This document shows, piece by piece, positions 1-64,000 of a stretch of DNA of 64,000 nucleotides. The notes under the pieces are model-generated. The model was not told the DNA's origin. It saw nothing but the letters and a program-made list of their open reading frames with translations, and searched no databases. The position numbers and the translations under genes are program-made. Source of the DNA: Stegostoma tigrinum. Its lineage: Eukaryota. How positions within the stretch are numbered: the stretch's first letter is position 1; the number at the start of each line of letters is the position of its first letter. The DNA is taken from positions 10,549,914-10,613,913 of the forward strand of contig NC_081386.1 of NCBI RefSeq assembly GCF_030684315.1, read 5' to 3'.

Positions 1-960
1 AGTCTCTGGCTATCAACTCTATCTATGCCTCTCATTATCTTGTATACCTCAATTAGGTCCCCTCTCCTCCTCCTTTTCTCCAATGAAAAGAGACCGAGCT
101 CAGTCAACCTCTCTTCATAAGATAAGCCCTCCAGTCCAGGCAGCATCCTGGTAAACCTCCTCTGAACCCTCTCCAAAGCATCCACATCTTTCCTATAATA
201 GGGCGCCCAGAACTGGACGCAGTATTCCAAGTGCGGTCTAACCAAAGTTTTATAGAGCTGCAACAAGATCTCACGACTCTTAAACTCAATCCCCCTGTTA
301 ATGAAAGCCAAAACACCATATGCTTTCTTAACAACCCTGTCCACTTGGGTGGCCATTTTAAGGGATCTATGTATCTGCACACCAAGATCCCTCTGTTCCT
401 CCACGCTGCCAAGAATCCTATCCTTAATCCTGTACTCAGCTTTCAAATTCGACCTTCCAAAATGCATCACCTCGCATTTATCCAGGTTGAACTCCATCTG
501 CCACCTCTCAACCATCTCTGCATCCTGTCAATGTCCCGCTGCAGCCTACAACAGCCCTCTACACTGTCAACGACACCTCCGACCTTTGTGTCGTCTGCAA
601 ACTTGCTGACCCATCCTTCAATTCCCTCGTCCAAGTCATTAATAAAAATTACAAACAGTAGAGGCCCAAGGACAGAGCCCTGTGGAACCCCACTCACCAC
701 TGACTTCCAGGCAGAATATTTTCCTTCTACTACCACTCGCTGTCTTCTGTTGGCCAGCCAATTCTGTATCCAAGCAGCTAAGTTCCCCTGTATCCCATTC
801 CTCCTGACCTTCTGAATGAGCCTTCCATGGGGAACCTTATCAAATGCCTTACTGAAGTCCATATACACCACATCCACAGCTCGACCCTCATCAACCTTAC
901 TAGTCACATCCTCAAAAAACTCGATAAGGTTTGTAAGGCATGACCTACCCCTCACAAAGC
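1..960 (-). mobile_element. Young CR1-type LINE, 5'-truncated ORF2 (RT and C-terminal region); 3' end runs off the window
   Basis: ORF 467..955(-) reads [66 protein letters not shown]. After a single 1-bp frameshift near 511 it continues to LVRPHLEYCVQFW..LERVQRRFTRMLPG. Confidence 0.95.
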
Positions 961-1350
961 CTCACATTAGGACTGCTCTAGGTGAGAGAGACAGCTTACT
1001 TCAGGAGACGGAGTGTGATGTAGGAACCAAAGAAATGTCCCTCCGTGGGTAAGAGGCATGGCTGATGCAAGGCCAGGTCCAGTGAGGTATGAGTTTTGTG
1101 TAGGTGTGACTGTCCTGAACAAGCATGTGGGCTATATAAAAGCCACAAACTTGCAAATGGTGTGGGAGCGAAACATGCCTGGCTCCTTGACCACCTTTCT
1201 GACAGTTCCAAAACCCATGCGTTCTCCCTCTCCATCAAGTGTTGCTGATACCTCTCAGAAATTGCGGTGAACACAGCGGATGTTGCCACCTCAACACTTT
1301 TGCCTCCTGAAGAGGAGAATGAATTTCTTCTAAGATGCTGCACAATGGTC
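961..1350 (+). mobile_element. Decayed Ty3/Gypsy pol fragment (integrase C-terminal region)
   Basis: The frame from about 992 reads QLTSGDGV*CRNQRNVPPWVRGMADARPGPVRYEFCVGVTVLNKHVGYIK, matching the GD.V..RN....W..G.V....GPV.Y.V.....RH motif of Gypsy integrase tails. Confidence 0.6.
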
Positions 1351-3162
1351 TGAAAGGGTTAATACTCAGGCATGTCTTAAACATCAGCCACTATCATGAT
1401 GCTGTATGGACTTAGTGAAAGAAAAGCTTGAGATCTTGAAAGAATAAGGCCTACCATCCAGGGCTCTTCACAGTCTCCGTGACAATATCTTTCATATAAA
1501 ATGTATTTGATGCCATGTCACTAACGCAAGGTAAATTGTTTAAGAGAAGAGTCTTTTCTGGTTAGACTAGCAAGTGTTATTTTTCCTTTACCAAAATGGA
1601 TCAAGCGGTAGATCGCTACCTTCAAAAGGTTTGACAGCAAAAGAGCTACATGGAGGGGAAAATAGTTCAGATAATCGCAAACAACATGGTGGTCGGCTTG
1701 GAGGACTGCTTGTACTATTTCCAGCATCTTCCCCTATGTTTGGGTTCATTTGCCTTTCCATTTTGGAATTCACTACATAGGCAGAGACCATTTGGCCCAT
1801 CGTGTCTGTGTTCAGCCTATGCCAGGGAGCTTCAAGGTTAATTCCACTGCCCTGCCTTTTTTGTCCAGGCCCTGCAGTTACCTTGGTTTTCCTTAACTGT
1901 CTCTTGAATGTTCCTTTGAAAGTGTTAATTAATTGTTTGGGGAAAATGCAATGGAAAATAGGAGCAAAGATCAGCTAGTGACTAACAGCTGTGCCTATTT
2001 TCTTATTTAAAAGGATTAAGAATTCTATTTATTGTCATATTTTATTATTTCATTGTGGAAGAACACATTGGATTGAAGAGCTATTTGCTTGGTGGTCGAC
2101 TCCTACAGTTTGGTTGTGAAAGTATTGCCCAAAAAAGACAAGAAGTCCCAAAAGTTGTTAGTGGCAGTACATAGGAAAGCATGTCAGAAAGTAATAGCTA
2201 GATAGGACATGTTAGCTAGGTATTCCAAAATGATTGCAGCAGCAATGAAACGATAAGGATGCTCCTGCTTGGTAAGCCTATTGTCAAAGAAACAGGTTTG
2301 ATAGAATCTTAGAGTGAAGCACAGAAAGGAATCTGTTTTTTTATATAACAGAAGATGGTGTCACTTCGCCCGCACACAAGTCCAGGGTCAGAACGTGTCA
2401 GCGTATCATGTGTGCATTACGTGCTGAGAGTTTTGTCAGATCAAACTGGCAAACATTGAGTTCCTTCCAAAAAAATATTTGGAGCTATTACAGAGCATGA
2501 ATTATAAATGTGCAGGGAAATGGAAATGGTGCAATGGGCCCATTTATGCTACGCAAAGGTATAAAATATTATTCAGCAATGATATGAATGCCTTTCATTC
2601 CATTTCTGTTTTATGGGGCATCTGTTTGCTAACACTCCTTCCCTCTGCCATGTAAATAATCACTAAATTAGTGAATGCATGTACAATTTCAGCTGAAGTA
2701 ATATTACTGTCAAGTCAAACAATAAAGCTGGAACTAGGTGCCTCAGTTCTATCTCCTTATTCAAATGAACAGTGCACAAAGGGAAAATTGAGTCTGCCTT
2801 CCATAAATGAAAAGAAGTTTACATTTTCAGTGCTCAAGGACAGCGAGGGCACGGAACGACCTGATTTTAATTGAAATAACGATTCATTTGCAAAAAGAAA
2901 TTTAAACGGTTATACTTAGTGGAAAGAGCAATGATGAGCTTTAGAATTTTTTTAGGCTGTGCACCTGTATTTGTGGAAGTGACTCTCATTCACCACACAA
3001 TAGCTGATCATCACTCAAGATATAATAGATATTTTGAATTTATTCTTTCTAATAAACAAAGCTGTCCTGATAGCACCTGGACAAATAGGTGATTTAATTT
3101 AATTATTGGTTCCCAGGCACTGGCATTTTAATCATTCACTAATTTTCTCTCCAGTCTATTAC

Positions 3163-3722
3163 CAGCCGAAGATCAGTTTGATTAATTTTTGCTGACGACG
3201 CCGGTGCTAGTAAGAATTGGCTAACCTCTAGATGCGCATCGACAACCTGAGGCTGGATTATGATTGATCATTGTCGCCTTCTCCGCCTAGTAAAACCTAA
3301 TCAGTGTTCACAGCAATTTAAGTAATGAAAGCTCATTATCGGCATTCGCCGCATTTAAGAGTTTTTTTATGTTCTCCCACTCGTCAACCTTTAGGGACCT
3401 TACAGGATCGATCCTGGAGTGTAAGAGAGTTCTGTATTGCCCTGCAAATGTACAGACAGGAAGACTTATTTCTGCTGACGTTGCCCAGATCTGTGCGCAT
3501 TGCCTCACCGTTCAGCACGTATTGACAAGATGGGCTTAGATTATGATTGATTATGTTAGCCTCTTCATTACTTAAAACCTAATCAGTGTGCTGAGTAATT
3601 TGAGTAATAATAGCTCATTATCAGTGGAATTTAAGAGTTTCTTTTCTTCTCCTACCAGGAAACCTTCAGAGACTGTCTTGGATCAATTGTGAAGAGCAGG
3701 TGGCTTTGTGACACTCTGCAAA
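3163..3722. repeat. Diverged tandem duplication, 2 x about 283 bp, resembling a conserved non-coding element (CNE)
   Basis: GCTGACG at 3191/3474 and GATTATGATTGAT at 3256/3539 are both offset by 283. TAAAACCTAATCAGTGT, AGCTCATTATC, ATTTAAGAGTTT and CTGCAAA follow in both copies in the same order. Confidence 0.85.
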
Positions 3723-4707
3723 CCATACCTATCAATTTAAAACATCTTTTGCTGACTGGTTTGTGGCTTTGCTTTCAAGTAGCCAATGATAAAAAGCTCA
3801 CAATATTTTCTTGCATGTTCGGTAATATTTCTCAAGGTAATTGATACCTCTCTACAGAGAGATATATGAAGTTGTGTTATACCATCTATGTGTGGAATTT
3901 GCATTAAATTGCCCCAACAGCTGTTTGATGAAAAAAAAATGACTGGAGGAATCTTATACAGATGTATGATTGCACATGAATGGAGGTTTGAAAGAAAGTG
4001 CAGAAGTCTAGCCATTCACATTTCAATGCATTCTCTTAATCTGCAATGACAATAGGTGCCAAATTGTTTGTGTCCATTGTATTTAAACCCTACATACAAT
4101 GGCTTTGTGAACTCATTCTGAGCAATACATGAATAATGTGGCAATTAGCTTGGAAGCAGATACCACTGGTGGGCTGAAAACCAACAACAGATGCCAACGA
4201 TGCTTGCATCCATGTTTGAACGGCTTAGAGGCCATAATGCATCTGTAAAACTGTCACCACAATGTCCCAGGGGAATGCTTTCTGACCAATGAAGAGAAAA
4301 TTGTCAAAGAGTGTTGGAGACAATTAGCAGTTCAGTCAAATTTTCGGCCATGAAGGGTAACTAGATAGGCAATAGAAACTGTCTTATTGTAAGAAGAAAA
4401 TTCAGCTGTGGAGTATCTCTTTTACTACACAACTACACAGATAAAGTTCACACACAACTAGTGTTTTTATGGAGTGTAGTCACATAGCCACATCATTGCT
4501 TAACCTCAGGAGAATCCCTATAACAAACAGTGTTGTCATTCCATGGGAAGCAGGGCTGTGCCAGTTTTCCTCCTCTTGTATATCAAAGGTTGCCAGTCCC
4601 AAGAAAATTTTGGGGCATGTTGCCAGGCTTCCTCAGAATGGCAGGTTTTATTTTATCATTTGGCGGCTTTCCAACCTGCCTGCTTTAATTTCCCCTCTTA
4701 TCAACAG

Positions 4708-4761
4708 GATCTTCTTTGCATCTTTTGTAATAAGAGCAGCAATCTGCTTTCCTGCAGTGAG
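4708..4761 (+). CDS. Possible 54-nt cassette exon (unverified)
   Basis: tttaatttcccctcttatcaacag|GAT...GAG|gtaaca; 18 codons open (DLLCIFCNKSSNLLSCSE); no recognised homology. Confidence 0.15.
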
Positions 4762-4965
4762 GTAACAGGGTCTAACATGCTCTCCATCATTGACAGTAAA
4801 ATTAATTTTTGGTCCCTTGCTGCTTCACTTTTTAGTTGAAGAGGTTGACACTCACCAGTAACAACTGACATACATTTATATAGTGACTTTAATGCTGTAA
4901 AATGCTTCAAGTCATCTCAAAGGAACAGTATCAAACAAAACTTGACTTACGTATGGAAATATTCA

Positions 4966-5880
4966 ACTAGGACTATATTGAAGAAGATACATTGGTTTTC
5001 CAAGACTAAAATGAATTCTTTATTTAAAGTAAGATATGTAATGCAAATAATACAGTCAAAATTTGTCAAGCTGCTATTGTCATGAATCTGCTGTCTGGCA
5101 AACATTAATTTCAAAAATTTCTTTTCATCATGAGGTTTCTTTCAGTCATGTGATGCTTGTATAGAACCAGGGAGATGAAAAAACCCTGAAGTGATTTTGG
5201 ACCATAAAAGAAAATTGAAAGATCTTTTAAATATCTGATCATAAAACCTGCATCAAATTGTTCTCTGTGTATTTCATAGATGTCTTACAATGGTTTGAAA
5301 AACCAAAATAGCTGATCTCCATCCAGTAAAGACTGAAAGATTGAATATCGATATATTCTGGCAAATAGAACATAGCTTAAAATGCTCCACAATTTCTTTC
5401 AACCTCTTAGAATAGCATCTGGATCCATCTCTTCCCCTTTATATTTGAGGGAATATCGAGAAATAGGACTCGTATATCATATATTTTGAAGGTGTCACCA
5501 GATCTAACAGTATTGAGAAGGATCTTTTCAAAAGCTTCCCTCAATGCAGATCTTCCTGGAGTTTTCTTAGAGAATTGAAGAAGATGAAGAAATGAACAAG
5601 AATTATTGAGCAAGGAATGCTGTAAAGGGTATTCATGACAAGCATGTGAAAGAACTCAATCTCCCTTTTCATTTGTGACCTGAATATCAAATCAATACAT
5701 TGCTTGCACACTTCAAATATTGGCCTGACCTAAACTTAGCCAACAGTACCTTGATAACAGCTGATGGTATGAGATTTCTGGATGAAATATGCCACATTCC
5801 AAACAAAATGGCCTTGGTGGTCTGATTCAAGAGGGCATTGGAGTTGAAGATGATAGCATGGAGTTTCTTTTTACTTTGTT
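4966..5880 (+). pseudogene. Possible decayed coding sequence of unknown origin
   Basis: Two long same-strand frames (4966-5241 and 5571-about 5900) are interrupted only by TGA stops and have protein-like composition; no recognised motif. Confidence 0.25.
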
Positions 5881-6060
5881 CATATCATGTGGACATCTCT
5901 AGCTGGGCCAGCATTTAATGCTCACCCCTGATTGTCCTTGCAAGGCCATATCAGAGGACAGTTATGAGACAACACTTGTGGCTCTGGAGTCATCTAGGCC
6001 AGACTAGGTAAGAATGGCAGATTTCTTCAGTGAACCAGATGAGCATTTTCAACCACAGTT
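5875..6060 (-). mobile_element. tRNA-derived SINE fragment (same family as 12639-12990)
   Basis: gccagcatttaatgctcacccctgattg..tggctctggagtcatctaggccagactaggtaagaatggcagattt is the reverse complement of the 12.8-12.95 kb SINE body. Confidence 0.75.
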
Positions 6061-6234
6061 ATGTGCAAAGTTCCCTGTATTTTTTTTATACGCTGCTGCC
6101 TGGACATCTGTGTAGCAATGGCTTCCAAAAGTGGAAGCAACTCATCAGACATATCAATTGATGTGTGCATAGCTTCCTAGCAGATACACTGCCTTGCAAC
6201 TGACAGGGAATGTTGGTTATATGGCTTATGATTT

Positions 6235-6458
6235 AGTTTAGTTCATTCGGCTGGATGGCTAACTTGTGATGCAGAGCAGCACCAACATCATAGGTTCAAT
6301 TCCTGCTCTGGCTGATAGTATCATGAAGATCCCTCTTGGTCAACCTCACTCCTCACTTGTCGTGGTGACTCTCAGGTTAAACCACCACCAGTAGTCTTTC
6401 TCTGTAATGAGAGAGCAGCCCTATGGGCTGGTCAGAGTATGGCAACTTTAGCTTTACC
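6235..6458 (+). mobile_element. tRNA-derived SINE (second family)
   Basis: B-box-like ggttcaattcc; body tcaggttaaaccaccaccagt..tctctgtaatgagagagcagccctatgg shared with 9870-10085. Confidence 0.65.
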
Positions 6459-6513
6459 TTGTAGTCATCATTAGGCTTGCTTTTAATTTCACATGTATAT
6501 TGAATTCAAAATG

Positions 6514-7013
6514 CCTTTTGAAAGTGGGCACCTCTGACCAGTATTTACAACCTGTACCTAGTTGCTCCTGAGAAGGTGGTGTTGAGCTGCCTCCTGAAAC
6601 CCTGTTGTCCATCTGTTGTAGATAGACCCACAAGGCCATTTGGAAGGGAGTTTCAGGATTTTGACCCAGAAACATTGATACCTTTTTAAAGTGGGCACCT
6701 CTGACTAGTATTTACAACCTGTACCTAGTTGCTCCTGAGAAGGTGGTGTTGAGCTGCCTCCTGAAACCCTGTTGTCCATCTGTTGTAGATAGACCCACAA
6801 GGCCATTTGGAAGGGAGTTTCAGGATTTTGACCCAGAAACATTGATACCTTTTTAAAGTGGGCACCTCTGACTAGTATTTACAACCTGTACCTAGTTGCT
6901 CCTGAGAAGGTGGTGTTGAGCTGCCTCCTGAAACCCTGTTGTCCATCTGTTGTAGATAGACCCACAAGGCCATTTGGAAGGGAGTTTCAGGATTTTGACC
7001 CAGAAACATTGAT
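6514..7013. repeat. Tandem triplication, 3 x 167 bp, near-identical
   Basis: aaagtgggcacctctgac starts at 6521, 6688 and 6855. Copies 2 and 3 match each other; copy 1 differs at 2 positions. Confidence 0.97.
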
Positions 7014-8175
7014 GCAACAGCAACATATTGATGGTGATGTATCCATGTGGCTGCTGTCCCTGTTCTTCTATTCGGTAGTGGCCTTGGGTTCTTGGGGTCT
7101 TGGTGAAGTTCTGTAGTGGATCTTTGGATGGTACACACTGCTGCTACTGAGTATTGGTGTATAGAGGGGAAAAAATCATGGATTGGGTGTGAATTAAACA
7201 CTTTGATTTTTCCCGGATGGTGACAGGCTTCTTGAGTATTGTTGGAGCTGCACTCATTCAGGTAAGTGGAGAGCATTGCATCACACTTCTGAACTGTGCC
7301 TTGTGGGTGGTAGACAGACTTTTGGAATTTGAAGATGAATTACTCACAGCATTATTCCCAGCCCCCGACCTGGTCTCGTAGCCAGAACTATTTATGTGGC
7401 AAGTCCAGTTCAGTTTCTGACCCATGGCAACTCCAGGATGTTAATAGCGATGAATTCTGCTCTGATAATCCTATTGAATGTCAAAGGGCAATGGTTGGAT
7501 TGTATCCTATTGGACATAGTCATTGCTTGATTATTATGTGGCACCAAGTGCCCCTTGCAATTTGTTCAGCCAAGCTCAGATGTTGTTCCATCTTTCTATA
7601 TGCCAGGTATGACTCCAACCAGCTGAAAGTTTCCCCAATTTCCTTTAACTCATTTTGCTCGGCCTCATCGATGCCACATCCAGCCAAATGCGGTTTTGAC
7701 GTCAAGGCCTGTCACTCTCACCTCACCTCCGGAATCCAGCTCTTCTGTCTGTATTTGAACTAAGGCTGTAATGAGATCAGGAGCTGAGTGGCCCTGGTGG
7801 AACCCAAACTGGGCGTCACTGAGCAGGTTATTGCTGAGCAGGTGCAGCTTGATAGTGCTGTTGATGACACCTTCCATCACTTCACTGATGATCGACCATA
7901 GTCTGGTGGGGTGGTAATTGGGCGGGGTGGATTCATCCTGCATTTTGTGTACAGAACATACCTTGTCAATTTTCCACATTGACAATGTTGTAACTGCATT
8001 GGATGAACTTGGCTAGAGAAGCGGCAAATTCTGGAACGCAAGTCTTCAGTGCTATTGCCACAATATTGTCAAGACCCATAGCCTTTGCCGTTTACAGTTC
8101 CCCTTCCAACCAGTTCTTGTTGGCATGTGGAGTGAATTAAATTGCTTGAAGACTGGTATCTGTGATGCTGGGGAC
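6514..8175 (-). mobile_element. Old CR1/L2-group LINE, RT fragment plus 3' end
   Basis: ORF 7665..7985(-) NYHPTRLWSIISEVMEGVI..LLSDAQFGFHQGHSAPDLITALV..LDVKTAF; the 3' tail resembles that of the 12639-12990 SINE. Confidence 0.85.
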
Positions 8176-8574
8176 TGCTAGAAATTGAAGTTTTCCTTCC
8201 CTAATGGGTGTTGGCGAATTGGATTGATTTTTACCACATTGGTAACCATTAGACTAACAATCCTCGATTTCTTTTGAAACAAAATGATTTTATATTCCAT
8301 CGGCTGCTGTGGTGGGATTTGAAACCATGATCTCAAAACCATTACCTGCGTCTCTGCAGCACTAACAATAATATTGTTCCATCATCTCTCATAAATTAAA
8401 ACCCATCTAAAATGGTGAGATTCATACGCATGAACTAGAAAATTCATTTAGGGCTTTGGATTACTAATTCAGCCAAATTATCACTATTCCACATTCACCC
8501 TATGGCGTAACAGCAATGTTTCAGAGTTTGAGGCTGGGATGGGTAGATTTTAAAGATAATAGGCTTGTTCTTTT

Positions 8575-9855
8575 TCATAGAATCATTGAGGTGTATAGTA
8601 CAGAAGAGACCCTTCAACTGTTGACTTTGCAGCAACAGAAACTAAGTCTACATTAGTTCGGCTTTACCAGCGCTTGGCAGATAGCTTTGTGTGGTAAGCC
8701 ATTCCTCAACTGTTCATCCAAGTACTTTTTAAAGGTTGTGATGTTTAGTGCCTCAACTATGCTATCAGACTATGCATTCCAGGTTGGCGAATTTATTTTC
8801 CTCATAATTCCTCGAAAATTCCTCCTTTTACTTTAAAATTTTGCACCTTTATTACTGAGGGAACTAGGGGAATCAGTTGTCTTCTATCTATCCCATACTT
8901 GCCACTCATATCATATGCACCTAAATTAAGTCCCCTCTCAGCTGCCTTTGCTCCATAGAAAACAATGCAACTTTGTCCAGCCTCCCCGCATAGCTAAGTG
9001 AATCCTTAGTGAATCCTTCCTATAAGTTGGTGACCAGATAAGGACATAATTCTCCAGCTGTTGCAGAACCAATGTTTTGTACAATGCTAACATAACCTTC
9101 CTGATCTTATAATCTATGCCACAACTGATGAAGGCAAGTGTGTCATATGTCTATCATATTAACCTGCCCTGTCACCTTAAGGGATCTGTGGACAAGCAAC
9201 TCAAAACTCCAATGTTCTTCTGAGCTTCCTAGTGTCCTGCCATTCATTGAGTATCCCCTTGTCTTGTCAGCTCTTCGAAAGTGCATCACCTCACACTATT
9301 CAGTGTTAAAATCTGTCTACCACTGATTTCCCTATCTGACCATTCTGTATATTTCTTCCTCTAAGCTAAAACTTTCTTTCTTACCAATCAATGACAAGGT
9401 TAATTGCTGTGTCTTCCTCGAACTTACTTATTAACCCCACTGCCCCCCTCCCCAACATTTTCTCCTATGTGGCTCATACATACATCATGAATAATAAGGG
9501 ACCAATAACTGATCTCTTGGTGCACAACTCAGTCACACAAACAGCCTTCAATCTCTATCCTCTGTCTCCTCTCATTCAGGTAATTTTGGACCCATCTTCC
9601 CAAATTACCCTGGTTCCCATTTGCTTTTACTTTCTCTAACAGTCTTCTGTTTGGGACCATAACAAATCCTTTGCTGAAATCCAGATAAACCAAATCAATT
9701 GTACCCATGCCATCTACACATCTGGTCATGTCCTTGAAAACTCAATTAAATTTGTTAGGTATGACCTCCCCTGACAAAGCCATGCTGACTACCCTAAACG
9801 AATCTTGCATCTCAAAGTGGAGATCACTCTTCTTCTTCAGAGTTTTCTTCAATAT
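8575..9855 (-). mobile_element. Decayed CR1 LINE 3' portion
   Basis: ORF 9529..9729(-) DLVYLDFSKGFVMVP..LLEKVKANG..RWVQNYLNERRQR; catagaatcat tail at about 8576. Confidence 0.85.
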
Positions 9856-9869
9856 TTTACCTTGTGATA

Positions 9870-10085
9870 GGTTAACTGTCGAATTGGCTGAACAGCTGGT
9901 TTGCCATGCAGAGTGACACCAACAGTGCGGTTCAATTTCCGGACAGGCTGAGCTTACCATGGAAGTCCCACCTTCTCAACCTCACCTTTTGCAGGTAGTG
10001 TTGTGACCCTCAGCTTAAGTTCACCACTAGTCATCCCTCTCAAATGAGAGTACAGCCCTATGGTCCTCTGAGGCTGCGGGAGCTA
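9870..10085 (+). mobile_element. tRNA-derived SINE (second family)
   Basis: Similar to 6235-6458; B-box-like ggttcaatttcc. Confidence 0.65.
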
Positions 10086-10149
10086 ATGTTTCTACAGTTC
10101 TCCTAAGCTTGGAGTTAGGATACATCCAGATACAATTGTAGAATCAATG

Positions 10150-11835
10150 TCATAAGACCATAGGATATAGGAGCAGAATTATGATCTGCCATTCAATCAT
10201 GGCTGATATGTTTCTTAAGCCTATTCTCTTGCCTTTTCCCTGTCAACTTTGATCCTCTTACTAATCAAAAACCTAGGTATCTTTGTCTTAAAAGCAGTCA
10301 ATGACTTGGCCTCCACAGCTTTTTGTGACAATGTGTTCCACAGAATAACCACCCTCTGGCTGAAGAAGTTCCTCCTCATCACACTTGTGAAGGGTTATCT
10401 CTTCACTCTGAAACTATACCCTCGGGTTCTAATCTCTCCTAGTGGAAACATCTTCTCCATTTCTATCTATCCAGGCCTCTCAGTATTTTACAATTTTCAA
10501 TCAGATCTCCCACTCATCCTTCTAAACTCTACCAAGTACTCAACCACTCCTCATGTGACAGTCCCTTCAACTCTGGGATTATTCCTGTATACCTTCTCTG
10601 TACCCCCTCCTGTACTAGCATATCCTTCCTTAGATAAGAGGCCCAAAACGGCTCACACTGTTCCAAGTGCAGTCTGACCAGACCCTTACACAGCGTCAGC
10701 AATGCATTTCTGCTCTGGTATTATAGACCCCTTGAAATGAATGCTAGCATTGCATTTGTCTTCCTAAATGCCAACTGAACATGCATGACAAACTTAAGAG
10801 AGTCCTGAACTAGAACTTCTTGCATCCCTTTGAGCTTCAGATTTCCTGAGCCTTTCTCCCAGTTACAAAATATTCTTCCTAACGTCATTCTTATGATCAA
10901 AGTACATAACCTCAAGCATTTTATTCCATCTACGGCTTCTGTGCCCACTCTCCCAGCCTGTTGAAGTCTATCTACAGTCTGTTCGCTTCCTCAACACGAC
11001 CTGTCTCTCCACCTATCTTTGTGTCATCTCCCCCAAAGTTAGCAACAATGCCCTCAGTTCATTCATCCATATCAGTAAGATATAACATGAATAGTTGCAG
11101 TCGCAATGCTGATCCATGTGGAGCTAGAGGAAGTGATGGCTTAGTGGTATGACTATTAATCCAGAAACTCAGCTAAATATCTGGAGATCTTGTCAAAGGC
11201 CTTCTGGTAATCCAAATTGATCACATCCACTGGATTTCCTTTGTCTAAATTACTCATTATCCCCTCAAAGAATTCTAATTGATTTGTCGGGCATGAGCTC
11301 CTGTTGATGAAGCTATACTGAATCGGCCCTATTTTACCATACACATTCAAGTATTTCACGATCTTATCCTTAATAGTGGACTCCAAAATCATTTGAACAA
11401 CTGGGGTCAGACTAATTGGCTTTTTGTTTCCCATCTCCTGCCTCCCTCCCTTCTTTAACTAGGTGTTACATTCATCAGTTCCCCTGTCATTTCTTTGCTT
11501 CCCATTACTACTTCTCCAACCTCATTTACCAGGTCCAATATCTACTGTTGGGATCTGCTTCCAACGTGATCTTCCCAATCCACCTGCACATTGAAGCCCC
11601 CATGAACATTGTAATAGTGCATTTCTTACATGACTTTTCTATCTCCTGACTATTTCTGCCCTGCACCCTGACCACTACTATAAGGCCTCCCACTTGGGTC
11701 TTTTATCTTATGCAGATCTCCACCTCTGCCCAAATGGATTCTCTGCCTTCTGACCCTACATCACTTCTTGCTATCCTTTTTAATTTTGCTGCTTACTATC
11801 AAGGTACCTTGCCCCTCTGCACATTTGCCTGTCCT
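10150..11835 (-). mobile_element. Decayed CR1 LINE, with a short SINE head inserted at about 11125-11185
   Basis: ORF 11156..11434(-) PISLTPVVQMILESTIKD..LEFFE..NLDKGNPVDVINLDYQKAFDK; cataagaccatagg tail. Confidence 0.85.
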
Positions 11836-11844
11836 TTCAATAAG

Positions 11845-12125
11845 AAATGTATCTGCGGGTGATTGGACGGTGAGAGAGGAAAAACTTATGCAAGATGTGC
11901 AAGGGAAGTTTTTCATGCAGGAGCTTGGAATGTGCTGCCAGAAGAGATGATGGAATCAGGCACATTGGTGACATTTAAGAGGCATCTGGATGTTATGAAT
12001 AGGGAGGCAATAGAGGGACCAAATAATGGCAGAAGGTTTTTTTTCATATAATTAGGGCAAGATGATCACCACAGGCTTGGAGGGCCAAAATGTCTGTTCC
12101 TGTGCTGTACTTCTCCTTTGTTCTT
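11845..12125 (+). mobile_element. CR1 LINE 3' end
   Basis: WNVLPEEMMESGTLVTFKRHLD; 3' UTR gagggcc..tgttcctgtgctgtac. Confidence 0.8.
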
Positions 12126-12638
12126 TCCAGTTTTTTTTTGTAGTGTTGGATGCCATCAGCATACAGGTCACTGCTCATATTGCCATGTATTTAGCTGGGA
12201 AAATCCACATACAATGTCCAGTACGCCTGAGAGCTCAAATTATTATACATTCAATTATGAAATCAGAAAAAAAACAAATTCATTAGGACTGCCAATTTCA
12301 AATTCTCAGGGAGTGATTTTGGAAACTGGCAGAAAGTGAGAATTGTGCTCATAGGACATGCCTGTTTAAACATTTTGTTTTTAGCCGATAATTTGGGGCT
12401 AATCAGTGATTACCACAAATTAAACCTGCCTGTAGACTCTAAAACAGACCCTTGTAGATTCAACACCCAAGCACTGATTGAGAGCAATTTCCATGGAACT
12501 TCCCTGACAAGGTTAGTTTTATAGACTGCATTTTTTTATTGATCAAGCTATTTTTCAAATCAACGTATTCAGAAATGTTATTACACACCTCTGGAGCAGG
12601 TGGGACTCGAACCTGCGCCTCCTAGTCCACGGATAAGG

Positions 12639-12990
12639 GAGGCATTAGCCTAGCGGCATCATTGCTAGACTGTTAATCCAGAGACCCAGGAAATGTTCTG
12701 GGGACCTGTGTTCAAATCTCACCACACCAAATAGTGGAATTTGCATTCAACAGAAATCTGGAATTAAGAATCTAATAATGACTATGAATCCCTTGCCAAC
12801 TGTCGGAAAAACCTATCTGGCTCACGAATGCCCTTTAGGGAAGGAAATCTGCCATCCTTACCTGGTCTGGCCTACATGTGACTCCAGACCCACAGCAATG
12901 TGTTTGACTCCCTTTTGGGTGATTAGGGATGGGCAATAAATGTTGGCCTAGCCAGTGACACCCTCATCCAATGTATGAATTTTAAAAAAT
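12639..12990 (+). mobile_element. Full-length tRNA-derived SINE inserted in an older short SINE
   Basis: A-box-like tagcctagcgg, B-box-like gttcaaatctc, body tttagggaaggaaatctgccatccttacctggtctggcctacatgtgactccagacccacagcaatg, LINE-like tail and A-rich end. Confidence 0.85.
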
Positions 12991-13094
12991 CTACCACTGT
13001 GCCTCTGTAGTCTCCATAAATCAACTTCCACTCTAAATGTGCAATACACGGGATATCACGCAATGGTGTTTTTTCAGTTTCGTTCAGGCTGTAG

Positions 13095-13270
13095 ATGGGA
13101 GGGTGAACAAGTTTGCAGATATGGTATTGGAGACCCTGGTAGAGGAAGTCAAGAGGAGGAAAGATATCTGCTACCTAGTTCGCCTGAGCTCCAGGCCCTT
13201 TGTTCTGCAGCAGGCAGGGGTGTTCTGCTTGGTATCATGGCCTCTTACCAGTCTCCTCGAGACCCAACTG
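13095..13270 (+). mobile_element. Harbinger/PIF-type Myb/SANT ORF remnant
   Basis: GRVNKFADMVLETLVEEVKRRKDICYL resembles the R..F.D..LE.LV.EV..R.D.L Myb/SANT-like domain of Harbinger ORF2. Confidence 0.5.
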
Positions 13271-14152
13271 TATTCCTAACAAGATCTTCATCACCAAGCA
13301 TTCCTTTCTCCTGGTGATTCCTATAAGGTCCCAGTAAATATAGTAGCATAGCACTCACCATTTTTAGGTTACATTGTCAGGGAATATCCAGGCAATGAGG
13401 GTACTTAACAACATTTCCCAGAAGAGCTCTCAATGTGTTTCAAAATTAGTCTTCAAGGACATGATGCCAGTTCATCCCCAGCAGCAAGAGACAAGTGAAA
13501 GCCAAACATGGCAGTAAGTATTGTTAGACGTCCTCACTGTGAACTTGTTGCTCCCCGTTCAACCAGTCACTGTCAGGAGAGGTTGCATCTTGTAAAGCTG
13601 GCCAGCAAGATGGTGTGCAGTCTCTTTAATGAACACTGACAGAAAACTTAGTTGTTGATCAAAGCTGTAACAATCTGGCTATTCCTGTGGTGCACTCCAG
13701 ATCCTTGAAAAAAAGATGCTAACTTACACTGAAGTCAGGCTAAACCACCTTTGCAGCTCAAGAGTCCACCTTGTGCACCTCAGAGGTTCCTCAGGTGGTA
13801 CTTGGTGTGTATCCATTTTATACCTGTAATTTTTGAGTGGGGTTTGAAATGCTACCTGTTATTTAATGTGTTTACATTCTCTTTAAATATGGAATTCGAG
13901 TACGATATTATGCAAACAGTTTGCTCATTTCTTCATGTCTGTTTCAGATCTGTGGTCAAGGTATCCATTTCACGCTGCCTGTCTTCCCCATTGTACTGTA
14001 AGTCTTTCCTGTTCAAATATTTGTCCAGTTCTTTTTTGAAATTAACCATTGAATCTTGATCTCTTTACAAGCAGTGTTACAGATCACATCAGCACTCTGA
14101 GTAAAACAAAACTCTCTTCACGTCATCATTGGTTCTTTTTCCAACCTTCTTC

Positions 14153-14428
14153 TAGAACATAGAACATAGAACATAGAACATAGAACAGTACAGCACAGAA
14201 CAGGCCCTTCAGCCCACAATGTTGTGCCGACCATTGATCCTCATGTATGCACCCTCAAATTTCTGTGACCATATACATGTCCAGCAGTCTCTTAAATGAC
14301 CCCAATGACCTTGCTTCCACAACTGCTGCTGGCAACGCATTCCATGCTCTCACAACTCTCTGTGTAAAGAACCTGCCTCTGACATCCCCTCTATACTTTC
14401 CACCAACCAGCTTAAAACTATGACCACT
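14153..14428 (-). mobile_element. CR1/HER1 LINE 3' end with (CATAGAA)n tail
   Basis: ORF 14255..14464(-) GHSFKLVGGKYRGDVRGRFFTQRVVRAWNALP; tandem tagaaca repeats at 14153-14187. Confidence 0.9.
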
Positions 14429-14569
14429 TCTGTTACTTTCTTCTGTGAACTGGCCATTTACCACAAAAAATGACCGTCTTTATTTACTCTCTCATGACAA
14501 ACACATGCACTGATTGTTGCAAAATAACTTTAAAGTGCATTGAGGTGCGCATATCTCTGCAGAAGGTGA

Positions 14570-14870
14570 CATAGCAGCTCAGTTCAATTCCACTCTTGGG
14601 TAACTGCCTGTGTGGACCTTGTACATTCTCCTTGAGTCTGTGTGGGTTTCCTTCAGGTGCTCTGACATGGCCCCACATTCCAAAGTTGTGCGGGTTAGGT
14701 AGATTGGCCATGCTAAGTTGTCCATAGTGTCAAGGGGCGTGCAGGCTAGGTGGGTTAGCCATGGGAAATGCAGGTTACGGGATTGGGTAGAGGGCTGGAA
14801 TGCTCTTTGGAGGGTCGGTGTGGAGTCGATGGGCTGAGTAGCCTGCTTCCACGCTATAGGGATTCTATGA
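14570..14870 (+). mobile_element. HE1-like V-SINE
   Basis: V-domain tgtgtgg..cattctcc..gtctgtgtgggtttccttcaggtgctc, then attggccatgctaa and a CR1-like tail. Confidence 0.85.
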
Positions 14871-15232
14871 AGATTTATTTCAAAGCACACGAAACTGCTG
14901 CCATAGCTACTCACGGTGAATATCCCTCTGCTAACATTTGCAGCAATGCAAAATATGGCACAATTTTTCCAGTAACTTGGTGTTAAAAATGTCTTTTTTT
15001 AAACTTTCCCGGGGCAGTCATTAAGACAACCTGGCATATCCTTCTCTTAGCAGGTGAAGGGAGCTGAGATTAAGGCTCTCAACATGTCAACAAACACCAT
15101 TTCAAAGAAACCAGCCAATGACAGAACAAAAATGCCTGCATACAAAATCTATGAAATGCACAGAATTTAATCTATATATCTAAACATTTTACTTCTTCTG
15201 GTATTAAGCAGCACAATATCCATTCAGCTTCT

Positions 15233-15360
15233 ATGCAAATATTTCTTGGAGTGTTGGAATCCATCGCAGAGTACTTGGGTATGAACGTTTCCATAGAAAC
15301 AGCACATGGTATGGTTTAAAGTGTGCATCTTTGGCCAGCTGACACTGCTGTCTGATAGGG
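15233..15360. promoter_or_regulatory. Candidate enhancer motif cluster (octamer, RFX X-box, E-box)
   Basis: ATGCAAAT at 15233-15240, near-palindromic GTTTCCATAGAAAC at 15287-15300 and CAGCTG at about 15336, all in repeat-free sequence. Confidence 0.3.
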
Positions 15361-17060
15361 TAAAATGTGCTCTTGGTGTTGTAGGAAACACAGCACTCGC
15401 ATACTGAAAGTTTTGACAAAAATACATGTAGACAGTATAAACTATTTGTAATTTGCTTTCACAGTTTATCACAAGATTGTGTTACTGTCTTATAATCCAC
15501 TTTCTATTTACAAGCTTGTATTCTGCTCCCTGCTTCTGGTTTTGCAATAAACTTTCAGTTTACAATTGCGTAATTGATCGCCTTTCATTATCTTGTAATT
15601 CATTCCTTCTTTATAGTCCGTCATTCCAAAGAGACCACACTTTCTAATTACAGTTTGCAAAGTAAGTTGGATACCATCATTTTGTTTGTTATAATGCTCT
15701 ACCTTCGGGAAAATCATCATCTCTTCTTTTTATCTTCACTAGGCTACAACAATGATGTGTTTCTTTGCCAGCTACAGCACGATCCCTTCTCCAGCCTCTC
15801 TGTTGAGAAATGCTGTGATTAAGTGTTTCCACCTGTTTGAACACCAAGCATTTTTCAGCCAAGGGTTACCTCCAGAGCAGCATTTGGAAACACTTTAGAA
15901 AAATACCATAAACCCCAAGGGAGAAGCCGCACTATATCCTGTTGGTTAGCTGCTAAGTGTTTCAGTTCAGTGTGAGGAAATCAAAGTTAATTGTGCAACC
16001 AATAAAAGATAAACTTGTCTTGAAAAAAAAGTGCAGGGACCTTTTCACCTAAAGTGGATGTAACAAAGTAGATTATTTATTTTCATGCCAAATGGATCTA
16101 TTATATTGGCAAAGGTTGAAAAAAAGTGCCAATGTTTGGCTTTACCTTCAAAGGAGAATATTAGGACCAGGTCCATGTATAGGTTGTCATGAGATTAAGG
16201 CTGGGATGGCATTTCAACATTACAAATTAAAACAATATACATGTTGCAACCCATGCTAGTTTTCATTTGACCCTTTGCCAAATTATCCTGCCCAACTAAA
16301 TCACACTTTTGTTGTTCTTAAGAAAATATTGTTGATTTTGATAACTGTTAGTCAGTACAAATCTAATGAGGTAGTTTTTTAAATTAGTAACAAGGTTCAA
16401 AACCTCACGGATTTATTGGGCGCAAAAGAAACCGTGCAAAACCGTGTAAGGATTACATTTCACTGCAAGAATTCCTTTCCCATCGCAATGGAAAGTTGTG
16501 ATTCAATAAAAGCATTCTCAGTATACTGCCTGAGCAGTGTTTACATAAGGTTACACGAAAATGGCAATTTAATTTATACTGTGTTACTTTTCAAAGAAGC
16601 ATTGTTGAGCATGGTATCAATTTTGAAGTAACATTAAGGGGCTTCTAATATACAAGTAGAATGCTAGCTGTAACACTTGCCACCAAGAAAATGAAAGTTT
16701 ATAGAATTCATAATTGGTTAAATTCATTTTTCCTTTTCTTTATGATTTTTTTGATGTGTGACAGTTGAGGTTAAAATGAAGCTAATAATTTTTAAAAGCA
16801 TTTATAACAACTCTTGCACCTGAAGGAAAACACAGTATAATGATAGTATAAAAAGGGATATGTGGCCCTATGTCTGAATCTGTAGAACATTAGGAGGCAG
16901 AACTGTAGTGTTTAATTCTAATTGATTTGTATTTGATTATGCAATGCTGTTTGCTGATTTATTTAATTGTGCTTGCTTTCCTAAGTCTGTGGGGGAAGTA
17001 ATGACATCAAGTGATTGACTCTATGCACAGGTAGAAGAATCTTGAGAGGTCTCAGGCTCC

Positions 17061-17262
17061 CTGCGAAGGTAATAGGAACTGCAGATGCTGGAGAGTCTGA
17101 GATAACAAGGCGTGAAGCTGGATGAACACAGCAGGCCAAGCAGCATCTTGGGAGCAGAAAAGCTGGGGTCTAGGCCCGAAACATCAGCTTTCCTGCTCCT
17201 TAAGATGATGCCTGGCCTGCTGTGTTCATCTGGCTCCACACCTTGTTACCTCTGTGAAGGTA
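17061..17262. mobile_element. Penelope-derived foldback mini-element with TSD
   Basis: Inverted gctggatgaacacagcaggcc arms; TSD ctg(c/t)gaaggta at 17061-17071 and 17252-17262. Confidence 0.8.
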
Positions 17263-17897
17263 GCTTTTGTTGAAACTTCTTCAAGTTGTGAGGTGTTTAA
17301 AGTTCATTAAATAAATGTGGAAGATGGGTCACTGGACCTGAAATGTGAACTGACGTCTCTGATGCTGCCAGACTTGCTGAGGTTTTCATGCAATTTCTGT
17401 TTTTGTTTCAGGAAATAAATGGTTTGGATTTAGAACTAGCAAGTGACCTATTGATTGTATAACAAGTGGCAATGTATATACCCCTTGTTAATGTTGATGT
17501 GAAAAGTATGACTGTGGCTTCATCCTTTTCCATGAAATCTGTGATGGGAAATGTTGTCAAAATTTCCGAAATTGTGTCATGGAATAGCAGTGACAAAAAG
17601 AACCTCGGTGCATCTTAAAGAAATTTTCAAAGGGATTAATTTTGATGGCTTCTAATGTACCTTGAGAACAGGAAATGAAATTAGAACCAGAATTAGGTTT
17701 TTATTGTCATGTGTATTCAAGTACAGGGATACAAGAGTGCAGTGAAAAGTTAACAATGTTGCCATTCCCAGTGCTATCTTAGGTAATAGGTATAAAACCT
17801 TCAGTTCTAAAAGTTAAAAAAAAGAAGTAAGTTAAAAGCTCAGTTCTTGGCAGTATAAAGTAAATAAAAAGCAAAGTTTAAAAATCCTAATTAAGGC

Positions 17898-18553
17898 ATC
17901 ATGGGCTTTGATAATGAAATGTGAGGCTGGATGAACACAGCAGGCCCAGCAGCTTCTCAGGAGCACAAAAGCTGACGTTTCGGGCCTAGACCCTTCATCA
18001 GAGAGGGGGATGGGGTGAGTGTTCTGGAATAAATAGGGAGAGAGGGGAAGGCGGACCGAAGATGGAGAGAAAAGAAGATAGGTGGAGAGGAGGGTATAGG
18101 TGGGGAGGTAGGGAGGGGATAGGTCAGTCCAGGGAAGACGGACAGGTCAAGGAGGTGGGATGAGGTTAGTAGGTAGGAGATGGAGGTGCGGCTTGGGGTG
18201 GGAGGAAGGGATGGGTGAGAGGAAGAACAGGTTAGGGAGGCAGAGACAGGTTGGACTGGTTTTGGGGTGCAGTGGGGGGAGGGACAAACTGGGCTGGTTT
18301 TTGGATGCGGTGGGGGAAGGGGAGATTTTGAAGATGGTGAAGTCCACATTGTTACCATTGGGCTGCAGAGTTCCCAAGCGGAATATGAATTGCTGTTCCT
18401 GCAACCTTCAGGTGGCATGATTGTAGCACTGCAGGTCAGCAACATCAGCTTTTGTGCTCCTGAGATGCTGCTGGGCCTGCTGTGTTCATCCAGCCTCACA
18501 TTTCATTATCTTGGATTCTCCAGCATCTGCAGTTCCCATTATCATGGGCTTTG
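17898..18553 (-). mobile_element. Penelope-like (Neptune-type) 3' fragment with inverted terminal arm and 13-bp TSD
   Basis: QEQQFIFRLGTLQPNGNNVDF (GIY-YIG C-terminus); inverted arms; TSD atcatgggctttg at 17898-17910 and 18541-18553. Confidence 0.9.
17972..18001 (-). ncRNA. Minimal type I hammerhead ribozyme motif (intact core)
   Basis: Minus strand reads CUGAUGA-A-GGGU(CUAG)GCCC-GAA-ACGU-C-AG. Confidence 0.65.
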
Positions 18554-19984
18554 CTTTGCTTTGAACCAACCAAATTTAGCTGCCGATCAAAGCCTGGTAG
18601 GAGAAAGTGCCACTGGCAAATAATCAGCTCTGCAATCTTGCACCTCATACAATGCAGGATGGAAGTCAAGGAATTCCATAACATGGCCCCTGTTCACCCA
18701 GTACAAATCATCGGCTTAAATTTCTACATTTATAAGCTTAACAAGGTGAATAATAATAATTCATTGTAATTTGTGATGACAGTATGCTTACTGGTTTCTA
18801 AAGAGTCTTTCCTTGATTTGAATGATTTTGATGTTTTGATTGCAAAGTTTTAATGCAACATTATTCAGTTTTCATTGTGATCTTTATATGATTAATATAT
18901 TTGAACATGTGGCACTATCTGTTGAAAATTATATGACAGAGTTGGCCTCCTGGAAGGTGTTTTTCTTTACAATCTCACATTCATATTGTAAGAACTGTCT
19001 TCAGTAAAAATAAATGATTGAGACCATTCTGATAACTAACAGAGTGGTTGTCATTTTGGAAGATGCTTCTATTCAGTATTTTCATAGTTTAACATTTAAT
19101 TCCCATTGCCACCAGCATCAGCATTTAATAATTAATTGTACTTAATGCTTCACTATAGCAGACAGATCATTGTTTGATGTATCACAATTGGGTGATCAAT
19201 TAAAAATCAATTGAAACCGTTCTGTTCACTTTATTTTCTGCCACTTATTCATTTCCTCTTTCCTGCTTCTGAAGGGAGAATTTGTGGTTGTTTGACTTCA
19301 CTAGTTCAGCTGATTTGGAAGTACATTCCTGAAAAAAAACTTTGCATAAATTGGTTTGTAGCCAAAGTAGCTGTAATAATGAAAAGTACAGGACAATAAG
19401 TGTGAGAAGCTACTTTTGCATTGCTTAATTTGCAATTCTCAGCAAGGTAAATCACTAGAACGTCAAGTGTGATCATGCAAACTAAACTGTGGAACAGTAA
19501 ATGAGCCATTTAATCTTTGGTAATGGATAAAGTCTTTGGTGCTAGACAGTACTAGAATTTTAAAGGTTTTCTTTCTGAGGCATGAGCTGTGTTTCAGATT
19601 TTTGGAAAATTAATTAAAGAGGTACTTATGGCATTAACATGTTATGGTCATTTTACCAAATGTGTAATATGTGTAGCTCAGAGTAGGATTGGAATGCATG
19701 TAATCATCATCTTGTAAAAAGAAAGGCAATTGCATCTACATTTGAAATTTCATGTTTTGAGCATGTCCTATAATTTTTCACAATGAATGCAACATTTTTT
19801 GAAGTACTACCACTTCTGTTATAAAGACAAATTTGTGGAAAGTCAGATCCCAGGAATAAATAAAGCATATTTCGAAGTAACTCAAGGACTGAATGCAAGT
19901 CGAGTAGAATGCTTGGTTCTCCAACAGTACTGTAAGACCTTGTACCTGAAAATGCCTTTGCTTTTACATCCTACCCAAAAGATA

Positions 19985-20500
19985 TCTTGTACGGGCATGA
20001 CACAACAGAGCCAATAGGCTGGAGGAACCGCACCTCAATTTTTGCTTGGGAACTTGACAGCCTTATAGACTCAATACAGAGTTCAACAACTTTAGGGCTT
20101 GAGCTTCTCCCAGGTCCTTACTTTAACCCCCACACATCAGACCTTGTTATCACATAGTCTGCCATTAGACACAACCTATTGTTAACCACTAACAGTCCCC
20201 ATTAATAACTATTCATCTTCCTGGCCTGATCATTATCCACTCCTTTGTCTGTCCAATTGTTCTCTATTTTTGGTCTCTATCCCTATCTATCATTTAATCC
20301 TTAACCTCTACACCTATCCTTGCTTCTGCACACAAAAACAACATTTTCCTAGCCCCATCAGTTCTGAGGAAGGGTCACTGGACCCAAAACGCTAACTCTG
20401 ATTTCTCTCCACAGGTACTGCCAGACCTGCTGAGCTTTTCCAGCAATTTCTGATTTTGTTTCTGATTTCCAGCATCTGTAGTTGTTTGGGTTTTTATTTT
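19985..20500 (+). mobile_element. Penelope-like 3' fragment with terminal repeat
   Basis: RLEEPHLNFCLGT*QPYRLNTEFNNFRA*; terminal ctgaggaagggtcactggacccaaaacg hammerhead-like motif. Confidence 0.75.
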
Positions 20501-20589
20501 GGTAGAGTCAATAGGAGTCTTCCCTTCTGGTTGGACAGAGCTGTGTCTCACCACTTGTCAGGATGCCCAGCTGATTTTTATTTTAATTA

Positions 20590-20915
20590 CTTTTGGGATG
20601 TTGTTATCACTGGCTACGCCAACATTTTTTGCCAATTTAATCGCCCTGACAGCAGTTAAGAATCATCTACGTTGTCGTTGATCTGGATTTACATGGAGGC
20701 CTAACCATACAAGGATGGCAGATTTCCTTCCCTGTTATTGAACCTGATGGGTTCTTTACAACAACTGACAGTGGTTACATGGTTGCAATTGGGCTAGTTT
20801 CTGATTTCCGAATTTAATTGAATTTAAAACTCCCCATTTATCACAGTTGGATTTGAACACATATCCCCAGAATACTTGCCTGAGGTTCTAGATTTTATAA
20901 TAACATCATTACTAT
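20590..20915 (-). mobile_element. tRNA-derived SINE (12639 family), decayed
   Basis: gggatg..ctggctacgccaacattt..aaggatggcagatttccttccct..ggatttgaac. Confidence 0.7.
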
Positions 20916-22766
20916 GTTGCCATCTTTCTAGCCCAATCAGGAATTTAACTAAGTGGGTACATATGACTTTTCTCGGGATCGAGGACTCCAGCTCCAACTG
21001 TCTTCCTCCTCCTCCTTGCTCACTGAGAACTGGACCCCATTTAGTGGCTGGCATCTGTGAATTGCTTAATGGTGCCACTGGGAAAGTGGTCGCTGCCAAA
21101 AACATAGTCAGCTGAAGCCAGGGTCTCTGAGGGACTAAGATTGCAAGTGAACGGGGGGGGGGGGGGGGGGGGAGCGCGGGGACATGGAGAAAGTTGGAGC
21201 AAGTGCAGGGGCATAACTTTCATAGGGTGAAGCTGCTTCTCAAGGCTGGGTCACTTGATGGGGCATTCACTGCCTCTCGATGAGGTATCATCTCTGGAAG
21301 CCTACAAACCTTCTGACAGGCTTCCAATATGGTGAATTTTCCATCCAGTAGTAATCACCCATTGGTTTTCAGGTCCTTAATTCTGTATTAATTGTCCGTT
21401 TAAGAGCCTCAATTGGTAGCAGGGCTGGGGAAGTCTTTGCCTTGGCTGCAGAGGTGGATAGTTGTGAAGACTCCACTTGCTATCCTTACCAACTTAATAA
21501 GTCACTTTCCACACACATATCTAAGGAGGCATTAAATTCCGATTTAAGTGTCAGCTTTGACCATATGATTGAGTCTAAGTTTTGAACCCAGAGCCTTTTC
21601 ACATAGAGCTAAGAGTGTTATCTCTGAGCCAAGTTGATACCAGAATGGATGCTAATGAAAAAAATGGCTCTTGTGAAAAAGATTATAGAAACATGGAAAA
21701 TTTATATTGACAGGACACCGTTCAGCCCATTATTTTGTCAGTGCTAATTTGTGAAGTGAGGATGAAGATGATGGTTTAACACAACAATATTTTATTGACT
21801 GAAGGAAAAAAAAACTGCACCCATCAACCAACTCCTGACTAGGAGAGGACATCAGCTGTCCAATAGCTCCAACAAGTAATTAATGTTGTATCATGGTATT
21901 CACAATTTACTGTGGGAATGCTATATAAATGTGGTGTGGTTATAACAAGTATACAATAGAAGATAGGAAAATGTAATATTTTGCTTTATTCTAATTTTCA
22001 TTGCATGAACAAAGATATGAACATGTTATGACAGTGGTTTTATTTTAAAGGAACCCTCCCTCAAAGATCTTACATAATGGTCATTAATCATACTTTCATA
22101 TCTGCACTGCATTTTGTTCAAGTTCAGTATCCTGTTGATTGCATTCTGTTCAAACTCAAACTTTCAGTGAACTTTTCAGTTTCAACTTAAATTTATGCTC
22201 CACGTGTGGTCTGGAGTGCACAGAGAGCTAATGTTAAAGTAAGAATTATAGTGGTATGTTATATTGATCTGTGTTCCAACGCTTTAAACTTTGAAGTGCA
22301 AAAGATGTCTCATTTTGTAAATAAGTTGCACGACCACATTGAAAATGCATTTTTTAATCTATATGTAAAAAAACAAACGTTTGTGTGAAACATGAAATTT
22401 ATAATATTACTAGATAGAGGGTTTGCTGTATCATCTGATTTATTTTCCATATTCCACAACAAATTTTAATAGTTGGTGTAACTTTTCCTACTGCCCACAA
22501 ATTGCGTCACCCAATGGCACAGAGAACTGGGTCATTTGAAGCACAGCAGGATGTCATTGAGCTCAATGTGCTCGGACTAGTATTATCATTCTAGTTGGTG
22601 CTGTTGACTCTAACTGTACGTTCAACAGCTCAAACCTGTTCCACCATTCAATTAGTTCATGACTGATCTGTGCATCAATTCCATTTAACTACCATTTGAC
22701 CCACATTTTTTTGTTCCTATACCTAACAAAAATCTATTAATCTCTGTTGTAAAAATTTCTTGCAAA

Positions 22767-22977
22767 CAGATATTTATCCAGAAATCGCTGGAAAAGCTCA
22801 GCAGGCTTGGCAGGATCTGTGAAGAGAAATCAGAATTAGTCCTTCTGCACCTGAAATGTTGGCACTGATTTCTCTTCACCGATCCTGCCAGATCTGCTAA
22901 GCTTTTCCAGCAAAATGTTTTTGTTTCTGATTTACAGTTTCTGCAGTTCTATTAGTTTTTATTCAGATATTTATCCA
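22767..22977. mobile_element. Penelope-derived foldback mini-element with 14-bp TSD
   Basis: Arms gctggaaaagctcagcagg / ctgctaagcttttccagc; TSD cagatatttatcca at 22767-22780 and 22964-22977. Confidence 0.85.
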
Positions 22978-23246
22978 ACTATCTTTGAAACCATCCTATC
23001 AGCTATCTCATAAGTATTCAAAAATGTTTTTCAATAAGCAATTAGACTTTGCTTTGTATAACGAATTTGTTGTAGTTCAGAAAATAGAAGATAGCTATGA
23101 TTGTTTTAAAAGATAGATTGCTCCTGAAAGGGAGAACTGACATCAGGGTAAGCTCCATGATCAGGATATAAATGTCTGTCTCTGAGAGGAGATAAACCCT
23201 TCCAGTTTCATGTTCAATGCTAAGTTAAACAGTAAAACGTACTCAC

Positions 23247-23334
23247 TTTCAAGTCTAGCCCAAAGTCTCTGAGAGACCCTGATGTAATTCAGATGTAACA
23301 TAATAGCTATCAAGTATAATGTAGTCAACCTTCT
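23247..23334 (-). CDS. Possible 88-nt exon (unverified)
   Basis: Minus strand ctctgtctttctaaacag|AGAAGG...TTGAAA|gtgagt; one open frame RRLTTLYLIAIMLHLNYIRVSQRLWARLE. Confidence 0.2.
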
Positions 23335-23437
23335 CTGTTTAGAAAGACAGAGCCTCTGTGCTGTCAAAGACTTGGTGTGAACATTGTTCCTTACTTTTTG
23401 TATCAATATATTGGACAACTACCAATAAGATGGATCG

Positions 23438-23655
23438 ATAGATTCCCTGCAGTGTGGAAACAGGCCCTTCAGCCCAACAAGTCCACACAACCTGTTGAAG
23501 CATCCCATCCAGAACCATCCCCCTATAACCCACACACCCCTGAACGCTACAGGCAATTTAGCATGGCCAATCCACCTAGCTTGCACGTCTTTGGGCTGTG
23601 GGAAGAAACTGGAGCACCCGGAGGAAACCCATGCAGACACAGGGAGAATGTGCCT
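23438..23655 (-). mobile_element. HE1-like V-SINE, 5'-truncated
   Basis: cagtgtggaaacaggcccttcagcccaacaagtcc..gcaatttagcatggccaatccacc..gaggaaacccatgcagacacagggagaatgtgc. Confidence 0.9.
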
Positions 23656-24599
23656 AAGGTTTTAATCTGCTTTCTCTTCTCTCAGAACTACTGTATATTT
23701 TTGTGTTTGCATATGTATGTCTGCACATCTATGTGAAACTGTGGAAGGTGTCATTGGGGAGAATGGGTGAGATAATATGTCAACTTTACTCCATACCAGA
23801 ATAGGGGAGACTCAATTGCTAGTATTTTTATGCCCTTGTTTTACATTCATGCACTCTATTGTAATAAAGCTGTGTGTAAGACGATCTCTTCATTTTGTCT
23901 TTTGTAATTTGACCTTTTGCCTTTCATTGTTCTACGACTGAGTGTTTGCCTATTTACTAACCTGCAGGACCACGCTTCTGTAGTTTACCTTCTGACATGT
24001 TTTAAAAACTTCAATGAGATCAATCTTTTGCTTTCCATGAAAAAAACCTTTCAGAGATTTTATATTCAGAAACGTTTTCTGAAGAAAGATCTAGGCCCAA
24101 GACGTCAGCTTTAATGCTCCTCTGAAGCTGCTTGCCTTGCTGTGTTCATCCAGCTCTACACCTTGTTATCTCTTTAAGAGACCTTCTCTATAACCATAAT
24201 CTTTTATTCCTGATATCAATTGAGTGTGTATTTGTTTTGAGTTACCTACAGTTCCAGAACGCCTCATATAATGGGCTACCTAAAATGGTCCAGCAGGAAC
24301 CTAACCAATATCCTGAACAAATCTAAATCTCATCTCTAAAAGCCACATTTAATCAGTAGCAAAAGTGTATCAATGCATATTCCTGACTGTATTTAATCCT
24401 GTCTGCTTTCCAATACGTCGGTGTATTATGGCAAGGTATATTTAACTAGCATTCTGAAGCAAAGGATGAAGAATTGAGATAAAGTATGACTTATGACCTG
24501 ATACAAATACAATTACAAATAAATTCAACTGGTGAAATGATGAAAAAAACTCAAAGAAACACTCGTAAAATCAACTATATTCATCTGAAGTTTTTTTTA

Positions 24600-24945
24600 T
24601 GTATTACCAGAGTTACTGGCTAGGCAAGCATTGTCACCCCCTTGAGCTGTGTAGCTTGTAGGCCATAGGGTAGTCAAGGATCAACCACATTGCTGTTGGT
24701 CTGGAATCACAACCAGGTGAGGGTGACAGTTTGTTTCTACTAAAGAAAATTACTGAAACAGTTAGATTCAACAATCAATAGTGGTTTCATGGCCACCATT
24801 AGACATTTAACTGTAGATTTTCTCCAAAAAATTGCATTCAAATTCCACCATTTAACTTGGTAGCATTTGAACCTGGGTTCCCAGAATATTACCTGGGTGT
24901 CTAACTTACCAGCTTAACAGCAATACCACTACACCATTACCTCAT
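24600..24945 (-). mobile_element. tRNA-derived SINE (12639 family), decayed
   Basis: ctggctaggcaagcatt..caaccacattgctgttggtctggaatcac..atttgaacctgggttcccagaatattacctggg. Confidence 0.7.
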
Positions 24946-25983
24946 TTGGATTGAATCTTGCCTAATATTGTTACATTTAATACGTGGATGATATTTCCAG
25001 GCATTTAATATATCTGGTTTCAATTTCTTTTTCTAAAGGGCTAAACATTCTTTAGTGCAAGGTAGATTATTAATTTAAACAGAACCAAATTCATCCCTGA
25101 CCTCTTAAGTAGGGTTGAACAAACTTTAAGAGGGAGGGTGGGCAGATAGGAAGATTTAGACCTGTGTTGAAGAAACAGTGCACTGTTCCTTGTCAGTGTC
25201 TCAATTTATCTGCCGAACAGTCAGGAACATGTGACTGCTCTAGTCCTGAAAAGCAAACACAGGAGGACTGAGCCTGAATAATCAAAGCAGTGAAGAAATC
25301 CGAACAGATGCCAATGCTAGATCAAAGAGACTCCACAAATAAACTGGAGAATAAGTGGGAGCTCTGGGAGTTTCTCTGCACTTGCTCAAGCTGCATGAGT
25401 TGTCTGAGCTCTTGGCATGTTCAAATTAGCTGGGAGAGGGGCTCCATTTCATTGCTTCAGCTTTTTTGTTGTTTTTGTTCTAATTCCGTGTTTGAAGACA
25501 TTTCAGTATTTAAAAACAACAGCCATTTTCCAACAGCTTCTGATTTTCAAGAATAGATTCAATGAATAGACTAATCCAGGCAGAATAGATTTAGCTTCAG
25601 CTACTTGATTTCTATGGAAGTTTCAAATACAAATGATCCATTCATTCAGTAAATAATATCGCCGTGTTATTAGCTTATTAAGGTATGAGTGTGCTTCTAG
25701 AGATAAGCAGTGCATTTGAGCTTCGAATTTTTGGAAAATATATGTTTTACATATTTATTTAATGCCTTACTTTTTATATCTATTAAAAATATTTTAAAAA
25801 GTTAACATTAAACATAGTTTGAGAAACTATCTGATCAGTTTAGATAGTATAAAGAGAGAATGCAGAGATGATAAAGTCAGATTTACGGCATAGAAATAAA
25901 ACTCTTCAGCTTATCACATTCTTGCTGCTGCATTCGACGCCTGGTCTTTATCAATATAAATTATTGTTAACTAGTCAAGAATA

Positions 25984-26272
25984 ATCACAGAATCCCTACA
26001 GTATGGAAGCAGGCCATTTGGGCAATCAAGCCCACACCAAACCTCTGAAGAGCAACTCACCCAGACTCAGTTCGTCACCCTGCATTTCCCATTGGCAATC
26101 CACCGAACCTGCGCGTCTTTGTACTGTGGGAGGAAACCAGAATACCCCAAGGAAACCCACGCAGACACAGGGAGAATTTGCAAACTCCACACAGTTGCCT
26201 GAGGGTTGAATCAAACCTGGACCCCTGGCACCATGAGGCAGTGGTGCTAACCATTGAGACACTGTGCCACGC
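25984..26272 (-). mobile_element. HE1-like V-SINE
   Basis: tRNA head (gaatcaaacctggacccctggcaccatgaggcagtggtgctaacca), V-domain and CR1-like tail. Confidence 0.9.
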
Positions 26273-26649
26273 ATCTATTTAACTAATTGCAGGTATTAAA
26301 TGCAATTGCCAAATGTTATATTTGGACCCAAGTCAAAATGTTGGTGAGTAGAGATTATTATCCAATTGACGATATTTATGATGAGGTATGGGTTAATTTT
26401 GTGCCAAATAGACAATATCTACTTCAAGAAGGTCAATGAATATCAAGGTAAGAACACAAAACATTAGATTCACCAATATGGCTCTCCTAACTTGATATGT
26501 TTTGCTCCTTTGACCTTTTGAAATGAAATAAATTTGTTCTTACAACAAATTAGACACTTGAGGGGGTTTAAAATCTTTGAATGGGTTAAGTGAACGGGAA
26601 TTCTTTTTCAGTATTCAGCCAGAATGATTAAAAACTTTATTAAACAATT

Positions 26650-26909
26650 AAACCTTTATCTCTGATAACAAAGTGCAGAGCTGGATGAACATAGCAGGCG
26701 AAGCAGCATCTTAGGAGCACAAAAGCTGACATTTCGGGCCTAGACCCTTCATCAGAAAAGCTTTTCTGATGAAGGGTCTAGGCCCAAAACGTCAGCTTTT
26801 GTGCTCTTAAGATGCTGCTTGGCCTGTTATGTTCGTCCAGCCCCACACTTTGTTATCTCAGATTTTCCAGTATCTACAGTTCCCATTATCTCTGAAATCT
26901 TTATCTCTG
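26650..26909. mobile_element. Loop-less palindromic Penelope-derived mini-element with two back-to-back hammerhead motifs
   Basis: About 97-bp arms centred on gaaaag|cttttc at 26760/26761, plus an unpaired tail of about 35 nt; TSD aaa(c/t)ctttatctctg at 26650-26664 and 26895-26909. Confidence 0.9.
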
Positions 26910-27734
26910 CATGACTCCTGAGGTCTGCCCATGGTGGATATGTGTTGAGAGTCCATTTAGGTGGGATGCGAGTTGGGTGGTTGAGGTGGATTGCTTGGCA
27001 GGGCAATCAAAGGGGCATGGGTTGACATTATGGGCACATTGGGGACTAGGTGGGGAGGTGAGAAGAGAGGGTTAGTAGATCTAACGGCTTCTAAAACAAC
27101 TGAGATGAAGTCCCAGAGAACTGAGGTGAACCTAAATAAAACACTCAGTGTTCACTTACCCTGGTGGTTGGATCCATTTCTGGAACGGGCAGGCCTGACT
27201 CCATCCTTCCCCTATTTCCCAGCAGTAAAATTTGGGTATAACATAGCCCTTAAAACTGAAGTGGAAATTTCCTGATTTAGGCTATTATGTAGTGATAATC
27301 TTGCCCTAACTTGCAGAATTGCACTGAGAATTTGGGAAAGGAAATGTCATCTGTTAATTGCAGAGAAGAAACTGGAAATTAATTATTAAAATTCTATGCC
27401 AAAAAATGCTGATTTCTCTTTGGAGACTCAGTTTTGACACTATTTTGAAAATCTGCTTTGCACCAAAGCAAAATAGGTTTTGTCAGAACAATGCAATGTG
27501 CCTGGTTCCTCAAACATTATCTTCAGCCTTTCACTAGGCCCTTTACTTCAAAAAAAACTACCCATGAGTAAAATCTTCAAATCAAGTGTGATACTTTTAT
27601 TAAACTCATTGAGTGTTAGTGCTGCTAACTGACTTTGCCCTGTATTTTGAATGAATTGTTCCAACTTTTCCTGAGGCTGACATCTTATCTTTGATTGTTC
27701 CTACATCTATTATTGTATTGAAGGCTAACAACAC

Positions 27735-27852
27735 AGAAAAGCATGTTTCTGATGAAGGGTCTAGGCCTGAAACGTCAACTTTTGTGCTCCTAAGATACTG
27801 CTTGGCCTGCTATGTTCATCCAGCTCCACACTTTGTTATTTTAGAAAAGCAT
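27735..27852 (+). mobile_element. About 100-bp Penelope terminal-repeat insertion with intact hammerhead core and 10-bp TSD
   Basis: CTGATGAAGGGTCTAGGCCTGAAACGTC at 27749-27776; TSD agaaaagcat at 27735-27744 and 27843-27852. Confidence 0.8.
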
Positions 27853-28129
27853 TGGCTGTCTACAAGGTCAAGTCAGCTAGTTCCATTCTCTGTATTTACC
27901 TAGTAACATTGTTTTTCTTTTCTATCTTCCAGTACTTATTGAGTTTCGATTTGAAATCCCCGATTGAATCTTCACCACAAATTGTAGCATTGAAAGTTAG
28001 AGTCCAAATCTTCATTGTATAGGTATCACACCACCTTTAGTTCTTTTGACAATCATGTGGAATCTGTTTCTCTTGTTTACAATATCCCATCAAAGTTAAT
28101 GTCTTTTCTGTCATAGATATTTACATTTT

Positions 28130-28897
28130 GGAGTAGATCTGTAGCTCAGGTTGTGGGTGTTGATGTTGTTTGGCTCGCTGAGCCGGTTTGTTGTTTAGCA
28201 GACATTTTATTACCGTGCTGGGTAACATCCTCAGTGCAGCCTCCGATGAAGCGTCGGTCTGTTTTCCCACCTGGTTTTTAAACTCTGGGGTCTGTTACGA
28301 TGGATTGCCTCACTTCGGGGTTTCCTCCGGAGTGGAATGTATATGGGGTCGAGTTCAATGTGTTTATTAATAGCATGCTTCGTGGAGTGCCATGCGCCCA
28401 GGAATTCTCGTAATTGTCTCTGCCTAACCTGTCCCAGGATCTGGGTGTTGTCCAAGTTGAAGTCGTGGCTCTCCTTGTCCATGTTTCCTTCCTGTTCTTC
28501 CCCTAACAACAAGAGTACATTAACACCAACTGGCTACAAAAAGACACAACCAATACTCACTCATCTCAATCCACATGGACAAGGATAGCCATCACTTTGA
28601 CTGGGACAACACCCAGAACCTGAGTCAGGCTAGGCAGAGACAAGCATGAGAATTCCTGGAAGCATGGCACTCCACGAAGCATGTTATTAATAAACACATT
28701 GAACTCGACCCCATATACATTCCACTATTGAGGAAACCCGGAAGTGAGGCCATCCACCGCAATGAACCCCAGAGTTTAAAAATCAGATGGGAAAACACAC
28801 CAACGCTTCATCAGAGGCTGCACTGAGAATGTTACCAAGCACCATAACAAAATGTCTGCGAAACAACAAACCAGTTTAGCGAGCCAACCAACCTCAA
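28130..28897. mobile_element. Penelope-like (Poseidon-type) foldback fragment
   Basis: Arms at about 28160-28484 and 28573-28897; they encode HDFNLDNTQILGQVRQRQLREFLGAWHSTKHAINKHIELDPIYIPL (GIY-YIG C-terminus). Confidence 0.9.
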
Positions 28898-29646
28898 TGG
28901 ATATCTAAACGCCCCATGATTTTGATAAGTTCTATGGAACCTTCTCCTCAACTCTCTTTCTCCAAGGGTAACATTATCCCTCAACTTATTCTGCAACTCA
29001 AGTCTCACATCGTATTAGTGAATCTGTTCTGCACCAACTCTAAAGCCTTCCAATCTTTCCAAAAGCATAGCGTTGAGAATTGGACACCAGCTCAGGTGAG
29101 GTCAAAACAGTATTCTTAAAAAAAAAGTTCTTCAAAATTTACTTTCTATTCTACTCTATGCTTCAAATTTTTAAAACTATACATTTTTTTCAACCAATCT
29201 TCCAATTTGCCCTGCAAGTTTTAATACTTTGTGCTGCCACGAGATCCCGTTGTTCACACATCCCTTTCAGACATGTACCATTGCCTTTTCTTACGGTCCC
29301 CACCAAATCTATCCATTCACATTTGTCGGCAATATATTTCATTTCCCTGTGTCAGCCCATCCAGCCAGTCTATGTTCTTTTGAACTTCACTTTTGCGCTC
29401 AATTCACTCTTTCAGTTTGAGTACTGCAAGCCAGTTAAAAAGAAACAAGCACATATGAACGCCTACAAACCACAAATCTCAAAAATTGTCCGTTCACCTG
29501 TCAACATCATGCTACTCCTGCAACCCAATTATGTCAAGTTATTGGCTTATCACTAACAATTCAGTTTAATCTTTTATAATCACATAAAAGATTTGCATAA
29601 CCTTTTATTTGTATTTAGCCATTTTTCATTCACCTCTTATTTCCAG

Positions 29647-29844
29647 TCTGTGTCTATGTATGAGACAATAAGGTGTAGAGCTGGATGACCACAGCAGGCC
29701 AAGCAGCATCAGAGGAGCAGGAAGGCTGACGTTTCAGGCCTAGGCCCTTCTTCAGAAATTTCTGCTGTGTTCATCCAGCTCTACACCTTGTTATCTCAGA
29801 TTGTCCAGCATCTGCAGTTCCTACTATCTCTGTGTCTATGTATG
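29647..29844. mobile_element. Penelope-derived foldback mini-element with perfect 16-bp TSD and intact hammerhead core
   Basis: TSD tctgtgtctatgtatg at 29647-29662 and 29829-29844; minus-strand CTGAAGAAGGGCCTAGGCCTGAAACGTC at 29728-29755. Confidence 0.9.
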
Positions 29845-30310
29845 GTTTAGGTACTCCTTCCTGTGTGTTGTAATTAACAACTGCTTCTTTCTTAATTCAA
29901 GGAAGCGCGGTTGAACTGGCTACTTTTAAATGCCATTTCATTTTGGGTTTGGGAGAAAAGCATCTGCAAGGGATCCTTTTGAAATTATTGCAATCATTCA
30001 AGGGATGTGTTAGTAAAGAAAGGGAACCAGTTCATCCTGCCTCACCCAGACACAGAACAGTTTGGGATATTGCACTGGAACTGTTATGAATTTGGGAACA
30101 TTACCTTGAATTTGGTTGTAACAGTAAGCCAATCTAAAAAGGTTGATTGAGACAGATCTGAGACTAATGTGCTCTTGATAATCTCTGCACAATATAATTT
30201 CTTCTATATATAATCTGTAAATAACAATAATGATGTAATAAATTTCCTATTGTTTATTCAAAAGGCTCGTCAGTTAGAACCAGAAAGGTTGCTATCTTCA
30301 TCCTTAGGCT

Positions 30311-30603
30311 NNNNNNNNNNNNNNNNNNNNNNNNNNNNNNNNNNNNNNNNNNNNNNNNNNNNNNNNNNNNNNNNNNNNNNNNNNNNNNNNNNNNNNNNNN
30401 NNNNNNNNNNNNNNNNNNNNNNNNNNNNNNNNNNNNNNNNNNNNNNNNNNNNNNNNNNNNNNNNNNNNNNNNNNNNNNNNNNNNNNNNNNNNNNNNNNNN
30501 NNNNNNNNNNNNNNNNNNNNNNNNNNNNNNNNNNNNNNNNNNNNNNNNNNNNNNNNNNNNNNNNNNNNNNNNNNNNNNNNNNNNNNNNNNNNNNNNNNNN
30601 NNN
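30311..30603. other. Assembly gap (293 N)
   Basis: Run of n characters. Confidence 1.
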
Positions 30604-30634
30604 GTTGACACACTATTCTTCAGCCTTCTTTGAA

Positions 30635-31380
30635 GACTGGATAGTGTTCTCAAACATTCACTCGTAAGGGTCCAGGTACATAATTCTTTGAAACTTATGT
30701 CACAGGTAGACAGGTTGGTTAAGAGAGCATTTGGCATGATTGCCTTCATTGTTCAGACCACTGAGTATAGGAGTTGAGATTACACGTTGTGTTTTTGTAC
30801 AGGGTTTTTGAGAAGCCACATTTGGAATACGATGTGCAGTTCTGGTCACCCTGCTGTAGGAAGGGTATTATTAAATTGGAGAGGATTCAGAAAATATTTA
30901 CCAGGATGTTTCAGGGAAGAACAGAATTGAGTTATCAGGAGAGGGTGGTTAGGCTGGGACTTCTTTCAGAGGAGGTTGAGGAGTGACCTGAGAGAAGTGT
31001 ATAAAATTATGAGTGGTATAGATAAGGTGACTAGCAAAGGGGTTTCCATTTGGAATAGGTAAACAGAGCCCAAACTAGAGGATAGTTTCTAAAGTGAGAG
31101 GAGAAAGATTTAAAAGGGACCTGAGGGGTAACTTTTCTACACAGGGCAGTTCGTATATGGAATGAGAACCAGAGAAAGTGACAGATACAGGTGCAACTAC
31201 AATTATTGTTACAACATTTAAAGGGCATTTGGATAAGTACATGAATAAGAAGGATTTCGAGGGATATGGGTCAAATGCAGGCAAGTGAGACTAATTTAGT
31301 TTGGAAAACTTAGTCAGCACGGACAAGTTGGACTGAAGGGTCTGTTTCTGCACTGTAAGACTCTGACTTTATGATTCTAT
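30635..31380 (+). mobile_element. CR1 LINE 3' portion
   Basis: KPHLEYDVQFWSPCCRKGIIKLERIQKIFTRM; tail gaagggtctgtttctgcactgtaagactct..atgattctat. Confidence 0.9.
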
Positions 31381-32458
31381 AATGGAGTAGTGTTTGAAAT
31401 TTTCCAGTTCTGGCACCGCCATATATCAATAGGGAAATAGAAGATTATACCAGAGCCTTCATAACTTTCACCCTACTTCTCCTGCAATACTCAATGCGTT
31501 CCATCTGGCTCTGGTGACTGGCCAAAAGTGGACTCTGTCTCTTTAATACGTCCTCTATTAGCATTTACCCAGTCTCAGTTACCCCTTTTCTCATTATGAT
31601 TTTGGTAGCAGCTTCTTCCTTGGTGAAAGGAGATGAAAAATATTTGTTTAGAGCCTCAAGTGTGCCCTCTATTTCCATGCGTAGTTTCCATTTTTGGGTC
31701 TTTTATTAAATACACAGGTCTTCTACTATTCTTCTATTATGTTTATGCCTATGGAAAATGTATTTATTTGGAAATTGTTTGTGAGTCACATGTTCCCAGA
31801 AAGGGTAGTGATCCATTGTGTGCCACTTCCAGGTATCCACCTGTTGCTGGAACTCCAGAGATCTGTCTGGTCAACTGATCCATGTCTGAGCATTGGTTTA
31901 CTGCAGTCTACAAACAAGCTGACTTGGTTAAGGTGAGTCCATTTGTGAGCTATTGCCACACTGAGTGCTCCATGCTCTGAAGATTTCTGCTGCTGATAAC
32001 ACAGGATTTGTCACCCAGGAGTTAGCGCATTTAAATGTAATGAAATCTAAAATTTCTTTTGTGACTGCCTGGTTTGGTGTAACAAACTCCTCAGATATTT
32101 GGATATCTGAGGCTGTGAAGGTTCACTGATCCTTTTCTTTCACCTCCTACGTGATACCTGCTCTATCTTACTTGCTCTATTTTAAAGTTGCTGTTATTTT
32201 GATCTGTTTTGTTTGAACAAAGTTCCAAAATAGTGCAACAGCTTATAAAACAGTAATTATTCATTGAAAAATTCAAGGAAATCAACTCCAACACTAAAAA
32301 TACCTCTTAGCCACAATTCCGCATCTACTTCCATTTGGATTACCTCGAATCCTTATAAGAGATTTGAACAGGGAGATGAATTGGAAAGGTTGAGAAGGAT
32401 ATTTGTTAAACAGAACCAGTTTAGCTTGGGAAATCTGGTCAGCATGGATGAGTTATAG

Positions 32459-32735
32459 ATTATAGAATCCCTACAGTGTGGAAACAGGACCTTCGGCCCA
32501 ACAAGTCCAGCAAGAACCCATTCCCCCTAATCCTTGAACACTCTGGGCAATTTAGCATGGCCAATCCACCTAGCCTGCACCTCTTTGGACTGTGGGAGCA
32601 AACCAGAGGAAACCCACACAGACGCAAGGAGAATGTTCAAGCTCCACACAGATGGTCGCCCGAGGGTAGAATCAAACCTGGGTCCCCAGTGCTGTGAGGC
32701 AGCAGTGTTAGCCACTGAGCCACTGTGCTGCCCCG
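32459..32735 (-). mobile_element. HE1-like V-SINE, inserted in a CR1 3' tail
   Basis: Same diagnostic blocks as the other HE1-like copies. Confidence 0.9.
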
Positions 32736-33289
32736 CTAAAGATCTGTTTATGTGCTTTATGACTCTAAGAGTCTCTGTAAAAGATCATAGCCAGGAACAT
32801 TTGTAGTTATGTGCAGCATCTTGACCGGGTGCAGACTTTTTCACTTAAGCTATGCAGAGAGTTGTGGTCCAATGTCAGGGTTTGAGTAGAACTGCAAAGG
32901 CACAGAATTTCCCACAGCCAGCTGGCATGCTTGTTCCCTGACTGAGTCCCTATTATCAGCCATTGGCCTCAAGAGTAGATCAAGCGAGCAAGGACTACCT
33001 GAATGATCCAATCGTTCTGGAGTTACAGGTTCTGCAGATGTCAGGAGGTGCCTTGCTGATGGCAGAGCTTGGAGCAGTGCTCCAAGACCACTTTCACAAA
33101 CTCACACACCACCCATCAATTGCTGGTAATGGATGTGGTTACATGCTATCACTTACAAGGGTTTCACCCCCACAGTGGTGCTCCAGTTGCTGTGGTCAGT
33201 ATTTATAAATTTCAAATAAATTCCAAATGGAAATTTCCTCACTCACTCTCGCTTTTCTGAAGTTCCAAGCCCACTGCAGCTGCTTTAGT

Positions 33290-34282
33290 GCTGGGAGGCC
33301 GCGCAGCATCCGAGGAGCAGGAAAGTTGATGTTTTGTGTTGGAAGCCCCCAGTCTTCACATGTCACTCCACCAACGTCTGCATCCAATGTATCATTCTCT
33401 GCCACTTCCGCCACCCACAACCTGACCCCACAATCAAAGAGATATTTCCCTCCCCCAGCCCCTATCTGCCTTTCATAGGGATCACTCTCTCTGCGACTCC
33501 TTTGTCTGCTCCATGCTCTGCACTTATCCCACCACCGCAAGGCACCTTTCCTTGCAACAGCAGTAAGTGCTACACGTGCCCATACATCTGACCACCACAC
33601 CCCCCACACCCTACCTCACCTCCATCTAAGGCCATAAACAAACCTTACAAATCAGACAGGAGTTCACCTGCACATCTGTCAACTTGGTCGACTGTATCCG
33701 CTGCTCCCGATGTGGCCTCCTCTACATCGGTGAGACCAAGCATTGACACAGAGACCATTTTGTTGAGCATCTGGGCTTTGTACACAACAAACGGCAACAC
33801 CTTCCAGTCGCCAACCATTTTAACTTCCCCTCCCACTCTCTGGATGACATGTCCATCCTCCAGTGTGACAATGATGCCACACACAAACTGGAGGAGCAGC
33901 ATCTCATATTCCGCCTCAGGACCCTACAGCCTGATGGCCTAAACATGGAATTCGCTGATTTTAAAATCTCCCCACCCCTGGCCTCATCCCATGTCCAACC
34001 CTCCCTCTCATCCCCACCTCCTTGACCTGACACTACCTGCCCTTTTTCTTCCCTACCTATCCGGCCTACCCTTCCTGCTGATCGATCCTCGCCAGCCCCT
34101 ACCTTCACCCACCGATCACCACGCCACTTACCTTTCCCTAGTGCCATGCATCCTCCCTCCCACCTCCTTGATCCGACATAACCTGTCCATCTTCTCTCCC
34201 ACCTATCCACCCTGGCCTTCCCACTGACCAATCCCCACCCCTCCCTACCTGCACTCACCTATCACCATCCTGCCTACCTTCA
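33290..34282 (+). mobile_element. Penelope-like (Neptune-type) fragment: Cys linker, GIY-YIG endonuclease and pyrimidine-rich 3' region
   Basis: GTFPCNSSKCYTCPYI; FTCTSVNLVDCIRCSRCGLLYIGETK; LEEQHLIFRLRTLQPDGLNMEF. Confidence 0.9.
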
Positions 34283-35878
34283 ACAAAATGAAAATCTTGC
34301 TGATGATCTGTCTTATATCAGAAACGTTATTATGACAGGTTATGGGGCTGAAATAATGGTGTCATCTGCCAGGTCTTCAATTTCTGTTTCTTATGACAAG
34401 ATTCTTGTACACAGTAGGTGTCTGGAGTGAACTTTATTGGTGATCTTCCAGTTTTCATGATCTAGAACACACAAAAGAAAGCAGAATTGGCTGTGCTCTC
34501 TATGGAATAGCTTGCAACCCCTGCTAAAAGAATTGCTGCCATAGTCTCGCCATAACTCTGTAGAACATGTTTGAATCCCTTAGGCACCCCATTGGGCCAA
34601 TTTTGATTTGGGCACTTGACAGGCAATATGAGAATTGCTTAACATTGAAATATCCAGCAAGATTGGACATGTTCATCTTGGGTGGTTTGTACATTCTGTT
34701 CCACCATTATGTTGTAATGGAGCAGCACTGGGGGATCTTGGGATTTACAACATCTCACCGCAAGGTCTTGATAGCTGGTTAGTCTGCGACTACTTTTAAG
34801 AAGTGATTATTATGTATTGTATGTGAATGTGGTTTCAAGTATTGAATGAGCGCAAAATTCACATAGGTATTAAAAAAAAACAAATGTTTGATTTAATTAA
34901 AAAAAAAATGGAATCATTTGAGATTGTTGATCAAATGGGAGGTTCTCTTGTGTGAACATTTTGGACATAATGACTGAAGATGGTGTTCATTGACAGCTGC
35001 AATCTCTTTAAACAGGCCAAGTAGAATAATATTGACTAGTTTACTTTTGTGCCGTATTGTTGTGCTGGCAAAATCGGAGCAATCATTTCCAAGATCCAAA
35101 CCGTCCAAAGCCTTGTCGAGAATTGAAACGTGGCGTTGACTTTTATCATTGTGCAACACATTTTCCAAGTTCAGCTAACCATTATGACCAAGTTTATGCG
35201 TGTTTCTAAGTTTCTGTTCCTGGTCAATTTTGCTGCTAAATACACTTCACAGGTACTTTGGAGCCTGGCTAATACACATTCTGCCGGAAGAATAGAAGTA
35301 ACAGGTGTGATAGCTAAAGTTGGTTCTCAATTTTCTTTATACGGCTCAGGTTGCAAATTCAAAACTGAAAGCAGAAGTTGCTGGAAATGCTCAACAAGTC
35401 TGGCAGCATTTGTGGAGAGAAAGCCTAGTTAATGTTTCGGGTCCAGTGAACCTTCTTCAGAAATCAGGGTGACAAATTCCTTTCAGCATCACTTTTGCTA
35501 GTGGGTCAGTTATATTTGGTATTATTTCCATTAGACTGGGCATTTTCTTCCAGTCAACTGATAAATTAAGTGGCCAGTTTGATTCGATGAGTAGCATGTT
35601 TCAGCTTTTTTAAATGCCACATAACTGCAGAGGAAAGTTTGGAGGTATCTGATTTTTAATTTGATTTTGATTTTTATTATCATGTGTACCCAAGTACAGG
35701 AGTACAGTCAAACTGTATAATGACGCCATACAAGGTACCATCTGGCGACAAGTGCCTAGGTGCAGAATCTTAAGAACAAGGTACAAAGAAAGAAAAAAAA
35801 AGTTAAACATTGCAGTAATTATAATACAGTGTAAAATATACAAAATAAGCTGAAAAGTTGCTGACCTTCTTAGTTTTA

Positions 35879-36190
35879 TCATAGGATCCCTACACTGTGG
35901 AAACAGGCCCTTTGGCCCAACAAGTCCACACCAACACACAGAGCATCCCACCAGACCCATCCCCCTAATCTATACATCCCTGAACACTACAGGCAATTTA
36001 GCATGGCCAATCCACTTGGCCAGCACATCTTTGGACTGTGGGAGGAAACTGGAACACCTGGAAGAAACCCATACAGACACAGGGAGAATGTGCAAATTCC
36101 ACACAGACAGTTGCCCGAGGGTGGAATCAAACCTGGGTCTGCGGCAGTGTGAAGCAGCAGTGCTAACCACTGAGACACTGTGCCAGCCCC
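35879..36190 (-). mobile_element. HE1-like V-SINE
   Basis: Full head, V-domain and tail. Confidence 0.9.
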
Positions 36191-38569
36191 AATATGTGGA
36201 AACTAAAGAAATAAAGCTGAAAGTTAAAACATCACATTCTTTAAGTGCTTAGCCACAGTGAGATTGCACCTCTAGGAATCATCTTTAGACTGGAAGTCCA
36301 TGCTGAGTCCATGCTGGGCCAAGAAACCGCAATGTACCAATGACAGACCAGAATGCCAGGCCCAGAGACCGTCACTGGGCCAAGAGTTCACCACATCAGG
36401 CCTGTGTGCATTTCTTGTATCTGGTGTGTGTGTGAGTCCTTTTTTGGATTGCAATGCCCCTCGTGTGGGATCACAAAACAATCCTATTACCAGCTGTGCC
36501 ATGTCTGTGTTGCGCTGAGCGCCTGCCTACCCACATCCTGTTATAAATTGTCAAATTTGTGGTTAGGATTGGAAGGAAGCATATAACATCACATTTGGAA
36601 GTAGTAGTTTTATTCATGCCAAAATTGTGTTACTGCTTGCTGTGTTCCATGTGGAAAAACATGTCAAGTTACATAATTAGCACAAGCTGAATGGCAGTTT
36701 TGAAATAGCTGACATTGCTGACAACTCAAAGGCCTTTAATGTAAAGAGATGACATATGAAAATAAGTAATTACACTGGAAAAGCAGTGGGATATGGGCTC
36801 ATAACTTAAGCTGTAGGTCTTCCCCACATTTCTTCATTCATATTGTTGGAAGTAAACCATAAGTACATGACAGCTGAGTGGATCCAGTTCTTTAAGCCCT
36901 AAGATTTATTTTCTTGGAGAGTCTGCCTACACAGGAAAAAGAAATAGCTTTTTGATACATTATTTGGCATATGCCAATATTTTGGAGGTGAATGTGGAAT
37001 CCAAACATGATAATTTTGTTTAAATAAGAAAGGGGACTTCCACAGTTTTGTTGAAAACTGCTGTTATGTTGCCTTTTGGGAAATAATTATTTCACTGTTG
37101 TATTTCAAAGCTTCTATATCCCAGCAGTAACAGATTACCATTATTAGGGGGAAGCAAAAGAACCAATTAATTTTCTTTAAAAGAAACCTGCCTCACAGGA
37201 AATGGTGAGTTGAAACCTTATGTTACTGACTGACAGATAATTCCACTCAGTGATCTGGGCAGAAAATTAAAATTTGTATATTCTTCTCTCAAATGCTGAT
37301 TCATTCTTGCTGTGAACCAATGGTAAAAATCTAAGGGATTTTTGCAAGGATCATCCCATAAAAATGATTGTTTTGCTCTGAATTTCAATGAACACACGTT
37401 CTCTTAGTCTTTGCAAATTATAGATTATCGGTCTAACATGTAGGAACATCCATGTTGGCAACAGAACAGTCAAAGGTCTTTTGCCAAAAAGTAACCTGAA
37501 AATTATTTCAACCAACTTTTCAGTCGGTATCTCTCTTTCCAGCACTCTGCCACCGGTTTCCAAACACATTTTACTCTTGTACCCTCACTGAACCAAATAC
37601 AGAGAATGCTGGATGAGCTCAGCAGGTCTGACACCATCTATCGAGATAGAAACAGAGTTCATGTTTGAGTCTGATATGGCTCTTCTTTTGAACTGAACAC
37701 AATGCTACATTGACTCACTCTCTCACCTTGAAATCCATCATTTTTACCGTGTGGGGAGGAATAGCTTCCACTCCATTCCCAATGTGAACTGAAATTCTTA
37801 AAGTTGATTCAAATTGAGACTCTTGCCCAACATTCCCCAGGTCAAGTCTGCAACCACTTTTTTTTTCCACAACATACACCACCAATTAAAACAGCTCTCC
37901 CCTCTACTTCATGATGACACTCTATTCCCTACTGCCAGCCTTTGTTGGCAAACCTCGCTTCCTACTTATTCATGTTGATGGTCTCCTTCCTTTGAGCAGA
38001 GAAGGGCAGATTAAAGTTCAGCTTCTGGAAATCATGCGGAGTGTCAGTGGTGTCTAAGTTGGGGGGTTTTAACTGACCTTTGGACTCAGCTGATGCTGGG
38101 CAAGTAGAATTAAATCTATTTTTCTAATCAACCTGTTCAGAGATGGAGTAGGTGGCATTTGCTCCAGGTTTGGGACACAACCACTACGCCATAAGAACCC
38201 TGTACATGCAGGGTTAAAGTCGCTCCTTCATTACTAATTTCATCTGCAAGGATTGTGAACATGTAGACAAAACTTCACATATTTAAAAATGTGTAATGGC
38301 TGTATTATTTTCATTGCCAAATATTATGTAGAAAAACTTGATCATTAAAGATTAAAAATTATTGTGATCAATACATTCCGATAAATACTTAGCATAAGTA
38401 CAAAACAAGCTAAAGCTAGCAGAGAAACATAAGCTTCATTCAGCACTGACATTTATTTTGTGGCTTTAGTTTCCATAGATATTGCCCTGCAATTTGCTAA
38501 AAGTTAGATGCACTCTCAGGGCAAAGTAATATGCAACAGATTGATTGTTATCAATTGTTATTTATTTTA

Positions 38570-39300
38570 TATGAAAGAACAAAGAAAGGTTTAATTGGCT
38601 GAACACCATTTTTAAAACTCCAATTAACAGAGCTAAATTGAGCCTTCAACTTTCTTCCTTGTTTTTTGATTATTCAGTTTGAGGGCTACTACTGTGCAGT
38701 CAGGAGAATCAGAAACAGCAATTAAAAATAAAAGCATATACACACCAGAGGTAATGATTAGCTGGAACATGAGTACTTATCTGGATCTTACTGATATAGG
38801 GTCACTTCATATGAAAACATTCTGCTTCATGTGCTCAAATCCATAATGCATACGCATTCTCTCAATCTATTATTGTTTAAAAAAATGACAAAATTGCCCT
38901 CTTAACTTTTAATTTAGTTTAATTTCTGTTATTACAGCTGCACCTTAATGCCATAACATTTTGATAATTTGGCCTAATAACCAACCTCACCTTTCAGATT
39001 ATGTAATCATGCAGCATTCCATTAATGATGTTTCTAAAAAAATGCAGCTAAACATGTGCAAAAATGTATAATTAAGTTGAAAAATTACCGTGCATATTAG
39101 AGCTAATGAACCATTTGAAAATTCCTTTCACAACTGGACGGCTTTAACACACACCAATATATGGCCTAATATTCTTGTTTCTTTTGGCTCATTAGGGACT
39201 TCTTGAGCAGCAATTAAAAAGGCTAAGATGGAGATCAGCACATGACTCTTTTATGGCTGATATTACAGCCATGATTTTCTGAGCAGCTTGTGATTCCCAA
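38570..39300. promoter_or_regulatory. Repeat-free, TAAT/ATTA-dense CNE-like block
   Basis: Many homeodomain cores (TTAATTGG, CAATTAA, TAATGATTA, CATTAATG, CTCATTA, TTTTATGG); composition only. Confidence 0.3.
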
Positions 39301-39549
39301 CCTCATAACTGATCTATGCTGTACTTCCGCTTTCTTCCTTTTTAGTTTTTTTCATGTGATTGTGATTAAAATTTGAAGTGCCAGTGGTATACATGAAAAA
39401 CACATTTGTTTTAATGGGTGGGAACGCTTTTCAGTGGTGGTACATGCCATTGATGGATAATGCTGCCTCTTCACATGCTCTAGCACAGATTCTGTTGGTC
39501 AAAAAGAGAGACCATGTCACAGTCACAACTATCCAGCCAGACTATCTTG

Positions 39550-39853
39550 CCACACATAGTGTTTCAGTGGTTAACACACCTCACAGCGCCAGGGACCTGG
39601 GTTCGATTTCCCCCTTGGCAACTGTCCACATGGAGCTTGCACATTCTCCCTGTGTCTGTGTGGGTTCCCTCCCAGTGCTCCAGTTTCCTTCCACAGTTCA
39701 AAGATGTTCAGGCTAAGTGGATTGGCCAGGCTAAATTGCCGAATTTTTAATGTCTTGTAGATTAGGTGTGGTTTAGGGGGCTAAGTCTGGGTGGGATGGT
39801 CTGAGGTTTGGCATGGATCGAAGGGCCTGTTTCCACACTGTACGGATTCTATG
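39550..39853 (+). mobile_element. HE1-like V-SINE
   Basis: cagtggttaacac..cacagcgccagggacctgggttcgatt, V-domain, gaagggcctgtttccacactgt tail. Confidence 0.9.
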
Positions 39854-39964
39854 ATAAGACATGAGAGCCCAAAAGCAGCATGGGTGTTCTTTGAAGTTAA
39901 ATTTCATATGACATTGTGCTCAATCTTTTTGTAGTGTGTACCATTTGCTGATAGTAGTATAACT

Positions 39965-40520
39965 GGAGGGCTAGAGAAACCCTGGTTAGACTCTACTTAA
40001 AGATAGATTATTTCCTTGTGATTTGAAATGGGCATTGCATCTTAGAAAGGAAGCATGGCGTTGGAGGGAGTACAACATAGGCTTACGACAATGAAACCTA
40101 GACTTCAGAAACTAAGTTATGAGGTGAGATTTCAGATATGAGTTAGAGTTTTCTGTAGAATTTAGAATGTTAAGGGTGATCTGATCAAAGACTTCAAGAT
40201 ATTAATAGAAAAAGAAGGTTAGATAAAGATAAACTATTTTCATTGGTAAGGGATTCTAGAACTAGGGAGCACCGTCTAAGAATTAGGGCCAAACCATTCA
40301 GGAGAGATGTTAGGAAGTACCACTGCACACAAAGGATGGCACATATTTGGGACTTTATTCCTTAAATGGCAGTGAATGTTATATCAGTTGTTAATTTTAA
40401 ATTTGAACAAAGGGATATGGGCCAAGGGCAGGTATATGGAGTTAGGCCACAGATCAGTCATGATCTCATTAAATGGCTGAACAGGCTCGAGGGCCTGAAT
40501 GGCCTACTCCTGTTCCCATA
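39965..40520 (+). mobile_element. Decayed CR1 LINE 3' portion
   Basis: ttggagggagtacaa..gggtgatctgatcaaa..gatcagtcatgatctcattaaatggc..gagggcctgaatggcctactcctgttcc. Confidence 0.8.
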
Positions 40521-41442
40521 TTTCTATAAATATACTGGCATGCTCTCTGGTTAGTGTACATCAATGGTTATAAGAATTTGGAGGCACTTTCTTTACTCTG
40601 GAGAAAACAATATTGGGCTTTTGCATTCATTGTACTAAATGTTAATATTATTGTCCAGGGTTGTAGTCACCACTCTGTGAGATATGGCTGAACTTTCGGG
40701 CTCAGCTGGCCCTCTTCACTATGCAACATAGAAGATATTGTCAACGACTAATGCCACTGGCAATAACTGTAGGTGAACTGAAACTCTTGGAGTGACTCTG
40801 CCAGCCAAAGCTCTGTGATCAATACACATTTCCATAATTCTAACATTGGCCCCTTAGCCTTCTTGTTTTTGGGTTTGCTGATTGTCCCCACTAACCTGTC
40901 ACCCCCACTTCAACAACCAAAACTTGTTGTCCCTCCTACTTCAATCCTCTATGCCCTCAATCTCATTCCATAAACCGGCCTCACAACTTATTCAGTTTTG
41001 ACAATGCCAAGCTTCCAACATGTGTTCATTCTCCAGCTCCCTTTTCCAGTGTCATGGAGTTATACGAGGCAAACTGCTAACCATAGGATGGCCCGATGTC
41101 ATCAGGTACATACCATTTCTGTACAATCAGTAACTGGGTGTCATAAGATTCTTGTGAGTCGCTGATTTGATCTTGAATGTAGAGCATAACTGAAAACTGT
41201 TTCATGTTAATGAGTATTCATGACATTTAAATGAATCTGAGTATAAACCTGCCATCTGATACACCACAAAGATGCTGCTGACTTTATTGCTTTATCCTGA
41301 CACACTGCTGAAAAATCCACATTTTGCAGATGAGAGTTGTGCATGGGGACCTGGTGGAATCCCTGACATTGCAGTCTCGAAGGGAATTTTACAGGGATTT
41401 GAAAATTGCAGTTTGGATTTGCCTTATGCCAGGAGCCTTCTG

Positions 41443-41606
41443 GGGGAAGCAATGGCCTAGTGGAATTATCGCTGGACTGTTAATCCAGAGACCCAGGTAA
41501 TGTTTCAGGGACTAGGGTTTGAATCCTGCCATGGCAGCTCGTGGAATTTGAATTCAGGAAATACATGGAATTAAGAATCTAATGATGACTCATGGATCCA
41601 TTGTCA
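41443..41606 (+). mobile_element. 5' half of a tRNA SINE (12639 family), cut by the Penelope element
   Basis: gcaatggcctagtgg..gactgttaatccagagacccaggtaatg..gggtttgaatcc. Confidence 0.8.
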
Positions 41607-44600
41607 GTTTTCAAAAAGATTTATAGCTTGGGTTGTGGATGAGGTTCTAGACATGCTTGAGGTGATTGGTTTGGTGGCAAACATTTCATCATGCTGCCAG
41701 GTAACATCATCAGTACAGCTCTGGTAAAGTGTTGGTGTTCTGTCCTGCTTGTTATTTATATACCTACGTTTGTTGGAGTGTTTGGTATCACTTCCAGTTC
41801 TGTTTCTCAGCGGTTTGTACACAGGGTCGAATTCAATGTGTTTGTTGATGGAGTTTTGGTTAGAATACCAGGCCTCCAGGATTTCCCTGGTGTGTCTCTG
41901 GATTGTGTAATTATGCAGGTGTTGTTCCTGTCAAATTTGTGTATCTCGTTGTCTGTGTGTAATGTGACAAGTGAGAATTGGATGTGTCTCTTGGTGGCTA
42001 GCTGGTATTTGTGTGTCTATATTGTCAGTTTTCTCCCAGTTTGGCCAATGTAGTGTTTCTCACAGTCCTTGGATGATATTTTGTATATTACGCCGGTTTT
42101 GCTGGCTTTGGGTATGGGGTCCTTTGTATTCATCAGAAGCTGTCGTAGGGTGGTTGTTGGTTTGTGGGCTACCCTAATACCTAGGGGTCTGATAGCCTTG
42201 TGTTTAGCTCTGAAATGTCCTTGATGTATGGTAGGGTGATTAATGAATCTGGTCATGTTGTGTCTTCCTATTGGAGTCTATCTTGGAGGTAATAGCATAT
42301 TATGCTTTTCGGGTATCCATACCTTTCCCTTATACTTCCCGCACAAATTCTCAGAAAGCAGATACTATCTCAAAGCTTAAAATATAAACCATCTATCAAC
42401 AATCCACAGGCACGGAGAACAGCTGTACAGAACAGCTGTACAGAAAGGGTTATGATCAGCGGTGCCCACAACTGCTTCCACGAATACGAGTGTAAAATTG
42501 TGTGCCAAAAAATCCCTGTATTCTAACACAAGTGACCAGGATTGGACATCCACAGTGGAACGAGCTATCAACATATAACAACAAAAGACTAGAACAAATA
42601 AAAGAAAAGCTCTGCAAGAAAAGCTGTCTAAGATCACCCACATCAATGACATGGACAACAAAAGATTCATGGACTAAAAACATCTCAGACTGACCACTTA
42701 CAAACACTGACAGGACCGTCGTAGTATGCAGACTGAATTATAACTACGGAGACGCCAAAAAAACTGACTTCTTGGCTGCTCTGGAATCAACAGTAAAGAG
42801 CAACGAACTCCCAAAAGAAGTACAGCAGACTATCAGACAGACAATCATCCCACCACTGAGTAAAAGAAGTAAGTGGAACACATTTGACGCAGAAAAAAGG
42901 AAAGCTCTGGAAGGACTCGACAAAGGCAGGAACATTTTAATCTTATCAGCAGATGAAGGACACACGACAGTCGTTCTTAAGAAAGCTCATTACACCGAGA
43001 AAGCTAACACACTACTAGCGGTTACTGGCACTTACCAACAGATGGCCATAGACCCAACACCTAAGTTAGGAAACTGGATCAAAATGACCCTGAAGAAATT
43101 ACGCAACTCACGAGACATCAACAAGACAGATTGTCAAAAAAAAAGCTGTAGGGATCCAACACACCATGCTTCTACAGACTCCCCAAAGTATACAAACTGG
43201 GCGGCGGGTGGGGGGGGGGGGGGGGCGCTCAGACCCCTTGTCTGACTGCCAAGTACATCAACATATAGACTTATCAAATAACAAACAGAAATTGAAATAC
43301 TTGTTTGACAACACTACTCACTCCATCCACTCATCCCAAGAATTCCTCAACATCATCAAAAATACCAGGATAGTAGAGGACAAGATGATGATATCCTTTG
43401 ACTATTTATGCCCATAAACATTGACCTTGCCAAAGAAACAATTGCCACATTGCTGGACAAATCAGGAAGGCAGGAACCCCAGGGCACCAACAGCTTCAAT
43501 AAGGACACCACCATGAATCTTCTAGATCTGTGCCTCTCAATGCACTTCACCTTCAACTTCAGCATATACAAACAAATCAACAGAAAACCATTGGGGATCT
43601 CCAGTATGAGGACTGATTGCAAAAGCAGTATTGCACAGGTTAGCATGAACAGCACTCCCCATTATACAACCCAAACTTTGGGTCTGATATGTAAATGACA
43701 CTTCCATGATTATCAAATGCACAAACCAGAAGAAACCCACCAACACATAAACAACATTCTCACTGGGATAAAGTTCTCAAAAGAAGAAAAGAACAATAAC
43801 CAACTATCTTTCCTGGACATAATAGTAGGAAGCATAACCAACAGGGAACTCCTGTTAGTTCTAGTGACTAGTGTATACAGAAAGGATCAGATAGTCAATT
43901 ACAACAGCAACCCCTTCAAATCCCACAAATGGAGCTGCATCAGGACACTATTTAGATGAGCCACAACACATTGCAGTGACCTGGAGCCACACAGAGCAGA
44001 ACAGGAACACTTGTACAGAGTCTTTGAAAGGAATGGATACTCGAAAAGTACAATCCGCCATTACCTCTAAGACAGGCCTCAACAGGAAGACACAACACAA
44101 CCAGACCCTCCCTACTGGACACCAAGGACTCTTCAGAGATGATCACAAGACTACCCAGGCCCCTAGGTATCAGGATAGCTCACAAACCAAAAACCACCCT
44201 GTGACTGCTACTAACAACTGTAAAGCATCCCATACCCAAAACCAGCAAAACTGGTGTAATATACAAAATACCATGTAGGGACTGTGAGAAACACTGCACA
44301 GGCCAAACTGGAAGAAAACTGGCAATATGGATACATGAACACCAACCAGTCATCAAGATACACGACCAAATCTCTTTTCTTGCACTGCACACAGACAACG
44401 AGGGACACAAATTTGACTAGGACAACACAACCATAGTCGCACAAGCCAAACAGAGACATGCCAGGGAATTCCTACTGGCCTGATATTCTATCTGGAACTC
44501 CATCAACAAACACATTGAATTAGACCCTGTGTACAAGCCACTGAGAACAGAACCAGAAATGGTACTAAACACCCCAACAAGCTGAGGTATATAAAAAACA

Positions 44601-44745
44601 AGCGGGACAGAACACTGATGCTTCACCGGAAATGCAATGATGATATTAACTAACAGGGTGACGAAATGTTTGACACCAAACTCACCTGGCTCGATGACTA
44701 TGTCTACAACTTCATCCACAACCCGAGCTACAAAACATCTCAAAC
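41607..44745 (+). mobile_element. Near full-length decayed Penelope-like element (RT and GIY-YIG) with a roughly 710-bp inverted copy of its 3' end at the 5' side
   Basis: ILILSADEGHTTVVL, SIHSSQEFL..MMISFD, HFTFNFSIYKQ, YVND (for YVDD), QLSFLDI, SVYRK, GVIYKIPCRDCEKHCTGQTGRKL. 41607-42320 is the reverse complement of about 44032-44745. Confidence 0.93.
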
Positions 44746-44749
44746 TTTA

Positions 44750-45680
44750 ACCATGTTATTCCATCTGACTGTTAATTCTATCCCGCATAACTGCCTGAAG
44801 AGGTTCTCCTTGCTTTTGCCCTCCCAAACCCTCACCCCATTCACTCCAAGTTAAACTGACTGGTCAGTAATTATTGGATTCAACTGTCCAGCCTTTTTAG
44901 AAAAAGAATATTGCATTTTCAATTCTTCAGACCTGTGGCACCACACCTGAGTATTGGGAAGATTGAAATTTGTTGCCAGTGCTTCTGCAATTTCCACTCT
45001 GCCTTACTTTAATAGCTCTGGATGTATCTCATTTGATCCCAGTGCCTTATCAAGTATTGACATCTTATCCAATACCTTCTCCATCTCAATTTTAAACTCT
45101 TTTAATAGTTAAAAGTTCCTCTGTTACCATATCTCACTTTTCTCAGTAAACTCAGATGGAAAATATTCATTCAACGCCTCAACCATGCCTCCGCCATTGT
45201 GTGTGATTTCCTTCTTTGGTGCCGAGTTAGCTCAATACCTTCTGTCTCATTTTACTATTAATCAGCCGATAGTGGAGTTAGCAATTCCCCTTTTAGTGTT
45301 TTGCATCTCCCTTCTTTGGTTTTCCATCTCCCCTCTAACCTTGGATCGCAATTGTATTATCTACCTGCCACCCCTCAAGAACACACCTTTCCTTCTTCAT
45401 TTTAATCTATATCTCGTTTTTCAGACAAAGTTCTGGTCTTGTTTGCCTTGCCTTCGTGAGGAAACATACCTCAATAGCTGAGCCATCTGTTCTTTTGAAC
45501 GTAGCCCATTGTTTAGCTGCAGAACTTCCTGTCAACTTTTGGTTTCAGTCTATCTGGCCTAACTGTCTTCTTTTCCCATCAAAGTCAGCTGTCCCCATTG
45601 AAATTCTTACTCTGCATTGTCCTTTATCCTATTCAAATATCATCTGAAGTCTTATTTTAAAGTATCACTGTCCCCCAGCT
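44750..45680 (-). mobile_element. Old, heavily decayed CR1 ORF2 fragment
   Basis: aactgactggtcagtaatt (antisense of the NYRPVSL region), gatgtatctcatttgatcccagtgcc, aatattcattcaacgcctcaaccat. Confidence 0.6.
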
Positions 45681-46124
45681 TTGAGGAACCGGTAGAAAAT
45701 ATGCCTTTTTTGGAGTCCTGTCAGATACTTATCTTTGGGCAGTTTGTGAAAGATTATTTCCAAATTGGAAAGATTTTGCTTCACCTAAAATTCCAGTGTA
45801 TGAATATCTGTTCAGCAATAACATAATTCTGCAAATAGGCTGCTTTTTAAACAGGGCAAGGTGTCTTGCAGTCCCCTGGTCTGGCTGACTAATGGGCAAA
45901 TAACACTTTTTCAGAAATGACATTCAATCTACAAATGACGAGTTTTTTAGAAATAGTTAATATAAGCAGTATTTAAATAACTTTGAATTTAAAAAAATAG
46001 TTACAGTGACTCACTTAACTTAGAAAATTTGCTTTCCAGATAAGGCAAGTCTTGGAACTTGAATTACTCTCATAGCTTGAAGCTCTTGCTGGTGATATAA
46101 CAGTTCCATGTACATTCAAATCTT

Positions 46125-46630
46125 TAGAGTCATAGCGATCCACAGTCCAGAAAAAGGCCCTATGGCCTATTGAGTTTGCACCAATCAAAAACAGCTACCT
46201 AACTATTCTAATCTTCCAGCATTTTCCCAACAGCATTCTATGCCATGGCAGTGCCTCCTGGCACTTCTTAAATGTTATACAGGGTTCTGCCCCTTCCATC
46301 CAAGAATGTGTGAGGTCCAGATTCCCACCACCACCCTCCTCACATCTCATCTAAACCTTCTGCGCCTCAATTTAAACCTACGGCCCCTGGCCGTTGATCC
46401 CTTCACCAAGGGACAAAGCTTTCTTCCTTTCTACCCTGTCTATGCCCCTTATAATTTTAGACATCTCAATTATGTTCCCCCTCAGCCACCTCTGCTCCAA
46501 GGAAAACAACCTCAATCTCTCTAATCTCTCCTCAAAAGCAAAGTTCTCCAGGCCAGGCAATATCCTGGTAATCTTGCCTCCAGTTCATTCATATCCCTCT
46601 TATAATGTGGTTTCCAGGGCTGCACACTTG
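46125..46630 (-). mobile_element. CR1 LINE 3' portion
   Basis: ORF 46378..46560(-) PGLENFAFEERLERLRLFSLEQRWLRGNIIEMSKIIRGIDRVE. Confidence 0.88.
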
Positions 46631-47699
46631 TGAAGTATTTACATGCATGCCAGCACATAGACTGCCTGGCAACTAAATGTGAACTAACCGCACAGAAAAC
46701 TGACAGACAGAGTCCCAGTTTCAAATCCTCATTGCTTAAAAAGCCAAATTGGAACAAAGTAAGATCAAAGGGATATCTCCCCAATAAAGAAAGCTGTCAA
46801 AAACAGTCAACTTGATAGGATTTCCTGGCACAGTATTTACACCTGTGAGACAACGCAGTTCTCATTATAGAGCCCATTACATTTCCCTTAATGATGGTCT
46901 GGCAAATCCATACAGTTAGCCCTGTCTCCTTGCAGCCAGCTCATTAATATTAAGTGATGCTGTCAAGAGTGTGCACTCTGGCAAGTAAAACTTGTTAGGT
47001 AGAACATTGAGACAGAGGTGACTCCTGTGCCCTTTTGAAGTGACATTTATACATGAAGAGTGAATTTCAGGAGACCACCCAAATACAACTGGCCACTTAC
47101 CAAGGCAGCATAAATATAACAGGTTGAGAGTCAAATTTTTAATGTTGCAAACAGGTCTAGTTTCTCAAAAGAATTCCAGTTTGTCACAGCAAGCCTTGGC
47201 ACAGGATTAGGAGGGAAAGAATAATGGCAATAAGTTAGCTCAAACTCAGCATCAATGCAAGAAGAAGCATGAGTTCAATAGGTTCTGACTAAACTTATCC
47301 TTGAAACATTTTATATTTCATTGATAAGCAGTGTGGAGCTGTGTTATCTCAGACTCCAGCATTGGCAGTTCTTACCATCTTCAAGTGAGTTATATTTCAT
47401 TGAGTTTTGTGATAAATAATCACTCAAAGTTTGTGTGATTAACTTCCAAAATGATGGCCTGGCAATTCCATACTGTAATGTCTGTCCAGGTGGCATTGTA
47501 GAGGAGAACAGGGAAGTTGAATCTGATATGCAGCTTTGCTTACGTGGTGCCTAAGTTAAAAATGCATTGTGCTACCCCTATGTGACATACTAATGATTAG
47601 AATTAGATCCATGGGCATGTATTACTTGTGATTTAGCCGGCAGTTTACCCCAACACTTATCAGGCAGGCAACTCTGGCTAAGTACTTTTGAAAAAAAAA

Positions 47700-48215
47700 T
47701 CATTCATGTGGACCAGGAGCAGGCAGGTGGGGCTATTTTAGTTTGGGATTATGACTGGTTGGACTGAAAGGTCTGTTTTTATACTGTATGAGTCTATGAC
47801 TCTATGACTCATTGTCTAGGCCAGCATTTATTGTTCAGCCCTAATTAACCTGGAGAAAGCTGTAGGTAAGAGTCCCACTTGAACTCTGCAGTTCTGGGTT
47901 ATAATTATACCGGCAGTGCTGTTAAGTAAGGACTTCCAGGATTTTGAACCAGCAGCAATGAAAGAATGGTGAAGTGGTTTTATGCCAGGATGGTAAGTGT
48001 CTTGGTTGGGAATTTGCAAGTGATGGTTCTCCCGAGCATGTGTTGCCCTCGGTATAGGTCATGGGCTCATTGAGATGATGTTGAAGAAGACCGGATCTTT
48101 CTTGTAGATAGGGGTACACATTAAGCCTGGATGTTGTCCTGATCTTGCTTCATATGAACATAGGCTACTACAGTATTGAGGAGTCATGAATGGTGCTGGA
48201 CATTTCAATCACCAG
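47700..48215 (-). mobile_element. 3' fragment of the 6514-8175 LINE family, interrupted by a CR1 tail (about 47715-47810, +)
   Basis: ggccagcatttattgttcagccctaatt..gacttccaggattttgaaccagc; atgactct repeats mark the CR1 tail. Confidence 0.65.
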
Positions 48216-48502
48216 TAGTAGAAAAGGCCATTGAAGAAAATCTCAGTGTAATTGGATTTAGGACCGTATCTAGGTAAGCCAAGGCTTCTTTTGGTAGTGT
48301 TCCTGCACAAGGGCCAGGAGATCTGAGTTCAAATCCCACATTTCTGAACAAGTCGATTTAAAAAACAACCTAGAAAAAGTACTGTACTGAAATCCTAAGG
48401 CTGAGATAGTTGACCTCCTAAACCATCTTCCTCTGTGCTATTATTTTGCATAGATTTGCTTTAATCTGGACATTCTCATTGCTTTGCCCAGCTGCAGCTT
48501 AC

Positions 48503-48667
48503 CGCACAGCGCTGGCAGCTACTTGACAGCTTCTTTCTGCTCTGCTTGACTTCATCTTCATTGGGCATGAAGAATATCAACGTTCTTTCACTGAATCTGT
48601 GGTAAACCTCAGAACCCCATTTGTAATCCAAACTAATCTTTTTACATTTCTCACAGAAAGTGCATTT
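48503..48667 (-). CDS. Candidate 165-nt in-frame coding exon of an unidentified host gene
   Basis: tag|AAA TGC ... TGT GCG|gtaagc; 55 open codons KCTFCEKCKKISLDYKWGSEVYHRFSERTLIFFMPNEDEVKQSRKKLSSSCQRCA; retains CpGs; acceptor lacks a good pyrimidine tract. Confidence 0.4.
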
Positions 48668-48899
48668 CTATTTTTACAACTTTAACATAGATTTTTTTTC
48701 ATCTCCAGATAACAAGAGACTTAAAATACTCCGTAGCCTTATATTTAGTACAAAGTGCTTGGCCAATTTTAATCTTTATACTCCAGATTTGTGCATATGC
48801 TTGATGTAGTATTTTAGTATTTTTCTTGGCATCATCAAGCAACAACTTTTCTCATTTTTACACCCAAGAACAGTTTGCAATTGGCTCATTCATTTGGTG

Positions 48900-49490
48900 A
48901 ATTAATGAACAAGTTTTTAATTGTATTTTCATACACTTAATTGTTAAAAGAAATTTGAAAAAAAAAATGTTATGGCCAACTGAGCAAGTTAAAAAGAGGA
49001 GAGCTGATCTATTCCACCTCAAATGGTCAGAATAAAATTGAGGGCTTGACTGGTATGTTCCAAGAAACTAATGAATGATATAGGGCGTGAAAAATAAATT
49101 GTTCAAAATCCGTTTAAAATATAACTGCAAGAAGGTTTCCTTGGATCTGAAAGGTTAAGAAACTATAACGTCAGAATTTGATTTTGATGTTTTCAGAATA
49201 TGCAAAAGATTAAAGATGGTGTGCTTGGAAGAATTAAAACTTGGGCACTTGGAGGTGCGGTTCTACCTGCAAGTAAGAAAAAACAGTGCTTGTGAAATGG
49301 GTAACAAAATACCAAGAGGTGAAAATGAAAATCGGACTAAAAAAATAAAAAGTTAAGATTAGAACTGGAATTTCAATAAAGGTAGGAGAAAAAGAATTCC
49401 AGGAATGAAAGAGAAACAGGCAGGAAAGGAAACGAGAGTGAGAATTTAAGCAAAGGAAACGGCATTCGAATTGAAACTGCTTAATCTGCT
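48900..49490 (+). mobile_element. Decayed LTR retrotransposon 5' region (primer-binding site and gag-like coiled coil)
   Basis: tgagggcttgactggtat at 49039-49056 matches 13/18 positions of the tRNA-Pro PBS TGGGGGCTCGTCCGGGAT; downstream EKQAGKE..EFKQRKRHSN / AFELKLL-like purine-rich segment. Confidence 0.45.
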
Positions 49491-52400
49491 TAGCAAACTG
49501 TGTTTTAAAAAATTGAAGAAGGATACACCTGCATGTTAAAAATAATTTTAAAATCTTTGCTTCAGTCAACCGAGGGAATTTAACATAGGGGAGTCTCTTC
49601 ACCTTTCCTCACCTGCACACAGCATTTCATGAATATATAGTACCCTGGCTTAGACGAGACAAAGGACAATCACAACATTTGTGCAGAAGGTAATGTAAGG
49701 CGGAATATATTGTTGCATATTTGTTCACCTGAAAATCTTTGGTTTCTGACAGAACACTGTATGCATGACCTTGTGACTATGTGGCCCACTTCTGTATTGT
49801 CCCATATCTTGTAAAGTACTATGCAGGTTTGCCAAGTTTTCATAAAACTTTTGAGATAGCCCATGAAAGATTGGCATCCTCAAGGTGATGATAATGTTTC
49901 ATTTCTTTAGCCTTGCTTTGTCATTTTATGAATCTGCCCACCCTCCATTCTCCAAAAATGTTTAAGACGTGATACAAGAAACACTGTCTGTGGCAGCACA
50001 GTGCATTTTGCCAGTGTTTCCTGTAGGGAGCCAACTACTGTTACATTGATAATGCTAACAGCCAAACATGTCAAAAGCCCACTAGTGCCCTCCAAGGCGC
50101 CGTTTCCCAATCTGGTTTACAAGAGGTTGCAGTACCATATTATATGGTTGACTCTTAATACTCTTCAGTGATTGGCCATAAATACTGCCTCACCCAAAAG
50201 CCAAGATGAGATGAAAATATCATTTCTTTTAGCTAATTGTTCTTTTCTTTACAAATCAAAAAGTGGAGGTGGCGGGGGGGGGGGCTCTTATGGCACATTG
50301 GCTGTATTCCTGCCTCTGGGCTGAGGGACCTGGATTCAAGTCCCACTTGCTCCAGCAGTGTGTAATAATGTCTCTGAACAAGTTGGTTAGGGGAAAAAAG
50401 AGGTTAAACTGAAAAAAAATGAAAATGAAGAACAGATTGAGCTGTTTGCATTATGTTCTTCCCTTTCATAGATATCTTGAATCATCTACGGCTGTATGAA
50501 CGAAATAAAAGGCAAGCAAAAAAAAACTTCAAATCCTCTTCTTGAGCTACACACGAGGAAACAAGCCCAAATCAGAACACTGCTAAAAATTCTGTGGCAG
50601 AGATTACTAGCATCCAGTCATGTCGTTCCAACTACTAACCTTCTGTACCTTAATCATCTGAGGCTGCTCATGTACCGAAAAATCATAAATATCATTTAAA
50701 AAATCCAACTGCCCTCCCCAACGTTGCTGTTCAACTAATTCAGTATGAGCCCAGTTGCCAGGTAACAGAATGTTCTGTCCCTTCAAAGGGCTGCTCATTA
50801 TGATTCTTCTTTGAAACTTTCATTTGCACACTGATCTCAGCAATTTACAAGTCCTGCTCGATCAACTTCTGATATTGTTTGACAAGAAGTGAACCAAGGA
50901 TTCCTCTATGTTGGCAGATTGGCAACAGCAATAGATTTGTGCCATGTAGGTCATTTCTTAGAAAGTGGGACAAGGCAATTCAGTACAGTGACACAGCCTA
51001 ATTCCACATTAGCAGTGACCACACTAATAAGAAAATGAACACCTTCATTTAGAAAATAAAATACATACTGTAATTTTATAAAATTATTTTATAATTGTCC
51101 ATTGCAGAGAGGCTTAGTAACTTTAAGTTACCTCATTAACAATTTTTGAAACAAAGTGCAGTGGTGGAAGAGATATGAAATTATTTCTAAATTGGAGGCT
51201 ATCAGATCAGGAGATATCATGGACAGAGTTCCTTCCATGTAGTGTGTAAGGCAGCACACATTTCTGTCAGTTAATGGGCATCTGAGAAGGATAATTTATT
51301 CTGGAGAATGATAGTGAGCAAAGAATATTGGGGTTTCAAAAGAAAACGAGTATGAGCTTTAGTCTTTTGTATGTTTGTAAATGAACTATAATTAAAGTTG
51401 GCATGCCTGAATTCTAGTTGTGTAAGCCACATTAAACAATAATTCTCACAATTCGTGGAGCGATCTCCTCATATTGACCTCATTCAACTACTTAAACGTT
51501 TCAGCAAAAGTAGAGCACATTGATGCTGCTGGAGGTTAAATCACAATATAGTGCTTCGGTGTCCTAGCAACCACTTATTAAAGAAAGAGAGATTATTGCC
51601 GAAGGTTAAAAAAGTACTTCCATATTGTTTAGTACCTCCACACATTTCCCATTAAAATCTAATCAACTCTAGAGTCCAAGAGATTCTGTTTGCAGCATTC
51701 ATTCCATGTTCAAATAAATATTGCAAAACTACACAGGCATTCACAAGTTAACGTAGATAAATGTAGATTATTTCGCAGCCAGAATTCTAAACACCCACAT
51801 TTGCATAAACCCAAATTGTTTGAATAAAGTAAACTGCAAAGTCATTTGTACTATTAATCCTATTGCACCAATCATCAATTAGTGAATTAACTAATTTATT
51901 ATATTCATCATTTTGCATAATACCATAAAAGTACAGGAAGTTTTCTTATCCAATGTCTTGTTTCCTGCCCTGTACAAATCCCAACTCAAATTTTGCATGT
52001 ATGTACATGAATTAATTACTTGGGGAGAGTTGTTAGTAAGACTTCCTCCTGTCTTGGCAGTACCTCTTTCTTTGTGGATTACCACTGAGGCTGAAGAATC
52101 CCATCCACCCTTTACGATGGGGTATTGTCTGGAGTGGGGTCAAAAACTCAATCCTTCTGACTCAGAGTTAGGAATATCTTGCAAAGAATCAGTGCTCACA
52201 GTGCCCAGACCTCCTTGCATCTCAACAAAGCACCTAGAAATCATGGATAGAAACTTGCCTGAGGCATCAGAGGTCTCATGAGATAGCAGGAGACCCAGGC
52301 AGAGGCTTTTCCAGGAGACGTTTCACCAAATGACAGATTCATCAGGCATTGGCAAGACCCCCATGGGCCTAACAGAGGCCAGCAGCTTTTGGACTCCCCA

Positions 52401-52899
52401 GCGCCATGGAGAAATCCAAGGGAACTACTGAAAGAGAGGTCCCTTTCCTGGAATTCCAACTGTGTAGAGGACTCGGGACAAAATTAAATATTATATAGGG
52501 GTTGAGGGTGTTTCTTGGAATGGGTCCATGTGGCGAAAGGCGGGCATGCGGTGCATGGAGTTGGAAACAAGAATGTGAGTTGACACATATTAGGCGCCAC
52601 TGCCCTATTTTAATCTCTCAGTTACGCATTGAGTACCTTTGATGGAGGGACTAACTGCTCCCCAAAGCGACAAGTACAGATTGACCTGTTGGGCTTGGCT
52701 GTTAGTGGACTGACCCAATGGGTTATCCCAAGCGGTGGTGGGCTGAGCTGCCTCTTAGGTCATCCATAATTGACCAACTAAGGGTATCAAATGATGGCAG
52801 GCCCAGCATTTTACACCTGGTGGGTGAGATAGCAGTGGATTTGTGCATGTTATCAGCCCGCTTTCTGAAGTGTCCTCATGACCAAGCTCAACACTACAG

Positions 52900-54530
52900 A
52901 TGTTGGCAATAATCACTGGGCTGGTAATCAATAGAACACAGCTAATGTTCTGGGGACATGGGTTCAAATCCCACCTTGACAAGTGGTTAAATTCGAATTC
53001 AATTAAAAAGTAATCTGGAAATAAAAGTTAGCTTACTGATGACCATTTAACCATTGCTAATTGTCATAAAAACCCGTCTGGTTCCCTAATGTCCTTTCAG
53101 GAAGGAAATCAGCTGTACTTACCAAGTGTAGAGCTGGATGAACACAGCAGGCCAAGCAGCATCACAGGAGCAGGAAGGCTGACGTTCTGGGCCTAGACCC
53201 TTCTTCAGAAATGAGTAAGGGGAAGGGGGTTCTGAAATAAATAGGGAGAGAGGGGGAGGCGGATAGAAGGATAGAGGAGAAGCTAGGTGGAGAGAAGACA
53301 CACAGGTCAAAGAGGTGGGGATGGAGCCAGTCGAGATGAGTGTAGGTGGGGAGGTAGGTAGGAGTAGGTCAGTCCAGGGAGGACGGACAGGTCAAGGGGG
53401 TGGGTTGAGGTTAGTAGGTAGGAGATGGGGGTGGGTCTTGGGATGGGAGGGGTCGATAGGTTAGGGAGGTGGGGGCGAGCTGGGCTGGTGTTGGGATGTG
53501 GTGGGGGGAGGGGAGATTTTGAAGCTTGTGAAATCCGCATTGATACCATTGAGCTGCAGGTTTCCCAAACAGAACATGAGATGCTGCTCCTGTAACCTTG
53601 GGGTAGTATCGTTGTGGCACAGCAGGAAGCCCAGGATGGACATGTCATCTGAAGAATGGGAGGGGGAGTTGAAATGGTTCACAACTGGGAGGTGCAGTTG
53701 TTTATTGTAAACCGATCATAGGTGTTCTGCAAAGCAGTCCCCAAGCCTCTGCTTGGTTTCCCCGATGTAGAGGAGGCCACAATGGGTACAGCGGATGCAG
53801 TATACCACGTTAACAGATGTGCAGGTGAACATGTGCTTGATGTGGAAACTCTTCATGGGGCCTGGGATGGGGGTGAGGGGGGAAGTATAGAGGCAGGTGC
53901 AGCACTTCTTGTGGTTTCAGGGAAACGTGCCGGGGGTGATGGGGCTGGAGGGGTTTGTGGAGTGGACAAGGGAGTCCCAGAGAGACTGGTCCCTCTGGAA
54001 AAGCTTCAAAATCTCGCCTTCCCCTACTGCATCCAAAAACCAGCCCAGCTCGTCCCTGCCTCACTAACCTGCCCTTCCTCCCACCTATCCCCTCCTCCCA
54101 CCCTAAGCTCCACCCCCATCTCCTACCTAATAATCTTATCCCGCTCCCTTGACTTGTCCGTCCTCCTTGGACTGACCTATCTCCTCCCTACCTCCCCACC
54201 TATACTCACCTTGACTGGCTCCATCTCCACCTCTTTGACCGGTCTGCCTCCTCTCCACCTATCTTCTCCTCTATCCATTTTCTATCTGACTCCCCTTCTC
54301 TCCCTATTTATTTCAGAATCCCCTTCCCCTCCTCCATTTCTGAAGAAGGGTCTAGGCCCAAAACGTTAGCTTTCCTGCTCCTCTGATGCTGCTGTGTTCA
54401 TCCAGTTCTACACTTTGTTATCTTAGATTCTCCAGCATCTTCAGTTCCTGCTATTTCTGTACTTACTGGATTGGCCTACACACGACTTCAGACCCACAGC
54501 AATGTGCTTAACTCTCAACTACCTGATGCA
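52900..54530 (+). mobile_element. tRNA SINE (12639 family) split by a Penelope insertion
   Basis: ...gtcctttcaggaaggaaatcagctgtacttac | ... | ctgtacttactggattggcctacacacgacttcagacccacagcaatg. Confidence 0.8.
53113..54466 (-). mobile_element. Penelope-like (Neptune-type) foldback insertion with GIY-YIG and 10-bp TSD
   Basis: Minus strand FTCTSVNVVYCIRCTHCGLLYIGETKQRLGDCFAEHL; arms at about 53123-53528 and 54001-54420; TSD ctgtacttac at 53113-53122 and 54457-54466. Confidence 0.92.
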
Positions 54531-56759
54531 GTAAGTCCTGAAGGATAGCAGAGGGCTGCAGGTTTCATCTTGAGACTTTCTTAAGAGAGTTATTTGCTAC
54601 CAGGAAATGCTCCGGAACAAAATACTGGCAGTAATACCAATAAATTGAGCAAGTTTAATGTCATGTGAATGGAGGTACTCTTCAGCTATGACATACCTTA
54701 ACGCCAATCTTGTTCCATTTATCTCCTCCCCTGCCCCTCCACACCAACGACTCCCTGATTCACCAATGTTGTATTGCTTTATTAGTCAACTCAGACATTG
54801 GGTGATTATCCAGCCAGTTATAACTAGTGAAAATTAGTTTCAAAAGGTGTCATTGACCTTAAAATGGAGCTGTGAGATTCAATGTTCTGGGTGTTACCAA
54901 TCTGGGTGAGTAGAGCCCTGGGTTTATCGAAGAAGGAAACTTCTTTTAAGATGCAAATCAAGACCCTACATTTGATTCATGAACCCTCTGTGCTTGAACT
55001 CGGCTTATTGGTGGTATTGCCAAAGAGTTGAAGAGGAATGTCTACGTTAGGTTTTTAGCATGAAGAAATGTTCCCTAGGGACCTTCCCCCACTAGTTTAT
55101 GTGTTAATGACAAGATGTAGAAGAAAAGTAGGCCGCTCCCCCCCTCTCCTCAAGTCTGTTCACCATTCAATAAGATCATGTCTGGTCTGATTGTAGCATT
55201 AATTCCACTTACTTGTCTGACCCCCATAACTCTTGATGTCCTTGTCAACTTTAAATATATTCAATGACTCACCCTCTATTGCTCTCTGGAGAAGGCTAGT
55301 GGCCATCTGAAAGAATATCATACCTCTCCATTTCAGTCTTAAATCAGAGTCTTCCATTAATATTGGACTCTAGTGAATCAGGGACCTCACAATCACTGCG
55401 TTCAGTTCCTGAACCCAATTAGCATCAATCAAGTAGTGAAGCATGATTGAAGTGCAAAAATTCTGAGTTTTCAATCCTTTGGCTAATCTAAGCCTGCTCC
55501 ACTCATCTGGTATAATCACTACTCAGGAATTTTTCACATTTTCAAAGTTGCTCATTTAGAAGATAATATTAATAAGTAAACTTGATTCAGCAATAAAGGG
55601 ATAAAACTTGATTTATTTTATCTAAACTTTTACAGAGCTAAATGTTAACATCAAAACATCAAAACAAAGACCACTAGCAGCATCCAAACTGATGGGAGGA
55701 CACTTCGACTGTCTCAGCTGGTTGGAGGCCCAATCCTTTTGGATGGTCTCCAGCCTCCAGCCTCCAATAGCTGTTGCTTTGCAGCAAGCACACCATTTCA
55801 AGTCCTGAAAATAGGGGTATATCAATTTCTCCTCCACTCTCCATTTCACCAGGGACACCCCAGTAGCCCGCCCTGGAAAGGATAACATGATTTTCTGGGC
55901 TCAAGCTAAACAGTAACCATCTGACGAAACAGCATAGATTTTGGCCTTGACTTTCCTATAGGTTTGGGGAAAAGGACTTGAGAATTTTTGTAATTGAAAT
56001 GCACGCCTGATTTTTTTTTTGTTTTAATCAAGCAAGTTTTGGGTTTGCAGTAGAGTTGGCCAGCCATGTTGGATGGGGTGAGGAGTATGAGTGCAGAAGT
56101 AGAATTGTTCAAAGCCCCATCTTGCTTCTCTGGCAGAGAAGCCTAACTTAAAATCCCCAGCATGCATCCCTCAAGCTGGTCAGCCCACTACACACCATTA
56201 ATGCCTCCTGATGCCTCTTCAAATTCTACCTCCATGACCATCTCCTCACTCCCCATCCATGTAGCCTCTAATATGTGCTCTCAGGTGTCAAGAAACTGTG
56301 ATGGGAATAGTTTTTACTACATAAAACTATGGCAATGTAATAAAACTCATTCAAAGGTCTTGTTTTGATACAGTGCACAGAATTGTTTATGCTTTACAAG
56401 AAGGATAATGCTTTAAGTGTTAGTTAAGTTGTGTAAATAAATCAATGTAATCACATCTAAGGCAGATGATGTTGTTCCAGACTCATTAACCTGCCAATCA
56501 TTCCCCTAAATAGCCATGTCACTGGAACTTAAACCCCTCACTTTTAGGAACTCAGCCAAACATTCATAATAACCACAGCTCTTAAAACATTCTTGCCATA
56601 AAAGGAATTTGAAATTGAAACAGTAGATGGCATCCTCTCCAAATCAAAGCAAATTACATCAAAGAGGGATGATTTCAGTTTTATTTTATCTTTTGAAAAC
56701 AAAGAACTTCTTTGTTGCATAGTCAGAACTGTCTGTTCATTCAAATCCCAGTGCTAAGC

Positions 56760-56960
56760 ATTATGGGAAGGTTTATCAACCATTTTTTGTGCATTTCTTC
56801 ATGCTGCATTTGACACTTCTGTCAACAGAAAAATGTACTGCCATGCATGTCAGCATTTATATCATTTATCACATTTATTTATTAGCATTTATCACATGGC
56901 AGTTCATGTAATGGTCAACTTTGAATAATGAAGAATTGCATTAAATAGATGCTTATGAAA
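56760..56960. promoter_or_regulatory. Candidate Pbx-Hox/Meis enhancer module
   Basis: CATTTAT x4 (56854, 56863, 56872, 56886), two of them forming TGATAAAT on the minus strand; TGACA/TGTCA at 56811, 56820 and 56848. Confidence 0.4.
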
Positions 56961-57171
56961 CAGTCACGATACAGTGTCTAATATAACAACTGAAGATGTC
57001 AGATTATTTTACACTTAGTTTCCACAATGTTCCGCTCTCCCCAGCAGCACCCCCTGTAGTTCTATTCTCTCTTAGGGTCTGTTATTAGAGCTTACTGAAA
57101 CTGCATGAGCACTTGAAAACAGTATGGAAGACAATTCTCCTCACAATAAGAACCTTGACCTCAAAAGAGGT

Positions 57172-57372
57172 AGAGATAACACAGTGTAGAGCTGGAGGAA
57201 CACAGCATGCCAAGCAACATCAGAGGAGCAGGAAAGTTGACGTTTTGGGGCAGGACCTTTCTTCAGAAATGAACTCTGACCTGAAACATCAACTTCCCTG
57301 CTCATCTGATGCTGCCTGGCCTGTTGTGTCCCCCCAGCTCCATACTGTGTTATCTCTGACTCCAGCATCAGA
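57172..57372. mobile_element. Penelope-derived foldback mini-element
   Basis: agagataacacagtgtagagctgg ... ccagctccatactgtgttatctct; degenerate hammerhead motif at about 57238-57268 (-). Confidence 0.8.
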
Positions 57373-58051
57373 AGGTGTTCATGTCTCCCAGAAAAGATAG
57401 GTGTGCTTTTTGTGCCCAAGGCCTTCCTAAGTTTTGTAAAAGACACATGAAAATGGCACAGGGTCAGGAAGGCAGCAAGAAATTGATTTTCCTGCCATAG
57501 AACAAATTGTGTCCTGCCTTTTGCAAGCTGATTCTCACAGAGACACACATTTGGCTCTTTGTTTTACTTCAATCAGTTATTTTGAAATGATGAAGTTTTA
57601 CACCATTAACATTCAGTGGAAGTAACAATGGGGGGACAGGGTTGGGGTGTGGTGGTGGGAAGTCTGTTTCTCTCCGAGTGTCAGAGTTAGTGGGCTTAAG
57701 TCTCGCAAGACTGAATGCAGAAATCAAGGCTGGCACTCAGTCAGGGAGTGCACAACTGTTGGCAGTGTCATCTTTCAGATGAGAACTGAAAGCAAGGCCC
57801 AGCCACCCCCTCAGGCTGGTAGAGTTTGTGTTTAATTTATTGTTGCTACAGGCAAGAGACCTATCAGGTAAGGTGGATGAACTCAGGGCATGGTTGGGAA
57901 CATGAGACTGGGGTATCATAGCAATTACAGAGATGTGGCTCAGGGAGGGACAGGACTGGCAGTTTAATGTTCCAGGGCATAGATGTTGAAGGAAGGATAA
58001 AAAGGGCCGCAAGAGAGGAGGGCGAGTGGTGTTTTTGATTAGGGATAACAT

Positions 58052-58214
58052 AAGTAGACTCGACAACTTTAAGGGCATTTAAATAGTTTTTGGATAAACA
58101 TATGGATGGTAACGGAGTGGTGTAGGTTGGATGGGCTTCAGATTGGTTTCACAGGTTGGAGCAATTTCGAGGGCTGAAGGGCCTGGACTGCGCTGTAATG
58201 TTCTATGTTCTATG
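58052..58214 (+). mobile_element. CR1 3' end nested in the long CR1
   Basis: Interrupts gggataacat|tacggctgtac; ends gagggctgaagggcc..gttctatgttctatg. Confidence 0.85.
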
Positions 58215-59316
58215 TACGGCTGTACTTAAGGAGGATGTTCCTGGGAATATGTCTCGGGAAGTTATTTGGGTGGAAAAGAGAAAGAAGAAAGGAATGACCA
58301 CCTTATTGAGAATGTACTATAGATCACCCAATCGTTAGTGGGAAACTGAGAAACAAATTTGTAACGAAATCTCAGTTGTCAGTAAGAATAGTAGGGTGGT
58401 TATGACAGGGGATTTTAAATTTCCAAAGACTGGGATTGCTGTAATGTTAAGGACATGGATAGACAAGAATTTGTTAAGTGTGTACAAGAAAATTTATTGA
58501 TTCAGTATGTGGATATATCAACTATTGAAGGTGCAAAACATGACGTACTGTTGGGAAATAAGCAGGGCAGGTGACTGAAGTCAATGGGGGAGCACTTTGG
58601 GGCCAGTGACCATAATTCTATTAGTTTTAAAATAGTAATGGAAAACGATAGATTGGATCTAAAAGTTAAAGTTCTAAATCAGAGGAAGGCCAATTTTGAC
58701 AGCATTAGATAAGAACTTTCAAAAGTTGATTGGTGGCAGATGTTCGCAGGTAAAGGGATGGCTGGAAAATGGGAAGCCTTCAAAAATTAGATAATGAGAG
58801 TCCAGAGACAGTGTGTTAGGGTGAAGGACAAGGCTGGTAGGTTCAGGAAATGCTGGATGACTATAGAAATTGAAGTGTTGGTTAAGAATAAGAAGGAAGC
58901 ATATGTCAGGTATAGATAGCAGAGATCGAGTGAACTCTTCTAAGAGTATAAAAACAGTAGGAGTATACTTAAGAGGGAAATCAGGAGGGCAAAAAGGGGA
59001 TATGAGATAGCTTTAGCAAATAGGATGAAGGAGAATCCAAAGGCTTTCTGCTAATACATTAAAGACAAAAGGATAACAAGAGGCAGAATGGGGCCCCTTA
59101 AAGATCAGTAAGGCTGCCCATGTGTGGAATGGCAGGAGGTGGGGGAACATACTAAACAGGCGTTTTGCATCAGTGTTGACGGTGGAGAAGCATACGGAAG
59201 ATAAAGAACATGGGGCAGTAAATAGCGACATCTTGAAAAATGTCCACAATGCAGATGAGGAGGTGTTGGATGCCTTAAAGCACATAAAAGTGGATAAATC
59301 CCCAGGACCTGATCAG

Positions 59317-59859
59317 CATGATTGCGTATAGTTCTGGTCACTGCATTATAAGAAGGATGTGGAAGCTTTGGAAAGGGTGCAGAGGAGATTTACCAGGATG
59401 TTGTCTGGTATGGAGGGAAGGTCTTACGAGGAAAGGCTGAGGGACTTGAGGCTGTTTTCATTAGAGAGAAGAAGGTTGAGAGGTGACTTCATTGAAACAT
59501 ATAAAATAATCAGAGGGTTAGATAGGGTGGATAGGGAAAGCCTTTTTCCTAGGATGGTGACGGCGAGCACGAGGGGGCATAGTTTTAAATAGAGGGGTGA
59601 AAGATATAGGACAGATGTCAGAGGCAGTTTCTTTACTCAGAGAGTAGTAAGGGAATGGAACGCTTTGCCTGCAACGGTAGTAGATTCGCCAACTTTAGGT
59701 ACATTTAAGGCGTCATTGGATAAGCATATGGACGTACATGGAATAGTGTGGGTTAGATGGGCTTGAGATTGGTATGACAGGTCGGCACAACATCGAGGGC
59801 TGAAGGGCCTGTACTGTGCTATAATGTTCTATGTCCTATGTTCTATGTTCTATCTTCTA
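59317..59859 (+). mobile_element. Younger CR1 3' fragment nested in the long CR1
   Basis: ORF 59359..59592 LERVQRRFTRMLSGMEGRSYEERL; (gttctat)n tail; interrupts cctgatcag|..tgccctagaactctgtgg. Confidence 0.9.
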
Positions 59860-61456
59860 GCTGTGCCCTAGAACTCTGTGGGGAGCGAGGGAAGTGATTG
59901 CTGAGCCCCTTGATGAGATATTTGTACCATTGATAGCCGCAAGTGAGGTGCTGGAAGACTGTAGTTTGGTTAATATTGTACCACTACTTAAGAATGGTGT
60001 TTCAAGAAAAGCCAGGGAAATATAGACCAGCAAGCCTGACATTGGTGGTGGGCAAGTTGCTGGAGGGAATCCTGAGAGACAGGATCTACATGCATTTGGA
60101 AAGGCAAGGACTGATTAGGGTTATTCAACATTACTTTGTGCATGGGATATCGTATCTCACTAACTTGACTGATTTTCTTTGAAGATGTAACAAAGAGGAT
60201 TGATGAGGGCAGAGTGGTTTACGTGATCTATATGGACTTCAGAAAGGCGTTAGACAAGGCTCCCCACGCTAGCTTGGTTGGCAAGGTTAGACCATGGAGG
60301 AAAGTTAGACTACAGAGAATAGAGGGAGAACTAGCTATTTGGATCTTGAGCTGGCGGGAAGATAGAGGGTGATTGTGGGGAGTTGCTTTTCAGACTGGAA
60401 GCCAGGGCCCAGTGGTGTGCCACAAGGATTGTTGCTGGGTCCACTGCATTTAGTCATTTAGCCATGACTCATGTCATTTTTAGTCATTATAAATGATTTG
60501 GATGTGAAAACAGGAGGTATGGTTAGTAAGTTTGAAGAAGACACCAAAATTGGAGATGTATTGGACAGTGAAGAAAGTTACCGCAGGGTACAATGGGATT
60601 GTGGTGGGCCAATGGGCCCAGGAGTGGCAGATGGAGTCTAATTTAGATAAACGTAAGGTGCTTTATTTTGGAAAGACACATCAGGGCAGGACTTACACAC
60701 TTTTTAGTAAGGTCTTGGGGACTGTTGTTGAAAAAGAAACCTTGGAGTGCAAGTTCATAGTTCCTTGAAAGTGGGGTCACAGGTAGATAAGATGGTGAAG
60801 AAGGTGTTTGGTATGCTTGCCTTTATTTGTCAGTGCTTTGAGTATAAGAGTTGGGGGGCCATATTGTGGCTGTACAGGACATTGGTTAGACCCCTAATGG
60901 AGTACTGCATGCAGTTCTAACAAGTTCCTGCTATGGGAAAGACACTCTGAAACTTGAAAGGGCACCAAAAGGATTGAGAAGGAAGGTGCCAGTGTTGGAG
61001 TGTTTGAGCTGTGGGAAAGGCTGAATAGACCAGGGCTATTTTCTCAAGAGTGTCAGTGACTAAAGGGTGACATTATAGAGGTTTATAAAATCATGAGGGG
61101 CATGGAAAAATTAAATAACCAAGGTCTTTTCCCTGGAGTGGGGGGGTCCAAAAGTAGAGGGCATAGGTTTAAAGTAAGAGGGGAAAGATTTAAAAGGGAC
61201 CTCAGGGACAACTTCTTTATGCAGAGAGTGGTGTGTGTGGAGTGACCTGCCAGAAGAAGTGGTGGAGGCTGCTACAATTATAAAGGAACCTGGATGGGTA
61301 TATGAAGAGGAAGGGTTTAGAGGGAGGTGGACCAAATGCTGGCAAATAGGTCTAGATTAATTTCGGATACCTGGCTATCATGGACAAGTTTGTTCAAGAG
61401 TCTGTTTCTGTGCTGTCTATCTCCATGAATTTATGACTCTATATACTGAGGTACAG

Positions 61457-61565
61457 TGGAAGGTGATAACACAGTGTGGAACTGGAGGAGCACAACAGGC
61501 CAGGCAGCGTCAGAGGAGCAGGAAAGTTGATGTTTTGGTTTGTGACCCTTCTGCTTTGGAAGGTG
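61457..61565. mobile_element. 91-bp Penelope terminal fragment with 9-bp TSD
   Basis: TSD tggaaggtg at 61457-61465 and 61557-61565. Confidence 0.8.
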
Positions 61566-62219
61566 TTGTTTTGTGTCATACACAGGCAGATCATACTATG
61601 CAAATACATCAAGGTAGCAGAACGATGTTACAGACACAGAAAAGTTACAAAGAGAGATCATAATGAATATTTGAGAAGTCTATTCAAACATTTGATAGCA
61701 TGAGAGGAAGAAACTATTTTTGAACCTGTTTGTACATGTACTCAAACTTTTATATCTTCTGCCCAATGGAAGGGGGTATAAGAGGGTATAGCTGGGGTGG
61801 GAGGGGTCTTTGATTATGCTGGTTGCTTTCCCAATGCAGCAGGAAATAAAGATGGAGTCAATGGATGGAAGGCTGATTTGTGTGATGGACTGGGACGTGT
61901 TCATGACTTTCTGGAGTTTCTTGCGGTCTTGGGAAGAGCAGTTGCCATTCCACACTGTGATGCATCCATTCTATGGTGCATCTATAAAAATTGATCATAG
62001 TCTTTGTGGACATACTAAATTTCCTTAGGCTCCTGAGGAAGTAGAGATGCTGATGTGCCTTTTTGACCATTGCATGGATGAACTAGGACAGATTGTTGGT
62101 GATTGTAACTCCCAGGAACTTGATACTCTTGACCCTTTCCAACTCAGCACCATTGATGCAGACAGGGGCATAACCGTCACTCTGTTTCCTGACCAGCTCC
62201 TTCATTTTGTTGATATTGT

Positions 62220-62610
62220 TAGAGTTTTAGAGTTATACAGCACAGAAACAGACACTTCAGTCCAGCCAATTCATGCTGAGCATTATCCCAAACTGAACTA
62301 GTCCTACCTGCCTGCTCCTGGCCCATATCCCTCCAAACCTTTCCTATTCATATTCTTATCCAAACACTTATTATACGCTGTAATTGTATCCACATCCACC
62401 ACTTCCTCAGGAAATTTGTTCGACACACAACCCACCCTCTGCGTAAAAAAAAGGGCCGTTATGCCTTTTTAAAACTCTCTCTTCTCATCTTAAAAGTGTG
62501 ACTTCTTGCCTTAAATTTCCCCATTTTAGGGAAAATATGAACACTGTTAGCCCTATCATTATTCTATCAACTTCTATAAATTCGCCTCTCAACCTCCTAT
62601 GCTCCAGTGA
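62220..62610 (-). mobile_element. CR1 3' end nested in the Rex1/Babar copy
   Basis: tacagcacagaaacagac..cccatatccctccaaacctttcctattcat..ctcaacctcctatgctccagtga. Confidence 0.85.
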
Positions 62611-63239
62611 TGGAGAGATTGTTGTCTTTGCAACATGCTGCTAAACACTCTGTCTTTCTTTCTTGTCTCATCAATGTTCCAGATCTGACCTACAATGGTA
62701 CTGTCATCAGCAAACTTGTAAATGGAGTTTGTGGTAGAATTTGGCCACACAATAGTGAGTACATAAGAAGTATAGTAGGGGGCTGAGTAAGTAGCTTTGT
62801 GGGGGGGATTGTGGTGGAGGATGTGTTGCCGCCCAGTCTGACAGTTTGGTGTGAATGGGTCAGGAAGTCAAGGATCCCGCTACAGAGGCCTTGGTCTTGG
62901 AGTTTGGAGGTACGTTTGTTTGGATTATGGTGCTGTGGAAGATCCTTATTTTGAAGAACATCTGGTGAAGTTCTCCCTATTTGGCCCTGACTTCCAACAT
63001 TTATCCTGCAATTTACATTCACAAGAGTGGATTATCTGGTCAGTAATACTTTGCTGTATTACTTTGCTATGTGTGGGGGATTGATGTCCTTGGCAATGAC
63101 ACTTCATTTTCCTCAGCAGCAACCAAGATTGAAGTGTTTCCTGTCCAGATGTTATTGGATGCTAAAATGGGGTGTTAAGTCACTTCAAGTGAGGTGGAAA
63201 ATGATGCTTAGGTAGATGATGAATAAGACGAGAGCAATC

Positions 63240-64000
63240 TAACAACCTTGTTTGGCCCTAGTCTGGATTGAAAGGATGTCTATTTCAGATCTTTCACTCA
63301 GGATAGTGATGGTCAAGCAGGAATCTCAGGATGGTGACATAATTCAACATGCTGGAGGACAAACCATAAGTCTTTATGATATTGAGCATCAAAAACATTA
63401 GACAGGAAATGAAGAAGAGGGACAATTCTAGATTTCGTCCTAGCAATTTTCCTGGCCATGAAGGTGATGTCTGCTGTCTCTGAGTTAAATGGAAGCCACA
63501 CTTTATTTCTGGAAGGTATTTCTCAGACGCAGGATGAAGACAATTCAAAGGAATGAGGACCATGGTCTTACTCAAGTTTAAAATAAAGTGAAATCCCATG
63601 ATCATTTCCACAAATAGACTTCTCTCCTCTTTTGTAGTCATTATGGTTGCATTCTTGAAATCCATGGGAATGTCCTCTTCACCCTGGAAGTAGTGGATGA
63701 GGAGACAGATTTATGATGTGACAGCCATCGACATGGTGGGTCTTAGTGGGTACAATATCTGGTTCACGCTTTGTTGGGTTGTCACTGTCATATGGACGGT
63801 TTAAGCCCATTCACGGTTGGTGAATCACTGAGGGAATCCTCCGCAGGGTCGAGTGGAATGGCTTGGAGGGTCTGCTCCGATGTGGTGGATTCATTGTTGA
63901 GAGCCAGTTTGAATTGCTGCTTCTGACAATGAAGTATAATGTTGAGGTTGTTGAGGAGTCAGCCACTGTCCTTTGACTGGAGAGGATTTGGTTTCTGTTA
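63240..64000 (-). mobile_element. Decayed RTE (BovB-like) LINE RT fragment
   Basis: ORF 63294..63665(-) DFKNATIMT..LNCLHPASEKYLPEIKCGF resembles the RTE motif DFKDATIV..LNRL..E..LPESQCGF. Confidence 0.7.

What the first reader, a model, noticed from the sequence alone, without database searches (positions are those of the whole stretch)
17061..61565. Tiny non-coding Penelope-derived insertions, each with its own long TSD
Seen: eight insertions are bounded by direct repeats: 17061-17262 (11 bp), 17898-18553 (13), 22767-22977 (14), 26650-26909 (15), 27735-27852 (10), 29647-29844 (16), 53113-54466 (10) and 61457-61565 (9). Six are only about 90-230 bp and non-coding. Most are foldbacks in which one arm extends 30-40 nt beyond the other (ggattctccagcatctgcagttcc.att). 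Known: PLEs have pseudo-LTRs, can be inverted, and carry a short 3' tail. Inference: variable-length TSDs show these arrived as such by retrotransposition, so they are neither erosion products nor DNA-transposon MITEs. The centres differ between copies, suggesting the foldback is made anew at each integration. At about one per 8 kb this could be a large, under-described component of the genome.
Basis: partly seen in the sequence, partly recalled or inferred. Interest (0 to 1): 0.7.

Follow-up and report, generated by a model that had tools for sequence, protein, structure and literature searches.

The report
Run-off stubs of Penelope retroelements
These tiny mirror-image inserts are real, very common end pieces of ordinary Penelope-type jumping genes, each flanked by its own duplication of host DNA, and they likely arise when both cut DNA strands prime copying of one RNA and the copies run off the RNA's start, which would explain a long-known but unexplained shape of these elements.

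Summary
All eight direct repeats are present: six exact, two with one mismatch. Seven inserts belong to a Neptune/Nematis-type Penelope-like element (PLE), one to a sister family. The layout (inverted pLTR, one-sided tail, 8-10 bp TSD) is published, so this is not a new element class. In an unselected 1.09 Mb sample, 55 of 73 two-arm inserts have a TSD, against 2 of 400 shuffled pairs. In 61 of 64, one arm has the tail and the other lacks it; either arm can be the longer; arm lengths are coupled. Inner ends pile up 29-31 nt behind a TATA-like box in three families, not at the ribozyme cut. A polar centre in a third family faces the tail both ways (17:21), so foldbacks are built anew, not copied from one master. 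Best reading: dead-end double-primed copies running off the transcript's 5' end; the start site and empty sites were not observed. Short copies of the main family are about 1.6% of sampled bases. This scan reported the same structures, twin priming and run-off before, in this and other genomes.

The parts
17061..17262 (.). Family A foldback: tailed arm on - (17067-17165, template -1..+98 relative to the hammerhead cut) joined to tail-less arm on + (17166-17252, -20..+66); 11-bp TSD with one mismatch
17898..18553 (.). Family A foldback: long tail-less arm on - (17910-~18435, back to -424, includes 3' UTR and the end of the GIY-YIG coding region) plus short tailed arm on + (~18433-18543); exact 13-bp TSD
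18029..18035 (-). TATA-like box (TATTTAT) 62 nt upstream of the hammerhead cut, in the long arm; promoter function inferred
   Evidence: position computed from the printed alignment
22767..22977 (.). Family B (sister PLE family) foldback: tail-less arm on - (~22781-22839), tailed arm on + (to ~22963), decayed hammerhead; exact 14-bp TSD
26650..26909 (.). Family A foldback with both arms ending at -31 (putative RNA start), 4-nt centre; tail on the + arm; 15-bp TSD with one mismatch
27735..27852 (+). Family A single tail-less arm (27746-27845) starting at about -31; exact 10-bp TSD
29647..29844 (.). Family A foldback: tail-less arm on - ending at -31, short tailed arm on + starting at +30; exact 16-bp TSD
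53113..54466 (.). Family A long foldback: tail-less arm on - back to -799 (decayed GIY-YIG coding sequence), tailed arm on + from -324; exact 10-bp TSD
54305..54311 (+). TATA-like box (TATTTAT) upstream of the hammerhead core in the tailed arm
61457..61565 (-). Older family A single tail-less arm (61465-61551); exact 9-bp TSD
57173..57369 (.).
24066..24173 (+). Further family A single arm starting near -31; no convincing TSD

Best explanation
The inserts are TSD-flanked end pieces of endonuclease-bearing Penelope-like retroelements, likely dead-end products made when the two staggered cuts in the target each prime reverse transcription of the same RNA, one at the inner and one at the outer internal start site, and the two copies are joined head to head. 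Shown by sequence: parentage, TSDs, two fixed outer ends 36 nt apart, one tailed plus one tail-less arm, coupled arm lengths, a sharp inner limit 29-31 nt behind a TATA-like box. Inferred: when the protein binds the pLTR copy at the 5' end of the transcript, both cDNAs run off the RNA start after about 95 and 131 nt, giving the ~200-230 bp foldbacks; if only one cDNA is kept, a single arm results. When it binds a downstream pLTR copy, both arms can be long. The joint is likely made by end joining (short overlaps or inserted letters). The stubs lack the TATA-like box and the ORF and would not spread further.
For: Parent: RT, CX4CxxC linker and GIY-YIG in long copies (Pfam RVT_1 E 0.004 and GIY-YIG E 0.03, both below the curated cut-off). 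TSDs: 55 of 73 vs 2 of 400. Tail asymmetry: 61 of 64 classifiable, 32 expected, p 2e-15. Tail-less arm longer by >15 nt in 19, tailed arm in 11, within 15 nt in 31 of 61. Length coupling [[47,1],[2,11]], p 2e-9, present in each of three subfamilies (p 0.03, 5e-4, 0.003); arms agree in subfamily in 45 of 47, 16.5 expected. Single arms end at either site, 55 and 62 of 171. Inner limit vs TATA-like box: family A box at -62/-63 in 51 of 57 long arms, ends mode -31; family B box at -63, Inr-like A at -34, 34 of 73 ends at -36..-30; family P box 29 nt before the limit in 37 of 39 long arms, the limit lying 17 nt upstream of the ribozyme core there against 3-4 nt in A and B (counted). Family P: 153 loci joined exactly at the limit through a 2-bp overlap and 49 with one extra base, vs 8 joined through the 6-bp palindrome just upstream. 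The polar centre faces the tail both ways, 17 vs 21. In vitro, a PLE protein cuts and extends both strands, starts at two internal sites that bound the tail, and is predicted to be a dimer (PMC11167929).
Against: No RNA 5' end was observed: only contigs were available. No empty site was seen. The limit is smeared in family A (-29 to -39). No excess of a cap-derived G in family B (2 of 14). D. virilis Penelope has a TATA-less internal promoter (PMC2377424) and an intron that ends at the ribozyme's 5' edge (PMC4209133), so other causes of a 5' boundary exist. Self-primed palindromes followed by uneven central deletion could mimic much of the pattern. Only 14 of 63 short single arms show a TSD. 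The class limits (tailed end +86..+116; long arm beyond -60) were set after seeing the data; with the narrower first limits the count was 52 mixed vs 3 same-end pairs.
Confidence: 0.65

Rival explanations
1. Self-priming or snap-back: one cDNA (or an antisense RNA) folds back and is copied into the inverted arm; the endonuclease trims one end to remove the tail; later central deletions make the arms uneven.
For: Proposed in print from palindromes at the inverted junction (PMC3846280). Explains shared variants between arms (91% vs 85% identity), length coupling and several near-symmetric centres.
Against: A copy of the tailed strand cannot be longer than it, yet the tail-less arm is longer by >100 nt in 8 inserts and the tailed arm in 2. 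Tail-less single arms are as common as tailed ones. In family P the 6-bp palindrome that a fold-back would favour is used in 8 loci vs 153 (CpG-decayed forms of the 8-class not counted).
Confidence: 0.2
2. The inner limit is a reverse-transcriptase pause at the ribozyme fold or the C-rich tract, or a splice boundary, not the RNA start; double priming still holds.
For: In families A and B the limit lies 3-4 nt from the ribozyme core. AG dinucleotides after pyrimidine tracts lie near the limit in B and P. D. virilis has an intron ending there (PMC4209133).
Against: Independent pausing would give many long-plus-short pairs; 3 of 61 were seen. In family P the limit is 17 nt from the core but keeps the distance to the TATA-like box. 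No fixed upstream exon appears in centres.
Confidence: 0.1
3. A non-autonomous palindromic mini-element with a fixed centre that is amplified as a unit (SINE-, MITE- or retrozyme-like).
For: In family P 153 loci share one centre and 49 another, nearly all about 224 bp.
Against: Family A: 57 of 57 junction types distinct. Family P: the polar centre faces the tail both ways, 17 vs 21 of 43 matches examined; two masters of opposite polarity would be needed. Single arms start at the same limit. Variable 8-19 bp TSDs exclude a DDE MITE.
Confidence: 0.05

Closest known systems
Insertion unit of EN+ Penelope-like elements (PMC8557442 and PMC3846280, passages read; PMC8969392 passages)
   Same: Heavy 5' truncation, inverted 5'-truncated copy, 30-40 bp tail at one end only, TSD of about 8-10 bp, hammerhead in the pLTR.
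   Different: Here most inserts are reduced to two ~95/131-nt stubs with a sharp inner limit. TSDs run to 19 bp (mode 14 in family A). The tail asymmetry, arm coupling and TATA-linked limit are counted here; I did not find them in the passages read.
Poseidon element of Anolis in vitro (PMC11167929, main text and part of Methods read)
   Same: Two adjacent internal RT start sites that bound the tail; both target strands cut and extended; promoter presumed in the pLTR.
   Different: The text read does not derive inverted insertions or run-off stubs from these properties. Family A is Neptune/Nematis-type, and its start sites appear to lie upstream of the likely start codon (inferred).
Minimal hammerheads of metazoan PLEs (PMC4209133, parts 1-2 of 4 read)
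   Same: Core boxes, unpaired base before helix II, palindromic helix III; pairs 100-700 bp apart on opposite strands were noted in Schistosoma.
   Different: Arm ends here do not map to the cleavage site; helix I is only 2-3 bp by inspection; cleavage not tested.
Non-LTR retrozymes (bioRxiv 10.64898/2026.07.22.740005, part 1 of 5 and passages read)
   Same: Non-coding, PLE-derived, hammerhead-bearing.
   Different: Retrozymes are head-to-tail tandem units; these are head-to-head or single, each with its own TSD.
LINE-1 twin priming (recalled, not read here)
   Same: Second target strand primes on the same RNA and yields an inversion inside a TSD.
   Different: In L1 the two pieces copy different parts of the RNA; here both arms copy the same stretch from two fixed sites 36 nt apart.

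Membership tests
EN+ Penelope-like element | Parent ORF with RT and C-terminal GIY-YIG endonuclease | tested here: met
   Long copies L068-L079 contiguous with the same end sequence show RT motifs and a GIY-YIG-like end; Pfam hits are weak, below cut-off, on decayed frames. For family B no ORF was examined.
EN+ Penelope-like element | pLTR with minimal type I hammerhead motif | tested here: met
   Core boxes and helix II in families A, B and P. Rfam has no matching model hit; the single-strand fold of one copy is not unusually stable (z 0.97). Activity not tested.
EN+ Penelope-like element | Inverted 5'-truncated copy and 30-40 bp tail on one end | tested here: met
   61 of 64; 38 of 43 in family P.
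EN+ Penelope-like element | Variable-length TSD | tested here: met
   55 of 73 vs 2 of 400; lengths 8-19 bp; 36 of 43 in family P.
EN+ Penelope-like element | Single copy of the repeat at the empty site | tested here: inconclusive
   No contig bridged an insertion site among those listed; no relatives are served for this genome.
Neptune/Nematis clades | CX2-5CxxC motif between RT and GIY-YIG (PMC8557442) | tested here: met
   CX4CxxC in family A long copies.
Neptune/Nematis clades | Placement in an RT tree | not tested
   No tree built; Neptune versus Nematis is open.
DNA-transposon MITE | Fixed short TSD and equal terminal inverted repeats | tested here: not met
   TSD 8-19 bp; ends differ by the tail.
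Non-LTR retrozyme | Head-to-tail tandem units each with a hammerhead | tested here: not met
   The eight inserts are head-to-head or single.
Self-amplifying non-autonomous mini-element | Fixed internal junction with fixed polarity inherited from a master | tested here: not met
   57 of 57 junction types distinct in family A; polarity 17:21 in family P.

The most novel reading that the evidence does not exclude
PLEs integrate by obligate double priming: one protein-RNA complex primes both target strands at two fixed internal sites of the same RNA. Most events use the pLTR copy at the transcript's 5' end and run off its capped start, so hundreds of thousands of genomic stubs map each family's transcription start to the base and explain the inverted pLTR and one-sided tail of the whole class.
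Probability: 0.55. Interest if true: 0.65.

Novelty: new variant of a known kind. Interest (0 to 1): 0.42.

Why it matters
How PLEs make their inverted repeats and one-sided tail is an open question (PMC11167929 leaves the later steps unvalidated; PMC3846280 proposes antisense self-priming). The stubs give sharp, countable predictions that can be tested with the existing in vitro system and with 5'-end RNA sequencing. In practice they warn that such hairpins can be mis-annotated as MITEs, microRNAs (weak Rfam hits) or new ribozyme elements. As an element they are ordinary dead copies, and this scan has reported them repeatedly.

Tried and rejected
RNA start site: all 17 runs listed were contigs, so no start, end or strand could be read. 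Empty sites: laying contigs of seven distinct runs (eight lays) on 16600-30200 and 26250-28150 was swamped by repeat contigs; none listed bridged an insertion. Rfam: four weak hits below the gathering score, chance hairpins. Clustering at the hammerhead cut: rejected, 8 of 94. Cap-derived extra G: not supported in family B (2 of 14); in family P a non-genomic base at the limit is common but ambiguous with blunt joining, so it is not used as evidence. TSDs for other window copies (20362, 24066, 57172, 28160, 41620, 33296, 35368): none convincing. MITE and single-master readings rejected (see rivals). Six paper searches listed no paper that, by title, abstract start or term counts, applies twin priming or run-off at the transcription start to PLE foldbacks; 'twin priming' had 0 occurrences in the PLE papers listed. 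[quoted passage not shown]
Full report
Observation. All eight direct repeats are at the stated places. Six are exact; 17061-17262 and 26650-26909 have one mismatch. All score 8 or more on a match-minus-twice-mismatch score, against 1 of 56 mismatched end pairs and 9 of 980 random pairs. Six inserts are head-to-head foldbacks with a tail on one arm; two are single tail-less arms.

Parentage. Seven inserts match the 3' end of a ~3.5-kb element whose long copies encode an RT, a CX4CxxC linker and a GIY-YIG-like endonuclease. Pfam hits on the decayed frames are weak (RVT_1 E 0.004, GIY-YIG E 0.03). The linker marks the Neptune/Nematis clades (PMC8557442, passages); no tree was built. I call this family A. 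22767-22977 belongs to a sister family B, for which I examined no ORF. A third family P, young and with a GIY-YIG end, has older relatives in the window at 28160-28897 and 41620-44734. All three carry the minimal hammerhead core described for metazoan PLEs (PMC4209133).

Census. I took 109 stretches of 10 kb at round positions on large contigs (1.09 Mb; unselected but not strictly random). Family A covers 9.1% of it. Depth is about 250 over the pLTR end, about 30 over the endonuclease region and 2-4 near the 5' end. There are 73 two-arm inserts and 171 unpaired hits; 55 of 73 have a TSD against 2 of 400 shuffled pairs, 8-19 bp long, mode 14. Short forms are 57 foldbacks and 65 single arms, 17.7 kb or 1.6%, one per 9 kb; this extrapolates to roughly 360,000 copies. 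Only 14 of 63 scored short singles show a TSD. Family B adds 73 arms, 9.3 kb.

Two outer ends. Arms end at about +64 or +100 relative to the hammerhead cut. Of 73 two-arm inserts, 64 could be classed at both ends, and 61 pair one end of each kind (32 expected, p 2e-15). Nine were dropped because an end was eroded or ran on into the ORF. I widened the outer class after seeing chance extensions; the first limits gave 52 mixed and 3 same-end pairs. Singles use both ends, 55 and 62 of 171. These ends match in kind the two internal RT start sites that bound the tail in the Anolis element, whose protein cuts and extends both strands (PMC11167929).

Both arms come from one template but are not copies of each other. 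Arms of one insert are 91% alike against 85% between inserts, and share rare variants in 32 of 271 cases against 140 of 9141. They agree in subfamily in 45 of 47 (16.5 expected); gene conversion could add to this. Long arms pair with long arms ([[47,1],[2,11]], p 2e-9; threshold chosen after viewing), also within each subfamily. Either arm may be the longer: tail-less in 19, tailed in 11, within 15 nt in 31; by more than 100 nt, 8 and 2. Simple fold-back copying of the tailed strand cannot give a longer tail-less arm without later deletion. Junctions range from 13-nt overlaps to inserted letters, as end joining would leave.

The inner limit. Short-arm inner ends do not cluster at the ribozyme cut (8 of 94 within 5 nt) but at -37..-26 (43 of 94), and only two lie beyond -37. 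A TATA-like box starts at -62/-63 in 51 of 57 long family A arms. In family B the box is at -63, an initiator-like A at -34, and 34 of 73 ends lie at -36..-30. In family P the box starts 29 nt before the limit in 37 of 39 long arms, and the limit lies at -51, 17 nt from the ribozyme core rather than 3-4 nt. Genome-wide exact patterns gave 355 family P foldbacks with a 0-30 nt spacer and 170 with 31-61. 153 are joined at the limit by a 2-bp overlap, 49 carry one extra base, and 8 use the 6-bp palindrome just upstream (CpG-decayed forms not counted). The limit therefore follows the TATA-like box, as an RNA 5' end would. This is inference: no RNA end was seen. D. virilis Penelope is TATA-less (PMC2377424, passages), whereas a rotifer pLTR has a putative TATA and initiator (PMC3846280).

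Made anew or copied from a master. Family A has 57 distinct junction types in 57 short foldbacks. The shared centre in family P might suggest a master. The 49 loci with a polar centre allow a test: among 43 examined, the centre points to the tail-less arm in 17 and to the tailed arm in 21 (p 0.63), 5 could not be assigned, and 36 have their own TSD. One master with fixed polarity is excluded; repeated joining of two copies that end at the same base fits.

Mechanism, best reading (0.65). The protein binds a pLTR in the RNA; the two staggered target nicks prime at the two start sites; the two cDNAs are joined head to head; gap filling gives the TSD. Binding at the 5' pLTR gives run-off stubs, binding at a downstream pLTR gives long pairs. 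The stubs lack the TATA-like box and ORF and are likely dead ends. Rivals: self-priming plus central deletion (0.2), pausing or splicing as the limit (0.1), amplified mini-element (0.05).

Known and new. The layout is published (PMC8557442, PMC3846280, PMC8969392 passages), and close opposite-strand hammerhead pairs were noted in Schistosoma. Six searches listed no paper giving the double-priming or run-off account; older subscription papers, Repbase/Dfam and supplements were not seen. Earlier notes of this scan reached the same structure, twin priming and run-off in this and other genomes. I had stated the twin-priming reading before and noted the start-site test; those notes are not independent support. 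Verdict: real, a variant of a known kind, useful mainly as a record of PLE integration; interest 0.42.

Noticed in passing
window 28127-28897 and 41606-44744: Two older foldback insertions of the family P type (66-70% identity to a young copy); the second holds decayed RT and GIY-YIG sequence. No TSD found.
   Followed up: partly
window 20362-20498, 35368-35462, 17320-17409: Further family B single arms; the first starts just upstream of the initiator-like motif and carries the tail.
   Followed up: partly
window 33296-34280: Older family A-like copy with GIY-YIG coding sequence, a short inverted stub at its 5' end and a 146-bp tandem duplication in its 3' UTR.
   Followed up: no
L153:4977-6183 (also L048:~6400-6800, L007:1500-1890, L150:3150-3490): Head-to-tail ~300-nt units of pLTR, tail and the first ~110 nt of the ORF region, each with a hammerhead; in L153 an array on both strands inside one insert. 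Retrozyme-like; similar deletions recur at separate loci.
   Followed up: partly
L219-L278: Family P is young (97-100% identity among top hits); hundreds of ~224-bp foldbacks end at one base, the cleanest set for mechanism work. A non-genomic base at the limit may be a copied cap.
   Followed up: yes
window 6511-7013: Three near-identical 167-bp tandem copies (99%).
   Followed up: no
window 104-961: Decayed LINE-type reverse transcriptase fragment on the - strand (CR1-like by recall).
   Followed up: no
window 23438-23653, 25984-26269, 32459-32728, 35873-36182, 39555-39860: Several copies of an abundant ~200-300 bp SINE-like repeat, some preceded by (TAGAACA)n arrays elsewhere in the window (14153-14187).
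   Followed up: no
window 29240-29500: Unique stretch matched at about 90% by contigs of two runs of organism A, possibly an exon of a host gene.
   Followed up: no

What the first reader, a model, noticed from the sequence alone, without database searches (positions are those of the whole stretch)
17972..57268. About 15 minimal hammerhead ribozyme motifs dispersed in Penelope termini
Seen: CUGANGA-A-stem II-GAA-ACGU-C is intact at 17972-18001(-), 27749-27776(+) and 29728-29755(-). Variants, mostly mutated in the CGAAACG segment as expected from CpG decay, lie at about 20363(+), 24079(+), 26725(-), 26766(+), 35430(-), 53180(-), 54340(+) and 57238(-), with a second type at 28197(-), 28820(+), 41678(-) and 44635(+). 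Known: PLEs encode minimal type I hammerheads lacking helix III, with a palindromic ACGU thought to allow cleavage as dimers, and metazoan retrozymes use such motifs. Inference: intact copies could cleave a host transcript crossing this region or produce small RNAs. Caveat: helix I is only about 2 bp in the GGGUCUAGGCCC type.
Basis: partly seen in the sequence, partly recalled or inferred. Interest (0 to 1): 0.7.

Follow-up and report, generated by a model that had tools for sequence, protein, structure and literature searches.

The report
Dead Penelope ends carrying minimal hammerheads
These are real copies of the tiny hammerhead self-cutting RNA motif already known from Penelope-like jumping genes, scattered about 140,000 times through this animal genome as mostly decayed insertions, and they are likely harmless to host RNA here; their one point of interest is that the broken front ends of the copies likely record where the element's RNA starts and, rarely, where it is cut.

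Summary
All 15 motifs are in the sequence (coordinates off by up to 3 nt) and are far above chance. They are the published minimal hammerheads of Penelope-like element (PLE) termini, from three families, not two: Neptune-type A, its relative C, and Poseidon-type B. Three keep the full core; all 12 others carry a CpG-type change, 8 of them loss of the catalytic G12. The window is ordinary: 4 intact descriptor hits against 2.8 per 64 kb in 1.42 Mb of random genome, and one 28-mer occurs 98,881 times. Helices I and II covary across families. Cleavage of a host transcript here is not supported: no host exon found, no tandem pair, paired copies are inverted, helix I is predicted not to form, and G12 decays at the CpG rate. 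Genome-wide, 5' ends of copies pile up 30 nt after a TATA-like box (-4 in A, -17 in B) with a G excess, and roughly 1% start at the predicted cut, a weak and confounded signal. This scan has reported the same elements and both signals many times before, also in this genome.

The parts
17974..18001 (-). Family A (A1) minimal hammerhead, full core; 3' end of a Neptune-type PLE remnant 17917-18435 with an inverted tail at about 18433-18544(+)
   Evidence: GIY-YIG C-terminal part 76% identical to a genomic copy (tblastn)
20364..20393 (+). Family C motif, G12>A and U16.1>C, helix I 4 bp
24079..24106 (+). Family A stub, G12>A, A14>G, helix II broken
26728..26755 (-). Family A (A1b) motif, C15.2>U; left arm of the head-to-head insertion at about 26658-26895
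26766..26793 (+). Family A (A1b) motif, G12>A; right arm of the same insertion
27749..27776 (+). Family A (A1b) motif, full core; ~100-nt stub between 10-bp target duplications (27735-27744, 27843-27852), with one G (27745) between the duplication and the element's first base
   Evidence: sequence printed, read by eye
28201..28234 (-). Family B motif, G12>A, C15.2>U; left arm of inverted pair 28160-28897
28823..28856 (+). Family B motif, G8>A, G12>A, C15.2>U; right arm
29728..29755 (-). Family A (A2) motif, full core; stub joined to an inverted tail piece (insertion about 29652-29833, 16-bp flanking repeat)
35431..35460 (-). Family C motif, G16.2>A
41680..41713 (-). Family B motif, C15.2>U; inverted arm (about 41620-42242) of a decayed Poseidon-type element
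42694..44760 (+). Decayed Poseidon-type PLE body (RT and GIY-YIG remnants, many stops) ending in the family B motif 44637-44670 (C3>A, C15.2>U)
53133..54001 (-). Neptune-type PLE 3' remnant (GIY-YIG, UTR, TATA-like box) with family A2 motif 53181-53208 (G12>A, A13>G)
54002..54454 (+). Inverted arm of the same insertion with motif 54340-54367 (G12>A)
57239..57266 (-). Family A2 stub, G12>A, with an inverted partner starting inside the motif (57263+)
17067..17251 (.).
33346..34175 (+). Older Neptune-type fragment (CxxC linker, GIY-YIG) without its motif

Best explanation
The 15 motifs are minimal type I hammerheads at the 3' terminal repeats of dead, 5'-truncated Penelope-like retrotransposons of three families, and they likely worked only in the source elements' RNA, not in host transcripts at this locus. 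Shown: the motifs, their place behind a GIY-YIG reading frame, their copy number, covariation across families and CpG decay in the copies. Inferred: in a source element the terminal repeat holds a TATA-like promoter about 30 nt before the start, so the hammerhead lies in the first 30-50 nt of a capped RNA. The element's protein primes reverse transcription 90-130 nt into that RNA; copying that runs off the capped end leaves the ~100-130-nt stubs, often as inverted pairs, that make up most sites here. Cleavage would need a second copy (ACGU pairing) or the element's protein, and would be rare.
For: Neptune-type frame with YIDD, CxxC linker and GIY-YIG directly before family A motifs in 6 of 6 fetched long-frame loci (Pfam GIY-YIG E 0.013 and RVT_1 E 0.0069, both below cut-off); Poseidon-type frame before family B. 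98,881 and 9,209 exact pattern matches, reversed controls 0. Pairs change between families while staying paired: 2.1-1.1 U-A in A and C, A-U in B; helix II pair 2 G-C against U-A, pair 3 G-C against U-G/U-A, pair 4 U-G/U-A against A-U; the extra base after A9 is A or U. G12 is lost in 5 of 45 A1, 5 of 14 A1b and 6 of 24 A2 copies, like its CpG neighbours. 5' ends: 25 of 98 A1 copies start in -7..-1, 6 of 98 in -59..-8; 49 of the first 100 listed truncated B copies start at -17 (by eye; 13 of these are fold-backs); both points lie 30 nt after a TATA-like box. G against A before -4: 1950 to 756, control position 100 to 72, odds ratio 1.9, p 1.7e-4. 3' ends cluster at +91..94 (92 of 309) and +127..131 (100 of 309), the two-ended PLE tail (set holds some overlapping loci).
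Against: No cleavage or RNA data. In young A1 copies non-CpG core positions carry fewer private changes than flanks (1 of 448 against 37 of 2368, p 0.023; 8.4 expected, Poisson p 0.002), which could mean selection on inserted copies; it is absent in A1b (p 0.76) and A2 (p 0.71) and can come from many source elements with a protected core. The start site is inferred from DNA ends only; fold-back junctions inflate the pile-up and the control position also shows some G excess. D. virilis Penelope has a TATA-less internal promoter (PMC2377424, passages). No full-length element with two direct repeats was found in my sample.
Confidence: 0.85

Rival explanations
1. One reading: intact copies cut a host transcript that crosses the window, or release small RNAs.
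For: Three copies keep the full core; A1 cores show fewer private changes than flanks; retrozymes avoid introns in Xenopus (bioRxiv 2026.07.22.740005, passages).
Against: No host exon among 288 of 290 unmasked window frames and 150 of 278 flank frames. Intact copies: one on +, two on - 11.8 kb apart; same-strand neighbours are at least 983 nt apart. The 26658-26863 pair folds into one ~100-bp hairpin on either strand (-164 and -168 kcal/mol), helix I probability <=0.002 for families A and C, ACGU duplex only -1.7 kcal/mol. G12 decays at the CpG rate.
Confidence: 0.05
2. The motif no longer cuts at all; it is kept as a promoter-proximal DNA element or as a binding site for the element's protein.
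For: It lies at +5..+32 of the predicted start in family A, where downstream promoter elements sit; anole Poseidon needs no cleavage for insertion in vitro and RNA-seq showed no reads ending at the cut (PMC11167929); the cut-site signal in A1 is no higher than at +33..+36.
Against: Helices covary across families, and the motif keeps its core at different distances from the start (-4 against -17). 5' ends peak locally at the predicted cut in both families. The anole motif cleaves when the protein is added (PMC11167929).
Confidence: 0.15
3. The short copies are a separate non-autonomous element (retrozyme or SINE) with its own RNA.
For: Many copies are ~100-130 nt with their own target duplications.
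Against: No tandem units in the window; 8 of 46 close pairs in the sample are same-strand. The stubs lack the TATA-like box, share subfamily variants with long copies, and form a continuum with them.
Confidence: 0.07

Closest known systems
[quoted passage not shown]
   Same: CUGANGA and GAAA boxes, no helix III, palindromic ACGU, one base between A9 and G10.1, G10.1-C11.1, mostly single dispersed copies, pairs on opposite strands; reported in Neptune and Poseidon PLEs of fish.
   Different: Copy number about 140,000 against 4,000-9,000 in coelacanth and Xenopus; family A has a 4-5-bp helix II and a 2-bp helix I (consensus there 7-8 and 4-5 bp; 2 bp only in D. virilis). No shark term in the searched supplements.
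Poseidon of Anolis carolinensis (PAc); Frangieh et al. 2024, PMC11167929 (parts 1-2 of 4 read)
   Same: Hammerhead in the pLTR; two 3' tail ends that mark internal priming sites about 30-40 nt apart.
   Different: Their motif cleaves only with protein; nothing was tested here. They do not report 5'-end pile-ups in the parts I read.
Complex insertions of endonuclease-positive PLEs; Craig et al. 2021, PMC8557442 (passages)
   Same: 5' truncation, inverted 5'-truncated copy, 30-40-bp tail; CxxC linker in Neptune and Nematis.
   Different: Here most copies are cut down to the last 100-130 nt.
Animal non-LTR retrozymes; PMC7229834 (passages) and bioRxiv 10.64898/2026.07.22.740005 (part 1 of 5 and passages; supplements closed)
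   Same: Type I hammerhead, derived from PLE termini, present in one chondrichthyan.
   Different: Retrozymes are tandem arrays with a hammerhead in every unit; none in this window.

Membership tests
Minimal type I hammerhead (min-HHR) | Core CUGANGA and GAAA, cut triplet NUH | tested here: met
   Full in 3 of 15 window sites and 63 sites in 1.42 Mb
Minimal type I hammerhead (min-HHR) | No helix III; palindromic ACGU for dimer pairing | tested here: met
   ACGU in all families; 98,881 and 9,209 exact matches
Minimal type I hammerhead (min-HHR) | One base between A9 and G10.1; G10.1-C11.1 | tested here: met
   A in 154 of 155 family A hits, U in 24 of 24 B hits; G-C in 116 of 155, G-U in 31
Minimal type I hammerhead (min-HHR) | Helix II with covariation across families | tested here: met
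   Pairs 2-4 differ between A/C and B and stay paired; three to four lineages only, no formal covariation statistic
Minimal type I hammerhead (min-HHR) | Helix I of 4-5 bp | tested here: inconclusive
   2 bp in A, 3 bp in B, 3-4 bp in C; first pair covaries; predicted unstable
Minimal type I hammerhead (min-HHR) | Self-cleavage as dimer or with protein | not testable with these tools
   Only an indirect 5'-end signal
Penelope-like element, endonuclease-positive | One frame with RT then GIY-YIG before the terminal repeat | tested here: met
   Pfam hits weak and below cut-off
Penelope-like element, endonuclease-positive | Inverted 5'-truncated copy and 30-40-nt tail | tested here: met
Neptune clade (family A) | CxxC linker between RT and endonuclease | tested here: met
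   shared with Nematis
Neptune or Poseidon clade | Placement in an RT tree | not tested
   No reference PLE proteins at hand; clade labels rest on the linker and on recalled motifs
Non-LTR retrozyme | Tandem units each with a complete hammerhead | tested here: not met
   No tandem motif units in the window

The most novel reading that the evidence does not exclude
The genome's 100,000-plus stubs are a fossil map of the PLE RNA: they mark a capped start 30 nt after a TATA box, with the cap copied as an extra G, so the hammerhead is the front end of the transcript; and the roughly 1% of copies that begin at the predicted cut show that a hammerhead with a 2-bp helix I does cleave in the germ line, which published RNA-seq could not show.
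Probability: 0.45. Interest if true: 0.5.

Novelty: new member of a known kind. Interest (0 to 1): 0.22.

Why it matters
The window itself matters little: it is an average sample of a known motif in dead repeats. The families matter modestly as a whole. Whether PLE hammerheads cut in vivo and how PLEs make their inverted, truncated insertions are open questions in the papers read, and this genome's copy number turns them into countable DNA ends and names exact positions for CAGE and cleavage assays.

Tried and rejected
Rfam scan: no hammerhead family among 7 matches. Host gene: one Pfam hit (MAT1 anchor, 4111-4245, E 1.9e-4, under cut-off) rejected as chance; the peptide does not look like MNAT1 (recalled) and the recalled neighbour TRMT5 lies on other contigs. 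Exons shorter than 45 codons, exons without a Pfam family, and the 293-nt N stretch would be missed. Sequencing runs: no RNA holder listed; no reads were laid. A rod-like fold of the family A leader that would hide the core: not better than shuffles (z +1.85 to -1.35 in 5 copies). A splice acceptor as cause of the 5' pile-up: upstream sequences differ between copies, so no shared exon. L125 as a full-length element with two direct repeats: no frame between them. Descriptor hits 52317(-) and 34297(+): no helix I and no family in 1.42 Mb, left out. Lunse et al. 2017 is not held; I saw only its title and its description in PMC6765202 (passages). Searches without a hit or without a relevant hit: hammerhead+Penelope+shark (one irrelevant paper), Penelope-like+non-templated G+cap (none), Penelope+hammerhead+start site+truncated+TATA (none); subscription journals and Repbase are not covered.
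Full report
Observation. All 15 motifs are in the window within 3 nt of the stated places. A descriptor (CUGANGA, helix II of at least 4 pairs, GAAACGUH) found 4, 9 and 15 hits at 0, <=1 and <=2 mismatches; 20 dinucleotide shuffles gave means of 0, 0.1 and 2.65. Three sites have the full core (17974-, 27749+, 29728-); two of these close helix II with G-U. The other 12 all carry a CpG-type change, 8 of them G12>A, the general base (role of G12 from PMC6155905, passages). Rfam found no hammerhead.

The window is average. One family A pattern matches 98,881 times and one family B pattern 9,209 times in the 3.2-Gb genome, with reversed controls at 0. In 142 stretches of 10 kb taken at round coordinates there were 63 intact and 142 near-intact motifs, 2.8 and 6.4 per 64 kb, about 142,000 intact by extrapolation; the window has 4 and 9, the flanks 2.7 and 6.4. 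The host is likely a shark; this comes from earlier scan notes and my recall, not from a test.

What carries them. Family A motifs lie about 250-350 nt after a frame with YIDD, a CxxC linker and a GIY-YIG domain in six fetched loci with long frames and in window remnants. Pfam support is weak, but the layout is that of Neptune-type PLEs (PMC8557442, passages). Family B follows a Poseidon-type endonuclease without the linker (label partly recalled). Sites 20364 and 35431 form a third family, C, with a 15-nt helix II module and a different tail. Most sites are stubs of 100-130 nt or inverted pairs inside one target duplication, such as 26658-26895 and 29652-29833. 3' ends cluster at +91..94 and +127..131 from C3 (192 of 309 tails, some loci overlapping), the two-ended tail that PMC11167929 ties to internal priming.

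Structure. Across families the helices change and stay paired: the first pair of helix I is U-A in A and C and A-U in B; helix II pairs 2-4 are G-C, G-C, U-G/U-A in A and C and U-A, U-G/U-A, A-U in B; one base (A or U) always follows A9. This matches the min-HHR consensus of PMC4209133. Helix I is 2 bp in A, 3 in B and 3-4 in C. Its predicted probability is <=0.002 in A and C and 0.08-0.44 in B, and the ACGU duplex is worth -1.7 kcal/mol. Published monomers did not cleave, dimers did so weakly (PMC4209133), and the anole motif cleaved only with protein (PMC11167929).

Could these copies cut host RNA? I found no host exon in 288 of 290 unmasked window frames or 150 of 278 flank frames; the one hit was rejected. 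The search misses short exons and the N stretch. A cis dimer needs two intact same-strand copies close together: here one intact copy is on +, two on - are 11.8 kb apart, and same-strand neighbours of any state are at least 983 nt apart. The head-to-head pair folds into one long hairpin on either strand. In copies found by their tail, not their core, G12 is lost in 5 of 45 A1, 5 of 14 A1b and 6 of 24 A2 copies, like other CpG positions, and intact cores fall with age: 29 of 45, 3 of 14, 4 of 24. Against this, non-CpG core positions of A1 show 1 private change in 448 where 8.4 were expected. The older subfamilies do not show this, and selection on many source elements would give the same pattern.

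Where copies begin. Of 98 A1 copies in the sample, 39 reach more than 60 nt upstream, 6 start in -59..-8 and 25 in -7..-1, some of them at fold-back junctions. Genome-wide, copies starting at -4 are preceded by G 1950 times and by A 756 times; at control position +41 the counts are 100 and 72 (odds ratio 1.9, p 1.7e-4). About 13 and 28 of the first 100 listed are point changes in long copies, and both lists hold fold-backs. In family B, 49 of the first 100 of 357 truncated copies start at -17, 13 of them fold-backs (by eye). Both points lie 30 nt after a TATA-like box but at different distances from the hammerhead, which favours a transcription start over a structural stop. The stub at 27749 shows the pattern directly: target duplication, one G, then the element. 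The start and the cap are inferred.

The predicted cut. For A1, exact patterns gave 851 copies starting at the cut against 271 two bases after and 97 two bases before. But 31 of the first 100 listed at the cut are fold-backs joined at an AGC microhomology and 8 are one-base deletions. In a second design, 15 of 100 listed starts fell at the cut, 3 and 3 at the next two positions, but 8-14 at each of +32..+36 (by eye). For B, 18 of 100 fell at the cut, 9, 0 and 3 at the three positions before, 11 and 12 after; 13 rows were set aside as A-run changes or deletions (by eye). This is a local peak in both families, roughly 1% of copies by a rough estimate, and not clean proof.

Comparison and verdict. 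This is the known min-HHR of PLE termini in three more families; retrozyme membership fails for lack of tandem units. What differs from the papers read is the copy number, the very short helices of family A, and the 5'-end map, for which three searches found no paper. The scan's own notes already hold these points: 770 findings with these words in at least 36 genomes, 505 in this genome. I took the start-site and cut-site ideas from them and tested both; the first held, the second only weakly. Supplements not seen (file 1 of PMC4209133, those of the 2026 preprint) and Lunse et al. 2017 may already list shark motifs. Interest 0.22.

Noticed in passing
window 52317-52345(-): A full CUGAUGA...GAAACGUC core with a weak helix II and no helix I, with no related copy in 1.42 Mb; chance or a very old family.
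   Followed up: partly
window 6511-7013: Three tandem copies of a 167-nt unit, 98% alike; no hammerhead descriptor hit there.
   Followed up: no
window 1-961(-), 7665-8012(-), 11156-11458(-), 59321-59839: Fragments of other, LINE-type reverse transcriptases (RVT_1 E 2.9e-18 for 467-958).
   Followed up: no
window 23438-23653, 25987-26269, 32462-32730, 35881-36185, 39617-39740: A second dispersed short repeat family, SINE-like.
   Followed up: no
window 17320-17409, 22779-22933, 37590-37659, 61464-61556: Further family C and A tails whose motif is missing or decayed.
   Followed up: partly
L192 (G000:C10:95000001-95010000): A tandem array of a 58-nt piece of the family A tail, without the hammerhead.
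   Followed up: no
family A helix II, e.g. window 17982-17993: The 12-nt helix II segment is nearly self-complementary; two molecules are predicted to pair through it (-15 kcal/mol against two monomers), and many fold-back insertions are centred on it.
   Followed up: partly
window 30311-30603: 293 N; not examined.
   Followed up: no
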